Below the pieces are notes generated by a model. It was not told where the DNA came from, made no database searches, and saw only the letters and a list, made by a program, of their open reading frames with translations. Of a stretch of 64,000 bases of DNA, positions 1 to 64,000 are shown one piece after another. Positions within the stretch are counted from its first letter, which is position 1. Each line of letters starts with the position of its first letter. The DNA is from Candidatus Babeliales bacterium (lineage in GTDB: Bacteria; Babelota; Babeliae; Babelales; JANWKD01): NCBI GenBank assembly GCA_963722075.1, contig CAVRJM010000001.1, positions 96,001-160,000 of the forward strand. The letters are read 5' to 3'. Both the position numbers and the translations under genes were made by a program.

Positions 1-2
1 AT

Positions 3-713
3 ACTGTTTTTAAAGAATTTAAACAAACTACCAATTCTTTATCTGTTTTAAAAAAAATTACTGTTGAGTTTGAACAAGCTAAAACGTATGCAATTACTGG
101 GCCTTCAGGATCAGGAAAATCAACGCTCTTGCAATTAATTGCGGGCATTGAATTACCCACCAGTGGAACTATTTGTTTTAATAACGAAGACATTGCAGCG
201 CAATCAGCGCACGCAAAACAAGCATTTTATAATAAAACGCTGGGTATTGTTTTTCAGCTTCCCTATTTAATTAATGAATTAACGGTATTAGAAAATGTGA
301 TGCTTAAGCAGCTCATTAAACCAGATAATAAAAAAGCTAAAGAAGAAGCATATCTATTATTAGAGCAATTAGGGATTATTGATAAAGCAGCTTGGTACCC
401 CCAGCGGCTATCAGGGGGACAGCAGCAGCGGGTGGCATTGGCACGGGCCTTACTTAATAAGCCGGCTTTTCTATTAGCCGATGAGCCTACTGGTAATCTA
501 GATGAACATAATGCGCAAAGCCTTATTGAATTGCTTTTCAGTTATCAGCGGGAGTACCAAATGGGTCTTATTATAAGCTCGCATGATTATGCAGTTATTG
601 ATAAAATGGAGATGGTAATGACTCTCAATGATGGTTTTTTATTTCACCAAAATAAGGAATTAGGATATGGCAAAAGAATCAACGATTATCGTCAACCAAG
701 CAACAGCGCATAA
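3..713 (+). CDS. lolD: ABC transporter ATP-binding protein (LolD/FtsE-like), 5' end truncated by the window
   Basis: Frame is open from position 3. Walker A GPSGSGKST lies upstream of the ORF-track start; also LSGGQQQRVALARAL, LLADEPTGNLD and H-loop SSHD. Confidence 0.75.
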   Translation, partial: TVFKEFKQTTNSLSVLKKITVEFEQAKTYAITGPSGSGKSTLLQLIAGIELPTSGTICFNNEDIAAQSAHAKQAFYNKTLGIVFQLPYLINELTVLENVMLKQLIKPDNKKAKEEAYLLLEQLGIIDKAAWYPQRLSGGQQQRVALARALLNKPAFLLADEPTGNLDEHNAQSLIELLFSYQREYQMGLIISSHDYAVIDKMEMVMTLNDGFLFHQNKELGYGKRINDYRQPSNSA

Positions 714-2385
714 TGAATCGCTAACTAAAAAAAATCTTATTAGTAAAATGATTCAAGTGGGTTCTTCCACGCTTATGAGCCGTATACTGGGATTAGCACG
801 TGAACTTTTAATGTCACGATATTTGGGAGTGGGTGAAATCGCTGATGCATTTATTACCGCCTTTAAAATTCCTAATTCATTGCGTAAAATATTCGCTGAA
901 GGTGCATTAAGCGCTGCTTGTATTCCAACCTTTATTTCTGTTATGAAAAAAGAATCTCAAAAAGAAGCTCAAAAAGAAGCAAGCGCCTTAATGTCACTTT
1001 CATTTTTATTTTTTGAGGGAATATTGTTAACCCTTTGCTTATTGGTATTCTGGCAGACAGAATGGGTTATTCGCCTTATTGCGCCGGGGTGGTTTTTGGT
1101 GCCTGGTGCAAAAATATTTCATTCTACTATACCGATACTCGGTGCACTCTTTGAATGGATCGCGCCAGCCTGGTATGTAGAAGCTTCCCTTACTGCTCAA
1201 ATCATTCATGCTATCGACTTTTTACATATTTTGATTGCTTTTATTATTTTTCTTTCCTGTAGCGCCTTACTGGCTGGTGCCTTACAATCAGTAAATCATT
1301 TTTTTGTTCCTGCTATTGGGCCGGTGCTTTTAAATATTGCTTTTATTGGTGGATTACTAGCATGCCTTAAAGTAGGCTTATCCATACAAGGATTATGTTA
1401 TTGTATTCTATTAGGCGGTTTTTTACAGTTTGTATTGCATATTATAATGTATTTTAAATTGCGCTTTTCTTTTGCAATGCCAACCACCAGTACATGGGTG
1501 CATTTTAATGCCATCTTAAAAAAATTCTTACCATGCTTACTGAGTATGAGTATTTTAGAGTTGAATTTATTTATGAGTACTACGTTAGCAACGTATTTGC
1601 CTAAAGGTTCAATTTCGTTATTAAACTATACCAACCGATTCATGGGCATTCCACTTGGAGTATTAGTTGGTACTTTTTCTACAATTCTACTCCCTTATTT
1701 TTCACGGGTGAGCATCTATGCACCGCGTCGATTGGGGGTATATTTATTTGAAGCATCAAAAATGGTTTTCTGGGTTACCATTCCCTGTACGCTTATTATG
1801 AGTATTCTTGCGCAAAAAATTTTTCAGACTATTTTCTTATCAGATAAATTTTCACTCATGCATGTAGAGCAAGCAGGTCAATTATTAACTATTTTTTTAA
1901 GCGGATTATTCTTCTTTTCTTTATATAAAATTTTACTCAATATCTACTATGCACTCCATGATACCAAGACGCCGTGCTATATTTCCGTCGCTGTATTGGG
2001 AATCAATTACGCTTTATGCAAATTACTTACGCCATTCTTTGAGGTACATGGATTGGCGCTTGCATTTGTTCTTACCAATATAATTCATGTGAGTTTATTT
2101 ACCTTATTTCTATACAGAAATTTTAACTTATCGCTCTATATTAAACCGTTTTTAGAATTTGCAGCCCATGCTTCACTACAAATAATGATGGTAGTTGGGT
2201 TATTTATTATATTGTATCAGGGCGGACAATTTTTTATTTATCATGCAATGTCCGATTGGTATGCGCACTTTTTATTAAATAAGTTTGGTTTTTGGTTGTG
2301 GGTTGGGCCATTATGTGGACTTTCAATAGCATTGCTTATAAAAACAAGAAGATTATTTAATGTTGAGCTTTATTTTCTGGATTGA
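667..2385 (+). CDS. murJ: Lipid II flippase MurJ (MviN)
   Basis: SRILGLARE, ADAFITAFKIPNSLRKIFAEGALS, multiple TM segments. Confidence 0.95.
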   Translation: MAKESTIIVNQATAHNESLTKKNLISKMIQVGSSTLMSRILGLARELLMSRYLGVGEIADAFITAFKIPNSLRKIFAEGALSAACIPTFISVMKKESQKEAQKEASALMSLSFLFFEGILLTLCLLVFWQTEWVIRLIAPGWFLVPGAKIFHSTIPILGALFEWIAPAWYVEASLTAQIIHAIDFLHILIAFIIFLSCSALLAGALQSVNHFFVPAIGPVLLNIAFIGGLLACLKVGLSIQGLCYCILLGGFLQFVLHIIMYFKLRFSFAMPTTSTWVHFNAILKKFLPCLLSMSILELNLFMSTTLATYLPKGSISLLNYTNRFMGIPLGVLVGTFSTILLPYFSRVSIYAPRRLGVYLFEASKMVFWVTIPCTLIMSILAQKIFQTIFLSDKFSLMHVEQAGQLLTIFLSGLFFFSLYKILLNIYYALHDTKTPCYISVAVLGINYALCKLLTPFFEVHGLALAFVLTNIIHVSLFTLFLYRNFNLSLYIKPFLEFAAHASLQIMMVVGLFIILYQGGQFFIYHAMSDWYAHFLLNKFGFWLWVGPLCGLSIALLIKTRRLFNVELYFLD

Positions 2386-2391
2386 TAGCGT

Positions 2392-2829
2392 ATGAGAACA
2401 GAATATTCTGCCGGAGTGGTTATTTTCTATAAAGAGAAGCGTACTTTACTATTCTTATTGTTACAGTATGAGCGGCAAACAAAAGATTCTCCGTATTGGG
2501 ATTTGCCAAAAGGGCATATTGAAAAAGGCGAATCAAGGCAAGAAACAGCATTGCGAGAATTAAAAGAAGAAACGGGATTGGAAGGAACCATACTACCGGG
2601 TTTCCAAGAGGAATTTACTTATTATTTTAAAGATCCAAAAACAGATGAATTGGTACATAAAACGGTCTATTTTTTCATTGCCCAAGCGTTCAGCAAAAAT
2701 GTCCAGTTGTCATTTGAACATAGCGGGTATGAATGGCTTACGTATAGAAAAGCTGTAAATCAATTGACCTACAAGAATGCAAAAGAATTGCTTAAAAAAG
2801 TGTATGAATTTCTAAAAGAGCGGAAATAA
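2392..2829 (+). CDS. NUDIX hydrolase (Ap4A hydrolase-like)
   Basis: Nudix box GHIEKGESRQETALRELKEETG; WDLPKG; LSFEH. Confidence 0.9.
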   Translation: MRTEYSAGVVIFYKEKRTLLFLLLQYERQTKDSPYWDLPKGHIEKGESRQETALRELKEETGLEGTILPGFQEEFTYYFKDPKTDELVHKTVYFFIAQAFSKNVQLSFEHSGYEWLTYRKAVNQLTYKNAKELLKKVYEFLKERK

Positions 2830-2830
2830 T

Positions 2831-2907
<77 letters not shown>

Positions 2908-2937
2908 TCGAATTTCAAGAACTTATTGATAATCCCA

Positions 2938-2965
2938 ATAGTACAGCCTTTTTTCATATTGTCAA
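2938..2965 (-). promoter_or_regulatory. sigma70-type promoter of tRNA-fMet
   Basis: TTGACA-N16-TACTAT on the minus strand upstream of the tRNA. Confidence 0.6.
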
Positions 2966-2978
2966 ATTAAATTATAGT

Positions 2979-4082
2979 TTAAAAATCTAAATTGTGGGCT
3001 GATTGTTTTATATTTTCTCTTGTTAGTCCAATCATTTGTAGGATTATGGAGAAATCATTAAATGATGGTGATGGCATTGCCAGACGAGAAAAAGAGGTTC
3101 CGCATATGTTATCCCCTTCTAAGGATGGTATGCATTTTTGAATAAGAGGTAGTTCAGGCATCTTAAAACAGATATTTGGTGAGCAACAGCATGCTAAGAT
3201 ACCTACGGTGGTTGAGCAGAGAATGCAGGTGCAAAGAAGCGGTACTAAAATAGGCTTTGAAGCTATACATCCTAAAATCGTTGATAAGCAGCACATAGAA
3301 GAAGCACACGCTTGTTCAAGCGGTACACAATAACGACTTGTCGCGATACAATTGATGACAAGATTTGAACGATATTTCCGCTGCATAACATATCGATATA
3401 ATCTTTCCAACAGCTCTTGACGTAGTAAGCAATAATCAACTTTGCTAATATTCTCTTCAATGAGCGAAGGGGGAGTAAGTGTATTATCTTGGTAATCATC
3501 TAATATTTTTGCACATCCATATTCATTAATTAACCAGCAACGGAGGCATGCATGAAGCAATTGTAGATCATTAAAATAAGGAGATGGTTGTTTTAATTTT
3601 CTGCCAAATTGCAAAGCTCGTCGCAATAGTTTTTCTTTAGGTAAAGTTTGCTCTTTTATACCTTTAATTAAGCATTTTACGTGATACAATGCGAGCTTGT
3701 TGCTTGATTGGTTTACCGTTTCTTTTGTTAGGTATTTAAGATGTATAAAATAAGCCAATGCTGCATTATCAAGAAAAGGAACGATATAAGCGATGATTTC
3801 ACGCGGTAAATTTAGAAAGCGTTCCATTAATTCTTTTGTTTCTTTTGAAATAGGAGTACGGGGCTTAGGTTGGTTTGATGATTTTGCTAATAACGGCGTG
3901 TGCTCATTATAGTCATCATAATCCTCTTGATCGATATCTGATAATAAGGTAGCAATTCCTTCCTGAAAATCATGAGCGTAGTACGGCTTTGATGAAGAGG
4001 CTTCCATTTCCCACTCCATGCCCAGCAAAGAAAAAGATGATAACCAAAGTACGCAAAAAAGTATTGAATGAGTTATTTTCAT
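2979..4082 (-). CDS. Secreted F-box-like protein with a Cys-rich hydrophobic C-terminal region
   Basis: Signal peptide ending LLG|ME; FLNLPREIIAYIVPFLD fits the F-box LPxEI..I..L consensus. Confidence 0.65.
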   Translation of the reverse strand: MKITHSILFCVLWLSSFSLLGMEWEMEASSSKPYYAHDFQEGIATLLSDIDQEDYDDYNEHTPLLAKSSNQPKPRTPISKETKELMERFLNLPREIIAYIVPFLDNAALAYFIHLKYLTKETVNQSSNKLALYHVKCLIKGIKEQTLPKEKLLRRALQFGRKLKQPSPYFNDLQLLHACLRCWLINEYGCAKILDDYQDNTLTPPSLIEENISKVDYCLLRQELLERLYRYVMQRKYRSNLVINCIATSRYCVPLEQACASSMCCLSTILGCIASKPILVPLLCTCILCSTTVGILACCCSPNICFKMPELPLIQKCIPSLEGDNICGTSFSRLAMPSPSFNDFSIILQMIGLTRENIKQSAHNLDF

Positions 4083-4492
4083 TTTGAAGGTTCCTTATTT
4101 ATTCTTTCTAAAACAACCACGGCGGTGGCATATGATTTATTATGAGTCAAAGAAAGATGTGCGTGAATAGTTTCTTTATGTATCAAGAATTCAGATAGTT
4201 GATCCCATTGTATTTGAAGGTAGGGAGCATTGAGCTGATTATGGATAATTTCAACTTTTTTACAAATAGTTAAAAAAGGAGCTTTTTGCGTACTGCTTGT
4301 TGAAAAAGCCTTAAAAAAGGCTTCTTTGGCTGCAAATCGTACCGCAAAACGTTCTGCATTTTTAATTTTATTACTAAGGCAATATCCAATTTCCACTGCA
4401 GAAAACACCTTTAAAAGGGTTTTTTGTGGGTATTGATGCCAGAGATTAAACCGGGATATTTCTATAGAATCGATACCGAGCGCAATAATCAT
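4079..4492 (-). CDS. acpS: Holo-[acyl-carrier-protein] synthase
   Basis: GIDSIEISRF, RFAAKEAFFKA, LSLTH. Confidence 0.93.
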   Translation of the reverse strand: MIIALGIDSIEISRFNLWHQYPQKTLLKVFSAVEIGYCLSNKIKNAERFAVRFAAKEAFFKAFSTSSTQKAPFLTICKKVEIIHNQLNAPYLQIQWDQLSEFLIHKETIHAHLSLTHNKSYATAVVVLERINKEPSK

Positions 4493-4501
4493 AATTTCAG
4501 A

Positions 4502-4529
4502 TTGACATTAATTTTATATGTGATATTAT
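4502..4529 (+). promoter_or_regulatory. sigma70-type promoter
   Basis: TTGACA-N16-TATTAT upstream of 4579. Confidence 0.5.
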
Positions 4530-4578
4530 ATATACTAATTATTTATTTATCATATATTTTATCAATGGAATATTTTTT

Positions 4579-5298
4579 ATGAAGAAACTTCTTTTATTTT
4601 TATTTATTTGTTTATTAGAGTTTAGTTTACTTGCTATGGAAGTCCCTGAGGCTAGTGAAAAAATGGTGATTTCAAATAATGATATTAAAAAGCAACGGCT
4701 AATGAAATTGAAAATATATATCAATCAATATATTGTCGGTGAAAAGCGTAATTACTCAGTTAATGAAATTATGGAAGAAGCTGAAAGATTTTATACGGAA
4801 AACACTGGCGAGTTTTTAAATTTACCCACTAATAAAGCATTGTATAGTAAAGTAGCCAGCAGGATGGATAAAAAAAGAGATAAAATTGCTATCGATTTTA
4901 TTATGTATGCAAAGACCGTTGATTTGGAATCACCATATTACTCAAAAGACGAATTATTAAGCGAAATAGAGGGATATATTAAAAATGGTGGAACAATTTT
5001 AGATAGTGCATACAGCGAATTATATGAAAGCATTGTTGATACTATTTTAACAAAAAAAATAGTTGAAGCCGGGCAGGAATTATCTGGGCTACAAAAAGAA
5101 GTAAAAGAAATGAAAGCAAAAAATGGATTTATAAAATTAATGTATGGTTTTTCTGATAACGATCAATTAGAGAATATAAATGAAGATTTACTTGATTTTC
5201 CTCCAGTTCCATTGTTGGATTTGCCTTCAGTGCCTTTGAAGAAAAGTAAGAACGTTTCCAAAAGAATAATTGAGTCAAATAAATCTAAGAAAGAGTAA
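4579..5298 (+). CDS. Secreted helical protein, paralog family A
   Basis: Signal peptide LLA|ME; shares an ELYE..I..IL plus coiled-coil motif with the two downstream genes. Confidence 0.75.
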   Translation: MKKLLLFLFICLLEFSLLAMEVPEASEKMVISNNDIKKQRLMKLKIYINQYIVGEKRNYSVNEIMEEAERFYTENTGEFLNLPTNKALYSKVASRMDKKRDKIAIDFIMYAKTVDLESPYYSKDELLSEIEGYIKNGGTILDSAYSELYESIVDTILTKKIVEAGQELSGLQKEVKEMKAKNGFIKLMYGFSDNDQLENINEDLLDFPPVPLLDLPSVPLKKSKNVSKRIIESNKSKKE

Positions 5299-5328
5299 TC
5301 AAAGCAAATAATATATGGAGTATTTTTT

Positions 5329-5832
5329 ATGAGAAAATTATTTTTACTACTATTTATATGTTTATTGGATTTTAGTTTAACTGCTATGCAACCTACTAAA
5401 GAATTTGAAAATAATATGCCATCGGTGGCTTCAAGTTATTTTGTTAAATGTGGAGCAGTATTAAAAGAATTTGAGAATTATTTAAAAAAATACAAAAGAG
5501 GGGCTTGTTGTACCTTTGAGGATTCAGAATCAATAAGCTTGCAAGAAGAAATTTTAATAAGAGCAAGGAAATTGGCTGAGGAAGATCCAGAGGAGTTTTG
5601 CACAACTGAATTTTGCGTATTATATGAAATGATAATTAATGAAATCTTTGAGGATGAAGAAATAAAAAAAGCATTGGAAGAGGTTAAGAGATTGAAAAAG
5701 GAACATATTAGTATTCAAAATGACAATTCTCGATTGCGAGCACAATTAAGGCAATGCCAATCGGAGCCAAAGGAATTGGATGAATTAGATTTGAATGCAA
5801 CCCAAGATAATTTCTCCGATGAATCTTATTAA
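5329..5832 (+). CDS. Secreted helical protein, paralog family A (may extend to about 5972 via a frameshift)
   Basis: Signal peptide nearly identical to 4579 (LTA|MQ); VLYEMIINEIF..KKALEEVKRL. Confidence 0.72.
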   Translation: MRKLFLLLFICLLDFSLTAMQPTKEFENNMPSVASSYFVKCGAVLKEFENYLKKYKRGACCTFEDSESISLQEEILIRARKLAEEDPEEFCTTEFCVLYEMIINEIFEDEEIKKALEEVKRLKKEHISIQNDNSRLRAQLRQCQSEPKELDELDLNATQDNFSDESY

Positions 5833-6068
5833 ATGCCAAGCGGCAATACATAGGTTGGCAAAGTATATTTGTACACTCGATTCCTCCCATAAGGTATCGG
5901 GTAAAAGATGGACTAAGTTCCCTTATTGATGCAGTTGAACTCGCTCGTGAACAGCAACAAGACAATACTTGAAAAAAACAAAAAAACAAAAACGAAATTA
6001 AAGAAATCAAAAAGAGCTAAAAAAAATAAATAATCATTTTTTAGCTTTTGTTTAAATGGAGTATTGTA

Positions 6069-6878
6069 ATGAATAAATTTTTTTTATTCCTATCATTTTT
6101 GTATATAGGTACTGTCGGACATGTTCTTATCCCTATGGATTATAACGCTGTATCCATATATCAAAACGAGTCACCGATGGTTTTAGATGATCTATCTAAA
6201 GCAATATTAGGTGGATTAAGAAATTATATACGAGAACAAAAAAAAGAAGACGCTTATGTGGAAGCTGAAAAGTTACTGCAAGCAACAAAGCTGGTGAAGC
6301 AAAACCCATTTCAATTCTCTACCATTCTACCTTCTGAATTATATGAAATAGTAATTAATAATATTTTGAAAAAGGCACTTCATGAGGTACAAGAATTACA
6401 AAAAGAGTTTCAAAATATACAAAAAGAAATGAAAGATATAGCTGGGCAGGTTAATACACTAATTAATCAGCAGCAATTGGCTCAACCTGTTGAAGCGTTG
6501 CCGGTATATGAACCGTTTAAGCCATTTAATTTTGTTTCTTATTCTCTTGAAGATATGGGAGAGGAATCTCTTTTATCAGAAATTATATTGGGACCTGATA
6601 ATTACAATGATGGTGAGCATGAAAATCAAATTGATCTTGTTGTTGCAATGAGCCAGGTAGAAGGACAACAACCTGATAATGATCGTGCTTATAATCCTTT
6701 TCATGGAAAAAGTTCGGCTTTGGTAAGTGGCAGTAATCATAAAGGGCCTTTTTTAGCAGAAATGGAAAAAGGAAAGCATTTACGTAGGAAGTTAGTAAGC
6801 CCTTACCAAAAAAGAAAAAAATCAACCAAAAAAACGGGACGATTCGAAAAAACTAATTCAGAAGAAAATGATCACTAA
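6069..6878 (+). CDS. Secreted helical protein, paralog family A, with basic C-terminal tail
   Basis: GGAG RBS before ATG 6069; ELYEIVINNILKKALHEVQEL; tail RRKLVSPYQKRKKSTKK. Confidence 0.72.
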   Translation: MNKFFLFLSFLYIGTVGHVLIPMDYNAVSIYQNESPMVLDDLSKAILGGLRNYIREQKKEDAYVEAEKLLQATKLVKQNPFQFSTILPSELYEIVINNILKKALHEVQELQKEFQNIQKEMKDIAGQVNTLINQQQLAQPVEALPVYEPFKPFNFVSYSLEDMGEESLLSEIILGPDNYNDGEHENQIDLVVAMSQVEGQQPDNDRAYNPFHGKSSALVSGSNHKGPFLAEMEKGKHLRRKLVSPYQKRKKSTKKTGRFEKTNSEENDH

Positions 6879-6883
6879 TAATG

Positions 6884-7129
6884 TAGGCTCTGTTGAGTTT
6901 TAAAATGAAATATCCCAATCGATATATTAATCAGATTAAATGTAAGTTTTTTCTTCAGTAAATTAGTGTCAGATTAATCACTGGATCCTTACGTCTTCTT
7001 TGCTCCTTAGGATGACAATTGTGATCATTATGTCATTCTGAGACGAAGTCGTAAGAATCCAGCTATAAAAATAAAATCAAAATTTATAAGTGTTGAATAT
7101 TGCTTGCTATAAAAACTTAACAGAACCTA
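6884..7129. mobile_element. MITE-like element with terminal inverted repeats, carrying a palindromic repeat pair
   Basis: TAGGCTCTGTTGAGTTTT ... AAAACTTAACAGAACCTA; internal repeat pair at 6981-7062. Confidence 0.55.
6981..7062. repeat. CGTC-type palindromic repeat pair
   Basis: CTGGATCCTTACG..AGGATGACA and TGTCATTCTGAG..CGTAAGAATCCAG. Confidence 0.8.
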
Positions 7130-7159
7130 ATTATCTCACAGAAATAAAAAATTTTATTG

Positions 7160-8694
7160 TTATATCTTTTCAAGAGCCTGATCAAGTGAGCGATAACTAA
7201 TTGCTTCAAGAATATGAGGCAATTGGATGCATTCTTGTTCTTCTAAATCCGCAATGGTTCGCGCAACTTTAAGAATTTTATGATACCCGCGCATACTCAG
7301 ATGTAATCGATCAAAGGCTTTCTGTAATGCGGCTTGAGCGTCATTGCTCAGCACACAAAACTTATCAATCATATCGGAACTCATATTGCTATTAAAAAAT
7401 GCGGTACCAAAACGTTTTTCTTGTAATATGATTGCTTTTTGTACTGCTTGGTATAATTGTTCGGAGCTTTGATTCAATTGCGTATTATGAATATCAGTAT
7501 ATTCAATAGGCTGAATATTTATCTGTAAATCAATGCGATCTAATAAAGGGCCTGATAGTTTTTCTAAATAGCGTTTAATATGATGAGCATTACAACTACA
7601 GTTCTTTTTTTTATCACCAAAATAACCGCATGGGCAAGGATTTAATGCTGCTATTAATAAAAAGTTTGCCGGAAAATTAAGGGTATGATTAGCGCGGGAA
7701 ATAGAAACATTTTTATTTTCCAGTGGCTGGCGCAAGACTTCAAGGGTGGAGCGTCTAAATTCAGTTAATTCATCCAAAAAAAGAATGCCGTTATGAGTTA
7801 AGCTAATTTCACCTGGTTGTGGAAATGAACCACCGCCTACTAATCCTGCCTGAGAAATAGTATGGTGCGGATTTCTAAAGGGGCGTTCGGTGATTAATCG
7901 ATTGTTTAATAACTTACCGTTAACTGAATAGATCTTGCTTGTTTCAATAATCTCATCAAATGACATAGGCGGCATAATAGTTGGTAACCGTTTTGCGAGC
8001 ATCGTTTTTCCTGAACCTGGTGAACCAATAAAAAGGATATTATGTCTACCAGCTGCACAAATTTGCAGCGCACGTTTTGCTTGCTGCTGACCCTTAACTT
8101 GGTTAAAATCAACCATATCAATTGATCGTTTTTCCAGTGGCTTATTATGGAGGCCGCCCATAATTGGATTAATGGTAATTTCGTTATTTAAATAGCCTAT
8201 TAATTGAACAAGATCTTTAACGCCAATTACTTCTAATCCGCTCATTAATGAAGCTTCAAAAACATTTGATTCGGGTAAAATAATTCTTTTTTTTCTAAGC
8301 TACGAGCGTTGCAAGCGATTGCTAATGCTCCCTTAATAGGTCGTATTGACCCATCAAGCGATAATTCACCAATAAATAATGTTTCTTCTAAAAATTGCAT
8401 TGATATATGTACTAAACCACTTGCTTGTAAAATTCCCACGGTGATAGGTAAATCAAAGAGAGTTCCTTCTTTTTTTAAATCAGCAGGTGCTAAATTTACC
8501 GTAATTCTACGCTCAGGTAATCGTACACCACTATTTTTGAGGGCAGTATCAATTCGTTGACGACTTTCATTAATAGCCCGATCGGGTAGTCCAACGATAA
8601 AAAACTGCATCATACCAAAAGAAAGGTCTACTTCAATATGAACGTTATAAGCATCTACTCCCAAAGTGGTAGCTGAATAAATGGTAGCGTGCAT
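7160..8694 (-). pseudogene. comM: ComM/YifB Mg-chelatase-related AAA+ ATPase, split by a 1-nt frameshift in an A8 run (8287-8294)
   Basis: N-part IVGLPD..ESRQRI..NLAPADLKKEG; C-part GSPGSGKT, PFRNPHHT, LFLDEL, NPCPCG. Adding one A gives continuous LEKKRIILPESNVFEASLMSGLEVIG. Confidence 0.88.
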
Positions 8695-8870
8695 AAAAAT
8701 TACCTATTATGAAAAAAATAAAAATTTTACATTGCATAATTATAATGATTGTATAACATCTTTTATTTTTTGGGAAATTTTTAGTTACTCACTATTTGTA
8801 GGCATTTGGATATCTGCTGACTGTATGTATTTCAAATTCAAAGCTTCAATATAAAGAATTAAAAGAAGCA

Positions 8871-8932
8871 GTCGTTGCGATCCAGCCTTCGCCAGAAGGG
8901 CTTCGGTGGACATGGCTTGCGAAGCAATCCAG
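8871..8932 (+). repeat. CGTC-type repeat with a nested 34-nt palindromic insertion
   Basis: GTCGTTGCGA[TCCAGCCTTCGCCAGAAGGGCTTCGGTGGACATG]GCTTGCGAAGCAATCCAG. Confidence 0.7.
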
Positions 8933-9020
8933 ATTCAAAAAGTAAAATCTTCATCTTCAATACTATTTCGTTATTGATTAATTATGGTAAGACAAAAATT
9001 CTAATTATTTATTTGTATTT

Positions 9021-9323
9021 TTACTTTTTAGAAGGCTGCACGGCTAAGGAAAATCCTACTGCATTCAGTAAAGATATGATATTGGTTAGTTTTGGATTAC
9101 CTTTTTCTGAAAGAATACGATAAAGGTTTTCACGGCTTATATTTGTTTTTCTAGCAAGCTCTGTCATTTCTCCACCTTGTGCTTCACAAACATTTTTTAA
9201 TGCAAGTAAAAAAACACGTGGATCTTCATCGGTAAGTGCTATATTAAGATATGCAGTTGCAAGTTCAGGATCTTGTAAATCTTGCATAAGTTTTTCTTGA
9301 TAATCTCTAAATTTTCTTTTCAT
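9021..9323 (-). CDS. Addiction-module antidote (HigA-like HTH antitoxin)
   Basis: LQDPELATAYL..FLLALKNV..ELARKTNISRENLYRILSEKGNP. Confidence 0.9.
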   Translation of the reverse strand: MKRKFRDYQEKLMQDLQDPELATAYLNIALTDEDPRVFLLALKNVCEAQGGEMTELARKTNISRENLYRILSEKGNPKLTNIISLLNAVGFSLAVQPSKK

Positions 9324-9651
9324 TGTAATTCCTTATATCTAGCCAATATTGTTTTGCTTTTTTAATATCACGATTCTGGCTTTTCTTCTCCCCCCTGTTA
9401 ATAAAATAACAATAGTGGACCTCTGTTTGCCAAAATAAATTCGATATCCTGGACCGTAATCTAGGATAAGTTTCCCAAATTCCGTCACCGTCCTGAATCA
9501 TCTTAGAATTCCCAAAATTACCAAGTCTAACTCTATCCAATCTGTTTTTTACAACAGCCTGGGTAACTTTATCAAGGCCATCTTCCCAATCGGAATAAGG
9601 CTCTTTTCCTGTATCTGTAGAATAAATAATCTCATAATTTAAGTGTAACAT
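9307..9651 (-). pseudogene. RelE/HigB-like addiction-module toxin with several internal indels
   Basis: GKEPYSDW..RLDRVRLGNFG..GIWE is in frame; the conserved LILDYGPGYRIYFG..IVILLTGG segment sits in a shifted frame. Confidence 0.85.
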
Positions 9652-9872
9652 AAAGGTCACACAATTACAAGCTAACAATAAGAAATCCTTTACCGTATTT
9701 GGGGTAATGGAGAGCTTACGAACCTGCCAAGCAATTAAAAGATGCGCTTTTTTTAAATTATTTTAAACTGATATAGAACTGTACATAAATTCATTCAGCG
9801 CATAAAATAGGTTATTTAAATCGATATAACATTAAAAAAATCATAATAAATCAAATATAGGAATTTAATGAA

Positions 9873-12761
9873 ATGATATATTTTAAGAAGAATTTATTGC
9901 TTTTCAGCGTTTTTTTAATTTTTTATGCACAATCAACCGTAAGAAATCAGCTACATAAGAATTATGTTATTGATTTACCATTTTATCCTACTCATTGTAA
10001 GGTTATCAAAAACGATTTTACTGCCTCAAATAACCCAGCAAAGCATATTGATCTTTTTTTAACCGGTACCAATCAAGAATTAAAAAATTCGTCATTATTA
10101 CGATGCGCTGTAATTAATAATCCGCATAAAAATGTAACGATACCTTCTAGCTTAATTTCTGAAACGCTCACTCTTAATAAGGAACCCAAACAGCCTAATC
10201 CGCTGTATGATAAAGATATTTCGTTATTGGGTACTTTTAATCAAAATCCGGTGGTAGTAACTAAGCAATCGCCGGCAACTATATGCATGCTAGAAAACTT
10301 TAAACTTGATCAACAAACTATGTTGATGACGTCAACCTTATGTGATGCTCAGGGCTTTCCATCTGCAGGTATCGTGGGATTAGCAACCGCACTAACCGGA
10401 ACTGCTCAACATGAATTGCATCCTTATGTTTTTGCTGCGGTCAAAAGAAATGAAGGTACTTTTGGCCAAGAGGGAAGTGGTATAGCAGTCGTAAAACATG
10501 ATAATAAGACTATTGAAGAAACCATAAAACATAATGATGGCAATGAAACTACCAACCAAAGAAAAGAGTATTTTTTTACCATTATGAATAATGGAGATGA
10601 ACCTGATCAAATTAAAGCTGCTTCCCTTATAAATAGTTCATTGTCAATTAACGGCGGTATTCCAATTGTTGCTGATGATATCGTTGATATGTGCTGGAAT
10701 CCTTATCTAGAAAGGTTATACGTTGCCTTGCAGGTAACTAATGCGCCAACAAATACAGAATTGCAAGGTTCGCGCGCTTTATTATTAGGGCGCATTGATT
10801 CACATGAGCGATTAGTTTTCGATCCTATTGCGCCTGATGATAGTTTTTATACTGATAATGCACTTATTGGCGCCTGTGGCAGTGGTAAGAAAATCTCATT
10901 ACACAAAGTACGTTCGATGCTTACTAGTACTGGATTTCCGTACTTAATAGTAATAGGTGGCGTTGGAGAGCCTACGCAGACATCAAAAAATATTTATGCG
11001 CTTCCTTTGACCGATACATCATTTAATAAAAAAAGAGTTGAGTTGATGGAGGATAAAAATCACGGCACTATAGCCTCTAAATATTCTATTACCGGTGATA
11101 ATTATATTGTGCTTGCTCGTGGACGTAAATTATACGGTCGCGATTACCAAGAATGGGCGCAATCTGCTGATCAAATGCCAGCGATGCATGATGCAGCAGT
11201 AAAAATAGGGGGCACTTTAGAATTACCTAATGAAATAACCGATGTTATTATTTGCGGTGATGCAATTTTTGTAACGATTGGTCAAGCAGGAAATGGGCAA
11301 TATCCTGGTATATTTCATTCACAAGCAATTCTTGATGGCCAAGGTCGTATTGTTAGTTGGACAGCATGGCAACGGGTTGGTGGTATTATCGAAGGCGTTC
11401 GAACGGCAATTATAAATCCTGAACATCATTTTTTTGGTTATTTACCTATGGATAAACCACAATTAATTTGTAAGGTGCAGATTGATTTATCAAAGACTGA
11501 TTCCCATAATAATGATGAATATGGTGATATTGCTGATCCCATAAATCAATTTTTTGCGCCTGAAGAAGGTGGTGTGCAAGGAATATTTGATTTTCCATGT
11601 GGGACTGCCGGGTTGGGAAATCAGCAATGCGTGAGTATGATGATTGCTACCGGCTATAAAAAAATTATGTTGCTTGAAACAGGAAGTAATGATACAAATG
11701 GTTATTTTCAACCCTATGTAAATCAATTTACTGATATAGAATATTGTCCGGAATCGACTATACCGGCAATCAATGTAGCTCAAGAAGAACCAAAGGTATT
11801 AGCATTATCAGGCGGTGTTCTTGATGAACTGGGGAGCATACTGGCAGCAGCAATAGTAACTGATGGGGCGTATTCTTGGATCGCGGTTGGCGGTATGCAT
11901 GGACTGGCTATTTTACAAGCAGCTGATGGTACCGGTTGGTGTAGTCAGCAGGGATTAGGAACGCACTTCAATGGTCTTAATAAGCCGATGGCTTTTAGAA
12001 AAATTGGTGCATATAAACAGATAAAAAAGCTTATAGCAAATGGTAATCAGCTGTATGTACTAACTAATACTAGTATGGAAAGAATAACATTGAATAGCGA
12101 TGTTATACAGAATAACGCGGTGAACTCGGTGCGCATAGCGCATGAAGCAAATAATGCATTCTTTGATTGCGTTATGTATGGGCCGTTGGCGATCATAGCA
12201 ACTGCTCAAGGATTGTTTTTTAATACGAGTGGCTCAATTGTGTATAATACTCTTGAAGAAATAAGCTGGAAAAAGATTAAATTACCCATTGCTGGCGTTG
12301 TTTCTAAGATTTTTGCTGTAAGTAGTAAAAGTCATGCTGGGTGCCAAGGACAGTTATATATTTCGGTGGGTGCCTTAACGCACAATAGTACCATGGTATA
12401 TCGTTTATATGTTCATGATGTATACCAAGAAGGTATAACTGATCATGCAGTTGAACTTATTCCGGATCATCAATTTTTTAATAAACCATTCCCGCTTGTT
12501 TCGTTTAATAGCTTTAGAGATTACTTTGCAACTGATGGTGCGCATTATTTTAGTGCTCGATCACGGCACTTGAATGAGCTGCCATTTTTACAAGCAGTTA
12601 CTTTACCGCATATTAAAAATCAATTGGCTATTGATGCTTATAGTTATACGATTCCACTTTATATAGGAAAATCAGCAAAGAAAATAAACGGTATTGTTCA
12701 AAATTCAGCAACAGGCAATTGGCTTATAGCGGGAGATTTTGGGCTACGAATACATAATTAA
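9873..12761 (+). CDS. Large secreted beta-rich hypothetical protein (propeller-like)
   Basis: Signal peptide; 962 aa with repeated short beta-strand blades (RLYVAL, AIFVTI, QLYVLT, QLYISV, NWLIAGDFG). Confidence 0.75.
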   Translation: MIYFKKNLLLFSVFLIFYAQSTVRNQLHKNYVIDLPFYPTHCKVIKNDFTASNNPAKHIDLFLTGTNQELKNSSLLRCAVINNPHKNVTIPSSLISETLTLNKEPKQPNPLYDKDISLLGTFNQNPVVVTKQSPATICMLENFKLDQQTMLMTSTLCDAQGFPSAGIVGLATALTGTAQHELHPYVFAAVKRNEGTFGQEGSGIAVVKHDNKTIEETIKHNDGNETTNQRKEYFFTIMNNGDEPDQIKAASLINSSLSINGGIPIVADDIVDMCWNPYLERLYVALQVTNAPTNTELQGSRALLLGRIDSHERLVFDPIAPDDSFYTDNALIGACGSGKKISLHKVRSMLTSTGFPYLIVIGGVGEPTQTSKNIYALPLTDTSFNKKRVELMEDKNHGTIASKYSITGDNYIVLARGRKLYGRDYQEWAQSADQMPAMHDAAVKIGGTLELPNEITDVIICGDAIFVTIGQAGNGQYPGIFHSQAILDGQGRIVSWTAWQRVGGIIEGVRTAIINPEHHFFGYLPMDKPQLICKVQIDLSKTDSHNNDEYGDIADPINQFFAPEEGGVQGIFDFPCGTAGLGNQQCVSMMIATGYKKIMLLETGSNDTNGYFQPYVNQFTDIEYCPESTIPAINVAQEEPKVLALSGGVLDELGSILAAAIVTDGAYSWIAVGGMHGLAILQAADGTGWCSQQGLGTHFNGLNKPMAFRKIGAYKQIKKLIANGNQLYVLTNTSMERITLNSDVIQNNAVNSVRIAHEANNAFFDCVMYGPLAIIATAQGLFFNTSGSIVYNTLEEISWKKIKLPIAGVVSKIFAVSSKSHAGCQGQLYISVGALTHNSTMVYRLYVHDVYQEGITDHAVELIPDHQFFNKPFPLVSFNSFRDYFATDGAHYFSARSRHLNELPFLQAVTLPHIKNQLAIDAYSYTIPLYIGKSAKKINGIVQNSATGNWLIAGDFGLRIHN

Positions 12762-12784
12762 TCTTAAATAAGGAAAAGTAACGT

Positions 12785-14056
12785 ATGGCATTAAGAATAA
12801 TGACAAAAGCAGTATTAATATTATGTTCAATAACGTTTTTAACGCCAATTTTGGCAGACTTTTTTCCTATTAACTTCTTTAGACCATGGGATATCAATTT
12901 ACGGCCACCCGAATGGTGCGGTGCGCCGTTGCAGGTTACCGGATTTTATGAAGGCGGTATTAAAAGTTGGGGGTACAATGCCCATAATAATGCGGTGAAC
13001 GTTTTGCAAATTTTTGATGCAACACAAGATTCGCTTGCCATGTTACAAGGATTCCCACCTGATAGCATTGAGAGTCAATTTTTTAATAATGTTTTATTAA
13101 ATCCTCAAGATGATGGAATACGAGGGCATTTTAAGGTTACGGGGGATTTCAGTTTATTGGCAAATGCAGTTCTATGTGCGCGCTACCATTTTTGCCATAA
13201 CATAATGGTTGGTTTTTTTGTTCCTGTCTTATCAATGCAGCTCAGGAATGTTCAGTTTACTGATTTAACGAAAGATTTAACTCTGGAAGATGAAATTGTT
13301 AGAGAGAATCTTACCCAAAATTTTGTTCAAACAATAAAACTATTTGACCCTGAACTTAATTTAACCGGATGGAGAAAAACCGGATTTGGTGACTGTGTAC
13401 TATTAGCAGAATGGCTTAGATTTTTTGAGCAAGATAAAGAATATTTGAAAAACGTAGCATTAAATGTGCGCGGTGGTGTTTCATTTCCAACGGGATTCAA
13501 AACCGATGTAAATGATATTTTCTTTATCCCTTCCGGTTTTGATGGATCATGGGGATTGATTTTTGGCGCGGGCCTTATTCTTAATTGGATTGATTATGTA
13601 CGCGCTGGCGTTGATTTTGAATTTCTTACGCTCTTTGGTAACACACGGGTTCGACGAATAAAAGTAAGCCCGGGGCAAACCGATTTACTGTTTTTAGCCA
13701 AAGCGCGTGCGCATACTGAAGATGGTTTTACTCAGCGCTATAATATATTTGGTGAGTTGTTTCGTTTTTATCGCGGACTTTCCGCTTCAGTTATATATCA
13801 ATATTGGAAACATAGTGAAGATAGATTAGCCTTATTTACTAATGATTTTTCTACACAAATTGCTAATACGGCGCATAATTTACAAGAATGGACAATCCAC
13901 CAATTTATTTTTAAAATTGATTATGATTTTCAAGAAGATATTGATCAAATGTCATGGTTTAAACCGCAGTTGCAATTGTTTTATAAACTGCCGTTTAACG
14001 GAAGCAGGGCGGTAGTAGCACAAACGGTAGGATTTGGTATCACCCTTAATTTCTAA
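12785..14056 (+). CDS. Putative outer-membrane beta-barrel protein
   Basis: Signal peptide ILA|D; alternating amphipathic strands; C-terminal VGFGITLNF resembles a Bam beta-signal. Confidence 0.7.
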   Translation: MALRIMTKAVLILCSITFLTPILADFFPINFFRPWDINLRPPEWCGAPLQVTGFYEGGIKSWGYNAHNNAVNVLQIFDATQDSLAMLQGFPPDSIESQFFNNVLLNPQDDGIRGHFKVTGDFSLLANAVLCARYHFCHNIMVGFFVPVLSMQLRNVQFTDLTKDLTLEDEIVRENLTQNFVQTIKLFDPELNLTGWRKTGFGDCVLLAEWLRFFEQDKEYLKNVALNVRGGVSFPTGFKTDVNDIFFIPSGFDGSWGLIFGAGLILNWIDYVRAGVDFEFLTLFGNTRVRRIKVSPGQTDLLFLAKARAHTEDGFTQRYNIFGELFRFYRGLSASVIYQYWKHSEDRLALFTNDFSTQIANTAHNLQEWTIHQFIFKIDYDFQEDIDQMSWFKPQLQLFYKLPFNGSRAVVAQTVGFGITLNF

Positions 14057-14077
14057 GTTTTATTGGGTTAAAATGAA

Positions 14078-14107
14078 TGTCATCCTGAACGGAGTGTAAG
14101 GATCCAG
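14078..14107 (+). repeat. CGTC-type palindromic repeat
   Basis: TGTCATCCTGAACGGAGTGTAAGGATCCAG. Confidence 0.75.
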
Positions 14108-14165
14108 TTAATAAATAAATCAAAATTCAAACATTTAGTATAAAATTCAAAGGAGAGATTGGTAC

Positions 14166-15686
14166 ATGTATAAAAAGATATTTTTCCTATTATTAATACC
14201 CATTTACTTAAACGCCGTGTCATATCGATTAGGAAATTCTAATTGTCAGCAAGGTTTTTTTAGTATTTTTCATACAGTATTGGGCGCCTTAGATTTTTAC
14301 GAAACCAATGAAGAATGTACTGGCTTAGTAATAGATTTTGGCACCAATGATTACTATTACGACCCTTCATATGGCTCTAATTGGTGGGAATATTATTTTG
14401 AACCCATTAAGCTTGGCATGGTTGATACTGTCGATAAAGATTTTGTTACGTATAAAAATATTATTTTTAGTAATATTGGACAATTCCTATTACCGCTTGA
14501 TCATGCTCATGAGCTTATTAATAAGTATATAAAAATTAAACCAGCTATCCAAAACAAAGTTGATTCCTTTGTGCAGGAACATTTTGACAGTAAAAAAGTA
14601 ATTGGCGTTCATTATCGAGGCACAGATAAAAAATCTGAAGCGCCGAAAGTTCCTTATGAATATGTTGCAAATTTATTAAAGAGAGAATATATCACCGATC
14701 CCGCTATTTATTTTTTTGTGGCAACCGATGATCAACTGTTTCTTGATTTTATAAAAACTATTTTTCCCCATAAAATAATCTATATTGATGCATTACGCTC
14801 TTGCGATGACCATAATGTACATTCCGCTGCATGTGAAAGTCCATATAAAAAAGGAGAACAGGCCCTTATGGACTGTTTATTACTTTCACGATGTTCAAAG
14901 CTGTATAAAACCGCTTCTCATTTAAGTGATTGCTCAATAAAATTTAATCCCGCTCTTCCGGTAGTGCATATTTGTAAAAGCTTTTTTGAAAGTAATTATT
15001 ATAACTTCTATCATACCCATAAAACGGTGGGAGCGATCATAGATCTTTTAGATGGGTACGAAAAAAAAGAAAATGAAGGATTCTCGGTTTTCCTTCCTAT
15101 GCATACTCAAGAGAATTGGTGGGATCAATTTTTTGAACCGCTTGCAGTTGGTAATAAACAACTGACACAATTGCATGATTATGATTTAACGGTACACGCA
15201 TTACCATGTCTTTTTGATATGCCGCGCACACGAGGCAATGAGTTATTTAAAAAATATTTAGTATTTAAACCAGCCCTTCAAGAAAAAATAAAAAATTTTA
15301 TACAAAAGTATTGCCCAAATAAGTATATACTTGGGGCTTACTTCAGAAAACATGAATTATTAACACCAATCGATAATCAAGCATTTATTGATATGTTAAA
15401 AAGTGAGATTGCAAAAATAAATCAGGATTATGTTGTTTTAGTGTTTTGTGATGAGGCATTGTTCTTTCAAGATTTAATAAACAATAATATCTATCAAATA
15501 GCCAGTCCGCTATTAGATAAAAGCTTAGTTTCTGAAGTTCGCGGTGAGTTTGAATTACTGAGCTTGGCAATTCTTGCTCACGCCGATAAAATAATAGGCG
15601 CAGGAGCCACCGGATTGAAACTTCTGGGGCATATGAATGCTGATATGCCTATTATTGAATATGAAAAATCTTGGTTAGAACAATAA
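14166..15686 (+). CDS. Secreted NodZ-like (GT23-type) fucosyltransferase with an internally duplicated domain
   Basis: IGVHYRGTDK, FFVATDD, ALMDCLLLSRC; second copy NWWDQFFEPL..LGAYFRK..LVFCDE. Confidence 0.75.
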   Translation: MYKKIFFLLLIPIYLNAVSYRLGNSNCQQGFFSIFHTVLGALDFYETNEECTGLVIDFGTNDYYYDPSYGSNWWEYYFEPIKLGMVDTVDKDFVTYKNIIFSNIGQFLLPLDHAHELINKYIKIKPAIQNKVDSFVQEHFDSKKVIGVHYRGTDKKSEAPKVPYEYVANLLKREYITDPAIYFFVATDDQLFLDFIKTIFPHKIIYIDALRSCDDHNVHSAACESPYKKGEQALMDCLLLSRCSKLYKTASHLSDCSIKFNPALPVVHICKSFFESNYYNFYHTHKTVGAIIDLLDGYEKKENEGFSVFLPMHTQENWWDQFFEPLAVGNKQLTQLHDYDLTVHALPCLFDMPRTRGNELFKKYLVFKPALQEKIKNFIQKYCPNKYILGAYFRKHELLTPIDNQAFIDMLKSEIAKINQDYVVLVFCDEALFFQDLINNNIYQIASPLLDKSLVSEVRGEFELLSLAILAHADKIIGAGATGLKLLGHMNADMPIIEYEKSWLEQ

Positions 15687-15699
15687 CGGCGTTTTTAAC

Positions 15700-17892
15700 T
15701 CAGTATGTTTTTTCTTTCGCTTTAGTACCAACGCCAGCATTTTTAAAATGATATTCTTCAAAGCCAAGCGTAATGATGGTATCGATAAAATCCATCGGTT
15801 TCATACCAATTTCAGCCGCTTGATGGAAAATGCAGGTTGCGGGCGTTAATCCTGGCAAGGTATTAATTTCCAAAATAATGAGTCGTTGTATGCCGGTTGG
15901 GCTTTGCAATGCGTTTTGGTAGAAGCAATCAATGCGCGCATACCCTTTAGCGTTAACTGTTTTATAAACATTGCCAATGGTTTCTTGTATAAATGAAATG
16001 GCTTCAGAAGGTAAATGCGCAGGTGTTTGGTTTTCACCCGCACCAGGTAAAAATTTCTCTTCAATGGATAATATATCATGTTGTGCTACTACTTGGCTTG
16101 GCGGTAACACCTGCAGGGTATGATTACCAAGAACGCCTACGGTGAGCTCGGTTCCTTTGATAAATTCTTCAATCAATAATGTATTTTTTTGTCCGGTAGC
16201 AAACACCGTATCAACAAATTGCTCAAGCTCTTGAATAGTATATGCTTTTGATACTAATACACTGCAGCCATCATCATGAGGCTTTATAATGCAGGGAAAA
16301 GAAAATTGTTGTTGTATTACAGTAAGCTGCGTATCTTTTGATGAGAACCATTCTTGAGCGGTAATTAATAGTGATGAAGGGACATCAAATCCCTCTGTTT
16401 TAAGGAGTTCATTAGTTTTATATTTATTCATACATAAAGCGCTGGTAAGCACTGAAGAGCCATTATAAGGAATGCCTAGTAGTTCAAACGTACCTTGAAT
16501 AGAGCCGTTTTCACCTTCACCGCCATGCAGCCCAATAAAAGCAAAATCAATGAGGTGCGGTAATTCATCCCAATTAATTGATTGTGCTTTTTCTAAATCA
16601 ACTTCTATTTCTTTTGTTGAATTACGAACAAGCATTTTTTGATCGATATGATGCAGCGTTAATTTGCTGCTTACAAAAATAGGGAAAGCATCATATTTCT
16701 CAGGTGATAATTTGTATAAAATATTTCTTCCTGATTCAAGTGAAATCTCTTTTTCATTAGATCTACCGCCTAAAAAAACACCGACGCGAATTTTATTATG
16801 TGTAGAAAGATCTGGTTTGGTTTGTATCATCATTTTCTTATCAACATATTTAAGTTCATTTTCAATTAAATAATTAATAATTTGGGTGTGGTTCATATTG
16901 AGTTCTGCCGCTTGCCGGAATAAAAAGCTGGCAGGACTCATTCCTGAAAGGCTATTAGGATCAATAATAACAATGGTATTGTTATCTGTTACAAATCCAT
17001 CAATGCGCGCCATAGTAAGTTCAAGTATACGCATAACTGATAAACATGTTTGTTGGATTTTTTGTATGAGTTCAGCACTTGCACGTGCAGGAGTAAATTT
17101 TGTAGCTTTTCCGGGCATATATTTTTGTTCATAATCAAAAAAATCTGTATCAGGAATAATTTCAGTAGGTGGCAATAAAAGAACATCATTATGCATTTGA
17201 TTGCCTAAAATAATGCAAGAAAATTCCATACCATTAATTCTTTGTTCAATCAGAACGTCTTGTATTCGGTTTTCATCGATATGTGCAGCAGTAATAATTG
17301 CTTCTAATAATGATGGCATGGTATACGCTATTGATATGCCTAAGCTAGAACCTTCAAAAGCGGGTTTTACTATACAGGGAAAAGTAAGATGAGCGCAATA
17401 GAAAAGGGGTTCGAGCGTTTCCAATGTTAATGTAGCCAGTTGATAAGCGGAAATATAAAATCCTTCAGGGACGGCAATGCCGTGATGCTTTAAAAATTTT
17501 TTTTGAATGATTTTATTCATTGATAAAGCACTGCCAAATACTTTTGATCCTACATAAGGAATTTGTAAGATTTCTAGAAAACCTTGAATGGTACCATCTT
17601 CGGCAAATGAACCATGAAGTGCTATATACATAAAATCAATAAGTTTTTTTAGATCATCCCAGGTAATTTTTTTTGCTTCTTCAATAAGGCGATGCTCAAA
17701 ATCGGCAATTTTTCCCCGGTACAGAAATTTCCACGGTAATAAATATAGTGATCCATTACCCGATTGAAAAATAGGAATGATATCATATCTCGATGTATCT
17801 AAGTGATCGCATATGGTTCTTCCGGAATTAAACGAAACTTCGCGTTCTATAGATTTTCCACCCATTAAAACGCCGACTCTTAATTTTTCCAT
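15700..17892 (-). CDS. ddl: Tandem two-domain D-alanine--D-alanine ligase family protein
   Basis: Two complete ATP-grasp Ddl units: GGKSIEREVS/GGRSNEKEIS, LHGSFAEDG/LHGGEGENG, ARIDGF/ARIDCF, DPNSLSG/EINTLPG. Confidence 0.9.
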   Translation of the reverse strand: MEKLRVGVLMGGKSIEREVSFNSGRTICDHLDTSRYDIIPIFQSGNGSLYLLPWKFLYRGKIADFEHRLIEEAKKITWDDLKKLIDFMYIALHGSFAEDGTIQGFLEILQIPYVGSKVFGSALSMNKIIQKKFLKHHGIAVPEGFYISAYQLATLTLETLEPLFYCAHLTFPCIVKPAFEGSSLGISIAYTMPSLLEAIITAAHIDENRIQDVLIEQRINGMEFSCIILGNQMHNDVLLLPPTEIIPDTDFFDYEQKYMPGKATKFTPARASAELIQKIQQTCLSVMRILELTMARIDGFVTDNNTIVIIDPNSLSGMSPASFLFRQAAELNMNHTQIINYLIENELKYVDKKMMIQTKPDLSTHNKIRVGVFLGGRSNEKEISLESGRNILYKLSPEKYDAFPIFVSSKLTLHHIDQKMLVRNSTKEIEVDLEKAQSINWDELPHLIDFAFIGLHGGEGENGSIQGTFELLGIPYNGSSVLTSALCMNKYKTNELLKTEGFDVPSSLLITAQEWFSSKDTQLTVIQQQFSFPCIIKPHDDGCSVLVSKAYTIQELEQFVDTVFATGQKNTLLIEEFIKGTELTVGVLGNHTLQVLPPSQVVAQHDILSIEEKFLPGAGENQTPAHLPSEAISFIQETIGNVYKTVNAKGYARIDCFYQNALQSPTGIQRLIILEINTLPGLTPATCIFHQAAEIGMKPMDFIDTIITLGFEEYHFKNAGVGTKAKEKTY

Positions 17893-17986
17893 GGTCCCCT
17901 TAAAGTAAACGTTCGATTTATTTTTTTTATTATTTTATGATACATTTTAATTTTAAAAAAGTTATTAACAATGAAAAAAGATCATT

Positions 17987-18261
17987 ATGAAATTAAATAA
18001 ATCAATTTTTCTATTGATTACATCAATAATGTTGTATGGCTATGCGATGAAACGCGAAAGAAATGGAATTCAGCAGATTATTGTGTCAGATAGAATGTTT
18101 GAACCGAATAAGCTACCTGAAGCAGCACAAGAAAATAAACAATTGAATAAACTCATAAAAACAGATAAAAAAAAGAAAAAAAACCAAAAAATGATTCATT
18201 TGAAAATGATACATTTGTACCAGAGGTAGGTGTTTTTCATATGGAAATGGAGAATACCTAA
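17987..18261 (+). CDS. Small secreted hypothetical protein with a probable 1-nt frameshift in a poly-A tract
   Basis: Signal peptide YGYA|MK. Adding one A in the 18167-18183 A-runs gives KPKNDSFENDTFVPEVGVFHMEMENT*, whose stop overlaps the orn start (TAATG). Confidence 0.55.
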
Positions 18262-18842
18262 TGGATCGCCAAACAAATTTTATCTGGATTGATTTGGAGA
18301 TGACGGGCCTTACTATACCACAAGATGTAATTTTAGAAATAGCAGCAGTGGTGACTGATAAAGATCTCAATATTATTGCCCAAGGACCATCGTTAGTAAT
18401 AAAGCAACCGGATTGCGTTTTAGAAACGATGAACGATTGGTGTAAAAAGCAACATGCGTTATCAGGTCTTACGCAAGAAGTTAAATCAGCGTCTCTTTCT
18501 TTAGCACAAGCAGAAGATCAGGTTTGTGAATTTATAAAAGATTATTGCATAAAAGGAAAAGCAATCCTTTGTGGGAATTCTATTTGGCAGGATAAAGCAT
18601 TTATTCAGTATTACATGCCTACATTAAATAGTTTTTTTCATTATAAAATTGTAGATGTGAGTTCTATAAAGGAATTAGTCATTCGTTGGTATCCAAAAAG
18701 CCCGTATGCTGATATAAAAAAAACAGATAAGCATCGCGCGCTGCCAGATATTTTAGAATCAATTAACGTGCTTATAAATTATCGCACCCATTTCTTTGTA
18801 CCTGAATCTGTTGTCGCCTATCAAGAATCAGGACAACGATAG
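18261..18842 (+). CDS. orn: Oligoribonuclease
   Basis: IWIDLEMTGL, LCGNSIWQD, VDVSSIKEL, HRALPDILESI. Confidence 0.95.
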   Translation: MDRQTNFIWIDLEMTGLTIPQDVILEIAAVVTDKDLNIIAQGPSLVIKQPDCVLETMNDWCKKQHALSGLTQEVKSASLSLAQAEDQVCEFIKDYCIKGKAILCGNSIWQDKAFIQYYMPTLNSFFHYKIVDVSSIKELVIRWYPKSPYADIKKTDKHRALPDILESINVLINYRTHFFVPESVVAYQESGQR

Positions 18843-18857
18843 GCTTCTTATTGAAGA

Positions 18858-18885
18858 TTGACAAATAAAAATATTTTTGTAAAAT
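18858..18885 (+). promoter_or_regulatory. sigma70-type promoter
   Basis: TTGACA-N16-TAAAAT. Confidence 0.55.
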
Positions 18886-19078
18886 AGTATATATATAATT
18901 GTATAATTTTTATTTGTTGATTATGAGTATTAAAATGGAAAAGAAAAATTTTTTATGGAGCATCAAATAAAATCAGCAGGGGTACTATACCAGAAGATCC
19001 TACCTACCCAAGCGATTATTTAAGATACAGTATCGGTAAAAATCTATTAATAGCATAATATTCATTGAGGTGTAACAT

Positions 19079-19801
19079 ATGCAATTGAATAAATACCTGG
19101 CTCATGGAGGCATTTGTTCACGGCGAAAAGCAGTTGAGCTTATTAAACAGGGTTTAGTTACGGTAAACGGAAAAATAATTACTATTCCCGAGTTGATGGT
19201 TACTACAAACGATAAGGTATTTTTTAATAAAAGAAGAGTACAAATTTGCCACTCAAATGTATATATCGTTCTTAATAAACCAGCTGGCTATATTACCACA
19301 ACATCCGATGAAAAAGGGCGCCCTACGGTGATGGATTTATTGCCTAAATCATTATCTAAACATAAATTATATCCCGTTGGAAGGCTTGATAGTGATACCA
19401 CTGGTCTTTTACTCATTACTAATGATGGTCAGTTAGCGCATCACTTATCGCACCCGCGTTATGAAATACAAAAAGTGTACTTAGTAACGCTTGATAAATC
19501 ATTGTATACCGAAGATATTCTTCGCCTAAAAAAAGGAATATACCTAAATGACGGTATCGTAACATTAGATACAATTACGGTACTTAATATTGCAAGGACA
19601 CGTCTTAAAGTTACGATCCATAGTGGTAAGAATAGAATACTGCGCCGTATTTTCGAGCAGTTAAATTATAGCGTTCTTACGTTGGAACGAGTTTCTTTTT
19701 CTTCTATCACCAAAAATAAATTACCACGTGGTTGTTATCGTTTATTAAGCAATTTTGAAGTAGATCGTCTTAAAACTGCATTTCCTCAACTTGACCGCTA
19801 A
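19079..19801 (+). CDS. rRNA pseudouridine synthase (RsuA/RluB family)
   Basis: S4 domain LNKYLAHGGICSRRKA; LNKPAG; PVGRLDSDTTGLLLITNDG. Confidence 0.93.
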   Translation: MQLNKYLAHGGICSRRKAVELIKQGLVTVNGKIITIPELMVTTNDKVFFNKRRVQICHSNVYIVLNKPAGYITTTSDEKGRPTVMDLLPKSLSKHKLYPVGRLDSDTTGLLLITNDGQLAHHLSHPRYEIQKVYLVTLDKSLYTEDILRLKKGIYLNDGIVTLDTITVLNIARTRLKVTIHSGKNRILRRIFEQLNYSVLTLERVSFSSITKNKLPRGCYRLLSNFEVDRLKTAFPQLDR

Positions 19802-20105
19802 GCTCATGAAACTTCTGCGGACATTGCATAAGCACTTCATATAAAACTGCTTGTATTACATGAGATTTATTATAACTAAGGATTGTTTTAAGGAATTCAA
19901 CTCGTTGATACTCTACATAATCATCACCACAGACAACAGCGGTAAGTTTGTTTTGTGCCGATTCTCTTAATGTTACGTCGTTGGGTTTGTTAACGAGTTT
20001 TTGTAATGTTTTATCAAATATAGAAATTTCGTGATCGAAATTGCTCAAGATGCTGCTACTATACAGGATAACCGTTGTGCATATTGCTATTTTTTTTATA
20101 TTCAT
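19770..20105 (-). CDS. Small secreted protein, two-Cys family B
   Basis: Signal peptide; FDKTLQKL..VVC..LMQCPQKF. Confidence 0.7.
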   Translation of the reverse strand: MNIKKIAICTTVILYSSSILSNFDHEISIFDKTLQKLVNKPNDVTLRESAQNKLTAVVCGDDYVEYQRVEFLKTILSYNKSHVIQAVLYEVLMQCPQKFHELSGQVEEMQF

Positions 20106-20119
20106 ATAATTCTTTCTTA

Positions 20120-20488
20120 TTATAATTCGGTTTTCATCTCATTTTTTACGCTATTATACATTTCTAGAATCTCATGATGAAAGTTTCGCACTATTGCGTA
20201 AAACCCTGAGCATTGCTCATAAGTATCAATTAATAATAGATTGATGGTCGGGTGAGATTGATTTTCATATAACACATTAAAATATTGAATTTTAGTTTCT
20301 AGGAGATTGCCTCGAGTACACATTACTTCAATAAATGATGTTCGAACCTCATCCAAAGCGGAATCAGAATAGCTTTGAGTAAGTTCAGTGACTGTTTTTT
20401 TGAACGCATCAAGCGGAATAACTTCGCTCAAAACTGATATTTGGTAACTTATTAAAAAAATATATATGAGGGTTTTTTGTATATTCAT
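20120..20488 (-). CDS. Small secreted protein, two-Cys family B
   Basis: Signal peptide; FKKTVTEL..VMC..YEQCSGFY. Confidence 0.7.
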   Translation of the reverse strand: MNIQKTLIYIFLISYQISVLSEVIPLDAFKKTVTELTQSYSDSALDEVRTSFIEVMCTRGNLLETKIQYFNVLYENQSHPTINLLLIDTYEQCSGFYAIVRNFHHEILEMYNSVKNEMKTEL

Positions 20489-20496
20489 TATTTTAG

Positions 20497-20814
20497 TTAG
20501 TTGTTATATATTTCTTCTATTTGGCTTAAGAATAGAGGACATTCGAACCGCATTCTTGTTAAAAGCAATTGAGCTATTGCTGATGATTCATGGTTTTTAA
20601 TCTCCTGTAAGATCATCACCGTATCGGGTGATTTATGGTTTTTGCATATCGCCATCATAAAAAGTGTTTCAACATGTTCTTGTGCCATTTGATTTGTAGG
20701 GTGTTCTATAGCATTTTCTAATGCGTGCTTAAATACGGTCACGGCATCATCTGATTGAGCTATCAGTGAAGTAGCATAAAAAACAACGCCATATAATAAT
20801 AATTTTTTTTTCAT
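20497..20814 (-). CDS. Small secreted protein, two-Cys family B
   Basis: Signal peptide; FKHALENA..AIC..RFECPLFL. Confidence 0.7.
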   Translation of the reverse strand: MKKKLLLYGVVFYATSLIAQSDDAVTVFKHALENAIEHPTNQMAQEHVETLFMMAICKNHKSPDTVMILQEIKNHESSAIAQLLLTRMRFECPLFLSQIEEIYNN

Positions 20815-20966
20815 AATTAAATTCCTTATATAAAAATAAAATCGTTTTTTTATTTTTATACTATACTGGTTATTTTTTTAAAAACAATAATTGTTGAATA
20901 CATGACAAGGCAATTGAACCAAATAATAAGTATTTAAGCAGGAAATTAAAAGTATATTAACTTTAG

Positions 20967-21045
20967 CCTGGATCCCCACGCTGCGCTCGGGATGACGACG
21001 ATCGAAAACAAAAGAACGTCGTTGCGAGTTTACGAAGCAATCCAG
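20967..21045. repeat. CGTC-type palindromic repeat pair
   Basis: CCTGGATCCCCACGCTGCGCTCGGGATGACG and CGTCGTTGCGAGTTTACGAAGCAATCCAG. Confidence 0.8.
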
Positions 21046-21181
21046 TATTCTATTTATGCTTTTTAATCTGATACCTTAAATACGTTTGCTCTGAACATAT
21101 GAATTAATGTTAAAATTGAGTATTGCATTATTTTTCACCAATTTTTTATCCTGTAATAAATCACACTAAGAGGGGGATAGC

Positions 21182-22195
21182 ATGGCTGTTAAAAAAAGAG
21201 CCACACAATCATTAGATGAATTATTAAAAAAAGCACAAAAAGAAAAACAACCGGATTTTATTCCTCCCATGCTTGCCACCCTTACCGAAGATTATTTTTC
21301 TAGTGATGAATGGATTTATGAACATAAATTTGATGGAGAGCGCTGCCTTGCGTTTAAAAAGAATGGGAAGGTCCGCCTCAGATCCAGAAATAATCGTTCA
21401 ATGAATGATGAATATCCTGAATTAGTAACAGCTTTAGAAAAACAAATAGCCGATGATTTTATTATTGATGGAGAAATTGTTGCGCTTAATAGAGAGGGTA
21501 TTTCAGATTTTCAATTACTCCAAGGCCGTATAAATGTAAGAAGTGTTACACACTTAGAAGAAATAGAAGTGCCCATTTATTATCGTATTTTTGATTTACT
21601 CTATGTTGGTGGCTATAACATAACTCATTTGCCCTTATTAGCGCGAAAAGCACTATTAAAAAAGTTATTACGATATAATAAAATGCTTAATTATACGGAG
21701 CATCATGTTGGTGATGGTGTTGCCTTATTTAAAAAGGCCTGTGCAGCACATTGGGAAGGATTAATTGCAAAAAAAATAGATAGCACCTATGTATCAAAGC
21801 GTTCACCCAGTTGGTTAAAATTTAAATGTAGTGCAGGGCAAGAATTGATTATTATAGGATATACCGAGCCAAAAGGATCGCGCGCTTATTTTGGCGCCTT
21901 ATTGGTTGGCTATTATGATCATGGAAAATTAATGTATGCCGGTAAAGTAGGCACCGGATATACTCAAGCAACACTTGAAATGATTGGCAAAAAATTAAAA
22001 AAACTTGAAACAAAGAAAAAGTTGGTAACTAATTATACCGGCACACTCCGTGGAGTTCATTGGGTGAAACCAGTATTAGTTGCTGAATTTAAATTTGCGC
22101 AATGGACACGCGATAATCGATTGCGAGTAGGAAGATACCAAGGATTGCGGGATGATAAAAAGGCAGCTGAAGTAGTTAAAGAAACGCCTAAATAA
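21182..22195 (+). CDS. ATP-dependent DNA ligase (LigD ligase domain only)
   Basis: PMLA, EHKFDGER, IDGEIV, EGLIAK, WLKFK, YAGKVGTG. Confidence 0.9.
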   Translation: MAVKKRATQSLDELLKKAQKEKQPDFIPPMLATLTEDYFSSDEWIYEHKFDGERCLAFKKNGKVRLRSRNNRSMNDEYPELVTALEKQIADDFIIDGEIVALNREGISDFQLLQGRINVRSVTHLEEIEVPIYYRIFDLLYVGGYNITHLPLLARKALLKKLLRYNKMLNYTEHHVGDGVALFKKACAAHWEGLIAKKIDSTYVSKRSPSWLKFKCSAGQELIIIGYTEPKGSRAYFGALLVGYYDHGKLMYAGKVGTGYTQATLEMIGKKLKKLETKKKLVTNYTGTLRGVHWVKPVLVAEFKFAQWTRDNRLRVGRYQGLRDDKKAAEVVKETPK

Positions 22196-22296
22196 AATAT
22201 TTCAATTAGAATAAATTGTTAATGAAATAGTGCTGCAGTTGCTTAAAATGATGCCATCATTATACTTATTAGTAATGGATTTAAATATGAGGTTAT

Positions 22297-23703
22297 ATGA
22301 ATTTTCTAATAATTAATCTGATTCTTTCTTTCCTACTTTCTTACACTCCCTTATTTTCTATAAAAATTGATGACGTCAGCCGGTTAAATGAAACCGAAGT
22401 GTCTGCTATTGTGCAGCCTACAACTACTCAAGAGATTCAAAAAATAGTTAAATGGGCGCATCAAAATGATAAAAAAATTTCAGTTGCCGGCCAGCGGCAT
22501 AGCCAAGGGGGGCATATTTGTTACCCTGATGCGGTAGTGCTTGATATGTTGAGATTCAATAAAATTCTCAAATTAGATCAGGAACATGCTGTTATAACGG
22601 TGCAAGCAGGGGCTACCTGGAAGGATATTCAAGAATATAGTAATCCCTACCATTTAGCAGTAAAAAACATGCAATCTTTTAATTCATTTACCGTAGGAGG
22701 TTCGCTCAGCGTAAATGTTCATGGACAGGATATAGAAGGGCCGTTAATTTCATCTATTGTTAATTTTAGAATGGTAAATGCATCAGGAGAGCTGATTGAG
22801 GTAAATCGCATGAATAATGAAGCTCTCTTTAGACTGGTAATTGGGGGCTATGGGTTATTTGGTATTGTTACTGATATTGATCTTCAATTAACTCCTAATT
22901 TGTTGTATAGGCAGGAAATAAAAAATTTTTCTTTAAAGAATTATATTAACTATTTTAATAATCACCTAAAGATAAATCCATTAACTGAATTGCATTTTGC
23001 TCGTTTTAATGTGTGCCCTAAATCTGCACATTTTTTGAATATGGTAACTTCAGTGACATACCAAAAAGTCACCGACCAAATTGAAGATTTCCCTCATTTA
23101 ATCCCCTTGCATACAGAAAAATATAGCTGGATGCTTACCTATGCGTTATCACTTATCAGAAATTTTAGCCTAGCTAAAAAAATAAAATTTCCTTTAGAGG
23201 GAAGCCTTATGCGCAATAATGGTTTTATTACTCGAAACAATGCAATGTATAATGATGTGCATTTTTTAGATTATGATAATGAAAAAAATACTGATATATT
23301 ACAAGAATATTTTATTCCCGTTGATCAGTTAGAAGAGTTTGTGGCATTTGTGCGCTCATTATGTATAGAAAAAAATAGTAATATATTAAATATTACTATC
23401 CGTTATGTGCCTCGTAATGAAGAATCAATACTATCATATGCGCAGCATGATTCTTTTGCTTTAGTTTTTTATATAAACCATGAGCTGACTTCACTGGCAT
23501 GTGCTACAATGAAAGAATGGACGCAAAAATTAATTGATAAAGCAATCGCATTACAAGGCTCTTATTATTTACCGTATCAATTATATGCTTCTAAGAATCA
23601 ATTGCAAAAAGCATACCCATTAAGTGATTATTTTTTTGAATGCAAAAAAGTATATGATCCACAAGAACTATTTATTAATCATTTTTATATGCGGTATAAA
23701 TAA
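22297..23703 (+). CDS. FAD-binding oxidoreductase
   Basis: AGQRHSQGGH, TVGGSLSVNVHG, IGGYGLFG, LQEYFIP, YYLPYQL. Confidence 0.88.
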   Translation: MNFLIINLILSFLLSYTPLFSIKIDDVSRLNETEVSAIVQPTTTQEIQKIVKWAHQNDKKISVAGQRHSQGGHICYPDAVVLDMLRFNKILKLDQEHAVITVQAGATWKDIQEYSNPYHLAVKNMQSFNSFTVGGSLSVNVHGQDIEGPLISSIVNFRMVNASGELIEVNRMNNEALFRLVIGGYGLFGIVTDIDLQLTPNLLYRQEIKNFSLKNYINYFNNHLKINPLTELHFARFNVCPKSAHFLNMVTSVTYQKVTDQIEDFPHLIPLHTEKYSWMLTYALSLIRNFSLAKKIKFPLEGSLMRNNGFITRNNAMYNDVHFLDYDNEKNTDILQEYFIPVDQLEEFVAFVRSLCIEKNSNILNITIRYVPRNEESILSYAQHDSFALVFYINHELTSLACATMKEWTQKLIDKAIALQGSYYLPYQLYASKNQLQKAYPLSDYFFECKKVYDPQELFINHFYMRYK

Positions 23704-23729
23704 TAAAAAAATATATAAGAAAGGAATGT

Positions 23730-25640
23730 ATGAAAAAAATAATAATTATTCTTATGGTGGTGTTGGTGGGAATTTATCTGATAACCAAAGTAACAGCAAA
23801 GAGCTGTCCATTAATACCGCGCGAAATATTATTTGGTAATCCTACTGATAAAAAAACGCTAACACGAATATCACCTAATAGTGCGTACCTGACCTACCTT
23901 TCAGCCGTTGATAAGGTGACCAACATTTGGCTCAGATCGGTAGATAAAGATGATGCGCGACCCATTACTTTTGATAAAAATCGTGGCATTCAAACTTATT
24001 TTTGGGCTTATGATAACAACCATATTTTTTATAAACAGGATTTGAATGGTAATGAAAATTGGCGCCTATTTGCCGTTGATATAAATACGGGAGAGGTGAT
24101 TGATTATACACCATTTGATGAGGTGCAAGTTAATATGGTGGAATATAATAAATTTCATCCCGATCGTATGCTTATTGAAATGAATAAGCGGGATCCCAAA
24201 GCGCATGATGTATATGAACTGGATCTAAAAACGAAAGAATTAAAACTCATTAATGAAAATCCTGGCAGAGTTGTTGAATGGATTGCTGATCATAATTTAA
24301 ATCTATTGGGTAAGGTAGAATCAATTGAAGACAAGGGTGGTTATATTTTATTTACCCGCGCAAACACAACAGAGCCATGGAAAGAAATTGCACGTTGGGA
24401 TGCCTATGAAGCCGCGCCAGCCTTTTATTTTTCCAAAAATGCCGATTATTTATTTTCAATTGATTCGCGCAATAGTAATACCAGCAGATTTGTAAAAATT
24501 AATGCACGTACTGGCGAAGTAACGCCGTTAGTTTCAGATCCAGAATATGATATAAATGGCAGTATGCTTATTGATTCAGATACCTTGGAACCATTAGCGG
24601 TGAGTTATACCAAAGATCGTTTAGTGTGGGTACCGCTTACTGAAGATATTGCGCACACATTTTCTCAATTGCGTACTATTGATGAGGGTGAAATTTTAAT
24701 CAACGCGCGAACTGAAGATGATATGTTGTGGGTTGTTGCCTTTATGAAAGATACTGGCCCGGTAACCTATTGGCTATTTGATAGAAAAACTAATGAAAAA
24801 AGATTTTTATTTAATCATCAATCCACCTACAATAACTATAAACTTTCTCCGATGATCCCAATTGAATTTAAAGCGCGCGATGGATTAACAATTCATGGCT
24901 ATTTAACGTATCCCTGTGGTGAGCAAAAAACGAATTTACCATTAGTGCTTAATGTGCATGGTGGGCCATGGACACGTGATAACTGGGGATTTAATCCTGA
25001 AGTGCAATGGCTTGCTAATCGCGGCTATGCGGTACTTGAAGTTAATTATCGCGGTTCTTCTGGATACGGTAAATCATTTTTAAATGCGGGTAATAAAGAG
25101 TGGGGTAAAGCAATGCAAAATGATCTTACTGATGCGGTGCACTGGGCAATCAATGCAGGTATTGCAGATCCTAAAAAAGTGGCTATTTATGGGGGCTCTT
25201 ATGGCGGATACGCAGCATTAGCAGGAGCTACTTTAACTCCTGATTTGTATTGCTGTGCCATTGATATTGTGGGTATTAGTAATATCAGTACGCTGTTGAA
25301 ATCTATTCCGCCTTATTGGACCTCAATGATTGAAATATATTATAACCGCGTAGGAAATCCTGATACTGAAAAAGAGCTGCTTGATGCGGTTTCGCCCTTA
25401 TTTCATGTTGATGCAATTAAAATTCCTATTTTAATAGCGCAAGGTGCTAGTGATCCACGCGTAAAACAAGCAGAATCGGATCAAATCGTTGAAGCGATGA
25501 AGAAAAAGGGATTGCAATATGAATATCTATTATTTCCCGATGAAGGGCATGGTTTTGTAAAACCGCAAAATAGATTGAAATTTTATAAAGCAGCAGAAAA
25601 ATTTTTAGCGCGGTATTTAGGCGGAAGATATGAATCTTAA
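23730..25640 (+). CDS. S9 family serine peptidase
   Basis: VHGGPW, GGSYGGY nucleophile motif, DPRV, DEGHG. Confidence 0.95.
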   Translation: MKKIIIILMVVLVGIYLITKVTAKSCPLIPREILFGNPTDKKTLTRISPNSAYLTYLSAVDKVTNIWLRSVDKDDARPITFDKNRGIQTYFWAYDNNHIFYKQDLNGNENWRLFAVDINTGEVIDYTPFDEVQVNMVEYNKFHPDRMLIEMNKRDPKAHDVYELDLKTKELKLINENPGRVVEWIADHNLNLLGKVESIEDKGGYILFTRANTTEPWKEIARWDAYEAAPAFYFSKNADYLFSIDSRNSNTSRFVKINARTGEVTPLVSDPEYDINGSMLIDSDTLEPLAVSYTKDRLVWVPLTEDIAHTFSQLRTIDEGEILINARTEDDMLWVVAFMKDTGPVTYWLFDRKTNEKRFLFNHQSTYNNYKLSPMIPIEFKARDGLTIHGYLTYPCGEQKTNLPLVLNVHGGPWTRDNWGFNPEVQWLANRGYAVLEVNYRGSSGYGKSFLNAGNKEWGKAMQNDLTDAVHWAINAGIADPKKVAIYGGSYGGYAALAGATLTPDLYCCAIDIVGISNISTLLKSIPPYWTSMIEIYYNRVGNPDTEKELLDAVSPLFHVDAIKIPILIAQGASDPRVKQAESDQIVEAMKKKGLQYEYLLFPDEGHGFVKPQNRLKFYKAAEKFLARYLGGRYES

Positions 25641-25665
25641 TTAAACTATAAACAAGGAGAGAATA

Positions 25666-26286
25666 ATGAAGAAAAATAGCTTTGTTATGCTATTATTATG
25701 TGGTGGAATATTGTGCAGCTCCAGGAATTTAGCAATTACGCCGAAAGATTTTGTTGAAAGAATCTCTCGTGGAGAAGAAGAGGCGGCTAGTAAGGAAGTT
25801 GAGGAAGAATACGTTAAACCTATTATAAAAATTATTGAAAATTTTAGAGAGATAGTAGAAAAAGGTTTAGAGCCAGTTTTTGTATCTCCTGCAGATTCGT
25901 TAACACAATATTATAAAAATCTTAATGATTTTATTACTGAAGCGATTACTTATGTTGACAATACTTATCCTAAAAACAAGGTTCTTAAAAAAACTATCCT
26001 TGAAAATCTCCCACTTCAAAAAATTATGAAGCGAACTTTAAGTTTTAAATTTTATGACAAATATCCTAAAGAAGCACTAGAATTGCTTAAACCATATCGA
26101 GAATTTCTTAAAAATAACTATTATAAAAGTTCTTTGTCAAAACTATATACCCAACTTGATAACCTTATTAATAAAATAGAAGCATATCTTCGCAAGTTAC
26201 CTAAAAACGATGCACTACAAGATTTAGCAGCAGCTCTTAATGAATTAAATAATAAACTTAACCAGCTTTCTACAGATTTACGGTAA
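25666..26286 (+). CDS. Secreted helical hypothetical protein
   Basis: AGGAG RBS, signal peptide, helical composition. Confidence 0.7.
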   Translation: MKKNSFVMLLLCGGILCSSRNLAITPKDFVERISRGEEEAASKEVEEEYVKPIIKIIENFREIVEKGLEPVFVSPADSLTQYYKNLNDFITEAITYVDNTYPKNKVLKKTILENLPLQKIMKRTLSFKFYDKYPKEALELLKPYREFLKNNYYKSSLSKLYTQLDNLINKIEAYLRKLPKNDALQDLAAALNELNNKLNQLSTDLR

Positions 26287-26379
26287 GAAATGAAAAAGTA
26301 AGTATAAGTCTTATCACAAGGCAAACCCATTTAAAATATAGTACTTAAAAGAGTTATTCTTTATGAATGATTTTATTAA

Positions 26380-26441
26380 TGGATGGCCACGCAGGCTCGC
26401 CATGACAACTATTGTCATTCCGAACGAAGTGTGGGAATCCA
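26380..26441. repeat. CGTC-type repeat pair (near-identical inverted copy of 35693-35763)
   Basis: TGGATGGCCACGCAGGCTCGCCATGACA / TGTCATTCCGAACGAAGTGTGGGAATCCA. Confidence 0.8.
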
Positions 26442-26526
26442 TTAATTAATACCCCTTTTTTATTATTTCTAAGGTCTAAAATATATCGGTAAATTTTAGT
26501 TGAGATAATCCCTATCAAAAATTTTA

Positions 26527-26554
26527 TTGACAAATAATAATTTTTCTATAAAAT
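26527..26554 (+). promoter_or_regulatory. sigma70-type promoter
   Basis: TTGACA-N16-TAAAAT followed by GGAGG RBS. Confidence 0.6.
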
Positions 26555-26575
26555 GATAATAAATGGAGGAAAATT

Positions 26576-27373
26576 ATGAAAATCAATAAAACACTAATTC
26601 TTACCGTAATTACGGCTTTTTCTATTATTTTAATCAGATCTTATAATGAATGGGTATCTAAGCCCATTGAACCTGGTTTGGTTAAAGCTTTAATAGCTAC
26701 AGATTCTTTTAATCAAAAAAACAGTGTTTCAGAATATAAGCAGTGGATTGATCAAGAAATAAGTACGATTTGGCAAGAAATTCAAGAAATAACCACCATT
26801 TCATTAGAAGATTGTATTGCCTATCAAAAAAAAACTTACCCAGCATATCTTGAAGAAACAAACAAATTTCTTGATAGTTTTAATGAATTAAAACCCGTAA
26901 GCCAAGAAATTACTACTCTCATTAAAAATATCTTAGCGGAATTTAAGGTAGATCCAGCAACAATTCGTATTATTCCGTTTAATCATTTTTGCCCTGCAGC
27001 GGGTGATGATTGTTCTTTATTAATTAATGAAGAACTATTTGGTCAATTAAAGCCATTGGCACAAAGATTTTGCATTGCCCATGAATTGCAGCATTTTATT
27101 TTTAAAGATAATTCTATCAAATCAGCATTAATAACATTAACAAAACTTGATACAAAAAATTTACCTGTTGAACATCCTATTAATAAACTTTCACGAATGA
27201 TTGAATTGCGTGCTGATATCTATGCTTGTTTTGCTGGCACTCAGTACACACAAGGGTATCAAGAATTTATTGATAAAACATTTCAAATCATTGGTGATGG
27301 AAAAGGGCTTACTCATCCTAAAACATCATTACGATTATCATATGCACAACAATTAAAAACCATTGTTGCATAA
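26576..27373 (+). CDS. Putative M48-like zinc metalloprotease
   Basis: CIAHELQH, ELRAD, THPKTSLRL. Confidence 0.7.
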   Translation: MKINKTLILTVITAFSIILIRSYNEWVSKPIEPGLVKALIATDSFNQKNSVSEYKQWIDQEISTIWQEIQEITTISLEDCIAYQKKTYPAYLEETNKFLDSFNELKPVSQEITTLIKNILAEFKVDPATIRIIPFNHFCPAAGDDCSLLINEELFGQLKPLAQRFCIAHELQHFIFKDNSIKSALITLTKLDTKNLPVEHPINKLSRMIELRADIYACFAGTQYTQGYQEFIDKTFQIIGDGKGLTHPKTSLRLSYAQQLKTIVA

Positions 27374-27381
27374 ATAATTTT

Positions 27382-27416
27382 AGGCGCTTATATCAAAAAT
27401 AAGCGCCTCTTTTTTT
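27382..27416 (+). terminator. Intrinsic terminator
   Basis: AGGCGCTTAT-loop-ATAAGCGCCT followed by a T run. Confidence 0.8.
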
Positions 27417-27511
27417 ATCTCTTTTTGTACTTATCCATTTTTAATATCCCTCAATTTATTGTCTACTCTAAATTATATATGAAAATATATTAATTTAATA
27501 AATTAATGCAA

Positions 27512-27539
27512 TTGACAAATAAGAAATATTTGGTAAAGT
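27512..27539 (+). promoter_or_regulatory. sigma70-type promoter
   Basis: TTGACA-N16-TAAAGT. Confidence 0.5.
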
Positions 27540-27585
27540 TAGAATATATGCGTTATTTAATTAATAAGTATTAATGGAGGGAAAT

Positions 27586-29274
27586 ATGAAAAAAATAACT
27601 TATTTATTACTGCTTTTGCCATTTGCATTACGGGGTATGGAATTTGCCCCTAAAAATGAATATGATTTTTTAACGAAAGATGGTAAAACCATTACCTTTA
27701 AAAAAACTATATGCCAAAAATGTACGACATTAAAAAATTGTATAGATAATGAGCAAACAGTTGAATCAAGCGATGAAAAAAGTATAGCTCGTTTGCCATT
27801 TTCTTTTAATACGCTTAGCCAGTTGCGCAATCTTATTAATCATGCAAGCAATAAAAGAAATAATAATAATATAAATGAGCTATTTGAATATTCCTTACCT
27901 GATTTTATTGAATTATTTAAAGCAGTAACGTATTTAGATTGCTCTGTTGTTAGACCATTTATTATGAATAAACTTGTTAAAAATTGTGTTGAATTATTAC
28001 CTGAAACATACATTAATTTAAAACTTGCAAATGAAATAGGTATTCCTGAAAGTGATGTTGGCATTAACGAAATATGCTTATTATTAAAAGAAGAAACTGA
28101 TAGCATTAAAAATTTACAAAAGCATATCAAGCCCAATGAAATTTCTTTAACAGTAAGTGCTACTTTTTTAAATACATCTATTACCGGTTCCACTTATCCC
28201 GTTTATGATAATGAAATAGATGGTTATGGAATAATTGATATCGAAAGTAAAGCACGAAAACATACCGTTTATACGATACCTAAAGATCGTGTATTACAAA
28301 TTCACACCTTCAATGATGTACATGTAGTAATTTCGCATAATACTGAAACCAACCAGTACAAAATAACAATGCATCAGCCAAACGCAAACCCAATAATAAT
28401 TCGTAGTGCTAGCAAAATTCATTCCGTTAATTTATCCCCTGATAAGAATAGCTTACTTATTGGTTGTGGCGGTGGTAGCATGTTTGAATATAATTTGAAA
28501 ACAAGAAAACCTATTCTTATAAATACTAACGCACGTTTTGTTTTTTTGGTTCAGTATTCACCGTGTGGAACACATTTTGTTGGAGTTTCTGAAGGTAAAG
28601 TAAAAATCTGGGATACACCAACAAAAAAATGTCTTGCTGAATTGGTGACGAAGCCATATAATCAGCTTACCCTTGGTAAGACCGTATCCTTCTCAGCTCA
28701 TAACGAAGTAGCATACATTGGATTAGATGATACGATTCATATTATTGATTTGAATTCAATAACAGAAAAAGTACCTAATGAAATAGTAATTTCAATGCCA
28801 GAATTATCAGAAAGTACGGCTTTATGCTTTTCTTCTGATGGCAACTATTTAGCTGTACAAAAAGGCGAAAGCGAAGTCATTTTAATCGATAGAGTCGCAA
28901 AGCAAATCGCGTATCGCTTTGCTAATTTTGCTAAGGAACTAAAAATTGGCGGTATATTTTTTAGTGAGGATGATTCTCAAATTAAATTGTATGATGCTCA
29001 TCATCAAAAAATGTACTGTTTTCCTTTATGTATATCTAAATCATATATTGCATCATTAACAAATGAACAGTTATTATTGTTAACACATATTGCTGATCAA
29101 TATGCTACTAATGAGGACGCGGTAGTTTTACCGCAGTTGGCTTTATCCAAGGTACCAAATTCATTAGCGGCTGCTCTTACAAAATCGAATATTATAAGAA
29201 CAGTTTCTTGGAAGGAGCTAACAGTTTCTTGGATGGCAAGACTAAAAAATAAAATTGGCTCAATATTAGAGTAA
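27586..29274 (+). CDS. Secreted Skp1/BTB-like plus WD40-repeat protein
   Basis: Signal peptide LRG|ME; LTKDGKTITF..CTTLKNCI and FIELFKAVTYLDC resemble Skp1; WD-like blades (SVNLSPD, VQYSPCG..VKIWD, LCFSSDGNYLA). Confidence 0.7.
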   Translation: MKKITYLLLLLPFALRGMEFAPKNEYDFLTKDGKTITFKKTICQKCTTLKNCIDNEQTVESSDEKSIARLPFSFNTLSQLRNLINHASNKRNNNNINELFEYSLPDFIELFKAVTYLDCSVVRPFIMNKLVKNCVELLPETYINLKLANEIGIPESDVGINEICLLLKEETDSIKNLQKHIKPNEISLTVSATFLNTSITGSTYPVYDNEIDGYGIIDIESKARKHTVYTIPKDRVLQIHTFNDVHVVISHNTETNQYKITMHQPNANPIIIRSASKIHSVNLSPDKNSLLIGCGGGSMFEYNLKTRKPILINTNARFVFLVQYSPCGTHFVGVSEGKVKIWDTPTKKCLAELVTKPYNQLTLGKTVSFSAHNEVAYIGLDDTIHIIDLNSITEKVPNEIVISMPELSESTALCFSSDGNYLAVQKGESEVILIDRVAKQIAYRFANFAKELKIGGIFFSEDDSQIKLYDAHHQKMYCFPLCISKSYIASLTNEQLLLLTHIADQYATNEDAVVLPQLALSKVPNSLAAALTKSNIIRTVSWKELTVSWMARLKNKIGSILE

Positions 29275-29284
29275 AAGAAAAAAT

Positions 29285-29312
29285 AAAAGGCGCATGTATA
29301 TGCGCCTTTTTT
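29285..29312. terminator. Bidirectional intrinsic terminator
   Basis: AAAAGGCGCATGTATATGCGCCTTTTTT between convergent genes. Confidence 0.8.
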
Positions 29313-29313
29313 A

Positions 29314-30768
29314 TTATAAATATTTTTTTAATAATTCTGGAATAATTTTAGGATTTGCTTTACCTGCTGTTTTTTGCATAATTTGCCCTACAAAGAACCC
29401 AAACATTTTTTCTTTGCCAGATTTATATTCAGCAACCTGAGCGGGAAATTGTGCAATTACCTCTTTAACAATCTTTTCAATTTCTTCAGTCGATTGTATT
29501 TGCTCAAGGCCACGTTCTTTAACAATTGCTTCAGGGGATTGCCCTGTTTGGGCAATAACGGCAAAAACTTCTTGAGCACCACGGTTATTAATAATACCGC
29601 TATCTACTAAGTTAACTAATTGAGCTAATTTTTCGGCGGTAATTTTACATTCAGCTAATGCTACTTTGTGCTCTTTTAAATAACCCATCAAATCGCGTAA
29701 AATCCAATTTACTAAAGATTTACTTGAAGTATGATTTGCTGCCTCTTCAAAATAGGTACATAATTCAGGATCTTCAATAAGAATCTCAGCTTCATATACC
29801 GAGATTCCTTTTTGTGTGCAATAACGTTCTAAACGCTGTTCTGGCAGTTCTGGCAACTGTTTTTTTAATTCATCTATTAATTCGTCATTAACGGCAATAA
29901 GTGGTAGATCTGCCTCGCGGCAATAACGATAATCAGCAGCTTCTTCTTTAGAACGCATGGGGCGGCTTATTTGTTCCTTAGTATCCCATTGGCGTGTTTC
30001 TTGTTTGATGCGTTGCCCTGATTCTAGAAGTTCAATTTGGCGTTCGATTTCATATTCAATAGCATCGCCAATAAATTTGAATGAGTTAATATTTTTTAAT
30101 TCAACGCGTGTTCCCAGTTTAGTGTCGCCTTTTTTGCGTACTGATATATTGGTATCAGCGCGTAATGATCCTTCTTGCATATTACCGGTACTAATCCCCA
30201 AATATACTACAATAAGACGCAATGTTTTAAGATATGCTTTTGCTTCTTCAGCAGAACTGATATCTGGGTGGGTGACTATTTCAAGTAACGGGGTACCAGT
30301 GCGATTGAAGTCAACAAAACTTTCATTGGAATGCGTTGCATGAATATTTTTGCCCGCGTCTTCTTCCATATGAATACGCATGATTCGTACATTTTTTTTA
30401 GTACCATCAGCTAATCGACTGCGAATATGGCCATTTTGGCAAATGGGCTTATCGTTTTGTGTAATTTGGTAATTTTTGGGCAAATCAGGATAGAAATAAT
30501 GCTTGCGCGCAAATTCTGATACCGGAGTGATAGTACAATTAGTTGCTATACCTGCTAAAACTGCATCATATACCACTTGTTTATTTAATACCGGTAATAC
30601 GCCTGGGTATCCAGTGCAAATTTGGCAGATATTGGTATTTGGTTCTTGTACGGGCTCATTAGAGCAGGTGCAAAATATTTTTGTTTTGGTATTTAATTGA
30701 ACATGTACTTCGATACCAATAGTGCATTCATATTCAGGATATCGTTGTAATGCAGAGAGCTCAGCCAT
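29314..30768 (-). CDS. gatB: Asp/Glu-tRNA amidotransferase subunit B
   Basis: IGIEVHVQL, RKHYFYPDLPKNYQITQ, HMEEDAGK, RVELKNINSF. Confidence 0.97.
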   Translation of the reverse strand: MAELSALQRYPEYECTIGIEVHVQLNTKTKIFCTCSNEPVQEPNTNICQICTGYPGVLPVLNKQVVYDAVLAGIATNCTITPVSEFARKHYFYPDLPKNYQITQNDKPICQNGHIRSRLADGTKKNVRIMRIHMEEDAGKNIHATHSNESFVDFNRTGTPLLEIVTHPDISSAEEAKAYLKTLRLIVVYLGISTGNMQEGSLRADTNISVRKKGDTKLGTRVELKNINSFKFIGDAIEYEIERQIELLESGQRIKQETRQWDTKEQISRPMRSKEEAADYRYCREADLPLIAVNDELIDELKKQLPELPEQRLERYCTQKGISVYEAEILIEDPELCTYFEEAANHTSSKSLVNWILRDLMGYLKEHKVALAECKITAEKLAQLVNLVDSGIINNRGAQEVFAVIAQTGQSPEAIVKERGLEQIQSTEEIEKIVKEVIAQFPAQVAEYKSGKEKMFGFFVGQIMQKTAGKANPKIIPELLKKYL

Positions 30769-31318
30769 GATGTTCCTTATCCGTGTTATTTGTGGTTAAG
30801 AGCGCTGCGGTTTGTTGAGGTTGTTGTTTAAAATAATTTATGAGATCTTTTACGCTGTCAAAACCAATAAATTCTCCTGTTTGAGAATTAGTAATACGTA
30901 TATTAGGAATTCCATAAAAGGCGCCAAGCTCATCCATTCTTTTGCGGACAAATGGTTCAATATAAGTGCGCATAGTCATAGTTCCTTGTAAATTTTTTTT
31001 TGTGAGCTCATCATAAGTAAGTTCGCCCAGTTTTATTAATGTTGAATGAACTTGCCCAATATTTATACAATATTGTTTTTTTTGCAGTGATATTCTTTTT
31101 TTTCCACTTAAAAGACTGGTTGCATATACAATTGCAGTTGCTTCATCAACAACTTCAAAAGATTCTCCTAGAGAGCCTGCTGGTAAATTTATTAGTTGTA
31201 ACCAGTTGAGGGGTTGAGGAGCCTCAACTTTCATTGCGTTGATTGCTTGATGTGCTAATAAAAAAATTAATAAAGAAATTGTTTGTTTTTTGTACAAAAC
31301 GAATGTTTTTTTAACCAT
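30761..31318 (-). CDS. Secreted hypothetical protein, family C
   Basis: AINA|MK; KLGELTYDEL..TGEFIGF shared with the upstream gene. Confidence 0.7.
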   Translation of the reverse strand: MVKKTFVLYKKQTISLLIFLLAHQAINAMKVEAPQPLNWLQLINLPAGSLGESFEVVDEATAIVYATSLLSGKKRISLQKKQYCINIGQVHSTLIKLGELTYDELTKKNLQGTMTMRTYIEPFVRKRMDELGAFYGIPNIRITNSQTGEFIGFDSVKDLINYFKQQPQQTAALLTTNNTDKEHHG

Positions 31319-31769
31319 GCTGTTCCCCGCTCGTAACATTATTTATAACTAGATTTTTCGAATAATCGGAAAAGTCTTGTTTAAATCCGATTATTTCCCC
31401 CGTTTCAAGTGAAATAATCGGCTCTTTTGAAAACTTATGAGCTTTAAGTATACCTTCAAATTGTAGCGTGATAAACATAGAAATAAAAAGTCCTTTAGGA
31501 ACATTATTATCTAGTTTTTGTTGTACTAATAAATCATAGGTAAAGCTAGCGAGCTTTGATGTAGCAGCATGGATAGAATATATATTATTTTCTGAAGGGG
31601 AACTGAGAACTTTTTTGTCTTGATCATCAAGCTTTTGAAGCCCAACCATGTTGGTAATCGCAGCAATCGTGCTTGATTTAAATAATAGGCGAGCTTTTTC
31701 TATATCGTTCTCCATAGCGCTACTACTGGCACATCCAAATATTAAAAAAAATAAGAGGTAATGAATCAT
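31311..31769 (-). CDS. Secreted hypothetical protein, family C
   Basis: SSSA|ME; KLASFTYDLL..TGEIIGF. Confidence 0.7.
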   Translation of the reverse strand: MIHYLLFFLIFGCASSSAMENDIEKARLLFKSSTIAAITNMVGLQKLDDQDKKVLSSPSENNIYSIHAATSKLASFTYDLLVQQKLDNNVPKGLFISMFITLQFEGILKAHKFSKEPIISLETGEIIGFKQDFSDYSKNLVINNVTSGEQHG

Positions 31770-31779
31770 AATTGTTCCT

Positions 31780-32124
31780 TTATAAAGTGTCTTCATTTTT
31801 TTCGGTTAATACATGATTAATTATATATTCTTTTAATTGATCAGTTTCGCATTCATAAATAAGATAATTTTTTTGTTGAGCGAGCTTTGAAATATGAGTA
31901 ATTAATGATTGCAGTGCCTGTTGGCTCTTTTTACTGTTTTTTTTATATTCCTTAAGGGCATTGCGTTCTATTGGGGATAATCGTTTCCAAGCATCTTTTT
32001 GATAATTACTAAAAAGGGCGGCAACCATATGGGGATTTAGGGGTATATGTAAATTTGGTGAGGACATTTCCATTGCATTAGTAGTTATATAAGTGAGCAA
32101 TATAAAGAGCATCAAAAAAATCAT
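31780..32124 (-). CDS. Secreted hypothetical protein (possibly family C)
   Basis: TTNA|ME; co-oriented with and tightly linked to the gatB operon. Confidence 0.65.
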   Translation of the reverse strand: MIFLMLFILLTYITTNAMEMSSPNLHIPLNPHMVAALFSNYQKDAWKRLSPIERNALKEYKKNSKKSQQALQSLITHISKLAQQKNYLIYECETDQLKEYIINHVLTEKNEDTL

Positions 32125-32275
32125 AAACTACATCCTTTTATGCAATACCTTCATGATTTATCTTTTAGAATAATATAGAACAAGAAAGAAAACAATTTAA
32201 ACTTGCTAAAAAAAATGAAGAGATTTACTCTGTAAGCGTAAATTATATTTTTTAATAATATATAAAGGGCATATC

Positions 32276-32845
32276 ATGAAAAAATTTTTCTATTTGTTAT
32301 TATTATTGGCAATGCCTGTTAATTTGATTAATGCAAATGCTGAAATCATTTATAGCAAGGCTAAAAGCAAAGTAATTAAAAAAACATTTAAAAAACATAC
32401 CAATGATAATGTGATTGCTACAGCACCTCAATGGGGATCTATTAAAAAAATATCTGATAATGATCGCGAAATATTAATTACCCATATGAAAATTTCAAAA
32501 GCGGATCTTGAAAATGAATTTATACAGTCAGCATTCGCTACCAGTGCAAGAATGGAAGTTACCAAATATGATGAGTTACGTTGCGCAGAAACTTGGACCC
32601 GACCAGCATTTATAGACGCAAAAAAAATAGCGCAAGAATCCAAAACGTTTAAAGAGTATATTCTTAAGAATATTGTAAATAGTGTTTTATTTTTGAATGG
32701 TGATTTTGAGCGCAATTTAGAATTTGAAAATAGTATTGGTACGGTACTTGATAGTGAAAGCTCAATTACCGTGAGCAGAATGGAATGTTCTGATACTGAT
32801 TTTATTGTTGAAATTAAAACTAATTATCTGTTTTCAAATAAATAA
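32276..32845 (+). CDS. Secreted hypothetical protein
   Basis: Signal peptide ANA|E; 189-aa ORF. Confidence 0.65.
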   Translation: MKKFFYLLLLLAMPVNLINANAEIIYSKAKSKVIKKTFKKHTNDNVIATAPQWGSIKKISDNDREILITHMKISKADLENEFIQSAFATSARMEVTKYDELRCAETWTRPAFIDAKKIAQESKTFKEYILKNIVNSVLFLNGDFERNLEFENSIGTVLDSESSITVSRMECSDTDFIVEIKTNYLFSNK

Positions 32846-32847
32846 GG

Positions 32848-33072
32848 ATGATATTAGAAAATTCATCCCCGTCACCTTTTTTAGTGCAACTACTAGAAAT
32901 TGTATCGCTTAAGCATGATGGAAGCTTAGCATCGATCGTAGAAGTAACGCAGCAAGAATGGGTTCATAAAATCAGGCCTCCCGGAATAGAACGGTGGCAA
33001 GTTAATCCCAATATCATCGAATTCTTTGAGCAAAAAAGGGCTTTTGTATTACCATTATTAAGCGGAAGATGA
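32848..33072 (+). CDS. Hypothetical protein, possibly a frameshifted fragment
   Basis: Short ORF after a stop; a coding-like alternative frame (AEDDFIALYFDTIGRLLY..) continues to about 33150. Confidence 0.3.
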   Translation: MILENSSPSPFLVQLLEIVSLKHDGSLASIVEVTQQEWVHKIRPPGIERWQVNPNIIEFFEQKRAFVLPLLSGR

Positions 33073-33299
33073 TTTTATTGCATTGTATTTTGATACGATT
33101 GGAAGGTTATTGTATCAAGCATATAGATCAAAAATAAAAGTATCTGTTTAATTTTCTTGACAACACAAAAATGCATTGTTAGGATTTCGATAATTCAAAT
33201 AAGAAATTATAATGTCCCTAAATGAATAATACATCTGTATTATTCACCCCCTAACCCTTCAGCTTACTTAAGTTGGAGGGAATTTTTTTTGTAGTTTTT

Positions 33300-33569
33300 T
33301 TACATGAATGAAGAGACTTGGATAGTGCGAATTTGACCTTCTTCAGTTTCCATAATGATAAGGTCATTACCAATTTCTTTGATGTTCCATTTGGCAAGCG
33401 TATCGGCGGCATTCTGGGGCTGTTCTTTTTTGATTTCTTCTTTTGGTTTTTCGACAGCAAATTCAAATGGATTTCTTACTTTATTTGAAGCAGCTGATAA
33501 GGTGAGCACACAGATAAATAAACTGATATTGCGCTTACAAAGTTCGGATAAATTCATAAAGAAATTCAT
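33300..33569 (-). CDS. PilP-like small pilus/secretion accessory protein
   Basis: Hydrophobic N-region, RNPF motif, short beta C-terminus; directly downstream of a PilO-like gene. Confidence 0.4.
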   Translation of the reverse strand: MNFFMNLSELCKRNISLFICVLTLSAASNKVRNPFEFAVEKPKEEIKKEQPQNAADTLAKWNIKEIGNDLIIMETEEGQIRTIQVSSFM

Positions 33570-34144
33570 AAGGGCTCCTTAATATCAGTTATGCTAAACA
33601 GCAAAGAAAGGGTGAGATTGTTACTATTACTACTTAAGGTGACTTTTTTTATATGGGTAAGGTTATGTTCATGTAAGGCTGAAAAAAAAGAAAGAATCTG
33701 ATTAAAATCTCCGGTGTAATCAGTGTGAAATAGATGGGAGGTATACCATTTTTTTTGAATGGTCTCTAAGGGAGTATGATTGAGAATAGTAAGATTATTT
33801 TTTTGTGCCAACTGAAATACAATACGTAATACCTCATGTATTGATTTATGATTTCTTTTATGCCTATTAACATCTTGCTGCAAGGTAGCAATACGCCGTG
33901 CTGATTTTTTACGAAGCTGTTTATTTTTGATCTGTAATGATTTTTTGGTATTTTGTAATTGAGTTAATGCTGTTACTTGTGCTGTATTAGCATGTATATA
34001 TGATTGTACTGTTTGATATACGCATATAAACCATACGATCATGATGAGGCATAAAATTCCCGTGGTAATCCAGTAGTATAACCGTTTGGGTATTTGAAGC
34101 AGCGCATAGGTACATTTATTCAGGCGAAAGAAAAAATCGATCAT
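33566..34144 (-). CDS. PilO/GspM-like protein
   Basis: N-terminal TM, coiled coil, LAQKNNLTI..YTGDFNQILSFFSAL ferredoxin-like pattern. Confidence 0.6.
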   Translation of the reverse strand: MIDFFFRLNKCTYALLQIPKRLYYWITTGILCLIMIVWFICVYQTVQSYIHANTAQVTALTQLQNTKKSLQIKNKQLRKKSARRIATLQQDVNRHKRNHKSIHEVLRIVFQLAQKNNLTILNHTPLETIQKKWYTSHLFHTDYTGDFNQILSFFSALHEHNLTHIKKVTLSSNSNNLTLSLLFSITDIKEPL

Positions 34145-34167
34145 ATAATTCTTTCACTAAAAAAAAA

Positions 34168-35373
34168 TTAAAAATTAGGCTTTATCCATTGCATAGGATC
34201 TACTGGTATATTATTAATTCTCATCTCCCAATGTAAATGATATCCACTTGCATACCCAGTTTTGCCTAATGTGCCAATAGGATTTCCTCGTTTAATTTTA
34301 TCGCCCACCGCTATGTCAGCAAAATTATCTAAATGATAGAAAAGTGAAAATACTCCGTATCCGTGATCAATAACGATAGTATTACCGCTATGCCCGTATC
34401 TGTTTTTTATGATGACAATACCATCTTGGGTAGCCCATACCACCGATTTAGGGGTATTAAGAACATCTACTGCTTTATGTGCATAGCGTCCTCGTTCTTG
34501 GGTAGTGCGTACGGTACCATATTCAGTTGAAATACTTTTAATATCAATTGGTGGGTAAAAAATTCCCTGCCATAATTTTTCTTGTGGTGAGCGTGGTAGT
34601 AATTCTTCAACATCACGTTCTAATTGAGCAGCGGCTAAACCAGCTTCTTTTTCTTCTTGTGCTTTAGTGGCATCTACATGTAAATTTTGCTTTTTAAATT
34701 GAAATGCAACGATTTGAAATTTAGTTTCAAGAGTCATGGAATTACCTACTTGATCGTTAACTTCTACGGTTAACAAATACTCATTAGGTGTTTCTTCACA
34801 TTCAATAGGGATAAACGCTTCGTAAATAGGTGAATTTTTAGATTCTTGAAATGCCGGATACCGATGCGAAAGGGTAGTTACCCATGCTGATTTTATTTCT
34901 TTATTCACTTGGAATTGAATATGAAGCGTTCTTCCTTGAAACACTTTATATTCTGATTCAGGTCGTATAAACGCTGCTTGTAAGGGCGTGTTATCAACAA
35001 CGAAAGGTATTTCTTTTACTGTTTTTTCTTGTTTATAAGTGCCATTAGTAACTTCTGCTTTAAGGATATGGGATCCGTTTGATAAGGTACGTGTTGAAAT
35101 AAAGAATGGATGTTCACAAGATGTTGAATTGATTTTAAATTTATTAATGAGTAATTTGCCATCAAGCCATACCGAAATATCAGCTACTTTATAATTATCA
35201 TGCGCATTTAAGACACATTGAACATCGTCTGCATAAAAATGATGATCATTAATACCAATTACCAATAATTCAGGTATATGAGTATCAAAAAAATAATGAT
35301 AACTTTTCCAGCCTAAAAAGAAAAAAATAATTAAACCAATTAACGATACAACGTGTAAAATACGAAAATTCAT
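34168..35373 (-). CDS. M23 family metallopeptidase with N-terminal membrane anchor
   Basis: HKAVD, GNTIVIDHG, YHL, GKTGYASGYHLHWEMR, VDP. Confidence 0.92.
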   Translation of the reverse strand: MNFRILHVVSLIGLIIFFFLGWKSYHYFFDTHIPELLVIGINDHHFYADDVQCVLNAHDNYKVADISVWLDGKLLINKFKINSTSCEHPFFISTRTLSNGSHILKAEVTNGTYKQEKTVKEIPFVVDNTPLQAAFIRPESEYKVFQGRTLHIQFQVNKEIKSAWVTTLSHRYPAFQESKNSPIYEAFIPIECEETPNEYLLTVEVNDQVGNSMTLETKFQIVAFQFKKQNLHVDATKAQEEKEAGLAAAQLERDVEELLPRSPQEKLWQGIFYPPIDIKSISTEYGTVRTTQERGRYAHKAVDVLNTPKSVVWATQDGIVIIKNRYGHSGNTIVIDHGYGVFSLFYHLDNFADIAVGDKIKRGNPIGTLGKTGYASGYHLHWEMRINNIPVDPMQWIKPNF

Positions 35374-35517
35374 GTAGTGTTTCCATTCCCCAACAGTAAG
35401 ATATATGAAATTGATTAAAAAATTGACCGTATATTGTATTATAAAATGTTTTGTGACTTTCGTAAAACCGACGTTTTAGTATATTCGCTTCTTACAAAAT
35501 CTGACTTGTTTTTATAA

Positions 35518-35595
35518 CTGGATTCTTACGGCCTAAAGGCCTCAGAATGACAAGGATGCTGAAACGTCATCCTGAGCATGAGCGTAAGGATCCAG
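35518..35595. repeat. CGTC-type palindromic repeat pair
   Basis: CTGGATTCTTACGGCCTAAAGGCCTCAGAATGACA / CGTCATCCTGAGCATGAGCGTAAGGATCCAG. Confidence 0.8.
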
Positions 35596-35692
35596 GGATT
35601 AATGCATTTTAAAAGTATTGCAATGTAAATGCTTTTGCCAACCAAAGACTAGAGACATATTTATATAATTAATATAAGGAGTTATTAATTAA

Positions 35693-35763
35693 TGGATTCC
35701 CACACTTCGTTCGGAATGACAATCGGACCGATCATCGTCATGGCTAGCTTGCGCGGCCATCCA
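35693..35763. repeat. CGTC-type palindromic repeat pair
   Basis: TGGATTCCCACACTTCGTTCGGAATGACA / CGTCATGGCTAGCTTGCGCGGCCATCCA. Confidence 0.8.
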
Positions 35764-35823
35764 TTAATAAAATGCTGGTCGTTCTTAAAAGTATTGCTTT
35801 CTTAAAAATCGAGTCATTAAACT

Positions 35824-37473
35824 ATGGCTAATTATATTTTAAGGAGTTACAAATTGGTCATATCGCCTTTATCATTTGTTTTTATTATGAGCATTCTTTC
35901 AATGGTAACCATTTCAGGGCAACAAACTATTCCTGGTACCAATAATAAATTAACCTATGATGATTTTTTTACGCGTTACCAACAAGGGCAGATGGTCAAT
36001 GCACATACTAAAAACGATTTGCCTGCAGCATGCAAGCAAGGAGCGGCACCGACTCTAATGAGCTTTATAAAGACGGCTTCCCCGCATGTTAATCATCCAT
36101 CTGGCGGGCAGTTATTTCCTAATGATGGGCAGCTGGGGCAGTTGCTGACGACATTTTTAACAAACCTAGAACAAGATGAAACATCACGAAATTTTACTAT
36201 TTATTTTACCAAGCTGCATTTGCTTATTTTGCATCAGCTTTATATCTACCTAACTAAAATTTATACCGTTTTTAATATGTCTCATATAGATGCAATCCAA
36301 AAGTATTTAACCTTAGATGCCAAACAAGCGCTCAGTAAAAAAACATTAATAATTAATCATTTAATTAATATTATCGAAATGCAATCCAATGGCGCCATTC
36401 GCGCTCGTTTTCCTTCAATACCTAAGCATTTGGCCACCTATACAGGTAATATGTTAATGAAGCAAGATTACGGTGCTCAATTAAGTTTAATGCTTGATAA
36501 ATCTGAAGATTTTTTACTTTCAAGTACCGATCCACAAGTAAAGGAGTTGATAACGCCAACCGTCTCTACCATGCGCGATAGTTATTTAAGTTTATTTGGC
36601 GATTATTTAAGCTTTTTCCATGAATATACCCAAACACTTAATCAAGATGATACGTCGCATGGCTATGTTGGGTTTAATACTTTTGCAAAGCATGCACAGC
36701 GAATTGGCGAGCTACTGAGTGGAACAATTCCTGAAATGAGTACAACAATCACTAGTATACCAGAAAAAGTTGCTTGGTTGCGCTCATTAAAGAAATTAAA
36801 TCCGCCGATGTTTTTTTATGACGCTGAAACAATGCGTGGTCTTAAAATTATTCCCCATATTGCAAAATCATTACCCAAGAATGTACAAAGCATTCCATAC
36901 CCACAAAAACTCGTGGAAGATGCTAAAAAAGGAGTGCATTATCAACCTAAATTTGGTCCGCAAACCGGAATGCTCATTGCATTTTACCAAGGGGATCGCC
37001 TTTTTGTGAACATTCCTACCATGCAATATCCATATACTCAAGAATTAATACCGCAACCAGAATGGCTTAATTCATCCAGTGGGGTGATAAAAATGCTACA
37101 AGCATGCCTGGGAGACTTTTCTGCCTTATTAGATCCTGCTTTGGCAAGTGAGGATATTTTAGATCCTTGTTTACAATGTATTGTGCAAAATGCATCGATA
37201 AAAGCAGGATTAATAGCGGCAACTTCTACCACCTGCAAGATTTGTACCGCCTTTATTGATTCTATTCAAGCCGAGATTACCAATTTACAAGCGAAACATA
37301 TTGTGACTCCAAGTGGTCCTTCGGGTGGTGGTATTTCAACAGGCGGTACTGGAACGGGAGGCGGTGGCATTTCAACAGGCGGAACGAGTGATGGCTCGGG
37401 CGGTCTATCGACCGGCGGTCTTTCAACTAATCCTTCAAATAATCAAACGGGATCTATAGGAACGGGGCAATGA
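35824..37473 (+). CDS. Secreted hypothetical protein with a Gly/Ser/Thr-rich tail (operon gene 1)
   Basis: Hydrophobic N-region; tail repeats GGGISTGG; ATGA overlap with the next gene. Confidence 0.8.
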   Translation: MANYILRSYKLVISPLSFVFIMSILSMVTISGQQTIPGTNNKLTYDDFFTRYQQGQMVNAHTKNDLPAACKQGAAPTLMSFIKTASPHVNHPSGGQLFPNDGQLGQLLTTFLTNLEQDETSRNFTIYFTKLHLLILHQLYIYLTKIYTVFNMSHIDAIQKYLTLDAKQALSKKTLIINHLINIIEMQSNGAIRARFPSIPKHLATYTGNMLMKQDYGAQLSLMLDKSEDFLLSSTDPQVKELITPTVSTMRDSYLSLFGDYLSFFHEYTQTLNQDDTSHGYVGFNTFAKHAQRIGELLSGTIPEMSTTITSIPEKVAWLRSLKKLNPPMFFYDAETMRGLKIIPHIAKSLPKNVQSIPYPQKLVEDAKKGVHYQPKFGPQTGMLIAFYQGDRLFVNIPTMQYPYTQELIPQPEWLNSSSGVIKMLQACLGDFSALLDPALASEDILDPCLQCIVQNASIKAGLIAATSTTCKICTAFIDSIQAEITNLQAKHIVTPSGPSGGGISTGGTGTGGGGISTGGTSDGSGGLSTGGLSTNPSNNQTGSIGTGQ

Positions 37474-39263
37474 GAATAATAAAAACGATGTTTTTATGTT
37501 ACTTATATTTAAATAATAACTTAGTTTTATCCGTTACTCACGAAATAGAAAAAATTATTGCCAACGTGTACGGCTCGGTGGGTATTAATAGTATGGAGCC
37601 AGAACTACATAAAATTCGAGAAATGCTTATTACCATTTCGCAGGCTACCCATTGTCAATTATTTGAGATTGCACAATTAGTGCGTGAAGATATAGAGCAG
37701 CTATTACAGCATTTAGAAGAAGAAATTAAAGAACAAGATGAACAACACAAAATGGTGGGAACGCATCGATTTTTTAAGAGGTTTTATTACCAAACGCAGC
37801 TTGAACATATATCTGCCTATAGTAACCAGCTTTATAAAAGCTTTCCTTTTTTAGAACAAATCACTTGCATGGTAAAAAAAATAACAAACCCCATTACTTC
37901 ATTATTTCAAAAAGAAGAAGGGAAGCTTTCTTTTCAAGAAATGGGGGCAAATCAGATACTTGATTATATGCAATTTGAACAAGAAATGTTATCGCATTAT
38001 AAAAATTTGCTTACGTTTTTTGCAGCAATTAAAAGAAATCAACTACCCGCAATTATTAATACCTGGTCAACTAGATCGGTGCAACACGCAGCGGCAATGC
38101 GTGTTCGCCATCTAGAGCCTCAGATACAAATGCAGCAATTTGAAGAGATTTTTGCTATTGCATTACAATCCTATATCATGGCGGGTGGCGGCATGTATAC
38201 GCAATGGATTGATGAACAAGATCAACTTGAATATAAAAAACTTTCTGATGAGCAAAATCAAATCCGATCTGATTTTGAACTCTATTTGCATAATATAAAA
38301 ACTGCTCAAGAGACAATTACTAAAAAAATCCTCAATGGGTTTCAACAGGGCATGAAAGATATTGGCGCAGATTATAAAAAAGCTAATAAAGAGCAAGAAG
38401 ATGAACAGGTATATTTATTTAAATCGATCAACCTAGATTACCCTATTGTTCGTGCTTTAAATCTGCCGCCCATTCCTTTTGATCAGATTTTTGCAGCAAG
38501 TATTATGAGTACGCCAGCACGACACCGATGGTATAACATGTATCAATACGGTGACTGGGAATTTGACGCAAAAAGAAATAGCTTTTGGCAAAATGGATTA
38601 GTCTTATTTGGCATTCCATTTTGGCAGGCAACTGATAAAACAGATCAATCACTTATTTCTGATCCTTCACAAAATAGTATCTTTACTGAATACATTAGTA
38701 ATGATGCATCGTATGACATTGTAGTAGAATGTACGCTTGTTAATGCGCAATATCCCTTTTTTGTAGGCCTATTATTTAATAGAGCGCGTTGGATTTCTGC
38801 TGATCCTGAACGAATTTGGCAATATCGATTGGTTGGCTTATACGGTACACAACTAAAACCGGATGACCCAAATACCCGTACCATTAACCTTTGTTTTGCA
38901 CAGCAAATTCTTGCCACTGTCAACAAGCAAGAGAATATTATTTCACCATTGCAGCAAATAACAACGAGCAATAAAAGTTTATTTCAATTGTCCGCTGCTG
39001 ATGCTAAAACGTTAATTAAAGATTCTCTTACATATCGTTTTGAAATTAATGTTGCGCCGACGAACGTTACGATAACGTTACTCAGTAAAGATGGTACTAA
39101 ACTATATAGTAATACACTGAATAATCTTGATCCATATCTTGCAATTTTTAATGGTATTGGATTTATGGCGGCAGGATGTCAGGCTGAATTTAAAATTATT
39201 AAACCAGAACAGCTCGTTTACACGGCAGCTGAATGTAAAGAATTTCTGGAGACACATACATGA
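37470..39263 (+). CDS. Secreted hypothetical protein: helical N-part, coiled coil, beta-sandwich C-domain (operon gene 2)
   Basis: Signal-like N-terminus; C-half paralogous to the central part of 39260..43888. Confidence 0.8.
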   Translation: MRIIKTMFLCYLYLNNNLVLSVTHEIEKIIANVYGSVGINSMEPELHKIREMLITISQATHCQLFEIAQLVREDIEQLLQHLEEEIKEQDEQHKMVGTHRFFKRFYYQTQLEHISAYSNQLYKSFPFLEQITCMVKKITNPITSLFQKEEGKLSFQEMGANQILDYMQFEQEMLSHYKNLLTFFAAIKRNQLPAIINTWSTRSVQHAAAMRVRHLEPQIQMQQFEEIFAIALQSYIMAGGGMYTQWIDEQDQLEYKKLSDEQNQIRSDFELYLHNIKTAQETITKKILNGFQQGMKDIGADYKKANKEQEDEQVYLFKSINLDYPIVRALNLPPIPFDQIFAASIMSTPARHRWYNMYQYGDWEFDAKRNSFWQNGLVLFGIPFWQATDKTDQSLISDPSQNSIFTEYISNDASYDIVVECTLVNAQYPFFVGLLFNRARWISADPERIWQYRLVGLYGTQLKPDDPNTRTINLCFAQQILATVNKQENIISPLQQITTSNKSLFQLSAADAKTLIKDSLTYRFEINVAPTNVTITLLSKDGTKLYSNTLNNLDPYLAIFNGIGFMAAGCQAEFKIIKPEQLVYTAAECKEFLETHT

Positions 39264-42200
39264 AAATAATAACACAGCTTATACTCATCATGGGGTTATT
39301 GATTACACCGCGCGTATGGGCGGCTTCATTTACCGTTGATACTGCTGCTTCTTCTTTTAAATATTTACAATCAGATAGTTGTAGTTTTAACGATGCGAAC
39401 AATGCAGTAACTTGTAAAAGCGCCGGTGTTTTTCAAAATGTAAAAAAGGTTACTGGTGGAACCGCGTCGACTGGGCAGCAGTTAATTGGTTCATTTGTTG
39501 ATGCTACTAATAAAAGATATGATTTATATGCAACAACACCACAACATGTTATCAAACAAACAACCGATTTATTAGCAGCTATAAAGGCGACCGCTGCTGT
39601 TTTATTTAACCCAGTGGATGTGTTATCCTCAACCACCAATGGACCAGTTGTTACTAAACCAAATCCTTATTCAATAGCTTCATTAAATGAAAAAGCTGTT
39701 AATGCTTTGTGTGGGCCACAAGGGCTCAATCTTGATGCAAAATTAATCCAATACTTTAAAAATTTCTATTTTTATCTTGAATATGTGACGCGCTTAGAAT
39801 ATGCCGCACGTATAGCAGCGCTTGCAGCGCATTATAATATTGATATGGCAACGATTCTTGATAAAAAATCATGGCCCGATTTTGTTCAAACAGTTCAAGC
39901 AAAAGCAGGAAGCTGGAATAATTTAGAAAAAGCATTATTCCAACCAACGATCACCCCTAATTACTTAGGGATTATGGGGTATATTCAAGCAACTTCATGG
40001 GATGAATTAACCACATCGCCCTTTTGGGTTAGTTTAAATACTATTACCCAAAGCAGCATTATCAAAAGCAGCTTCTGGCAAAAATATAGTAAATATATGG
40101 TGACTCGTTCTTTTGTACAGGATCAAACGTTATTACTTTCAATTAAAGAAGTTGAAGAGACTATTTTTAAGTATATTCCTAATATCGAAGTTGCGTATTA
40201 CAATCCAGATTTTACTGCATTGCGTAATGCAACTGAAATGTTTCATATAAGTTTACTGCTTACTGATGCACAGCGATTGCGTATTATCCCCTCATGTATC
40301 GATTGGAGCATGCTTAAAGATGCGCAAAATACTGTTGATCTTACTCAAATCTATACGGCATCGCTTGAATTTAAGCAAACACCATTCTATTCAATTGCTG
40401 CAATGGCAGAAGATAATAGCCAAGCAGTATATACAAGCGTAGAACAGAATAAAGTTTCGGTGGATATTAATCTTTTTAAGCAAGAACCATTATTACAAGA
40501 AGAGTTGATCTTATTAAGTATGATCAAGGTGCTGCATGGATTAACTAATTATTTATACGATACTGATCATTTAGAAAAAACAATGGATGTATTAGCAAAT
40601 AAAAATATTATACAGCCCATACCGTCAATTTTTATTTACGCTCCTGAGGATTTTTTATATTTAGAAGATCTTAATTTGCTGCACAACAATTTTAAACAAT
40701 TAGCAACCAATACTACACCCGCTACTACAACTGAACAAAAAAAACAGGTTGTTCAGCATATGATGACGAGCATGTCGCAGCAAAAATCATCATCGACACC
40801 AAAAAATGTAGAAATGCAATTTGGATTTAGTGATTTATGGAACGGCGTGAAGGATAGCGCGGAAAGCACGTGGGATGTGGCTAAATCGGTAGGCCAAGAA
40901 GCAGTGTCTTTTGCAGAAGACGCCGGTAAAAAGGTAGCTAAAGAGGCAGAACAGTTAGGATTTGGAAAAGCGGTAGTAATGTTGGCAGGTATGTCTATAA
41001 AAGATGCACAACATCTATTGGATTCAGCAAAAAAAATTGAAGAATCGGTAGCAAGTGAGATTAAAGACGGTATGAAAACCGCCTCCAACTTTGTAACCGA
41101 TTTGCAAGATGAAGCGGAAAAAGGAATCAAAAAAATGGCTGATGCTATTACGGGTGGTTGTGAAACGGTTACCTTGCATTTTGATTCGGAATTATGCAAA
41201 TCGATTGGCGGTGCTATTCAAAGTGTTGCTGATATCGTGGTTACCGGTATTGCTGGTGATGTCTTAATGTATCTGAAGGCAATTGGTGGTATGATACAAT
41301 TAACGGCTGATGGTATAGATTTAATTGCGACAACGGCCGTTGACGTAGTTTCTGGCAATTGGGGTGCCATAGGAGGGGATTTAAAAAACGGTCTTCTTTC
41401 AATGGCGGCCGATGCAGCGGTGGTAGTATTGGAACCACTCCTTATCCAATTTAAGTATTTTATGCAACAATTAATGAATGCTATTCAATTTTGCCAATAC
41501 TTTATTTCTATTTTAACCCGTATATTTATAGATGCGACTACTGCCGTTGCTTACGCGCTGGGTGCGGAAGTAAGCATGTTTGGCAGCTTATTTGGCGTAA
41601 ATATTAATCCTAGTGACTGGGCAGATACGGTTGATACCGCTTTGAGTGAACATGAACGGTTAATTGGTACCTGTATTACCACTGCCTTATTATTGGCAAC
41701 CGTACCGTTAACCGGTGGCGCATCGATACCGCTCTTAGTGATGACGCTGGGGCCGCAGCTTTTTGCTATTTATGGAAGCTATCAAGATGATCAACTCGCC
41801 ATTGAGCAAAAACAAGAAGAAAAGGAATTTGTGCAAAGTTTTTCAACATATGTACAAAATAATAAAGTGATTGTTGCACAACAACAACAAGATTGGGCAG
41901 CAGAATTACATGATAAATATGAATCTGAGCTTGAAAATCAGGAACGTGGTTTAGGATTTTACGAAAACTTATTAGCGCATAATTTTGAAGCATTAAAAGA
42001 ACAAATGTCAACGGCGTTGGGTTCCTATTGGTCACAATTATTTACTCCCGATTCGCTCAATGAAATTCCAGCGCAAGTCGGGTCACTTTATGGCTTTAAT
42101 ACTAATGTATATGAGCTTAATCCATCTCAAGGATTTTCATTATATAGTGCTGCACGCAATAGTTTTAGCCAAGAAATAGCAGTATATCCAGCAATTGCTG

Positions 42201-43888
42201 TTCCTGGCCAAGGCGGATCATTTACCACGGTGGCAGAAACAAAAAATTGGTTTAATCAAAAAGAGATAGCAATTTTAGATACTGATGCTTCTGAAGTGGA
42301 AGTACGCATTAAGCCATTATATATACTAACAACGTTTCATGTTGGGCTCTATTTTGGTGGTGAATTTATTGATATTGATGCCGTTAAAAAAACCAAAGAA
42401 GCGCCTATTGATTTTGCTCATTTAGCTAAAATGGCGGTATTTAAAAAAGAGGATCAAAATAAACCGGTTAGTTTTGGTATTTATGAGCATGAAGGTAATG
42501 GATGGCTTGCCAATTCAGTAACAGCGCCAGCTTTCCAATTAGGGCAGTGGTATCATATTAAAATGCGCTTATCTGGAACTAACTTATCAGTAAAAATATG
42601 GGCAGAGCCAGAAACAGAACCAGCTACTGATTTTTCATATACCGTAACCGTTTCTCCTTCGCAGAAAATAATTGGGGTAATTTCTTCCGGTGCGTCAGTG
42701 GAATATCAATTTATTAATCCGGCAGTTACTATTACACCAATACCTACATCAAAACCGCCATATTCATTACGGCCAGCAGATAAGTTTTGTGCGTTGCCGT
42801 GTGATTACGCAAATGCAACCTGGCAATCGATTGCGGTGGAACGTGATCGTGAACAGATTGCTCGTGGGCAGATGGATTATTTAACAGCGCCGCAAGCAGG
42901 AATTACCATTGTTGATAAGAGTAACATTTTACGTGGGCAATATATGTATACCACGAATGCTACCAATTTGGTTATTAATGGTAAAAATGTAGAAGATTAT
43001 GTGGTGATGTGCAATATGCAGGATATTGGAACAACTCCTTCGGTAGTTCCTCAATCCATTGGTCAACCACTCAGCAATCTTAATCAAATGCCAGGGACGC
43101 CGTATTTAGCGAGCCTTATTAGTGAAAATACGTTTGATTTTAAAGGCAATTCCAATAACATGAATTTAACTGATTTATTCAGCACCTATTCTACGCAATT
43201 TGGTCCATTTAATGATACGCTATACAATCAATTACAAACGGCGCGAAAAGAATATAAGAATCAAGCGCTTTCGTTTACCTTTGGTTCATTTAAATTACAA
43301 GCAATTGCATCTGAAATTCCTAAAAATATATTTATTTATACTACACCATTGGTTGATGAAAATGGTAAACCAATTAAAGATGCAAAAGGAACACAATTAA
43401 CTGATTATTTCTTACTGACCGAAATTACTTCAGGCCCTTCACCAAGTTATAGTAAAAAGCGCGGAAATCCTGGTATTAGTTATAGTACTATGCTTGCTGA
43501 TAAATCAGTACAATATGGGGTTATTAGTTTAATATCTGGTAATTTATACGGCTCATCAAGTGCAAAGCCTGTAAGTTCAGGATTCTCGCGTTCAATTCTT
43601 CTTAGGAATTTTAATCAGCACAATCAACTTGATCCCGCTATTAAAGCAACCATTGAAACAACTCAGACTGCATATGATACGTATGTAAATGTACAAGAAA
43701 ATACACCAACGCCAAATACCGGATCTGCTTCGCAAGGAACGAATCCTTCTGACGCGGGAACAAAAACTGATCATAAAGGGACCGGAACGGGTAATCCAGT
43801 GCCGCCACAACCGCCTGCTAATAATAGTATTCAACAGCGCACCAATGATGCCAGCGGTGGCCAAATCACCTTTGGCGGGCCGCCGTAA
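39260..43888 (+). CDS. Giant secreted protein with amphipathic helix, hydrophobic TGGAS hairpin, coiled coil and beta-sandwich (operon gene 3)
   Basis: Signal peptide VWA|A; FGFSDLWNGVKD; LATVPLTGGASIPLLVMTLG; P/T/G-rich tail. Confidence 0.85.
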   Translation: MKIITQLILIMGLLITPRVWAASFTVDTAASSFKYLQSDSCSFNDANNAVTCKSAGVFQNVKKVTGGTASTGQQLIGSFVDATNKRYDLYATTPQHVIKQTTDLLAAIKATAAVLFNPVDVLSSTTNGPVVTKPNPYSIASLNEKAVNALCGPQGLNLDAKLIQYFKNFYFYLEYVTRLEYAARIAALAAHYNIDMATILDKKSWPDFVQTVQAKAGSWNNLEKALFQPTITPNYLGIMGYIQATSWDELTTSPFWVSLNTITQSSIIKSSFWQKYSKYMVTRSFVQDQTLLLSIKEVEETIFKYIPNIEVAYYNPDFTALRNATEMFHISLLLTDAQRLRIIPSCIDWSMLKDAQNTVDLTQIYTASLEFKQTPFYSIAAMAEDNSQAVYTSVEQNKVSVDINLFKQEPLLQEELILLSMIKVLHGLTNYLYDTDHLEKTMDVLANKNIIQPIPSIFIYAPEDFLYLEDLNLLHNNFKQLATNTTPATTTEQKKQVVQHMMTSMSQQKSSSTPKNVEMQFGFSDLWNGVKDSAESTWDVAKSVGQEAVSFAEDAGKKVAKEAEQLGFGKAVVMLAGMSIKDAQHLLDSAKKIEESVASEIKDGMKTASNFVTDLQDEAEKGIKKMADAITGGCETVTLHFDSELCKSIGGAIQSVADIVVTGIAGDVLMYLKAIGGMIQLTADGIDLIATTAVDVVSGNWGAIGGDLKNGLLSMAADAAVVVLEPLLIQFKYFMQQLMNAIQFCQYFISILTRIFIDATTAVAYALGAEVSMFGSLFGVNINPSDWADTVDTALSEHERLIGTCITTALLLATVPLTGGASIPLLVMTLGPQLFAIYGSYQDDQLAIEQKQEEKEFVQSFSTYVQNNKVIVAQQQQDWAAELHDKYESELENQERGLGFYENLLAHNFEALKEQMSTALGSYWSQLFTPDSLNEIPAQVGSLYGFNTNVYELNPSQGFSLYSAARNSFSQEIAVYPAIAVPGQGGSFTTVAETKNWFNQKEIAILDTDASEVEVRIKPLYILTTFHVGLYFGGEFIDIDAVKKTKEAPIDFAHLAKMAVFKKEDQNKPVSFGIYEHEGNGWLANSVTAPAFQLGQWYHIKMRLSGTNLSVKIWAEPETEPATDFSYTVTVSPSQKIIGVISSGASVEYQFINPAVTITPIPTSKPPYSLRPADKFCALPCDYANATWQSIAVERDREQIARGQMDYLTAPQAGITIVDKSNILRGQYMYTTNATNLVINGKNVEDYVVMCNMQDIGTTPSVVPQSIGQPLSNLNQMPGTPYLASLISENTFDFKGNSNNMNLTDLFSTYSTQFGPFNDTLYNQLQTARKEYKNQALSFTFGSFKLQAIASEIPKNIFIYTTPLVDENGKPIKDAKGTQLTDYFLLTEITSGPSPSYSKKRGNPGISYSTMLADKSVQYGVISLISGNLYGSSSAKPVSSGFSRSILLRNFNQHNQLDPAIKATIETTQTAYDTYVNVQENTPTPNTGSASQGTNPSDAGTKTDHKGTGTGNPVPPQPPANNSIQQRTNDASGGQITFGGPP

Positions 43889-44061
43889 TTAAGTTATTAT
43901 TATTAAAATAACTTGATTAAAGGGAATATTATGTCCAAATGCAAAAAAAATAAGAAAAAGAAGAAAGATCTTTCTGCATTGAGAATTAAGACGAAGGGTT
44001 TAAAATTTAATCGAGAAGAAGCGAATAAACGATAGAAAGAGAACTAACTCAATTGAGGTAG

Positions 44062-44463
44062 ATTTACGAAAGATGTCGTTGCGAGCTTGCGAAGCAATCT
44101 AGGATATATTATAAACTTCTCAACTGTACATATAAATCACTCCAAGTTGGATTTGCTGATTCAATAAGAGCTAATTTATTTAACCGGGATCTCGCTTTAA
44201 TTTGTTTTTCTCGAACAATTGCAGTGTACATGTCATCAAAAAATTCAACATATACAAGCATTTTGCAATTATATTTTCTGGTAAACTCCACCTTATTATT
44301 TCTATGCTGAAAAATTCGCTGAGCTATATTTCCAGTAACTCTCGTATCGAGAGTACCATTTCGTTTATTTGCCATAATATAAACAGCAGGGCGTTTCATA
44401 GTTTATTAGAATCTAATTTTAACCTGGATTGCTTCGCAAGCTCGCAACGACATTCTTGTAAAT
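44062..44463. mobile_element. GIY-YIG gene bracketed by inverted CGTC-type repeats
   Basis: ATTTAC..ATGTCGTTGCGAGCTTGCGAAGCAATCTAGG (44062-44103) and CCTGGATTGCTTCGCAAGCTCGCAACGACAT..GTAAAT (44423-44463). Confidence 0.7.
44109..44399 (-). CDS. Small GIY-YIG nuclease, probably catalytically damaged
   Basis: VYIMANKRNGTL, FTRKY, LVYVE, AIVREKQIK, NPTWSDL; the YIG/YTG motif reads DTR. Confidence 0.88.
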   Translation of the reverse strand: MKRPAVYIMANKRNGTLDTRVTGNIAQRIFQHRNNKVEFTRKYNCKMLVYVEFFDDMYTAIVREKQIKARSRLNKLALIESANPTWSDLYVQLRSL

Positions 44464-44534
44464 GCATATATTCATGGCTTTGAGCAAAAACTTATTACAC
44501 CACTTTAATTTGAAGATATAACAAATTAATATAT

Positions 44535-45041
44535 TTACCGTGCTATTTTCAATTCAGTAACTGCCTTATCAAGGATTCCATTAATGAATTTATAGGCATC
44601 TTTCTCAGCAAAGCATTTAGCTAGTTCTATAGCCTCATTAATGGCAATGGTAGAAAGGATATCGGTGTTTAATAATTCCCATATTGCATAGCGCAAAATA
44701 AGTTTGGTACACACACCGAGTCGATCAAATCGCCAGTTGCTTAAAAATGGTTTATAAATATCATCAAGTTCATGACGAGAATCAATTATAACACGGGCAA
44801 TCGAAACAACATCGCTATCAAATGGAATGTCTAAATTAAATCCACGATTAACGTTATCTACAATTGCTTCTAATGAAATATCATAATCAAATGATTCTGC
44901 GATATATAAGAGATGAAAAACAACGGATCTTTTTTCTCGTTGATTTAAATCAGTAAACGCTTTCTCCTGATCTTCCTGTATAGGTTCAGGAGTTGCTAAT
45001 GGCTTATTGGGATCTGATGAAAGTTCTAAGCAATGTGACAC
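44535..45041 (-). CDS. nusB: Transcription antitermination factor NusB
   Basis: NWRFDRL, ILRYAIWEL, INEAIELAKCF, FINGILD. Confidence 0.93.
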   Translation of the reverse strand: MSHCLELSSDPNKPLATPEPIQEDQEKAFTDLNQREKRSVVFHLLYIAESFDYDISLEAIVDNVNRGFNLDIPFDSDVVSIARVIIDSRHELDDIYKPFLSNWRFDRLGVCTKLILRYAIWELLNTDILSTIAINEAIELAKCFAEKDAYKFINGILDKAVTELKIAR

Positions 45042-45062
45042 CGGATAATTCCTTTTTATAAA

Positions 45063-45629
45063 TTATTTTTTTACGCGTTCGATGTATTTAGAATCTCTTG
45101 TGTCAACTTTAATAATTTCGCCTTCCTCAACAAATAAAGGAACTTGTAATACTAAACCGGTTTCTAAGGTAGCTGGTTTGGTTGCGCCTCCTTGAGCTGT
45201 ATCGCCACGTACACCGGGTGGCGTTTCAGTGACTTTGAGTTCCATGAAAAGAGGAGGATTAACAGCAATTGCCTTGCCAGAAAAATAAAGAACGTTGTAA
45301 ACTTCTTGTTCTTTAAGAAACTGTTCAACTTCTTCTATTTGATCTTTAGATAAAGAAACTTGTTCAAAACTATCTTGATCAAGGAAATGATAATGATCGC
45401 CATCGGTGTATAAATATTGCATGTTTTTATATTCTAAATCAGGAACTTCTAACTTTTCGCCAGACCTAAAGGTCTCTTCACGTACCAGGCCTGTAATCAT
45501 GTTTTTCATTTTCGTTCTAATATAAGCGCCGCCTTTTCCTGGTTTAACCCATTGAAAATCGACTACCATATATGGCTCGCCACGAAATAAAATCTTAGAT
45601 CCTTTTCTGAAGTCAGAAGTGGAGATCAC
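45063..45629 (-). CDS. efp: Elongation factor P
   Basis: VKPGKGGAY, PGVRGDT, KPATLETG, VPLF. Confidence 0.97.
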   Translation of the reverse strand: MISTSDFRKGSKILFRGEPYMVVDFQWVKPGKGGAYIRTKMKNMITGLVREETFRSGEKLEVPDLEYKNMQYLYTDGDHYHFLDQDSFEQVSLSKDQIEEVEQFLKEQEVYNVLYFSGKAIAVNPPLFMELKVTETPPGVRGDTAQGGATKPATLETGLVLQVPLFVEEGEIIKVDTRDSKYIERVKK

Positions 45630-45709
45630 GCTCAGTACCTTTCAATAAAATAGTTATAAACCTTCTTTATTGTAGCTAATAAAAATTAATATGAAAAGCT
45701 TAAATACTA

Positions 45710-46111
45710 CTATTTATTAAATTTTGTATGCCACCAGTAGGAAAATCCTATACAGCAACCAGCGCCAATAATTTTGGGAAGTATCCCAAAGAATACTGAA
45801 TCTACTATTTTAACTTTCTCTTTAAATTCTTTTCTAACTTGGAAATTGGTATGCGCGGTTTTAAATGTCTCTGGTTCTTTAGAATTATTAAATTGCTGAG
45901 TGGCGTTTTGGTGCTTTTTTATGGCAGTGCGATAATTCATAATTTGATTTACGTTATTGCCGATAGAGAATAACAAAGCTGCGCTTGTAAAAAGGGCAAT
46001 ATTTGGAATCGTGCAATACTGATCAAGATATGATTTAATGCCGCCTTGGCTCAAAATTGGATGAATATTGCATATTGAGAGTAGAAAAATTAAGATTAAA
46101 AACTTTTTCAT
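45710..46111 (-). CDS. Secreted/membrane hypothetical protein
   Basis: MKKFLILIFLL signal peptide plus two hydrophobic segments. Confidence 0.65.
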   Translation of the reverse strand: MKKFLILIFLLSICNIHPILSQGGIKSYLDQYCTIPNIALFTSAALLFSIGNNVNQIMNYRTAIKKHQNATQQFNNSKEPETFKTAHTNFQVRKEFKEKVKIVDSVFFGILPKIIGAGCCIGFSYWWHTKFNK

Positions 46112-46121
46112 ATGAATACCA

Positions 46122-46505
46122 TTATTTAAAAGGACAGACTTCACTTAATAAACGAGAGGATTTAGCTGTATGCTTACAATATCGATTGCAAATTGACCAA
46201 TTTAATTTTCGCCGATGTGCAAGCTCTTTGGCTGTTAAATATTCATGTCCGAAATGATTAAAAAAGAAAGAACCCATAAAAAAGTTATTAAAAAATAATG
46301 CGCGGCAAGTCTGAGGCATTTTTTTAAATAATTGAGGAATAAGCAAGAAGCTATTGAAGGCAGCCGAAAGCATAAAAGGGTGTTCATAAGCAATCAAAGC
46401 AGCTTTTTTTTTGATACGCTCTTCCTGTTGAATATCCATAGCAAAAAGCGATGAAACGCTTGCAATAAAAAATGCAATAAATAAAAATAATTTTTTATAT
46501 CCCAT
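46122..46505 (-). CDS. Secreted/membrane hypothetical protein
   Basis: SLFA|MD; hydrophobic segments. Confidence 0.6.
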   Translation of the reverse strand: MGYKKLFLFIAFFIASVSSLFAMDIQQEERIKKKAALIAYEHPFMLSAAFNSFLLIPQLFKKMPQTCRALFFNNFFMGSFFFNHFGHEYLTAKELAHRRKLNWSICNRYCKHTAKSSRLLSEVCPFK

Positions 46506-46751
46506 TATAACCCCCAAAAAGAGTAGTTTATACGTGCTTCTTACTAAATAATATACTTTTTTAAAATATTTGTAAAATTATCTCTAATATGTTTCTATTT
46601 GAAATAATGAATAATTCAGTTTGTAATAATCATTCCTGATTTTGTATATTATATTGTAAAATTTATAAATTTCATTATAATAAATAGTAATTAAAAATAA
46701 TGAGCCTATGCCAAGGCTACGGCTAGGCAGACTTAATGGAGTATATTTTTT

Positions 46752-47147
46752 ATGAAATTACTATATTTATTTATAGCCCTTGGTTTATGCAGTCCCATCT
46801 TGGCTATGAACAAATGGAGAAGCGTCAAATCATTCGCCCACAAGACATCAGTGGCTACTTATAATAAGTCTTATCAAGCATTACAAAAAACCCCTTGGTT
46901 TCAAAAAACCAAGCAATTCTTTAATGCGCAACAAACAACCGATAGTTCTCCTGAAAAGATGGAGAAGATTTTTATTGCTATTGGTAGTAATCAAATGGTT
47001 GAAGCAGAAGTTAAAATCACCAAAAAGTTAAGCTGGTATCAACATCATCCCTTTAAATTTGCTGCATGGGTAGGGGCAGGTAGTTTTCTTACCGGGTCTA
47101 TTTTTGGGTGGCAGGTAAAAAAGCGATTGAGCAAGAAAAAAGGATAA
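46752..47147 (+). CDS. Secreted hypothetical protein with C-terminal TM and basic tail
   Basis: PILA|MN; FAAWVGAGSFLTGSIFGW followed by KKRLSKKKG. Confidence 0.7.
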   Translation: MKLLYLFIALGLCSPILAMNKWRSVKSFAHKTSVATYNKSYQALQKTPWFQKTKQFFNAQQTTDSSPEKMEKIFIAIGSNQMVEAEVKITKKLSWYQHHPFKFAAWVGAGSFLTGSIFGWQVKKRLSKKKG

Positions 47148-47335
47148 ATAATATGGTAATTAATTTCTTAAAAAAAATAATGCTGATATTACTAATTATA
47201 GCATTTCCTTTACAAACTCATGCTTCTTTATTTTCGTATAATCTATTTTCAAAAATTCCCAACGTTTGTCAGAGTGTATATGAAAAATGTAATGAATATA
47301 ATATCGGTATTGCTATAGGAATAAGTTTATTATTA

Positions 47336-48482
47336 CAGGACTTACGCATTGGTCGAAAGTTCTGATTGGGACTTGAAATAAATAAAAAAGGGTGCTTCAA
47401 TTTTGTGAATTAAACAACAAAAGCAAAAAAGAAGGACACCCGAAATGAGAATAACAAATACAAATGAAGAATCAAGCACACCAAAATATGTAATGGGTTT
47501 ATTAAAAACAACGGCACGAAAAGTTTGCACAAATATTTCTGAAACACTGGGAATAATGCATGATGTGCTCAATAGGGAAGTTGAAAAAGCAGCCCAGAAT
47601 GCAGCAGAAATAACAAGCTCATTACAAAATGTTGCTCTAGAAAGTCTTAGCAATTGCGAAAGATATTTGATAATCGATGATACTCCCGTAAATAAGCAAT
47701 ATGCTAACGATATTGAAGGATTAGAAATTGTTTATGATAGTAGTGAGAAAAGATCAGCTTTGGGATTACGGTCTGTAATTGGCATGATCACTGATACCAG
47801 AGTAAGAATACCGATTGATGCGGAGATTATGATAAGCAAAGTATTTGGAGAAACCAATTACAAGACAAAAAGTGAAATTGCTTACATTATTATAGAGCGT
47901 GTTCTAGGATCAATTCGGTTTAATTGGTTAATTGCAGATGCCCATTATGCGACTGAATACCTTCTGCCAAAGCTTTTTAACAGGTCAATAAAATTTCTGA
48001 TGAAAATTCCCAGAAATCGCGTTGTTACTATTAACAATAAAACAGGACAATTGCAAAAAATTTTACGTTTGAAAAAAAATAACAGATTTGCTTGTGGATA
48101 CGGCACTATTTTTGGTCTTTCCTGTTATTTCTATGTGTTAAAAATTGATAAGGAAAAAATTATGTATCTTATCAGTAGCCATCAGCTCGGCAAAGAGAAG
48201 CTAATTTCTACATATAAGATTCGTTGGCAAATTGAATGCTTCAATAGAACTGCCAAACAACTTCTTGGATTCAGCGAATGCCAAATGCGTTCTTTTAACA
48301 TGCAGCGTGCGCATTTACTTTTCGTGTTATGGGCTTATGCTTTAGCCGACATAAGGCGGGTAAAAGATAATTTCGACAATACTGAACAAGCTGTCAGATC
48401 CTTTCGGGTCGCAAAACCCCCTACACCATCTAGTTTATTTTATGCTTTTGAAGAGAACTCTTATGCTCTTGCGTAAGTCCTG
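47336..48482 (+). mobile_element. IS701-like insertion sequence (1147 bp)
   Basis: 13-bp perfect TIRs CAGGACTTACGCA / TGCGTAAGTCCTG; flanking direct repeat TTATTA. Confidence 0.9.
47445..48476 (+). CDS. DDE transposase (IS701/IS4 superfamily)
   Basis: IIDDT, LIADAHY, YKIRWQIECFNRTAKQLLG (YREK-like). Confidence 0.9.
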   Translation: MRITNTNEESSTPKYVMGLLKTTARKVCTNISETLGIMHDVLNREVEKAAQNAAEITSSLQNVALESLSNCERYLIIDDTPVNKQYANDIEGLEIVYDSSEKRSALGLRSVIGMITDTRVRIPIDAEIMISKVFGETNYKTKSEIAYIIIERVLGSIRFNWLIADAHYATEYLLPKLFNRSIKFLMKIPRNRVVTINNKTGQLQKILRLKKNNRFACGYGTIFGLSCYFYVLKIDKEKIMYLISSHQLGKEKLISTYKIRWQIECFNRTAKQLLGFSECQMRSFNMQRAHLLFVLWAYALADIRRVKDNFDNTEQAVRSFRVAKPPTPSSLFYAFEENSYALA

Positions 48483-49277
48483 TTATTAGGTAGTGGTTTA
48501 CTTTACTATATTAAATGTAAAAGCAATTCTTATGAAATGCTATTCCCAAATCCAGGAATTAACCAATTTCAAGGCAAAAAAGAATCTTGTCAGATTAATG
48601 TTCATAAAAGGAAAAAATATAATCCAAATGAAGAAATGAGAAAAATTCTATTTGATAAGCCTTCGGCATATATGGCTGGTGCTCAAATGAAAAAAGGTGG
48701 AATTGTTATAGATCGTACGAAAGAGGATGAAATCTGGTGTTTATTAACAGGATTTAAAAAACTATTCTGGCTAGGCTTTTCTGAAGATGGTGAAATGGAA
48801 AATTTAATAGCCGATGTTAAAAAATTACATCCCGATTTCAATAGTGATATTGGAATACTACAATACGAACATTATATTTTTGGCTGTGAATTAAATAAAT
48901 TGAAAATGAGACCGCTTATTCAAGGTTTTGCATATACCGCCGATGGGAAAGTTAATGCGTTATTATTTGCAAAGCATTATAATGAAACAAGGCTAAATGA
49001 TATCAATGATTATTTAACTGGATTTTTACTTGGTTACAATGAAGAGGATATCTATTTTTATTATGAATGTAACTTCGAATTTCCTGAACAAAAATATACG
49101 CTTGATAAACAGCTAGCTAAAAAATTTATTGAAAAAAATACCCCATCAGTTGAAGAATGGGCTTTAAAGTCGAACAAAATTACATTCATTCAATAACAAA
49201 TTTTTCATTCAATTGGGTTTGGGTTTCATTTCCATATCTAGAAAGTTAACCTAAAAGAATAGCAGTTTGCCAATATA

Positions 49278-49497
49278 CGTCGTTGCGAGCTTGCGAAGCA
49301 ATCCAGGTTTTTAAAATATCTATTTCATAACTATTCATCAGAATTGTAATTGCTTAAATAATATTTTCATATTTGTTTGAAAAACTAATTAGCTTGTTGT
49401 TTGATTAAGGTCTATACTACAATTTACCTAATATTTACACTCTCTAACTTTTTGCTATTTACTTTAGCCTGGATTGCTTCGCAAGCTCGCAACGACA
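49278..49497. repeat. Inverted CGTC-type repeat pair around an AT-rich spacer (empty element)
   Basis: CGTCGTTGCGAGCTTGCGAAGCAATCCAGG ... CCTGGATTGCTTCGCAAGCTCGCAACGAC, with imperfect outer IR extensions. Confidence 0.85.
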
Positions 49498-49565
49498 TAT
49501 TGTTTAAGTAAATACTATTCAAAAACTCAAATTAATTTTAAATCGTACTGAATAATAGGTTAAAT

Positions 49566-52193
49566 CTACACTCGCCCAACTCTCACCACTACCATCTTTC
49601 TAGTATCCAATACATCTGCTACTGCCGCTTGAATCTCTTTTTTACTAACACGCGCTAACTGTTGTGCACGATTATCAAAGAAATCATACGGCATTTTATA
49701 CCGATGCATGAATAAGAAAGTAGCAGCAATTTGTTTATTGGTTTCAAAATTATCCACTAATGAATTAGCAAGAGCATTTTGTGCATGAAAATATTCATCA
49801 TCAGAAATGGTTTCATGTGCTTCATTAATTGTTTGTGCAATTTGTTTTTGTGCTTCTTCCAAGCGATCCTGAGAAACAATGGTTCTAATAAAACTCATTC
49901 CCGGTTGTTCATCGGCATGAGAAAGTAATGAGCCGCCAATAGTATAAAAGAGCCCCGATCGTTCACGTAGGGCAAAAAGGCGCGAATTCATTGCTCCTAG
50001 TACCCCCCCGGTAAAAATCTGATCAAAAATAAGCAATTTATCAAAAGCTGGATCTAATCTACTTACTGATTTACCCGCAAAAGCGAGTACCACTTGATCG
50101 CGGTTGATAGGATAATTAAGAATATGCGGTACTGGCGTAGGTATGGTGCCAAATGAAAGTGGTGTAACGGTTGGCCCTTGCCAATCGCTTAGAAATGTAT
50201 GCATAATTGCCGGTATATCATATTCCTGTAGATTCCCTACTATTGAAATAGTAGTTTGCTCAGGGGTTATATAACGCTTATATGCTTCAATAAGATCTTG
50301 ATGGGTAATAGCCTCTAAACTTTCTTGCGTTCCTAATGATAGTTTGCTGTAGGGATGGCTTTTATATATTTCTTTGCGTGCAAGTAAATTTACAAATTGG
50401 GAAGGCTGGTCCCAATAATTATGAATATCAGATAACAGTTGATCACGAACCTTATCAATTTCTGATTCAGGGAACGTAACATTGGTAAGAATTTCTTTAA
50501 GGAGTGATAATCCTGCCGGTAAATCGCTACTCAACATATTGAACGCAATAATACCGGGCTTTGATTCGATGTTCATACCGCGCGATTCAATTTCGTGGGC
50601 TAATTCAATGGCACTGTATTGCTTGGTTCCTTCAATGAGCATGTTACTCATAAAATTCAATAATCCCGGTAGTTGATCTGAATCGTAATATGATTTTGCT
50701 TTGAAATCAACCAATACATCTATTTTGGCAATATTGGGATTATGATAATACAAAATGGTTAATCCATTAGGTAATGTTATGGTTTGAGGTTTAGGAAAAT
50801 CAAATGTAGCTGCTTCCTTAACGTTAATAGCATGTACATGTACGCCTGGTTCAATAGCGCTTTCTCTCGATATTTGCGATAAAATAGCAGTATCTTGTTT
50901 ATCTGATTCTTGTTGTAATTCAAGCCATACTGATTGCTGCTGTTCAGGAAGTGGTAACAATCGCCCCTGATGCATTAAGATTGATTTGAAATAATCTTTA
51001 AGCATTTGTATGAGAGCCGGTTTAACCGTTTCTATAGGATGCTGTATATAACGGAATAGATAATTTTCATCGCGTGTTGCCAAAAATGATTGGCCGATGG
51101 TGTATGCTTGTTTTTGATTATTTTCCAAGAGATCTAAATATTCTGATTGCACCTGTTTAGTTGCTCGGATAATTTCTTCATCAGTAATACCCTGGTGTAT
51201 GAGTTGTTCAATTTCTTCTTGGATAATGGTAATTATTGAATCTGTTTCAGTGCCTTCTTTTGGTTGGAAATAGATAAAAAAGAGCCCATAATCAAACAGA
51301 TCATACACAAATGATTCCAGTTGCGTAACCAATTGCAATTCATCAATGAGTTTTTTTTGCAACCGTGAACTTTTTCCTGACCCCAGTACCCAAGAAAGCA
51401 CATTAAGGAAATAATCTTGTTGTTTATGCGCGCCGGGCACTATAAAACAAAGGGCTATTTGCGGGATTTTAACATCACGATAGAGCGTTGTTTGGGTTGC
51501 TATAAGCTCATTGGTATGATAATACAAATCCCTTTTATAGAGTGGATCTGGGTTAATTTGACCAAAAGCACGTTGTGCATGCCCAAGAACGTCGGCCTCA
51601 GCAACATCGCCAACCACCACTAAAGTTGCATTATTGGGATAATAATGTTTTTTATAAAACTGCATTAAATCAGCATGTTTTAAGCTCCATAAATCTTGCT
51701 TAAATCCAATAATGGGGTAATGGTAGGGATGATCAGCAAAGATGGTTGATATCATTTGCTGAATTAAGCTTGAATCGTAATTATCGCGATACATTTTTAA
51801 TTCTTGAATAACCGCTTTCATTTCTGAATTAAGCAGTTCTTGTTTAAACGTGCAGTTACGCATGCAATCGGCCATAATAGGAAGAGCTTCATGCCAGTGA
51901 TGAGTAGGAAAATCAAAAAGATAGCCAGTATAATCCCAGGAAGTAAATGCATTACACGTACCTGATAGTTTTTGCGTGATCATATTAATATCAGATTCAG
52001 ATAGTTTGTGTGTTCCTTTAAAGATCATATGCTCAATAAGATGTGCAATTCCTTTTTCGCTTGTTTTTTCATCTTTTGAACCCACATCATACCATAATTG
52101 AATTGATACTTTAGGAATCGTATGATTAGGGCGTACTAATACCGTTAACCCGTTATCTAACACTTTTTTAAATACTGTATCTGATTTACTCAT
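49566..52193 (-). CDS. M16 family (pitrilysin/PqqL-like) zinc peptidase
   Basis: GIAHLIEHMIFKGT inverted HxxEH, NAFT; second half degenerate. Confidence 0.93.
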   Translation of the reverse strand: MSKSDTVFKKVLDNGLTVLVRPNHTIPKVSIQLWYDVGSKDEKTSEKGIAHLIEHMIFKGTHKLSESDINMITQKLSGTCNAFTSWDYTGYLFDFPTHHWHEALPIMADCMRNCTFKQELLNSEMKAVIQELKMYRDNYDSSLIQQMISTIFADHPYHYPIIGFKQDLWSLKHADLMQFYKKHYYPNNATLVVVGDVAEADVLGHAQRAFGQINPDPLYKRDLYYHTNELIATQTTLYRDVKIPQIALCFIVPGAHKQQDYFLNVLSWVLGSGKSSRLQKKLIDELQLVTQLESFVYDLFDYGLFFIYFQPKEGTETDSIITIIQEEIEQLIHQGITDEEIIRATKQVQSEYLDLLENNQKQAYTIGQSFLATRDENYLFRYIQHPIETVKPALIQMLKDYFKSILMHQGRLLPLPEQQQSVWLELQQESDKQDTAILSQISRESAIEPGVHVHAINVKEAATFDFPKPQTITLPNGLTILYYHNPNIAKIDVLVDFKAKSYYDSDQLPGLLNFMSNMLIEGTKQYSAIELAHEIESRGMNIESKPGIIAFNMLSSDLPAGLSLLKEILTNVTFPESEIDKVRDQLLSDIHNYWDQPSQFVNLLARKEIYKSHPYSKLSLGTQESLEAITHQDLIEAYKRYITPEQTTISIVGNLQEYDIPAIMHTFLSDWQGPTVTPLSFGTIPTPVPHILNYPINRDQVVLAFAGKSVSRLDPAFDKLLIFDQIFTGGVLGAMNSRLFALRERSGLFYTIGGSLLSHADEQPGMSFIRTIVSQDRLEEAQKQIAQTINEAHETISDDEYFHAQNALANSLVDNFETNKQIAATFLFMHRYKMPYDFFDNRAQQLARVSKKEIQAAVADVLDTRKMVVVRVGRV

Positions 52194-52362
52194 GCTTTTC
52201 ACGCGCAAAGCCTTTTATTTATTTACCAACAATAATTACTGATTTTTATTTAATCATAAGCTGAAAAAGAGAAAAAAAGTAGATCTGATTAATATTATTG
52301 CTATTTGTAATAAAAAAGATGTATCCTAAAAATGATAATAACCATAATTTCAGAGAAAAATT

Positions 52363-52815
52363 ATGAAATTACGAAATAAAATTATATTGTTATGTTCATT
52401 TTTTATCATTATAACGCTTATTGAACAGCTAAAAGCGTCCTTCATTGTTGTGCAAGGCTCCATTCAATTGTGGATTGTGACTATTATCAATAATTCAGGT
52501 ATCACGTTAGTAGTTATTGATGAAGTTATTGATCCGCAAGGTAGCTCAGCAATGGAACAAATATTAACTCCGGGAGTACCCAATAATCAGTTCAGCTTTC
52601 AATGGCCGTCCGACTTTCAAAAACCCAATGGGAGAAGAATTACTATTTATGGACTTATAAATGGTGTATTACAAACAAATAAAATTATTATAGGAAATAC
52701 GGCAGACGCAACGCATCCGATGGTTCCTTCAGGAGATTTTTATATTATTCGTTCATCCCGCAGAGCGATTTGTATTGCTGATAAATTAAACCCAAATCAA
52801 TGTGCGGGTCGTTAA
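52363..52815 (+). CDS. Secreted beta-rich hypothetical protein
   Basis: Signal peptide; 150 aa. Confidence 0.65.
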   Translation: MKLRNKIILLCSFFIIITLIEQLKASFIVVQGSIQLWIVTIINNSGITLVVIDEVIDPQGSSAMEQILTPGVPNNQFSFQWPSDFQKPNGRRITIYGLINGVLQTNKIIIGNTADATHPMVPSGDFYIIRSSRRAICIADKLNPNQCAGR

Positions 52816-52826
52816 AGGAGTTAATT

Positions 52827-53213
52827 ATGAAAAAATTACTATGTATCGGGCTTTTACTGATCAATAGTTCGATTTTTGCTATACGGTTGACTAATGTTAC
52901 TAAATTTCCGGTGAGTGCCACAGTAACTTATTATGCAAATTGTACAAGTTTTGATCCATTAAATACCGTGCAGTATAAAATTACCGTTCCATCGCATGGC
53001 AGTGCTGATATTACACAAGCGTCTCCAGTGGTGGCGCGTGAAAAGGGGTGTAATTTAACGGTTATGAGCGTGGAAGCAAGTTTATTACTTTCTGATGGGA
53101 TCACGCAATTAAAACGTACCTTTGTAGGGCCATTTACCAAAGATATTGTGATTAATTCTTCCTTGCAAACTGATGCTTCATTCATTGTCAAAGGGATTAT
53201 TGCAGCGCAGTGA
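52827..53213 (+). CDS. Secreted beta-rich hypothetical protein
   Basis: AAGGAG RBS; MKKLLCIGLLL signal peptide; two Cys. Confidence 0.7.
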   Translation: MKKLLCIGLLLINSSIFAIRLTNVTKFPVSATVTYYANCTSFDPLNTVQYKITVPSHGSADITQASPVVAREKGCNLTVMSVEASLLLSDGITQLKRTFVGPFTKDIVINSSLQTDASFIVKGIIAAQ

Positions 53214-53286
53214 ATGGTTTTATATTGAATAATATAAACTACCAATTATACTTTTTATTATTTGAATAAACAGTATAAAGGTTTTC

Positions 53287-53736
53287 ATGAATCGTAAATT
53301 ATATGTATTAGTTCTAGTAGTTCTATTTTTTAATAATAATTTTTCTTTAGCAATGAATAATGAATTAAATACATTGGATGTATTTGATAATTTTTTCAAA
53401 GATGTTGCCATTTCAACGTTAAAAGTTGGAGCAGGAGCTGCTATCGGTTATTTTGGCGCGGTAACATTAGGTGAAGCAATGTGCGATCTCTTACAGTTTT
53501 GTGAATTGGGATTAATGGCAACAGGCATGTATGAGAGCCATGATCAAATTGCGGTACAAAGCCGTTCCGGATTTAAACAAATGGCAAAAAATCAGTTATT
53601 ATATGGGGAATTCGTATTATTATCTCCTAATAAATCTATTTCCAAGGGGACGTTGGCAAAACTAATTTTAGGGGGAAGTAGCTTATACGTGAGCCATGGT
53701 TTAATAAAAGATGCTCTTAATATTATTTTAAAATAA
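53287..53736 (+). CDS. Secreted/membrane hypothetical protein
   Basis: FSLA|MN; Gly-rich hydrophobic helix VGAGAAIGYFGAV. Confidence 0.65.
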   Translation: MNRKLYVLVLVVLFFNNNFSLAMNNELNTLDVFDNFFKDVAISTLKVGAGAAIGYFGAVTLGEAMCDLLQFCELGLMATGMYESHDQIAVQSRSGFKQMAKNQLLYGEFVLLSPNKSISKGTLAKLILGGSSLYVSHGLIKDALNIILK

Positions 53737-53748
53737 ATAATATCCGAA

Positions 53749-54145
53749 AGGTTCTGTTGAGTCTTTCTAGAGGTATCATAAAACTAACTCAAAGTAATAA
53801 AATATAAGCAGTTAGAAAAGCCGTCGTTGCGAGCTTGCCGAAGCAATCCAGATTAAAATAAATGATAATACAAGCTTATAGAAGATAATAGAATACAGCC
53901 CCGTCAATTATTGAAAAAGGTAAAAATTTATTTTATATAAAACTAATAAATAATTTTTTTCATTGAATGAATAAATCATTGTAATAAATAAACTTATGAA
54001 ATGAATTGAAAAATTTTAATGAACCTGGATTGCTTCGACGAGCTCGCAACGACGTACGTTTATAATTTTATATTATTTGAGCAAGATATTATGCATCTTA
54101 GTGGGAATTTAAAACTTCAAATAAGTGTAAAACTCAACAGAATCT
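53749..54145. mobile_element. MITE-like element with TIRs enclosing an inverted CGTC-repeat pair
   Basis: AGGTTCTGTTGAGT ... AAAACTCAACAGAATCT; inner repeats at 53822-53851 and 54024-54054. Confidence 0.6.
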
Positions 54146-54197
54146 AGCGAGTTTGGCATCTAAAACAGCCTATTTACAAAAAAAGGTCCTTTATTAA

Positions 54198-54225
54198 TGG
54201 GATCCTCACGCTGCGCTCGGACGAT
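54198..54225 (-). repeat. Degenerate CGTC-type repeat
   Basis: TGGGATCCTCACGCTGCGCTCGGACGAT resembles the 20967 copy. Confidence 0.5.
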
Positions 54226-54239
54226 AAAAAGAGGGATCA

Positions 54240-55574
54240 TTACTTAGTCTTTGCATCCTGCACATCATACCCAAGTTGTTTTAACTTCTCACGCAATTCA
54301 TCTGATTTTTTATAATCCTTAGCAATGCGTGCTGCTTCACGCTCCTCAATCAATTGTTGAATTTCAGCAGTAATAGTAACTGCTTTTTCAGGTAAGGGAT
54401 GTAAAGTAAGGCCTAAAATATCAATAATGAATTTTTTTACCAAGCATGCTTCATCAGGTGAAAGTTTTTTAAGATGTTCAAAAACTACGCCAAACATGCC
54501 GGGTGTATTTAAATCATCAACTAAAAACTCCATCATTTTTTTTATAATTTCCGATTCTTTTACTTGAGAAGGCAGTATATTTTCAGGAATTTGTACTTTA
54601 CTAAAGAACAGTGCCAATTTTTGATATGTTTTGTGTGCCGTTTGTAAATCATCTAAAGAAAAATCCAGCGGCGATCGATAATGATGTGTCAGAATCATGT
54701 ATCGTAATACCATCGGATCAAATTGTTCAAAAATTTGGCGAATGGTAAAGAAATTATGCAGAGATTTAGACATTTTTTCTTCATTTATGCGCACAAATGC
54801 ATTATGCATCCAGTATCGTGCAAATGGTTTACCCCAGACGCTTTCTGATTGCGCAATTTCATTTTCATGATGTGGGAAAATAAGATCCATGCCGCCGCCA
54901 TGAATATCAATATGTTCGCCTAAAAAATGGCGGGCAAGCGCCGAACATTCTATATGCCAACCCGGGCGTCCATATCCCCAAGGGCTTTTCCAAAAAGTTC
55001 CTTCTGGTTCTGCTTTCCATAAAGCAAAATCAAGAGGATCTCTTTTTTTATGGTTTTGTTCAACACGAGCACCAATGCGCAAATCTTCAAGCTTTTGTTT
55101 AGATAATTGCCCATAATCAGAAAAGGTTGGGATGCTAAAATAAACATCACCATCTACCACATACGCTTTGCCGGTATCAACGAGTTTTTTAATAAGGGTA
55201 ATAATCTCAGGGATGTGCTCTGTTACACGGGGTTGAAAGGTTGGTGCCAAGCAATTGAGCGCTACCATGTCTTCCTGATAGGCAGTAATAAATTGATTGG
55301 CAACGAGTAAAAATTTGCTTGGATCGCCATATTCTTGTACTGCTTTATTAATTAATTTGTCATCAATATCAGTAAAATTGCGACAATAAATAACGGTATA
55401 ATCCAAAAATGTTAATAATCGATATAACAGATCAAATACAATATACACGCGGGCATGGCCAACGTGAGAATAATCATAAGGAGTTACGCCACAAACATAC
55501 ATGGTAACCTTGTGAGGATACCAGGGTTTAAATGATTCTTTTTTAGCGCTTAAGGTATTGTTAATAACTAGCAT
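54240..55574 (-). CDS. cysS: Cysteine--tRNA ligase
   Basis: MYVCGVTPYD, HVGH, DFALWK, GRPGWHIECS, DLIFPHHENE, KMSKS. Confidence 0.97.
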   Translation of the reverse strand: MLVINNTLSAKKESFKPWYPHKVTMYVCGVTPYDYSHVGHARVYIVFDLLYRLLTFLDYTVIYCRNFTDIDDKLINKAVQEYGDPSKFLLVANQFITAYQEDMVALNCLAPTFQPRVTEHIPEIITLIKKLVDTGKAYVVDGDVYFSIPTFSDYGQLSKQKLEDLRIGARVEQNHKKRDPLDFALWKAEPEGTFWKSPWGYGRPGWHIECSALARHFLGEHIDIHGGGMDLIFPHHENEIAQSESVWGKPFARYWMHNAFVRINEEKMSKSLHNFFTIRQIFEQFDPMVLRYMILTHHYRSPLDFSLDDLQTAHKTYQKLALFFSKVQIPENILPSQVKESEIIKKMMEFLVDDLNTPGMFGVVFEHLKKLSPDEACLVKKFIIDILGLTLHPLPEKAVTITAEIQQLIEEREAARIAKDYKKSDELREKLKQLGYDVQDAKTK

Positions 55575-55707
55575 ATATTCCAACTCGTGCATTTTAAGGG
55601 TTTTTTATAGTTTAAAAAAGATTATCCACTCTGGTCAATCTTAAAAAAAAAGGTATTCTAATTTATTATTAAAAATTACAGAATTATATTAAATAAATTT
55701 TTCGATA

Positions 55708-55812
55708 TGTCATTCTGAGATCTTGCTTTGCAAGATCGTGAGAATCCAGTTATAAAATATAAAGACTTTTTTATTTATTTACTGGATCCCCACGCTAGCG
55801 CTCGGGATGACG
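55708..55812. repeat. CGTC-type palindromic repeat pair upstream of bamA
   Basis: TGTCATTCTGAGATCTTGCTTTGCAAGATCGTGAGAATCCAG / CTGGATCCCCACGCTAGCGCTCGGGATGACG. Confidence 0.8.
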
Positions 55813-55847
55813 TCTGGGTTGGTTCTGGTAGCTTAGGAGCGTATAAT

Positions 55848-58481
55848 ATGACATCGGTGCTGATGAACGTACTGTTATTTTTTTCATTTTTCTTTTCAAT
55901 TCCTTGTATTGTATATGCAGATAGTGATACTAAATCACCTGAACCCATTGCTTTAGAAGAGGATTTATGGCGCATAACAGAACCACAACAACAACCCCCT
56001 GCATTGCCTGTTGAACCCATATACGATAATGCAGATGACGTTTCAATTGTATCGCAACATAAATTAAAAGATAAAGCTGAAAAAACAACTAACAATGATA
56101 TGAATCCACAAGACAGGATGGTCCCTGCAAAACCGCTTATTAATGATATTATCATTATTGGCAATAATCAGGTAGGTACTGATGCAATTCTTAATAAAAT
56201 TCCCTATCACGTTAATGAAGAATATACACCGATCAAATCAAAATCCCTTATTTCAAACCTAATGGAGATGGGATACTTTAAAAACGTATCGCTTAAAGGG
56301 GAATTACTTCCGGATAATAAAATAAATCTATATGTGATACTAGCAGAAAAACAACCACTTAAAGAGGTGATTTTTAAAGGGAATAAGCATTTATTAGAAA
56401 AAGATATAAAGAAAAAAATTAAATTTAATGAAAAACCCGCTATTGATGAAAGTGATCTTAAAAAATTTATTAATGACCTTAAAAAATTATATAGAGAAAA
56501 AAACTACCATAACGTTGAAATCGAAGCACAGCTAGAAGATGCTGGCCAGGGTAAGGTAAATGCCGTTTTTACCATTACTGAAAATAAAAAATCTGCTGTT
56601 CAACGAGTTTTTTTTGAAGGGAATAAAGCATTTTCTGATAAAGAGTTACGGGGCCTCATATTCACGCGTGAAGATTGGGTATTAGGGTTTATGGATAAAG
56701 CTGGTTTTTATCAGCCAGAAGCAATCGAAGCAGATCGCCATATGTTGGAAAATTTTTACCAAAGCCGAGGGTATTTAAATGCAAAAGTAACTGATGTTGA
56801 AATACAGCCTGATGTGCAGGATCCTTATAATATGAAAATAACATTTCATATTCTTGAAGGCGATCTTTATACCGTACGCGATATTAAAGTAGCGGGTAAT
56901 GATGCTGTTTCTGAAGCGGAAGTTTTAAGTCGATTACCCATAAAATCAGGTGATTTATATTCTAAAGAAAAAATTCGTGATTCAATTGAATTAATACGCT
57001 TACTACTGGGGGAATATGGCTATATTTATGCCGATGTTGATCCTTCTATTGAACCCGATAATGAAAATAAGACGGTAAATATCACCTTCTTTACTGAATT
57101 AGGTGATAAAATTACCGTTCGTAAAATTGAAATTCGTGGTAACCAAAAGACGCGCCAAAAGATTATTCGTCGTCAATTATTATTTGATGAAGGTGATTTA
57201 TTAACAACGCAACGCCTTGAAAAATCAAAAGAACGGGTAGAACAATTGGGTTATTTTGATCAACAAAATGGGGTGAGTTGGAAACTTAAGCGGGTAAATC
57301 AGGATATTGCCGATTTAGAACTTTTTGTAAATGAGGTTAAAACAGGGCGTGTAGATATGCAACTAGGTTTTGGTGGTTCGCCGCGTGATTTACAAAACCC
57401 TACCGAATCGTTACGTATTGGTGGGTCTATTTCTGATACAAATTTACTTGGCCTTGGTATTGGATTTAATTTAAGTGGTGAATTTTCAAAGCAAGAACGG
57501 CAACTTCTTTTCAATATTACTGAACCGTGGCTTTTTGATCGTCCTATTTTTGCAGCGCTTGATTTAGCAATCAAAAAATCATTATATGAAGATTTTCAAT
57601 TTACCAAAAATGAAGTAAAAGAGCAGTTGGTAAATGGCTCATTTAGTGTTGGTTTTATTTCTCAAAAATTAAATATGACGCGCTTCCTTTTCCTTTTTGG
57701 GGTAGAAGGGTTGCATTATAATCAACCACCTGAAGTAAACCCAGCCTCAATACCAGATCCAAAGGAAGCGGCAGAATTTACGATGATTCTACAGCGCCGT
57801 TTTCCGCAAGGTAGTTTTGCCTGGACTGGTGCACAAGCAAGCCAGGATTTTCGTAATCATCCGCTGCACCCCAGCCGTGGATATCAATGGCTTATTCAAA
57901 CACGTATGGGCATTCCTAATAGTGGTCATTTTCATTTAGCTTCCGCACCGCAAGCATCTGCCTTCAATTTTGGATTCTGGAAACTAGATGGCGATGCCAG
58001 CTATTATACGCCATTAATTGGTGAACGTGATTTAGTATTTTACTTCCATACCCATTTTGGCATTGTGGGATCATTCCCGGGGAAAGTAATTCCATTTAGG
58101 GAATTGTACCATATTGGTGGTCCGGCCAGTGTTAGAGGGTTCTTATTTGGTGAAATTGGGCCCACCTTCAAAGGCGTCGATTCTATTGGTGCTAAAAAAG
58201 CATTTTGGTTTAACGCTGAGTTAATTTTCCCGGTAGCTCCTGACTTTTCTATTAAAGGAATCGTATTTTATGATGGTGGTGCTGGATGGGATACGCCTGA
58301 TTCGCAAGCAATTTCCAAAAAACGGCTTAAAAATAATAGCTTTAACTATCGTCATTCAGTAGGATTTGGGGTGCGTTTATTGAGGCCTACGCCAATGCGT
58401 ATTGATTGGGGTTTCAAGCTTGATAAACGTAAGGGCGAATCACCGAGTGAAGTACATTTGACGATGTCTCATGATTTCTAA
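55848..58481 (+). CDS. bamA: Outer-membrane protein assembly factor BamA
   Basis: AGGAG RBS before ATG 55848; POTRA repeats (I.F.GN), GGPASVRGF, C-terminal barrel ending in F. Confidence 0.95.
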   Translation: MTSVLMNVLLFFSFFFSIPCIVYADSDTKSPEPIALEEDLWRITEPQQQPPALPVEPIYDNADDVSIVSQHKLKDKAEKTTNNDMNPQDRMVPAKPLINDIIIIGNNQVGTDAILNKIPYHVNEEYTPIKSKSLISNLMEMGYFKNVSLKGELLPDNKINLYVILAEKQPLKEVIFKGNKHLLEKDIKKKIKFNEKPAIDESDLKKFINDLKKLYREKNYHNVEIEAQLEDAGQGKVNAVFTITENKKSAVQRVFFEGNKAFSDKELRGLIFTREDWVLGFMDKAGFYQPEAIEADRHMLENFYQSRGYLNAKVTDVEIQPDVQDPYNMKITFHILEGDLYTVRDIKVAGNDAVSEAEVLSRLPIKSGDLYSKEKIRDSIELIRLLLGEYGYIYADVDPSIEPDNENKTVNITFFTELGDKITVRKIEIRGNQKTRQKIIRRQLLFDEGDLLTTQRLEKSKERVEQLGYFDQQNGVSWKLKRVNQDIADLELFVNEVKTGRVDMQLGFGGSPRDLQNPTESLRIGGSISDTNLLGLGIGFNLSGEFSKQERQLLFNITEPWLFDRPIFAALDLAIKKSLYEDFQFTKNEVKEQLVNGSFSVGFISQKLNMTRFLFLFGVEGLHYNQPPEVNPASIPDPKEAAEFTMILQRRFPQGSFAWTGAQASQDFRNHPLHPSRGYQWLIQTRMGIPNSGHFHLASAPQASAFNFGFWKLDGDASYYTPLIGERDLVFYFHTHFGIVGSFPGKVIPFRELYHIGGPASVRGFLFGEIGPTFKGVDSIGAKKAFWFNAELIFPVAPDFSIKGIVFYDGGAGWDTPDSQAISKKRLKNNSFNYRHSVGFGVRLLRPTPMRIDWGFKLDKRKGESPSEVHLTMSHDF

Positions 58482-58559
58482 AAAACCCTTTATTTAAGGT
58501 ATGTATTTCTGCTAAAATAGGTATATATTGGTTAGATATTATGAAAATGGAGAGTATCT

Positions 58560-58883
58560 ATGAAAAACAATAAAATATCTTATTTATTATTATTGTTAGT
58601 TTGTCAAAGCATGCGCGCAATGGAAAATCCAAATCCTGAAAAGGAAGTAAAAAGCGAATATAACCTGCAAGGGCTTGATTTTGCTGATGAAATAATATTA
58701 TCAGCTGCAATACAGAAACTTGAATATTTGAAAAATAATAAGAATAGTATAATCCAAAACTATATAAATAAAGCTGGAATAACCCTGAAAGAGGCAACGA
58801 ATCTATATGACAATAATTTAACAGAAGCTCAGGGCTATTTGGATGAGGTAGTAACGGCGATCAAGAAAGGATTGGGTTACTAA
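58560..58883 (+). CDS. Small secreted acidic helical protein, array family D
   Basis: MRA|ME; NKNSIIQ..TLKEATNLYDNNL. Confidence 0.75.
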   Translation: MKNNKISYLLLLLVCQSMRAMENPNPEKEVKSEYNLQGLDFADEIILSAAIQKLEYLKNNKNSIIQNYINKAGITLKEATNLYDNNLTEAQGYLDEVVTAIKKGLGY

Positions 58884-58937
58884 CGTAGAAGATGCTGAAC
58901 AGCATTTAGAAATATAATATCTTGAATGGAGCAAAAA

Positions 58938-59492
58938 ATGGACGGTTATAACAACTATAAAAAATATTTTATTACGATCATAGGTTTATTACTTGCCATT
59001 TCTTCACTGAATGCGATGCTTTATGATGCGCCTAATAATAATGATAAACGTATCAAAGAAATAGAAGATCATCTGGCCTTCATTAATAATCATATTGATG
59101 AGTTTATTAAAAGTACTATGAAGCAATTTAATATATCAGAAGAAGACGCTATAGAGTATTATCATCAGCTTGTTGATGGCTACGAAGATGAGATTCAAAA
59201 ATTACATGAAAAAGATACGCATCTTGAATATTTCCTGGTATACAATGAGGATCCAGAAAATATTCGTGGCCAATTGAGGGGAATAAATGACGAAATTACA
59301 TATTATGAAAAAGAAAAAAACGATATAATCCAAAATTTTAGTATTGGATATCAGATATCTAAATCAGAGGCACTTGAGCAATATGAAAGGAACTTGTCCA
59401 ATTTAAAAGATGAAAGAGACGGGTTATTACTTTTATTGGGACAATTAAAGCCGGAATTAACGGTAGAAGAATACATTAAAAAAATTGAATAA
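58938..59492 (+). CDS. Family D protein with two modules
   Basis: N-module similar to 59621, C-module similar to 61013. Confidence 0.8.
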   Translation: MDGYNNYKKYFITIIGLLLAISSLNAMLYDAPNNNDKRIKEIEDHLAFINNHIDEFIKSTMKQFNISEEDAIEYYHQLVDGYEDEIQKLHEKDTHLEYFLVYNEDPENIRGQLRGINDEITYYEKEKNDIIQNFSIGYQISKSEALEQYERNLSNLKDERDGLLLLLGQLKPELTVEEYIKKIE

Positions 59493-59620
59493 ACCTTTTG
59501 TATCAAAGAAGAAAAGGGAATAAAATGATGAAAAAGGGTGTGGGAGAACATTAAGGTAGAAAATGCTGAAAAATTTCAAGACAGCATTTAGAAATATAAG
59601 ATCTTAAATGGGGTAAAAAA

Positions 59621-59908
59621 ATGGACGGTAAAAATAAATTTAAAATGTATCTTTTTATAAGTATGCTTTTGCTTACCCTATCTTCATTGTACGCAATGAA
59701 CTATTACGATCAGCGTATCAAAGAATTAACTGACCATGCGCAATTTATCAAAGACCATGCTGAATATTTTATTAAAAGTCATATGAAACAATTTGATGTA
59801 GCAGAAGAAGAAGCACGACGCTTTTATAATGAATTGATGGGTAACTTTGAGCGAAAAATTCAAAAGTTATTTCGGAAAAGAGATGAAGTTAAGAATGTTA
59901 AACGATAG
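59621..59908 (+). CDS. Family D small secreted protein
   Basis: LYA|MN; FIKSHMKQFDVAEEEARRFYNEL. Confidence 0.78.
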   Translation: MDGKNKFKMYLFISMLLLTLSSLYAMNYYDQRIKELTDHAQFIKDHAEYFIKSHMKQFDVAEEEARRFYNELMGNFERKIQKLFRKRDEVKNVKR

Positions 59909-59922
59909 AGAAAGGAGTGATC

Positions 59923-60273
59923 ATGCAAGTACATAAACTATTTTATTTATTAATTTTAATTTTAGGGATTAATTCTGGTATTAAATCGATGGAAAACCCA
60001 TATCCAGAGGGTAGCAGAGAGTTTAGCCGAATGTATGTTCAACAAATACCAGCCAAATATTTAGAAGAAGCATTAAAAAAAGCACAGCAAGACTTTATAG
60101 TATTTAGAGATGGTAAAGAATCTTTCATTCAACAGGTTATGCATGATTTTGGCTATAATAGGGAAGATGTACAATTCGCTTACGACAAGGAGTTAGAAGT
60201 AAAAGAAGCAATTGTAGATAGTATACAAGAGGCTATCAGAAATATACAAAACATCACCGAAGGTGCAGAATAA
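59923..60273 (+). CDS. Family D small secreted protein
   Basis: IKS|ME; GKESFIQQ..NREDVQFAYDKEL. Confidence 0.75.
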   Translation: MQVHKLFYLLILILGINSGIKSMENPYPEGSREFSRMYVQQIPAKYLEEALKKAQQDFIVFRDGKESFIQQVMHDFGYNREDVQFAYDKELEVKEAIVDSIQEAIRNIQNITEGAE

Positions 60274-60346
60274 ACGAGATGAAGAAGGACTGTCTAATAA
60301 AAAAAGGAGTATTTATGAAGATAAATAAACTATTTTATTTATTTAA

Positions 60347-60902
60347 GCATGACCTGAAAACCCCATCGGCTTTCTAAGCCTGGGGATGAAAGGTCATCCG
60401 TATAAGGCGCGGAGGGAGCGGCTGAGTTGCGAAGTGGAGCGCCGTCGAAAAATGTGGCATACTATGAGGTATGTATTGGACAGGAGCACATACAAAGCAT
60501 AGGCACATGTACCACATAGTTTGGACACCTAAATATTGGAAGAGGGTATTGCAGGGCAAAATAGCAAAACGAATAGAAGAGCTATTGAAGGAATGCTCAG
60601 AAGTAAACAATTGGGAAATACATGAATTGAATGTGCAGCCGGATCATGTGCATCTAATGGTTCAACTAAAGCCACACATAAGTGTCAGTAAAGCAGTACA
60701 ATTGTTCAAAGGTGGAAGCAGTAAAGTGATTAGAGAAGAATTTCCTGAATTAGAAGAATATTTATGGGGGGATAGCTTCTGGGGAGATGGGTTTTTTTCT
60801 GAAACTGTTGGCCAAGTAAATGTTGATGTCATTCGCGAATATATAAAAAATCAATAGTCCTTAGAATGCGAAGCCACGGCTTTTAAGCCGTGCGAGCTTC
60901 AC
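60347..60902 (+). mobile_element. IS200-type element (tnpA only)
   Basis: Subterminal hairpins GACCTGAAAACCCC..GGGGATGAAAGGTC and CACGGCTTTTAAGCCGTG; right end TCAC; ends approximate. Confidence 0.8.
60471..60857 (+). CDS. tnpA: IS200/IS605 Y1 (HUH) transposase
   Basis: YHIVWTPKY, DHVHL (HUH), KGGSS, FWGDGFF, EYIKNQ. Confidence 0.95.
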   Translation: MYWTGAHTKHRHMYHIVWTPKYWKRVLQGKIAKRIEELLKECSEVNNWEIHELNVQPDHVHLMVQLKPHISVSKAVQLFKGGSSKVIREEFPELEEYLWGDSFWGDGFFSETVGQVNVDVIREYIKNQ

Positions 60903-61012
60903 TTAAGCTATATATTTTTGGTAAAATAGATGTATGGTGATGGAGTAATAACAGGGAAAATATAGTTAAAACAACTGAATCACTAGAATTATAATTTATA
61001 AGTGGAGCAAAA

Positions 61013-61384
61013 ATGGACGGTTTTATTAAATATAAAAAATCTTTTATTGCAATTATAGGTTTGTTACTTATTTCTTCATTAAATGGAATGGAGCCTGATA
61101 AACCTTCTAAATCTGAGGAACCTAGTGCCTATTATCTAGAAGATCCAGAATATGTTCGTGAGGAATTGAAAGCATTAAATAATGATATTAAATATTATGA
61201 AGAAAACAAAGAAGAGATAGTTCAAAATATTAGTATTGGATATCAGATATCCATGTCAGAGGCGCTAAATCAATACGAACGGCACTTATCTAATTTAAAA
61301 GAGGAAAGGGAGGAGTTGCTGCGGTTATTAGCTCCAGAAAATCCAGAATTATCATTTGAAGAATATGTTAAAAAAATTGAATAA
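61013..61384 (+). CDS. Family D small secreted protein
   Basis: LNG|ME; close to the C-module of 58938 (SIGYQIS.SEAL.QYER.LSNLK). Confidence 0.8.
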   Translation: MDGFIKYKKSFIAIIGLLLISSLNGMEPDKPSKSEEPSAYYLEDPEYVREELKALNNDIKYYEENKEEIVQNISIGYQISMSEALNQYERHLSNLKEEREELLRLLAPENPELSFEEYVKKIE

Positions 61385-61483
61385 CAACAAATAATAAAAT
61401 GCGTAATTATATATAGGTGCGGTAGTTCTTTTAAATTTCAAGTCAGCATTTTAGAAATATAAGATCTTAAATGGAGTAGAAAA

Positions 61484-61768
61484 ATGGACGGTAAAAATAA
61501 ATTTAAAATGTATCTTTTTATAAGCATGTTTTTGCTTACTCTATCTTCATTGCACGCAATGAGCTATTTTGATCAACGCATTTAAGAAATAAAAGATCAT
61601 GCTCAATTTATTAGGGATCATGTAGATGAATTTATTAAAAGCCATGTAAGGCAATTTGGGGTAGATGAAGAAGAAGCACGGCGCTTTTATAATGAATTGA
61701 TGGGTAACTTTGAAAAGAAAATTCAGAAATTGCTTAGAAAAAAAGATGAAGAAAATAAGGGTGCCTAA
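61484..61768 (+). pseudogene. Family D copy of 59621 with a nonsense codon
   Basis: High nucleotide similarity to 59621-59908; AAA->TAA at 61583-61585. Confidence 0.85.
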
Positions 61769-61778
61769 GGGGGAAAAA

Positions 61779-62111
61779 ATGAGCTTTAATAAGTTATTTT
61801 ATTTATTTGTATTAATAATGATAATGGGACGTGATGTTTTTGCTATGGAATATACCGGCTTTTATGTTGAGAGTCCAAGCACTACTCAAATTAAATCTGT
61901 AAACGAACAAATTAAAAGTTTGGAAAAAATGATTCAAGGCATAGAAAAAAATAGGGAAAGATTTGTAAACCGTCGGGTAAGGGAAGGGATGACTAAAGAA
62001 GCAGCAGAAATTGATTTTCAGGATTGGCTTGAAAAAAAGAAAGCGCAATTGTATACGCTAAAAAATCCTGATACAGAAGAAAGCTACGTATCGGAAATAT
62101 GGCAAGAATAA
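61779..62111 (+). CDS. Family D small secreted protein
   Basis: VFA|ME; NRERFVN..MTKEAAEIDFQDWL. Confidence 0.75.
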   Translation: MSFNKLFYLFVLIMIMGRDVFAMEYTGFYVESPSTTQIKSVNEQIKSLEKMIQGIEKNRERFVNRRVREGMTKEAAEIDFQDWLEKKKAQLYTLKNPDTEESYVSEIWQE

Positions 62112-62136
62112 ATTAAAATGAATTGGAGGAGAAAAC

Positions 62137-62456
62137 ATGAAGATGTTTAAGCTAATTTTTATAGCACTATTATATTGATAAGTAACACTAATCTTATTAA
62201 TGCAATGAAGCGTCCATATCGAAGTGATACCTGGGAAGCTCCAGCTTCATCATTTGTGTTTCAACAAATATATACAGATTGGGATAGAAAAGTTAAAAAT
62301 ATGGAAGATAATAGAGATCAAGAAATACAGCAATTGACTATTGATAATCCAACTTGGACTTTAGAAGACGTAGAAAATGAATATAATAGAATTTTAGAAA
62401 ATGCAAAAGCAAACCGTGAGAATGCAAAGAATCAATTTTTATCCGAGATTTCTTAA
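62137..62456 (+). pseudogene. Family D protein with a 1-nt frameshift in the signal-peptide coding region
   Basis: GGAGGAG RBS then ATG 62137 (MKMFKLIFIALL), out of frame by one base with LISNTNLINA|MK.. (62175-62456). Confidence 0.65.
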
Positions 62457-62597
62457 TTTTTTACTATTGTATTGCCAAATGAAATTCCAATAAGATTAGA
62501 TGGGTAATAAAATATCTCTTGAGCTATTTATGTAAGTATAAATTCTATTATAATAAGGTAATAATAATTATTATATTGTTTTCAATAGGAAATATTT

Positions 62598-62936
62598 ATG
62601 AAAATGGCTCATTTTTTTTATATACTTCTTTTTATTAATGGTATTGCAAGTAATGCGATGGAACATTCAGATTCTGAAATTAATTTAATGTTAAAAGAAT
62701 ATCCTCAAGAATTAGATGAAAAAGAATTTTATGCTGGAATGGTAGGGCTAGCTGATGATCTTGTAGGGATATTGGAAACTAGCAGAGAGGAAGAAATAAA
62801 CAATATAATGAAAAGAGATGATTTATCAATTACTGACGCTAGTCAGCAATATATTAAAACCATTGCATATTGGCGAAATTTTAAAGCTGATTATAATAAA
62901 AAACTTCAAGAAGTGAAGAATCAAAACAATAGCTAA
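62598..62936 (+). CDS. Family D small secreted protein
   Basis: SNA|ME; SREEEINNIM..SITDASQQY. Confidence 0.75.
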   Translation: MKMAHFFYILLFINGIASNAMEHSDSEINLMLKEYPQELDEKEFYAGMVGLADDLVGILETSREEEINNIMKRDDLSITDASQQYIKTIAYWRNFKADYNKKLQEVKNQNNS

Positions 62937-62961
62937 ATTTTATATTACATCGAAACATTCT

Positions 62962-63294
62962 ATGAAAATAACGTATTTTTTTTATTTATTACTATTATTA
63001 GCTGGATATCAAAATTTAATACGATCGATGGAAGCGCCAAAAAAATTATCAATAAGTGAGCGGCGTCGTAACCTAGTGCCATCACGACGTTTTCAGAATC
63101 CTGATGAAATTATTAAATTGCTCGAAGGTAGCAAAAAGCAAATGATAGAAGAAAAAATGCGTAAAAATCCCGAGATGACGTATCAAATGGCAGAGGTTGC
63201 ATATTGCCAACGGTTAGATGAGGTAAAACAGCATCATTCTCAAAGAGCTTCGCCGCCTGAAATTCAAGAATCAAAAAATTCGAACAAACAATAA
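62962..63294 (+). CDS. Family D small secreted protein
   Basis: IRS|ME; SKKQMIEEKM..MTYQMAEVAY. Confidence 0.75.
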   Translation: MKITYFFYLLLLLAGYQNLIRSMEAPKKLSISERRRNLVPSRRFQNPDEIIKLLEGSKKQMIEEKMRKNPEMTYQMAEVAYCQRLDEVKQHHSQRASPPEIQESKNSNKQ

Positions 63295-63324
63295 TTAAAA
63301 TTTATATTACATCGAGGTAATTCT

Positions 63325-63603
63325 ATGAAAGTAACATATTTTTTCTATTTATTTCCTTTTTTTACTGCAATGGTTGTAAGACCTATGGAGCATAAAAGAA
63401 ATTTTGAGCAAGAGCGAATTAAAACAAGAGCTGATATTGTAATAGCAGTTATTAAGGATCTTATTGGTCATAAAGAAACAACTATTCAACGTATAATGAA
63501 TAATAACAAGCTTACTTATGATCAGGCACAACAAGAATATAGAAATACACTTATGATATGTTCACAAGAATGTTCACAATTGCTTAGCAAAATGAATGGA
63601 TAA
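63325..63603 (+). CDS. Family D small secreted protein
   Basis: VRP|ME; HKETTIQRIM..LTYDQAQQEY. Confidence 0.75.
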   Translation: MKVTYFFYLFPFFTAMVVRPMEHKRNFEQERIKTRADIVIAVIKDLIGHKETTIQRIMNNNKLTYDQAQQEYRNTLMICSQECSQLLSKMNG

Positions 63604-63631
63604 AATACGCTATTATTTTTGTGCAAGAATA

Positions 63632-64000
63632 TTATGAATTAATTGAGTACAGATCAGATTTTTTTACAATAAAACCTTCTTGTATTAATTCAAGCAATGC
63701 TTTTTTAATGCGTTCAGGTTCTCTTTCAATATGAGCACATAATTGATTAAAAGAAAGTGCAGCTTCGATTGCCATTGTTTTTAAAATCATACCTCTAATT
63801 TGGCGATCGGAGCCTTCAAATTTACTTTGTTTGGTGTAATGGGCACTTTTTCGATTAGGATTGGGAATATTCTTTTTGAGCATAACGCCGTAATCCATGA
63901 GGGCATAATACCATTCGCGCGGATTATGGGTATCTACTGTTTGCTGAACAAGGGGGTAAATATCATTATCTGTTACTTCAACTTTATTATTAAAAAAAAA
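63632..64000 (-). CDS. MutY-like A/G-specific adenine glycosylase, C-terminal part (5' end outside the window)
   Basis: PREWYYALMDYG..NPNRKSAHYTKQSKFEGSDRQIRG, typical of short MutY-like HhH-GPD proteins. Confidence 0.75.
   Translation of the reverse strand, partial: FFFNNKVEVTDNDIYPLVQQTVDTHNPREWYYALMDYGVMLKKNIPNPNRKSAHYTKQSKFEGSDRQIRGMILKTMAIEAALSFNQLCAHIEREPERIKKALLELIQEGFIVKKSDLYSINS

Follow-up and report, generated by a model that had tools for sequence, protein, structure and literature searches.

Methionine at the +1 position of predicted signal peptidase sites in effector-like proteins of a Babelota genome

Introduction

The closest described rule for the residue that follows a signal peptidase I cut is the Q-rule of Bacteroidetes, a likewise phylum-specific +1 residue on signal peptidase I substrates (PMC5837995), which the title of a follow-up study links to protein stability (PMC10653852). 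Under the Q-rule roughly half of the substrates, if not more, have Gln at +1, whatever their compartment, whereas in the genome described here Gln follows the predicted cut in 27/580 signal-peptide proteins, the residue is Met, a second-residue code is present, the rule is restricted to effector-like cargo (18/30 versus 2/39 proteins, see below) and no bacterial modifying enzyme was identified.

Exported PEXEL proteins of Plasmodium carry E, Q or D as second residue (xE/Q/D) and are N-acetylated. As in our case, the organism is intravacuolar with hundreds of exported proteins, and the reported means of setting host-bound proteins apart from resident ones is a mature N-terminus made by cleavage (PMC10653839). 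The bacterial proteins differ in having a Sec signal with a -3/-1 cut and a first residue fixed as Met, and the RxL motif and plasmepsin V have no counterpart here, nor is a translocon known. Hosts also read or modify the ends of single delivered bacterial proteins, as in the N-end-rule turnover of listeriolysin O, the prenylation of Legionella CaaX effectors by the host and the myristoylation of AvrPphB after its self-cleavage, while the code described here extends over some 150 families that are not related to each other, and over the entire phylum.

The Babelota themselves are known for large Sec and type II secretomes. Signal-peptide genes were given as 44% in Chromulinavorax (PMC6561590), compared with 42% of genes here, and ankyrin effectors with signal peptides, with type II as sole secretion system, have been reported (PMC4378268, PMC6561590). 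The word methionine is absent from the main texts of both papers, where neither a +1 rule nor CaaX ends were found, and a search made largely outside subscription papers and supplements yielded no published description of the Met rule.

Met at +1 in the window and across the genome

The window, the whole stretch of 64,000 nucleotides that was analysed, comes from what is likely a parasite of single-celled eukaryotes in the phylum Babelota (Dependentiae). A first-pass annotation had listed 23 genes in it whose signal peptide is followed directly by Met, 18 of them beginning ME, MD, MN or MQ, and all 23 junctions as well as the count of 18 were recovered in the sequence. A heuristic blind to the +1 residue found 19/23, 18 of them exactly at +1 and LIP-MD (the hyphen marks the predicted cut) by a near-site rule; the junctions at 17987 and 63325 were recognized by inspection. 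The heuristic called 36 signal-peptide genes in the window, of which 17 lack Met and many of these are also orphans.

Orphans of the Met type lie on the forward strand at 4579-5298 (LLA-ME), 46752-47147 (ILA-MN) and 53287-53736 (SLA-MN), and on the reverse strand at 31311-31769 (SSA-ME), 31780-32124 (TNA-ME) and 46122-46505 (LFA-MD). A further orphan at 30761-31318 (reverse strand, INA-MK) is a paralogue of the 31311 gene, and another at 5329-5832 (forward strand, LTA-MQ), whose 5' end is 80% alike to that of the 4579 gene, is a paralogue of the gene at 6069-6878 (forward strand, LIP-MD, with Pro at -1). The gene at 17987-18229 (forward strand, GYA-MK), missed by the gene caller, encodes a basic protein of 80 aa. 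Two proteins had been described as F-box and Skp1-like. Their junctions stand (LLG-ME at 2979-4082, reverse strand; LRG-ME at 27586-29274, forward strand) but the domain assignments are weaker: the 367-aa orphan at 2979 has an F-box-like motif at about residues 90-113 by eye only and no Pfam match at E<=5, and PF12937 has no match anywhere in this genome, while the 27586 protein combines a WD40 propeller identified by Pfam with an N-terminal domain that is weakly Skp1/BTB-like, with a weak resemblance to a Skp1_POZ paralogue (E 0.002-0.025). The negative controls, BamA (POTRA and Omp85 domains, 55848-58481, forward strand, VYA-D) and a NodZ-like glycosyltransferase (14166-15686, forward strand, LNA-V), lack Met at +1 as had been claimed.

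Over the whole genome, with cut sites predicted by our own heuristic ignoring the +1 residue and genes called by our own gene caller, strict Met at +1 was found in 174/580 signal-peptide proteins against a background of 1.6%. Other weight matrices gave 72/307 and 193/634, and with each family counted once the enrichment still holds for this heuristic (115/423 families). When no cut was predicted at all, 70% of the 335 Met residues behind the h-region followed A, G, S or C, compared with 25% of 8120 positions. One of 16 controls, E. coli LamB, was miscalled as Met +1 when scored against what we take to be its true cleavage site. As judged from these predicted sites, the Met +1 pattern is real and genome-wide, far above chance. 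The strict set used below comprises these 174 proteins and the broader Met class 225 proteins versus 355 others.

Predicted signal peptides have a basic n-region and an h-region and span 15-30 residues, with heuristic lengths peaking at 17-24 in both classes. Sites of the Met class have L, S, I, A or V at -3 and A, S, G or P at -1; Leu at -3 is more frequent than in the other class, as is Pro at -1 (12/225), the latter being atypical for signal peptidase I sites. These preferences, together with two signal peptidase I genes in this genome, would fit a peptidase preference devoid of any host role, by a dedicated paralogue or by better cleavage before Met. We consider this very improbable, as Met also occurs in genomes with a single peptidase match (7/37 in G001; 5/5 ankyrin proteins beginning ME in G002), which makes a dedicated paralogue unnecessary, and as it is missing from envelope proteins, which these enzymes process too.

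The Met class is rich in orphans (151/333 without a Pfam match) and clustered in arrays (117 adjacent Met-class pairs versus 82 after shuffling), and gene callers begin at the +1 Met in 12/225 cases and also in P0220. This is what could be expected if the Met were a vestigial start codon left when signal modules fused to captured ORFs, as the first-pass annotation offered in the alternative, or else an internal restart or part of a copied signal cassette. That reading is largely refuted and we give it hardly any credence. A ribosome-binding site precedes the +1 ATG in 1.8% of cases versus 59% at true starts, which continue with K, N, I or S and with E in 25/574. Eukaryotic starts are often Met-Ala or Met-Ser, combinations that are nearly absent here. 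A host-translation (Kozak) origin was rejected because -1 Ser codons show no purine bias (AGY in 23/58 versus 30/88 in non-Met proteins), and a shared DNA cassette because matches of signal-region DNA across families are short and not Met-specific (44/112 genes). Met is also present in 11/11 genes of an array at 16% median identity. The Met rule itself accounts for mis-annotated starts in Babelota genomes.

Effector-like cargo and probable export route

Met at +1 was found in 18/30 proteins with eukaryote-like domains (Ank, WD40, Skp1, C2H2, RING, UCH, SET) versus 2/39 envelope-type proteins (p=6e-7) and in 0/15 core envelope proteins, which bears out the earlier claim that it marks effector-like rather than envelope proteins. 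It was also found in 3/3 DnaJ and 2/2 AAA proteins. The 12/30 eukaryote-like proteins without Met comprise RING, UCH, SET, eight ankyrin calls and one WD40 protein. NLS-like clusters occur in 58/225 proteins of the Met class versus 44/355 others, with no significant difference within the first 8 residues (4/225 versus 2/355), and the two classes could not be told apart by cysteine parity or by PTS1 or KDEL ends. A C-terminal CaaX prenylation box was present in 9/225 Met proteins versus 0/355 others (six families, family-level p=0.002), none of the nine being encoded in the window. In this genome CaaX boxes are restricted to Met-class proteins, for which they suggest the host cytosol as destination; in relatives only 4/14 CaaX proteins were called Met. 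The two-residue mark would separate likely host-bound cargo from envelope proteins and might serve as an effector predictor, here for about 150 orphan families.

This genome encodes a full type II secretion operon with two secretins and a GspE-type ATPase, and a cluster of GspF and pseudopilins was recognized by eye at C1:1190264-1194848; TolC, VirB4 and markers of type III or type VI were not found in the genome. Secretins were present in 61/61 Babelota genomes. Type II is the only secretion system reported in Babela (PMC4378268), Legionella type II substrates are described as reaching the amoeba cytosol (PMC5478897), and vesicles have been named as an alternative export route (PMC6561590). 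Of the two-step effector route proposed in the first-pass annotation, the export part agrees with the type II operon, the lack of other systems' markers and the CaaX ends, while NatB acetylation itself stays hypothetical.

The main rival to the explanation that we prefer below is a sorting tag, whereby the mature Met-E/D/N/Q end would be read by type II selection, vesicle loading or a translocon of the vacuole membrane, comparable to the reading of the mature end of PEXEL proteins in Plasmodium. We regard it as rather unlikely, although mimicry and tag would look alike in sequence. Secreted-type hydrolases (4 GH1, GH3 and peptidases M3, S9, C11 and C39) have Met at +1 in no case, and Met therefore does not label type II cargo in general. 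Non-Met CaaX and ankyrin proteins occur alongside those with Met within a genome or in a close lineage, the whole phylum has secretins and yet the Met share ranges from none seen to a third, and a non-systematic search identified no translocon candidate.

The second residue and host N-degron pathways

The second residue is E, D, N or Q in 142/174 strict Met proteins (expected 25%), in the order E>Q>N>D, while small (7/174, expected 34%) and bulky hydrophobic residues (6/174, expected 25%) are avoided. The corresponding NatB-type sequence, Met with Asp, Glu, Asn or Gln as second residue, is found in the same 142/174 here and in 49/71 proteins of relatives. E, D, N and Q cannot occupy -1 of a signal peptidase I site, a point against cleavage two positions downstream.

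The two gaps are predicted by described N-degron rules (PMC11441550), which are those of yeast and mammals and may not be those of the host. Peptides beginning MI, ML, MY or MF were reported to capture UBR4, KCMF1 and UBR2, in which an unacetylated Met-Glu peptide was impaired (PMC10611716). Our best explanation, on which we are evenly divided, is that the Met-E/Q/N/D proteins are effectors that leave by Sec and type II, act in the host cytosol and have kept their N-terminus for escape from host N-degron pathways. Sec export would be followed by the predicted signal peptidase I cut directly before Met, the type II system would carry the processed effector out, and the effector would cross the vacuole membrane into the host cytosol. 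There the mature Met-acidic/amide end, which is the class remaining under N-degron rules and also the NatB class, would escape degradation; NatB acetylation may add protection and is not required by the model. Cleavage before Met, export, vacuole-membrane passage and stability are steps that we infer; what is read in the sequence is the Met with its second-residue bias, its association with eukaryote-like domains and CaaX boxes, and the complete type II system along with the lack of markers for other export systems.

NatB mimicry proper, in which N-acetylation by the host or by a secreted bacterial enzyme would be selected for binding, membranes or folding, appears improbable to us. The second-residue set, in the order E>Q>N>D, is the one that NatB acts on (Met before an acidic or amide residue), a Ser rule in Holosporales (below) equals NatA specificity, structure models give a disordered, exposed N-terminus, and this genome encodes four signal-bearing GNAT proteins. 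However, NatA-E are ribosome-associated (PMC10611716), so that their acetylating a folded protein after its delivery would be hypothetical, the single secreted GNAT that was tested showed weak matches, and these to general bacterial acetyltransferases only, and about 1/5 of the Met ends are not NatB substrates.

Escape from N-degron pathways does not account for the whole bias. Among the residues that the rules allow, E, D, N and Q make up 142/161 versus 62% expected and outnumber K, R and H, so avoidance alone does not explain it. This excess would suit a sorting tag, as would the enrichment of Pro at +4 (45/225 in the Met class versus 26/355 others) and the report that Plasmodium export needs only a signal-peptidase cut that gives the proper mature end (PMC10653839).

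Other Babelota and unrelated lineages

Among Babelota, Skp1/F-box genes have Met at +1 in 28/47 cases and DUF2608 proteins in 0/86; among outgroup proteins it was found in 1/311. The Met share varies across the phylum from none seen to a third, and the rule is weak or unseen in some samples, with strict Met in 0/17, 0/11 and 0/23 proteins of G043, G045 and G041. In randomly placed Babelota regions the second residue was E, D, N or Q in only 14/32. Ankyrin proteins of G036 and G040 have Ala at +1 instead. On plasmids of a Holosporales amoeba symbiont, from an unrelated lineage, Ser occupies +1 in 45/70 proteins, namely in 11/15 with host-type domains versus 1/6 conjugation or outer-membrane proteins, these 6 plasmid proteins being the entire housekeeping control. 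Plasmid searches with ankyrin and antitoxin queries returned no useful symbiont records.

Each lineage thus seems, at predicted sites, to fix one +1 residue (Met, Ala or Ser), which would also fit lineage-specific receptors of a sorting tag. In animals, Ser and Ala act as degrons when unacetylated (GASTC pathway), and the Ser/Ala parallel is therefore weaker unless protists lack GASTC or acetylate these ends. We tentatively propose, with less than even confidence, that unrelated protist-dwelling bacteria have each evolved a '+1 code' on their Sec-signal effectors (Met-acidic in the majority of Babelota, Ala in others, Ser in the Holosporales symbiont) copying the NatB and NatA classes, which dominate among eukaryotic N-termini, its reader being host quality control or a so far undescribed PTEX-like step at the vacuole membrane. 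If true, bacteria that lack injection systems would share a general effector route, predictable from the signal peptide plus the +1 residue. The rule bears on the delivery of effectors, in the hundreds, to protists by bacteria that have no type III, IV or VI injector, and the parallel Ser rule suggests that the secretomes of symbionts converge under the N-terminal quality control of their hosts.

The array family at 58560-63603

Eleven genes on the forward strand had been described as one family with Met throughout. Both statements agree with our results (leave-one-out HMM E 2e-4 to 7e-17; Met kept in all 11 despite a median pairwise identity of 16%), although two of the genes are broken. Gene 1 (58560-58883, MRA-ME) encodes a protein of the helical-hairpin family and gene 2 (58938-59492, LNA-ML) contains the hairpin domain twice, followed by gene 3 (59621-59908, LYA-MN), gene 4 (59923-60273, IKS-ME) and gene 5 (61013-61384, LNG-ME). 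Gene 6 (61484-61768, LHA-MS) is a copy of gene 3 with an in-frame stop at 61583-61585. After gene 7 (61779-62111, VFA-ME), gene 8 (62137-62456, INA-MK) has a frameshift inside the signal peptide; its ATG at 62137 has a ribosome-binding site, and in the public annotation the gene begins with the Met codon at 62205. Gene 9 (62598-62936, SNA-ME), gene 10 (62962-63294, IRS-ME) and gene 11 (63325-63603, VRP-ME, with Pro at -1, read by eye) complete the array.

The family gave no PDB sequence match and no fold match. A UBA/HYPK-like resemblance was seen by eye only and is not supported. Eleven of the 16 matches to the family profile were the genome's own genes, the others being two weak members from elsewhere, of which only one has Met, and three apparently unrelated proteins. 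The model of gene 5 (pLDDT 81.5) shows a disordered stretch over the first 15-20 residues followed by helices in a long-short-long arrangement.

Methionine directly after the predicted signal peptide

Genome-wide analysis of the Candidatus Babeliales bacterium (1.47-Mb genome, GC 34.7%) revealed Met exactly at +1 of the predicted signal peptidase I cut (strict) in 174 of 580 signal-peptide proteins, compared with 1.6% Met in mature sequence. Another 51 proteins carried Met at a nearby acceptable site, giving a loose set of 225 that includes some false calls (e.g. AMNLEA). Genes (1379) were called with a purpose-written caller, and signal peptides with a purpose-written predictor that scores the n-region, h-region and -3/-1 residues and is blind to +1; of the 637 it predicted, 57 were discarded for having at least two additional membrane helices. 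Alternative weight sets gave Met in 72/307 and 193/634 proteins. In 100 kb of E. coli the only Met among 16 calls was a LamB miscall, and the predicted OmpA and OmpF cut sites agreed with the known ones. After BLAST clustering into 423 families, Met was found in 115 of them by strict calls, or in 146 by loose ones, and in 94 of 358 singletons.

The first-pass annotation had listed 23 such junctions in the window (C1:96001-160000), 18 with ME, MD, MN or MQ starts; every junction is present and the count of 18 is correct. Eleven belong to a helical-hairpin array (58560-63603) that is indeed one family, with a median identity of 16%. All 11 keep the Met, but two are broken, one by a stop at 61583-61585 and one by a frameshift within the signal peptide, downstream of the ATG at 62137. 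An IS200/TnpA-like transposase (assigned by eye; 60471-60857) sits within the array, flanked by an apparent tandem duplication of genes 2-3 and 5-6. Elsewhere (19770-20814), a tandem trio of small helical-looking signal-peptide orphans is without Met (S/NF, S/EV, A/QS; stroke at the cut).

Proteins of the Met class

The proposal that Met marks eukaryote-like rather than envelope proteins held in a Pfam scan of 449 of the 580 proteins (only the first 450 residues of those outside the window; groups made by hand from family names). Met was present on 18 of 30 (11 strict) ankyrin, WD40, Skp1, C2H2, RING, UCH and SET proteins versus 2 of 39 (none strict) envelope and secreted-hydrolase types. Among all non-eukaryote-like matches it occurred in 11 of 86, including DnaJ (3/3), AAA (2/2), Sel1 (1/1) and metallophosphatase (2/3) proteins. 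DnaJ and AAA domains depend on Hsp70 or ATP, which are absent from the periplasm. Three secreted DnaJ-domain proteins with G/MQ starts (contig C1:304120-310000) would need host Hsp70. Exceptions lacking Met were RING, UCH, SET, one WD40 and eight ankyrin calls, two of the latter being mis-calls by eye. Proteins without a Pfam match had Met in 151 of 333 cases, and orphans are also numerous among non-Met signal-peptide proteins.

A C-terminal CaaX box (CLVS, CLIS, CLLS, CILM and CILF among others) ends 9 of 225 Met proteins versus 0 of 355 others. The nine represent six families, with four proteins in one family (C1:812523-825808, 980472, 1328018; C3:20045; C4:15299), and 14 more CaaX ends were found among 571 proteins of relatives, ankyrin proteins included. 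Protein prenylation is a reaction of the eukaryotic cytosol. Some Met-Lys starts read MKR-x-R/K, resembling nuclear localization signals (C1:394994, 397169, 975617, 977783; window 17987, 62205); as a class they showed no significant enrichment in this genome.

Origin of the Met and choice of the second residue

The Met had alternatively been read as a vestigial start codon, which is not supported, with ribosome-binding sites at 59% of true starts versus 1.8% of +1 ATGs. Start codons are also a poor source of the second residue: genes without signal peptides go on with K, N, I or S, and with E in only 25 of 574. A Kozak-type origin was rejected as codons at -1 showed no such bias, and a shared signal cassette because cross-family DNA matches of signal regions were short and not specific to Met genes. 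A dispersed twelfth copy of the array family likewise keeps Met, and its retention in all twelve, despite a median identity of 16% within the window array, argues for purifying selection at the protein level.

The residue after Met in the 174 strict proteins was E/D/N/Q in 142, K/R/H in 19, small in 7 and bulky hydrophobic in 6, against expected shares of 25%, 15%, 34% and 25% computed from the next 28 residues; no comparable bias was seen at the third position. A cut two residues further on is unlikely, since signal peptidase I excludes E/D/N/Q from -1. Arg/N-degrons are described as N-terminal R, K, H, L, F, Y, W, I, D, E, N, Q and Met plus bulky hydrophobic, aminopeptidases take off Met preceding a small residue, and in animals a further pathway reads unmodified N-terminal G, A, S, T or C (PMC11441550, in part). 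For N-recognins that associate with Met-hydrophobic peptides, capture by a Met-Glu peptide was impaired (PMC10611716, in part). These rules therefore predict both depleted second-residue classes, and acetylation is not needed. The processed Met-E/D/N/Q N-terminus of an effector would thus escape host N-degron degradation, an explanation of the Met rule to which we give about an even chance.

Nevertheless, E/D/N/Q account for 142 of the 161 E/D/N/Q plus K/R/H residues, an excess beyond what degron escape predicts. This leaves room for a sorting tag resembling PEXEL, the Plasmodium export motif (PMC10653839, in part), which we hold to be a distinctly less probable, tentative explanation, and for acetylation by NatB as the trait under selection, which appears unlikely. 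All remaining explanations together are improbable. Degron escape, sorting tag and acetylation can be compatible with one another. Genes for four GNAT acetyltransferases, each carrying a signal peptide or an anchor, lie at C1:577510-582037 and 929670; the one searched had general bacterial matches only. In RING, UCH, MavL-like and phospholipase proteins (C1:1132271, 1134491, 931468, 217581, 1149061) the signal peptide is followed by Gln, in many cases with Pro next, possibly a second class capped by pyroglutamate.

The nearest known system is the Bacteroidetes rule of Gln at +1, which is compartment-independent, unlike the Met rule (PMC5837995). No description of a +1 Met rule was found in the literature searched, supplements and subscription papers being outside its scope, and the main texts on Babela (PMC4378268), Chromulinavorax (PMC6561590), the Gln rule (PMC5837995) and diplonemid symbionts do not contain the word "methionine".

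Probable export route

Membership in Babelota (Dependentiae, TM6) agrees with a conserved protein whose homologue, 49% identical, is attributed to a Candidatus Dependentiae bacterium, and with a phylum sample made up of one order of small genomes. Cultured Babelota are described as intracellular protist parasites with very many signal-peptide proteins (PMC6561590, PMC4378268, both in part). The genome under study (99% complete) encodes two secretins, a GspE-type ATPase and a GspF-pseudopilin cluster (assigned by eye) of a type II system, and gave no match for TolC, the type III export gate, VirB4 or the type VI sheath. Secretins were present in 61 of 61 Babelota genomes. The large secretins (800-930 aa; C1:1152861-1160265) form a pair that is conserved, with a spacing of about 4.7 kb, in almost every Babelota genome searched. 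Babela grows in vacuoles, with type II as its sole reported secretion system (PMC4378268, in part), and Legionella type II substrates get into the amoeba cytosol (PMC5478897, in part). Met-class proteins, as likely effectors, would leave by Sec and type II and then reach the host cytosol.

Distribution of the Met rule and a parallel Ser rule

In Babelota relatives strict Met was found in 71 of 571 signal-peptide proteins, followed by E/D/N/Q in 49; this sample mixes random and ankyrin-rich regions, with ten loci lacking a Babelota label that were placed in the phylum through BLAST identity or resemblance, and because kin are non-independent the counts for relatives and outgroups are descriptive only. 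Skp1 and F-box loci (58 examined) gave 47 signal calls, 28 with Met (18 strict) and 23 of these with E/D/N/Q next. DUF2608 homologues with a signal call had Met in 0 of 86, no Met rule was seen in samples of genomes G043, G045 and G041, and most ankyrin proteins of G036 and G040 start with Ala. Pooled outgroups had strict Met in 1 of 311 proteins (Chlamydiota 0/46, Bdellovibrionota 1/60, Elusimicrobiota 0/14, Sel1 homologues 0/28, Holosporales plasmids 0/70, nucleotide-transporter clade 0/93 in nine genomes sampled). The last clade (G073-G088, G195), with up to nine transporter matches per genome in a phylum otherwise mostly transporter-free, is probably a separate intracellular lineage.

The Holosporales sample represents one species, the Acanthamoeba symbiont Ca. 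Paracaedimonas acanthamoebae, and plasmids only (three, 372 kb; CP008937-CP008939, loci L212-L219; excluding the last 19 kb of one and a fourth plasmid). Here +1 was Ser in 45 and Thr in 7 of 70 signal-peptide proteins, with Ser in 29 of 47 families, compared with 11 of 93 proteins in the nucleotide-transporter clade as control. Ser, carried mainly by F-box, LRR, Sel1, patatin and orphan proteins, was found on 11 of 15 F-box, LRR, Sel1, NB-ARC, RNase III, patatin and TPR proteins and on 1 of 6 conjugation and outer-membrane proteins.
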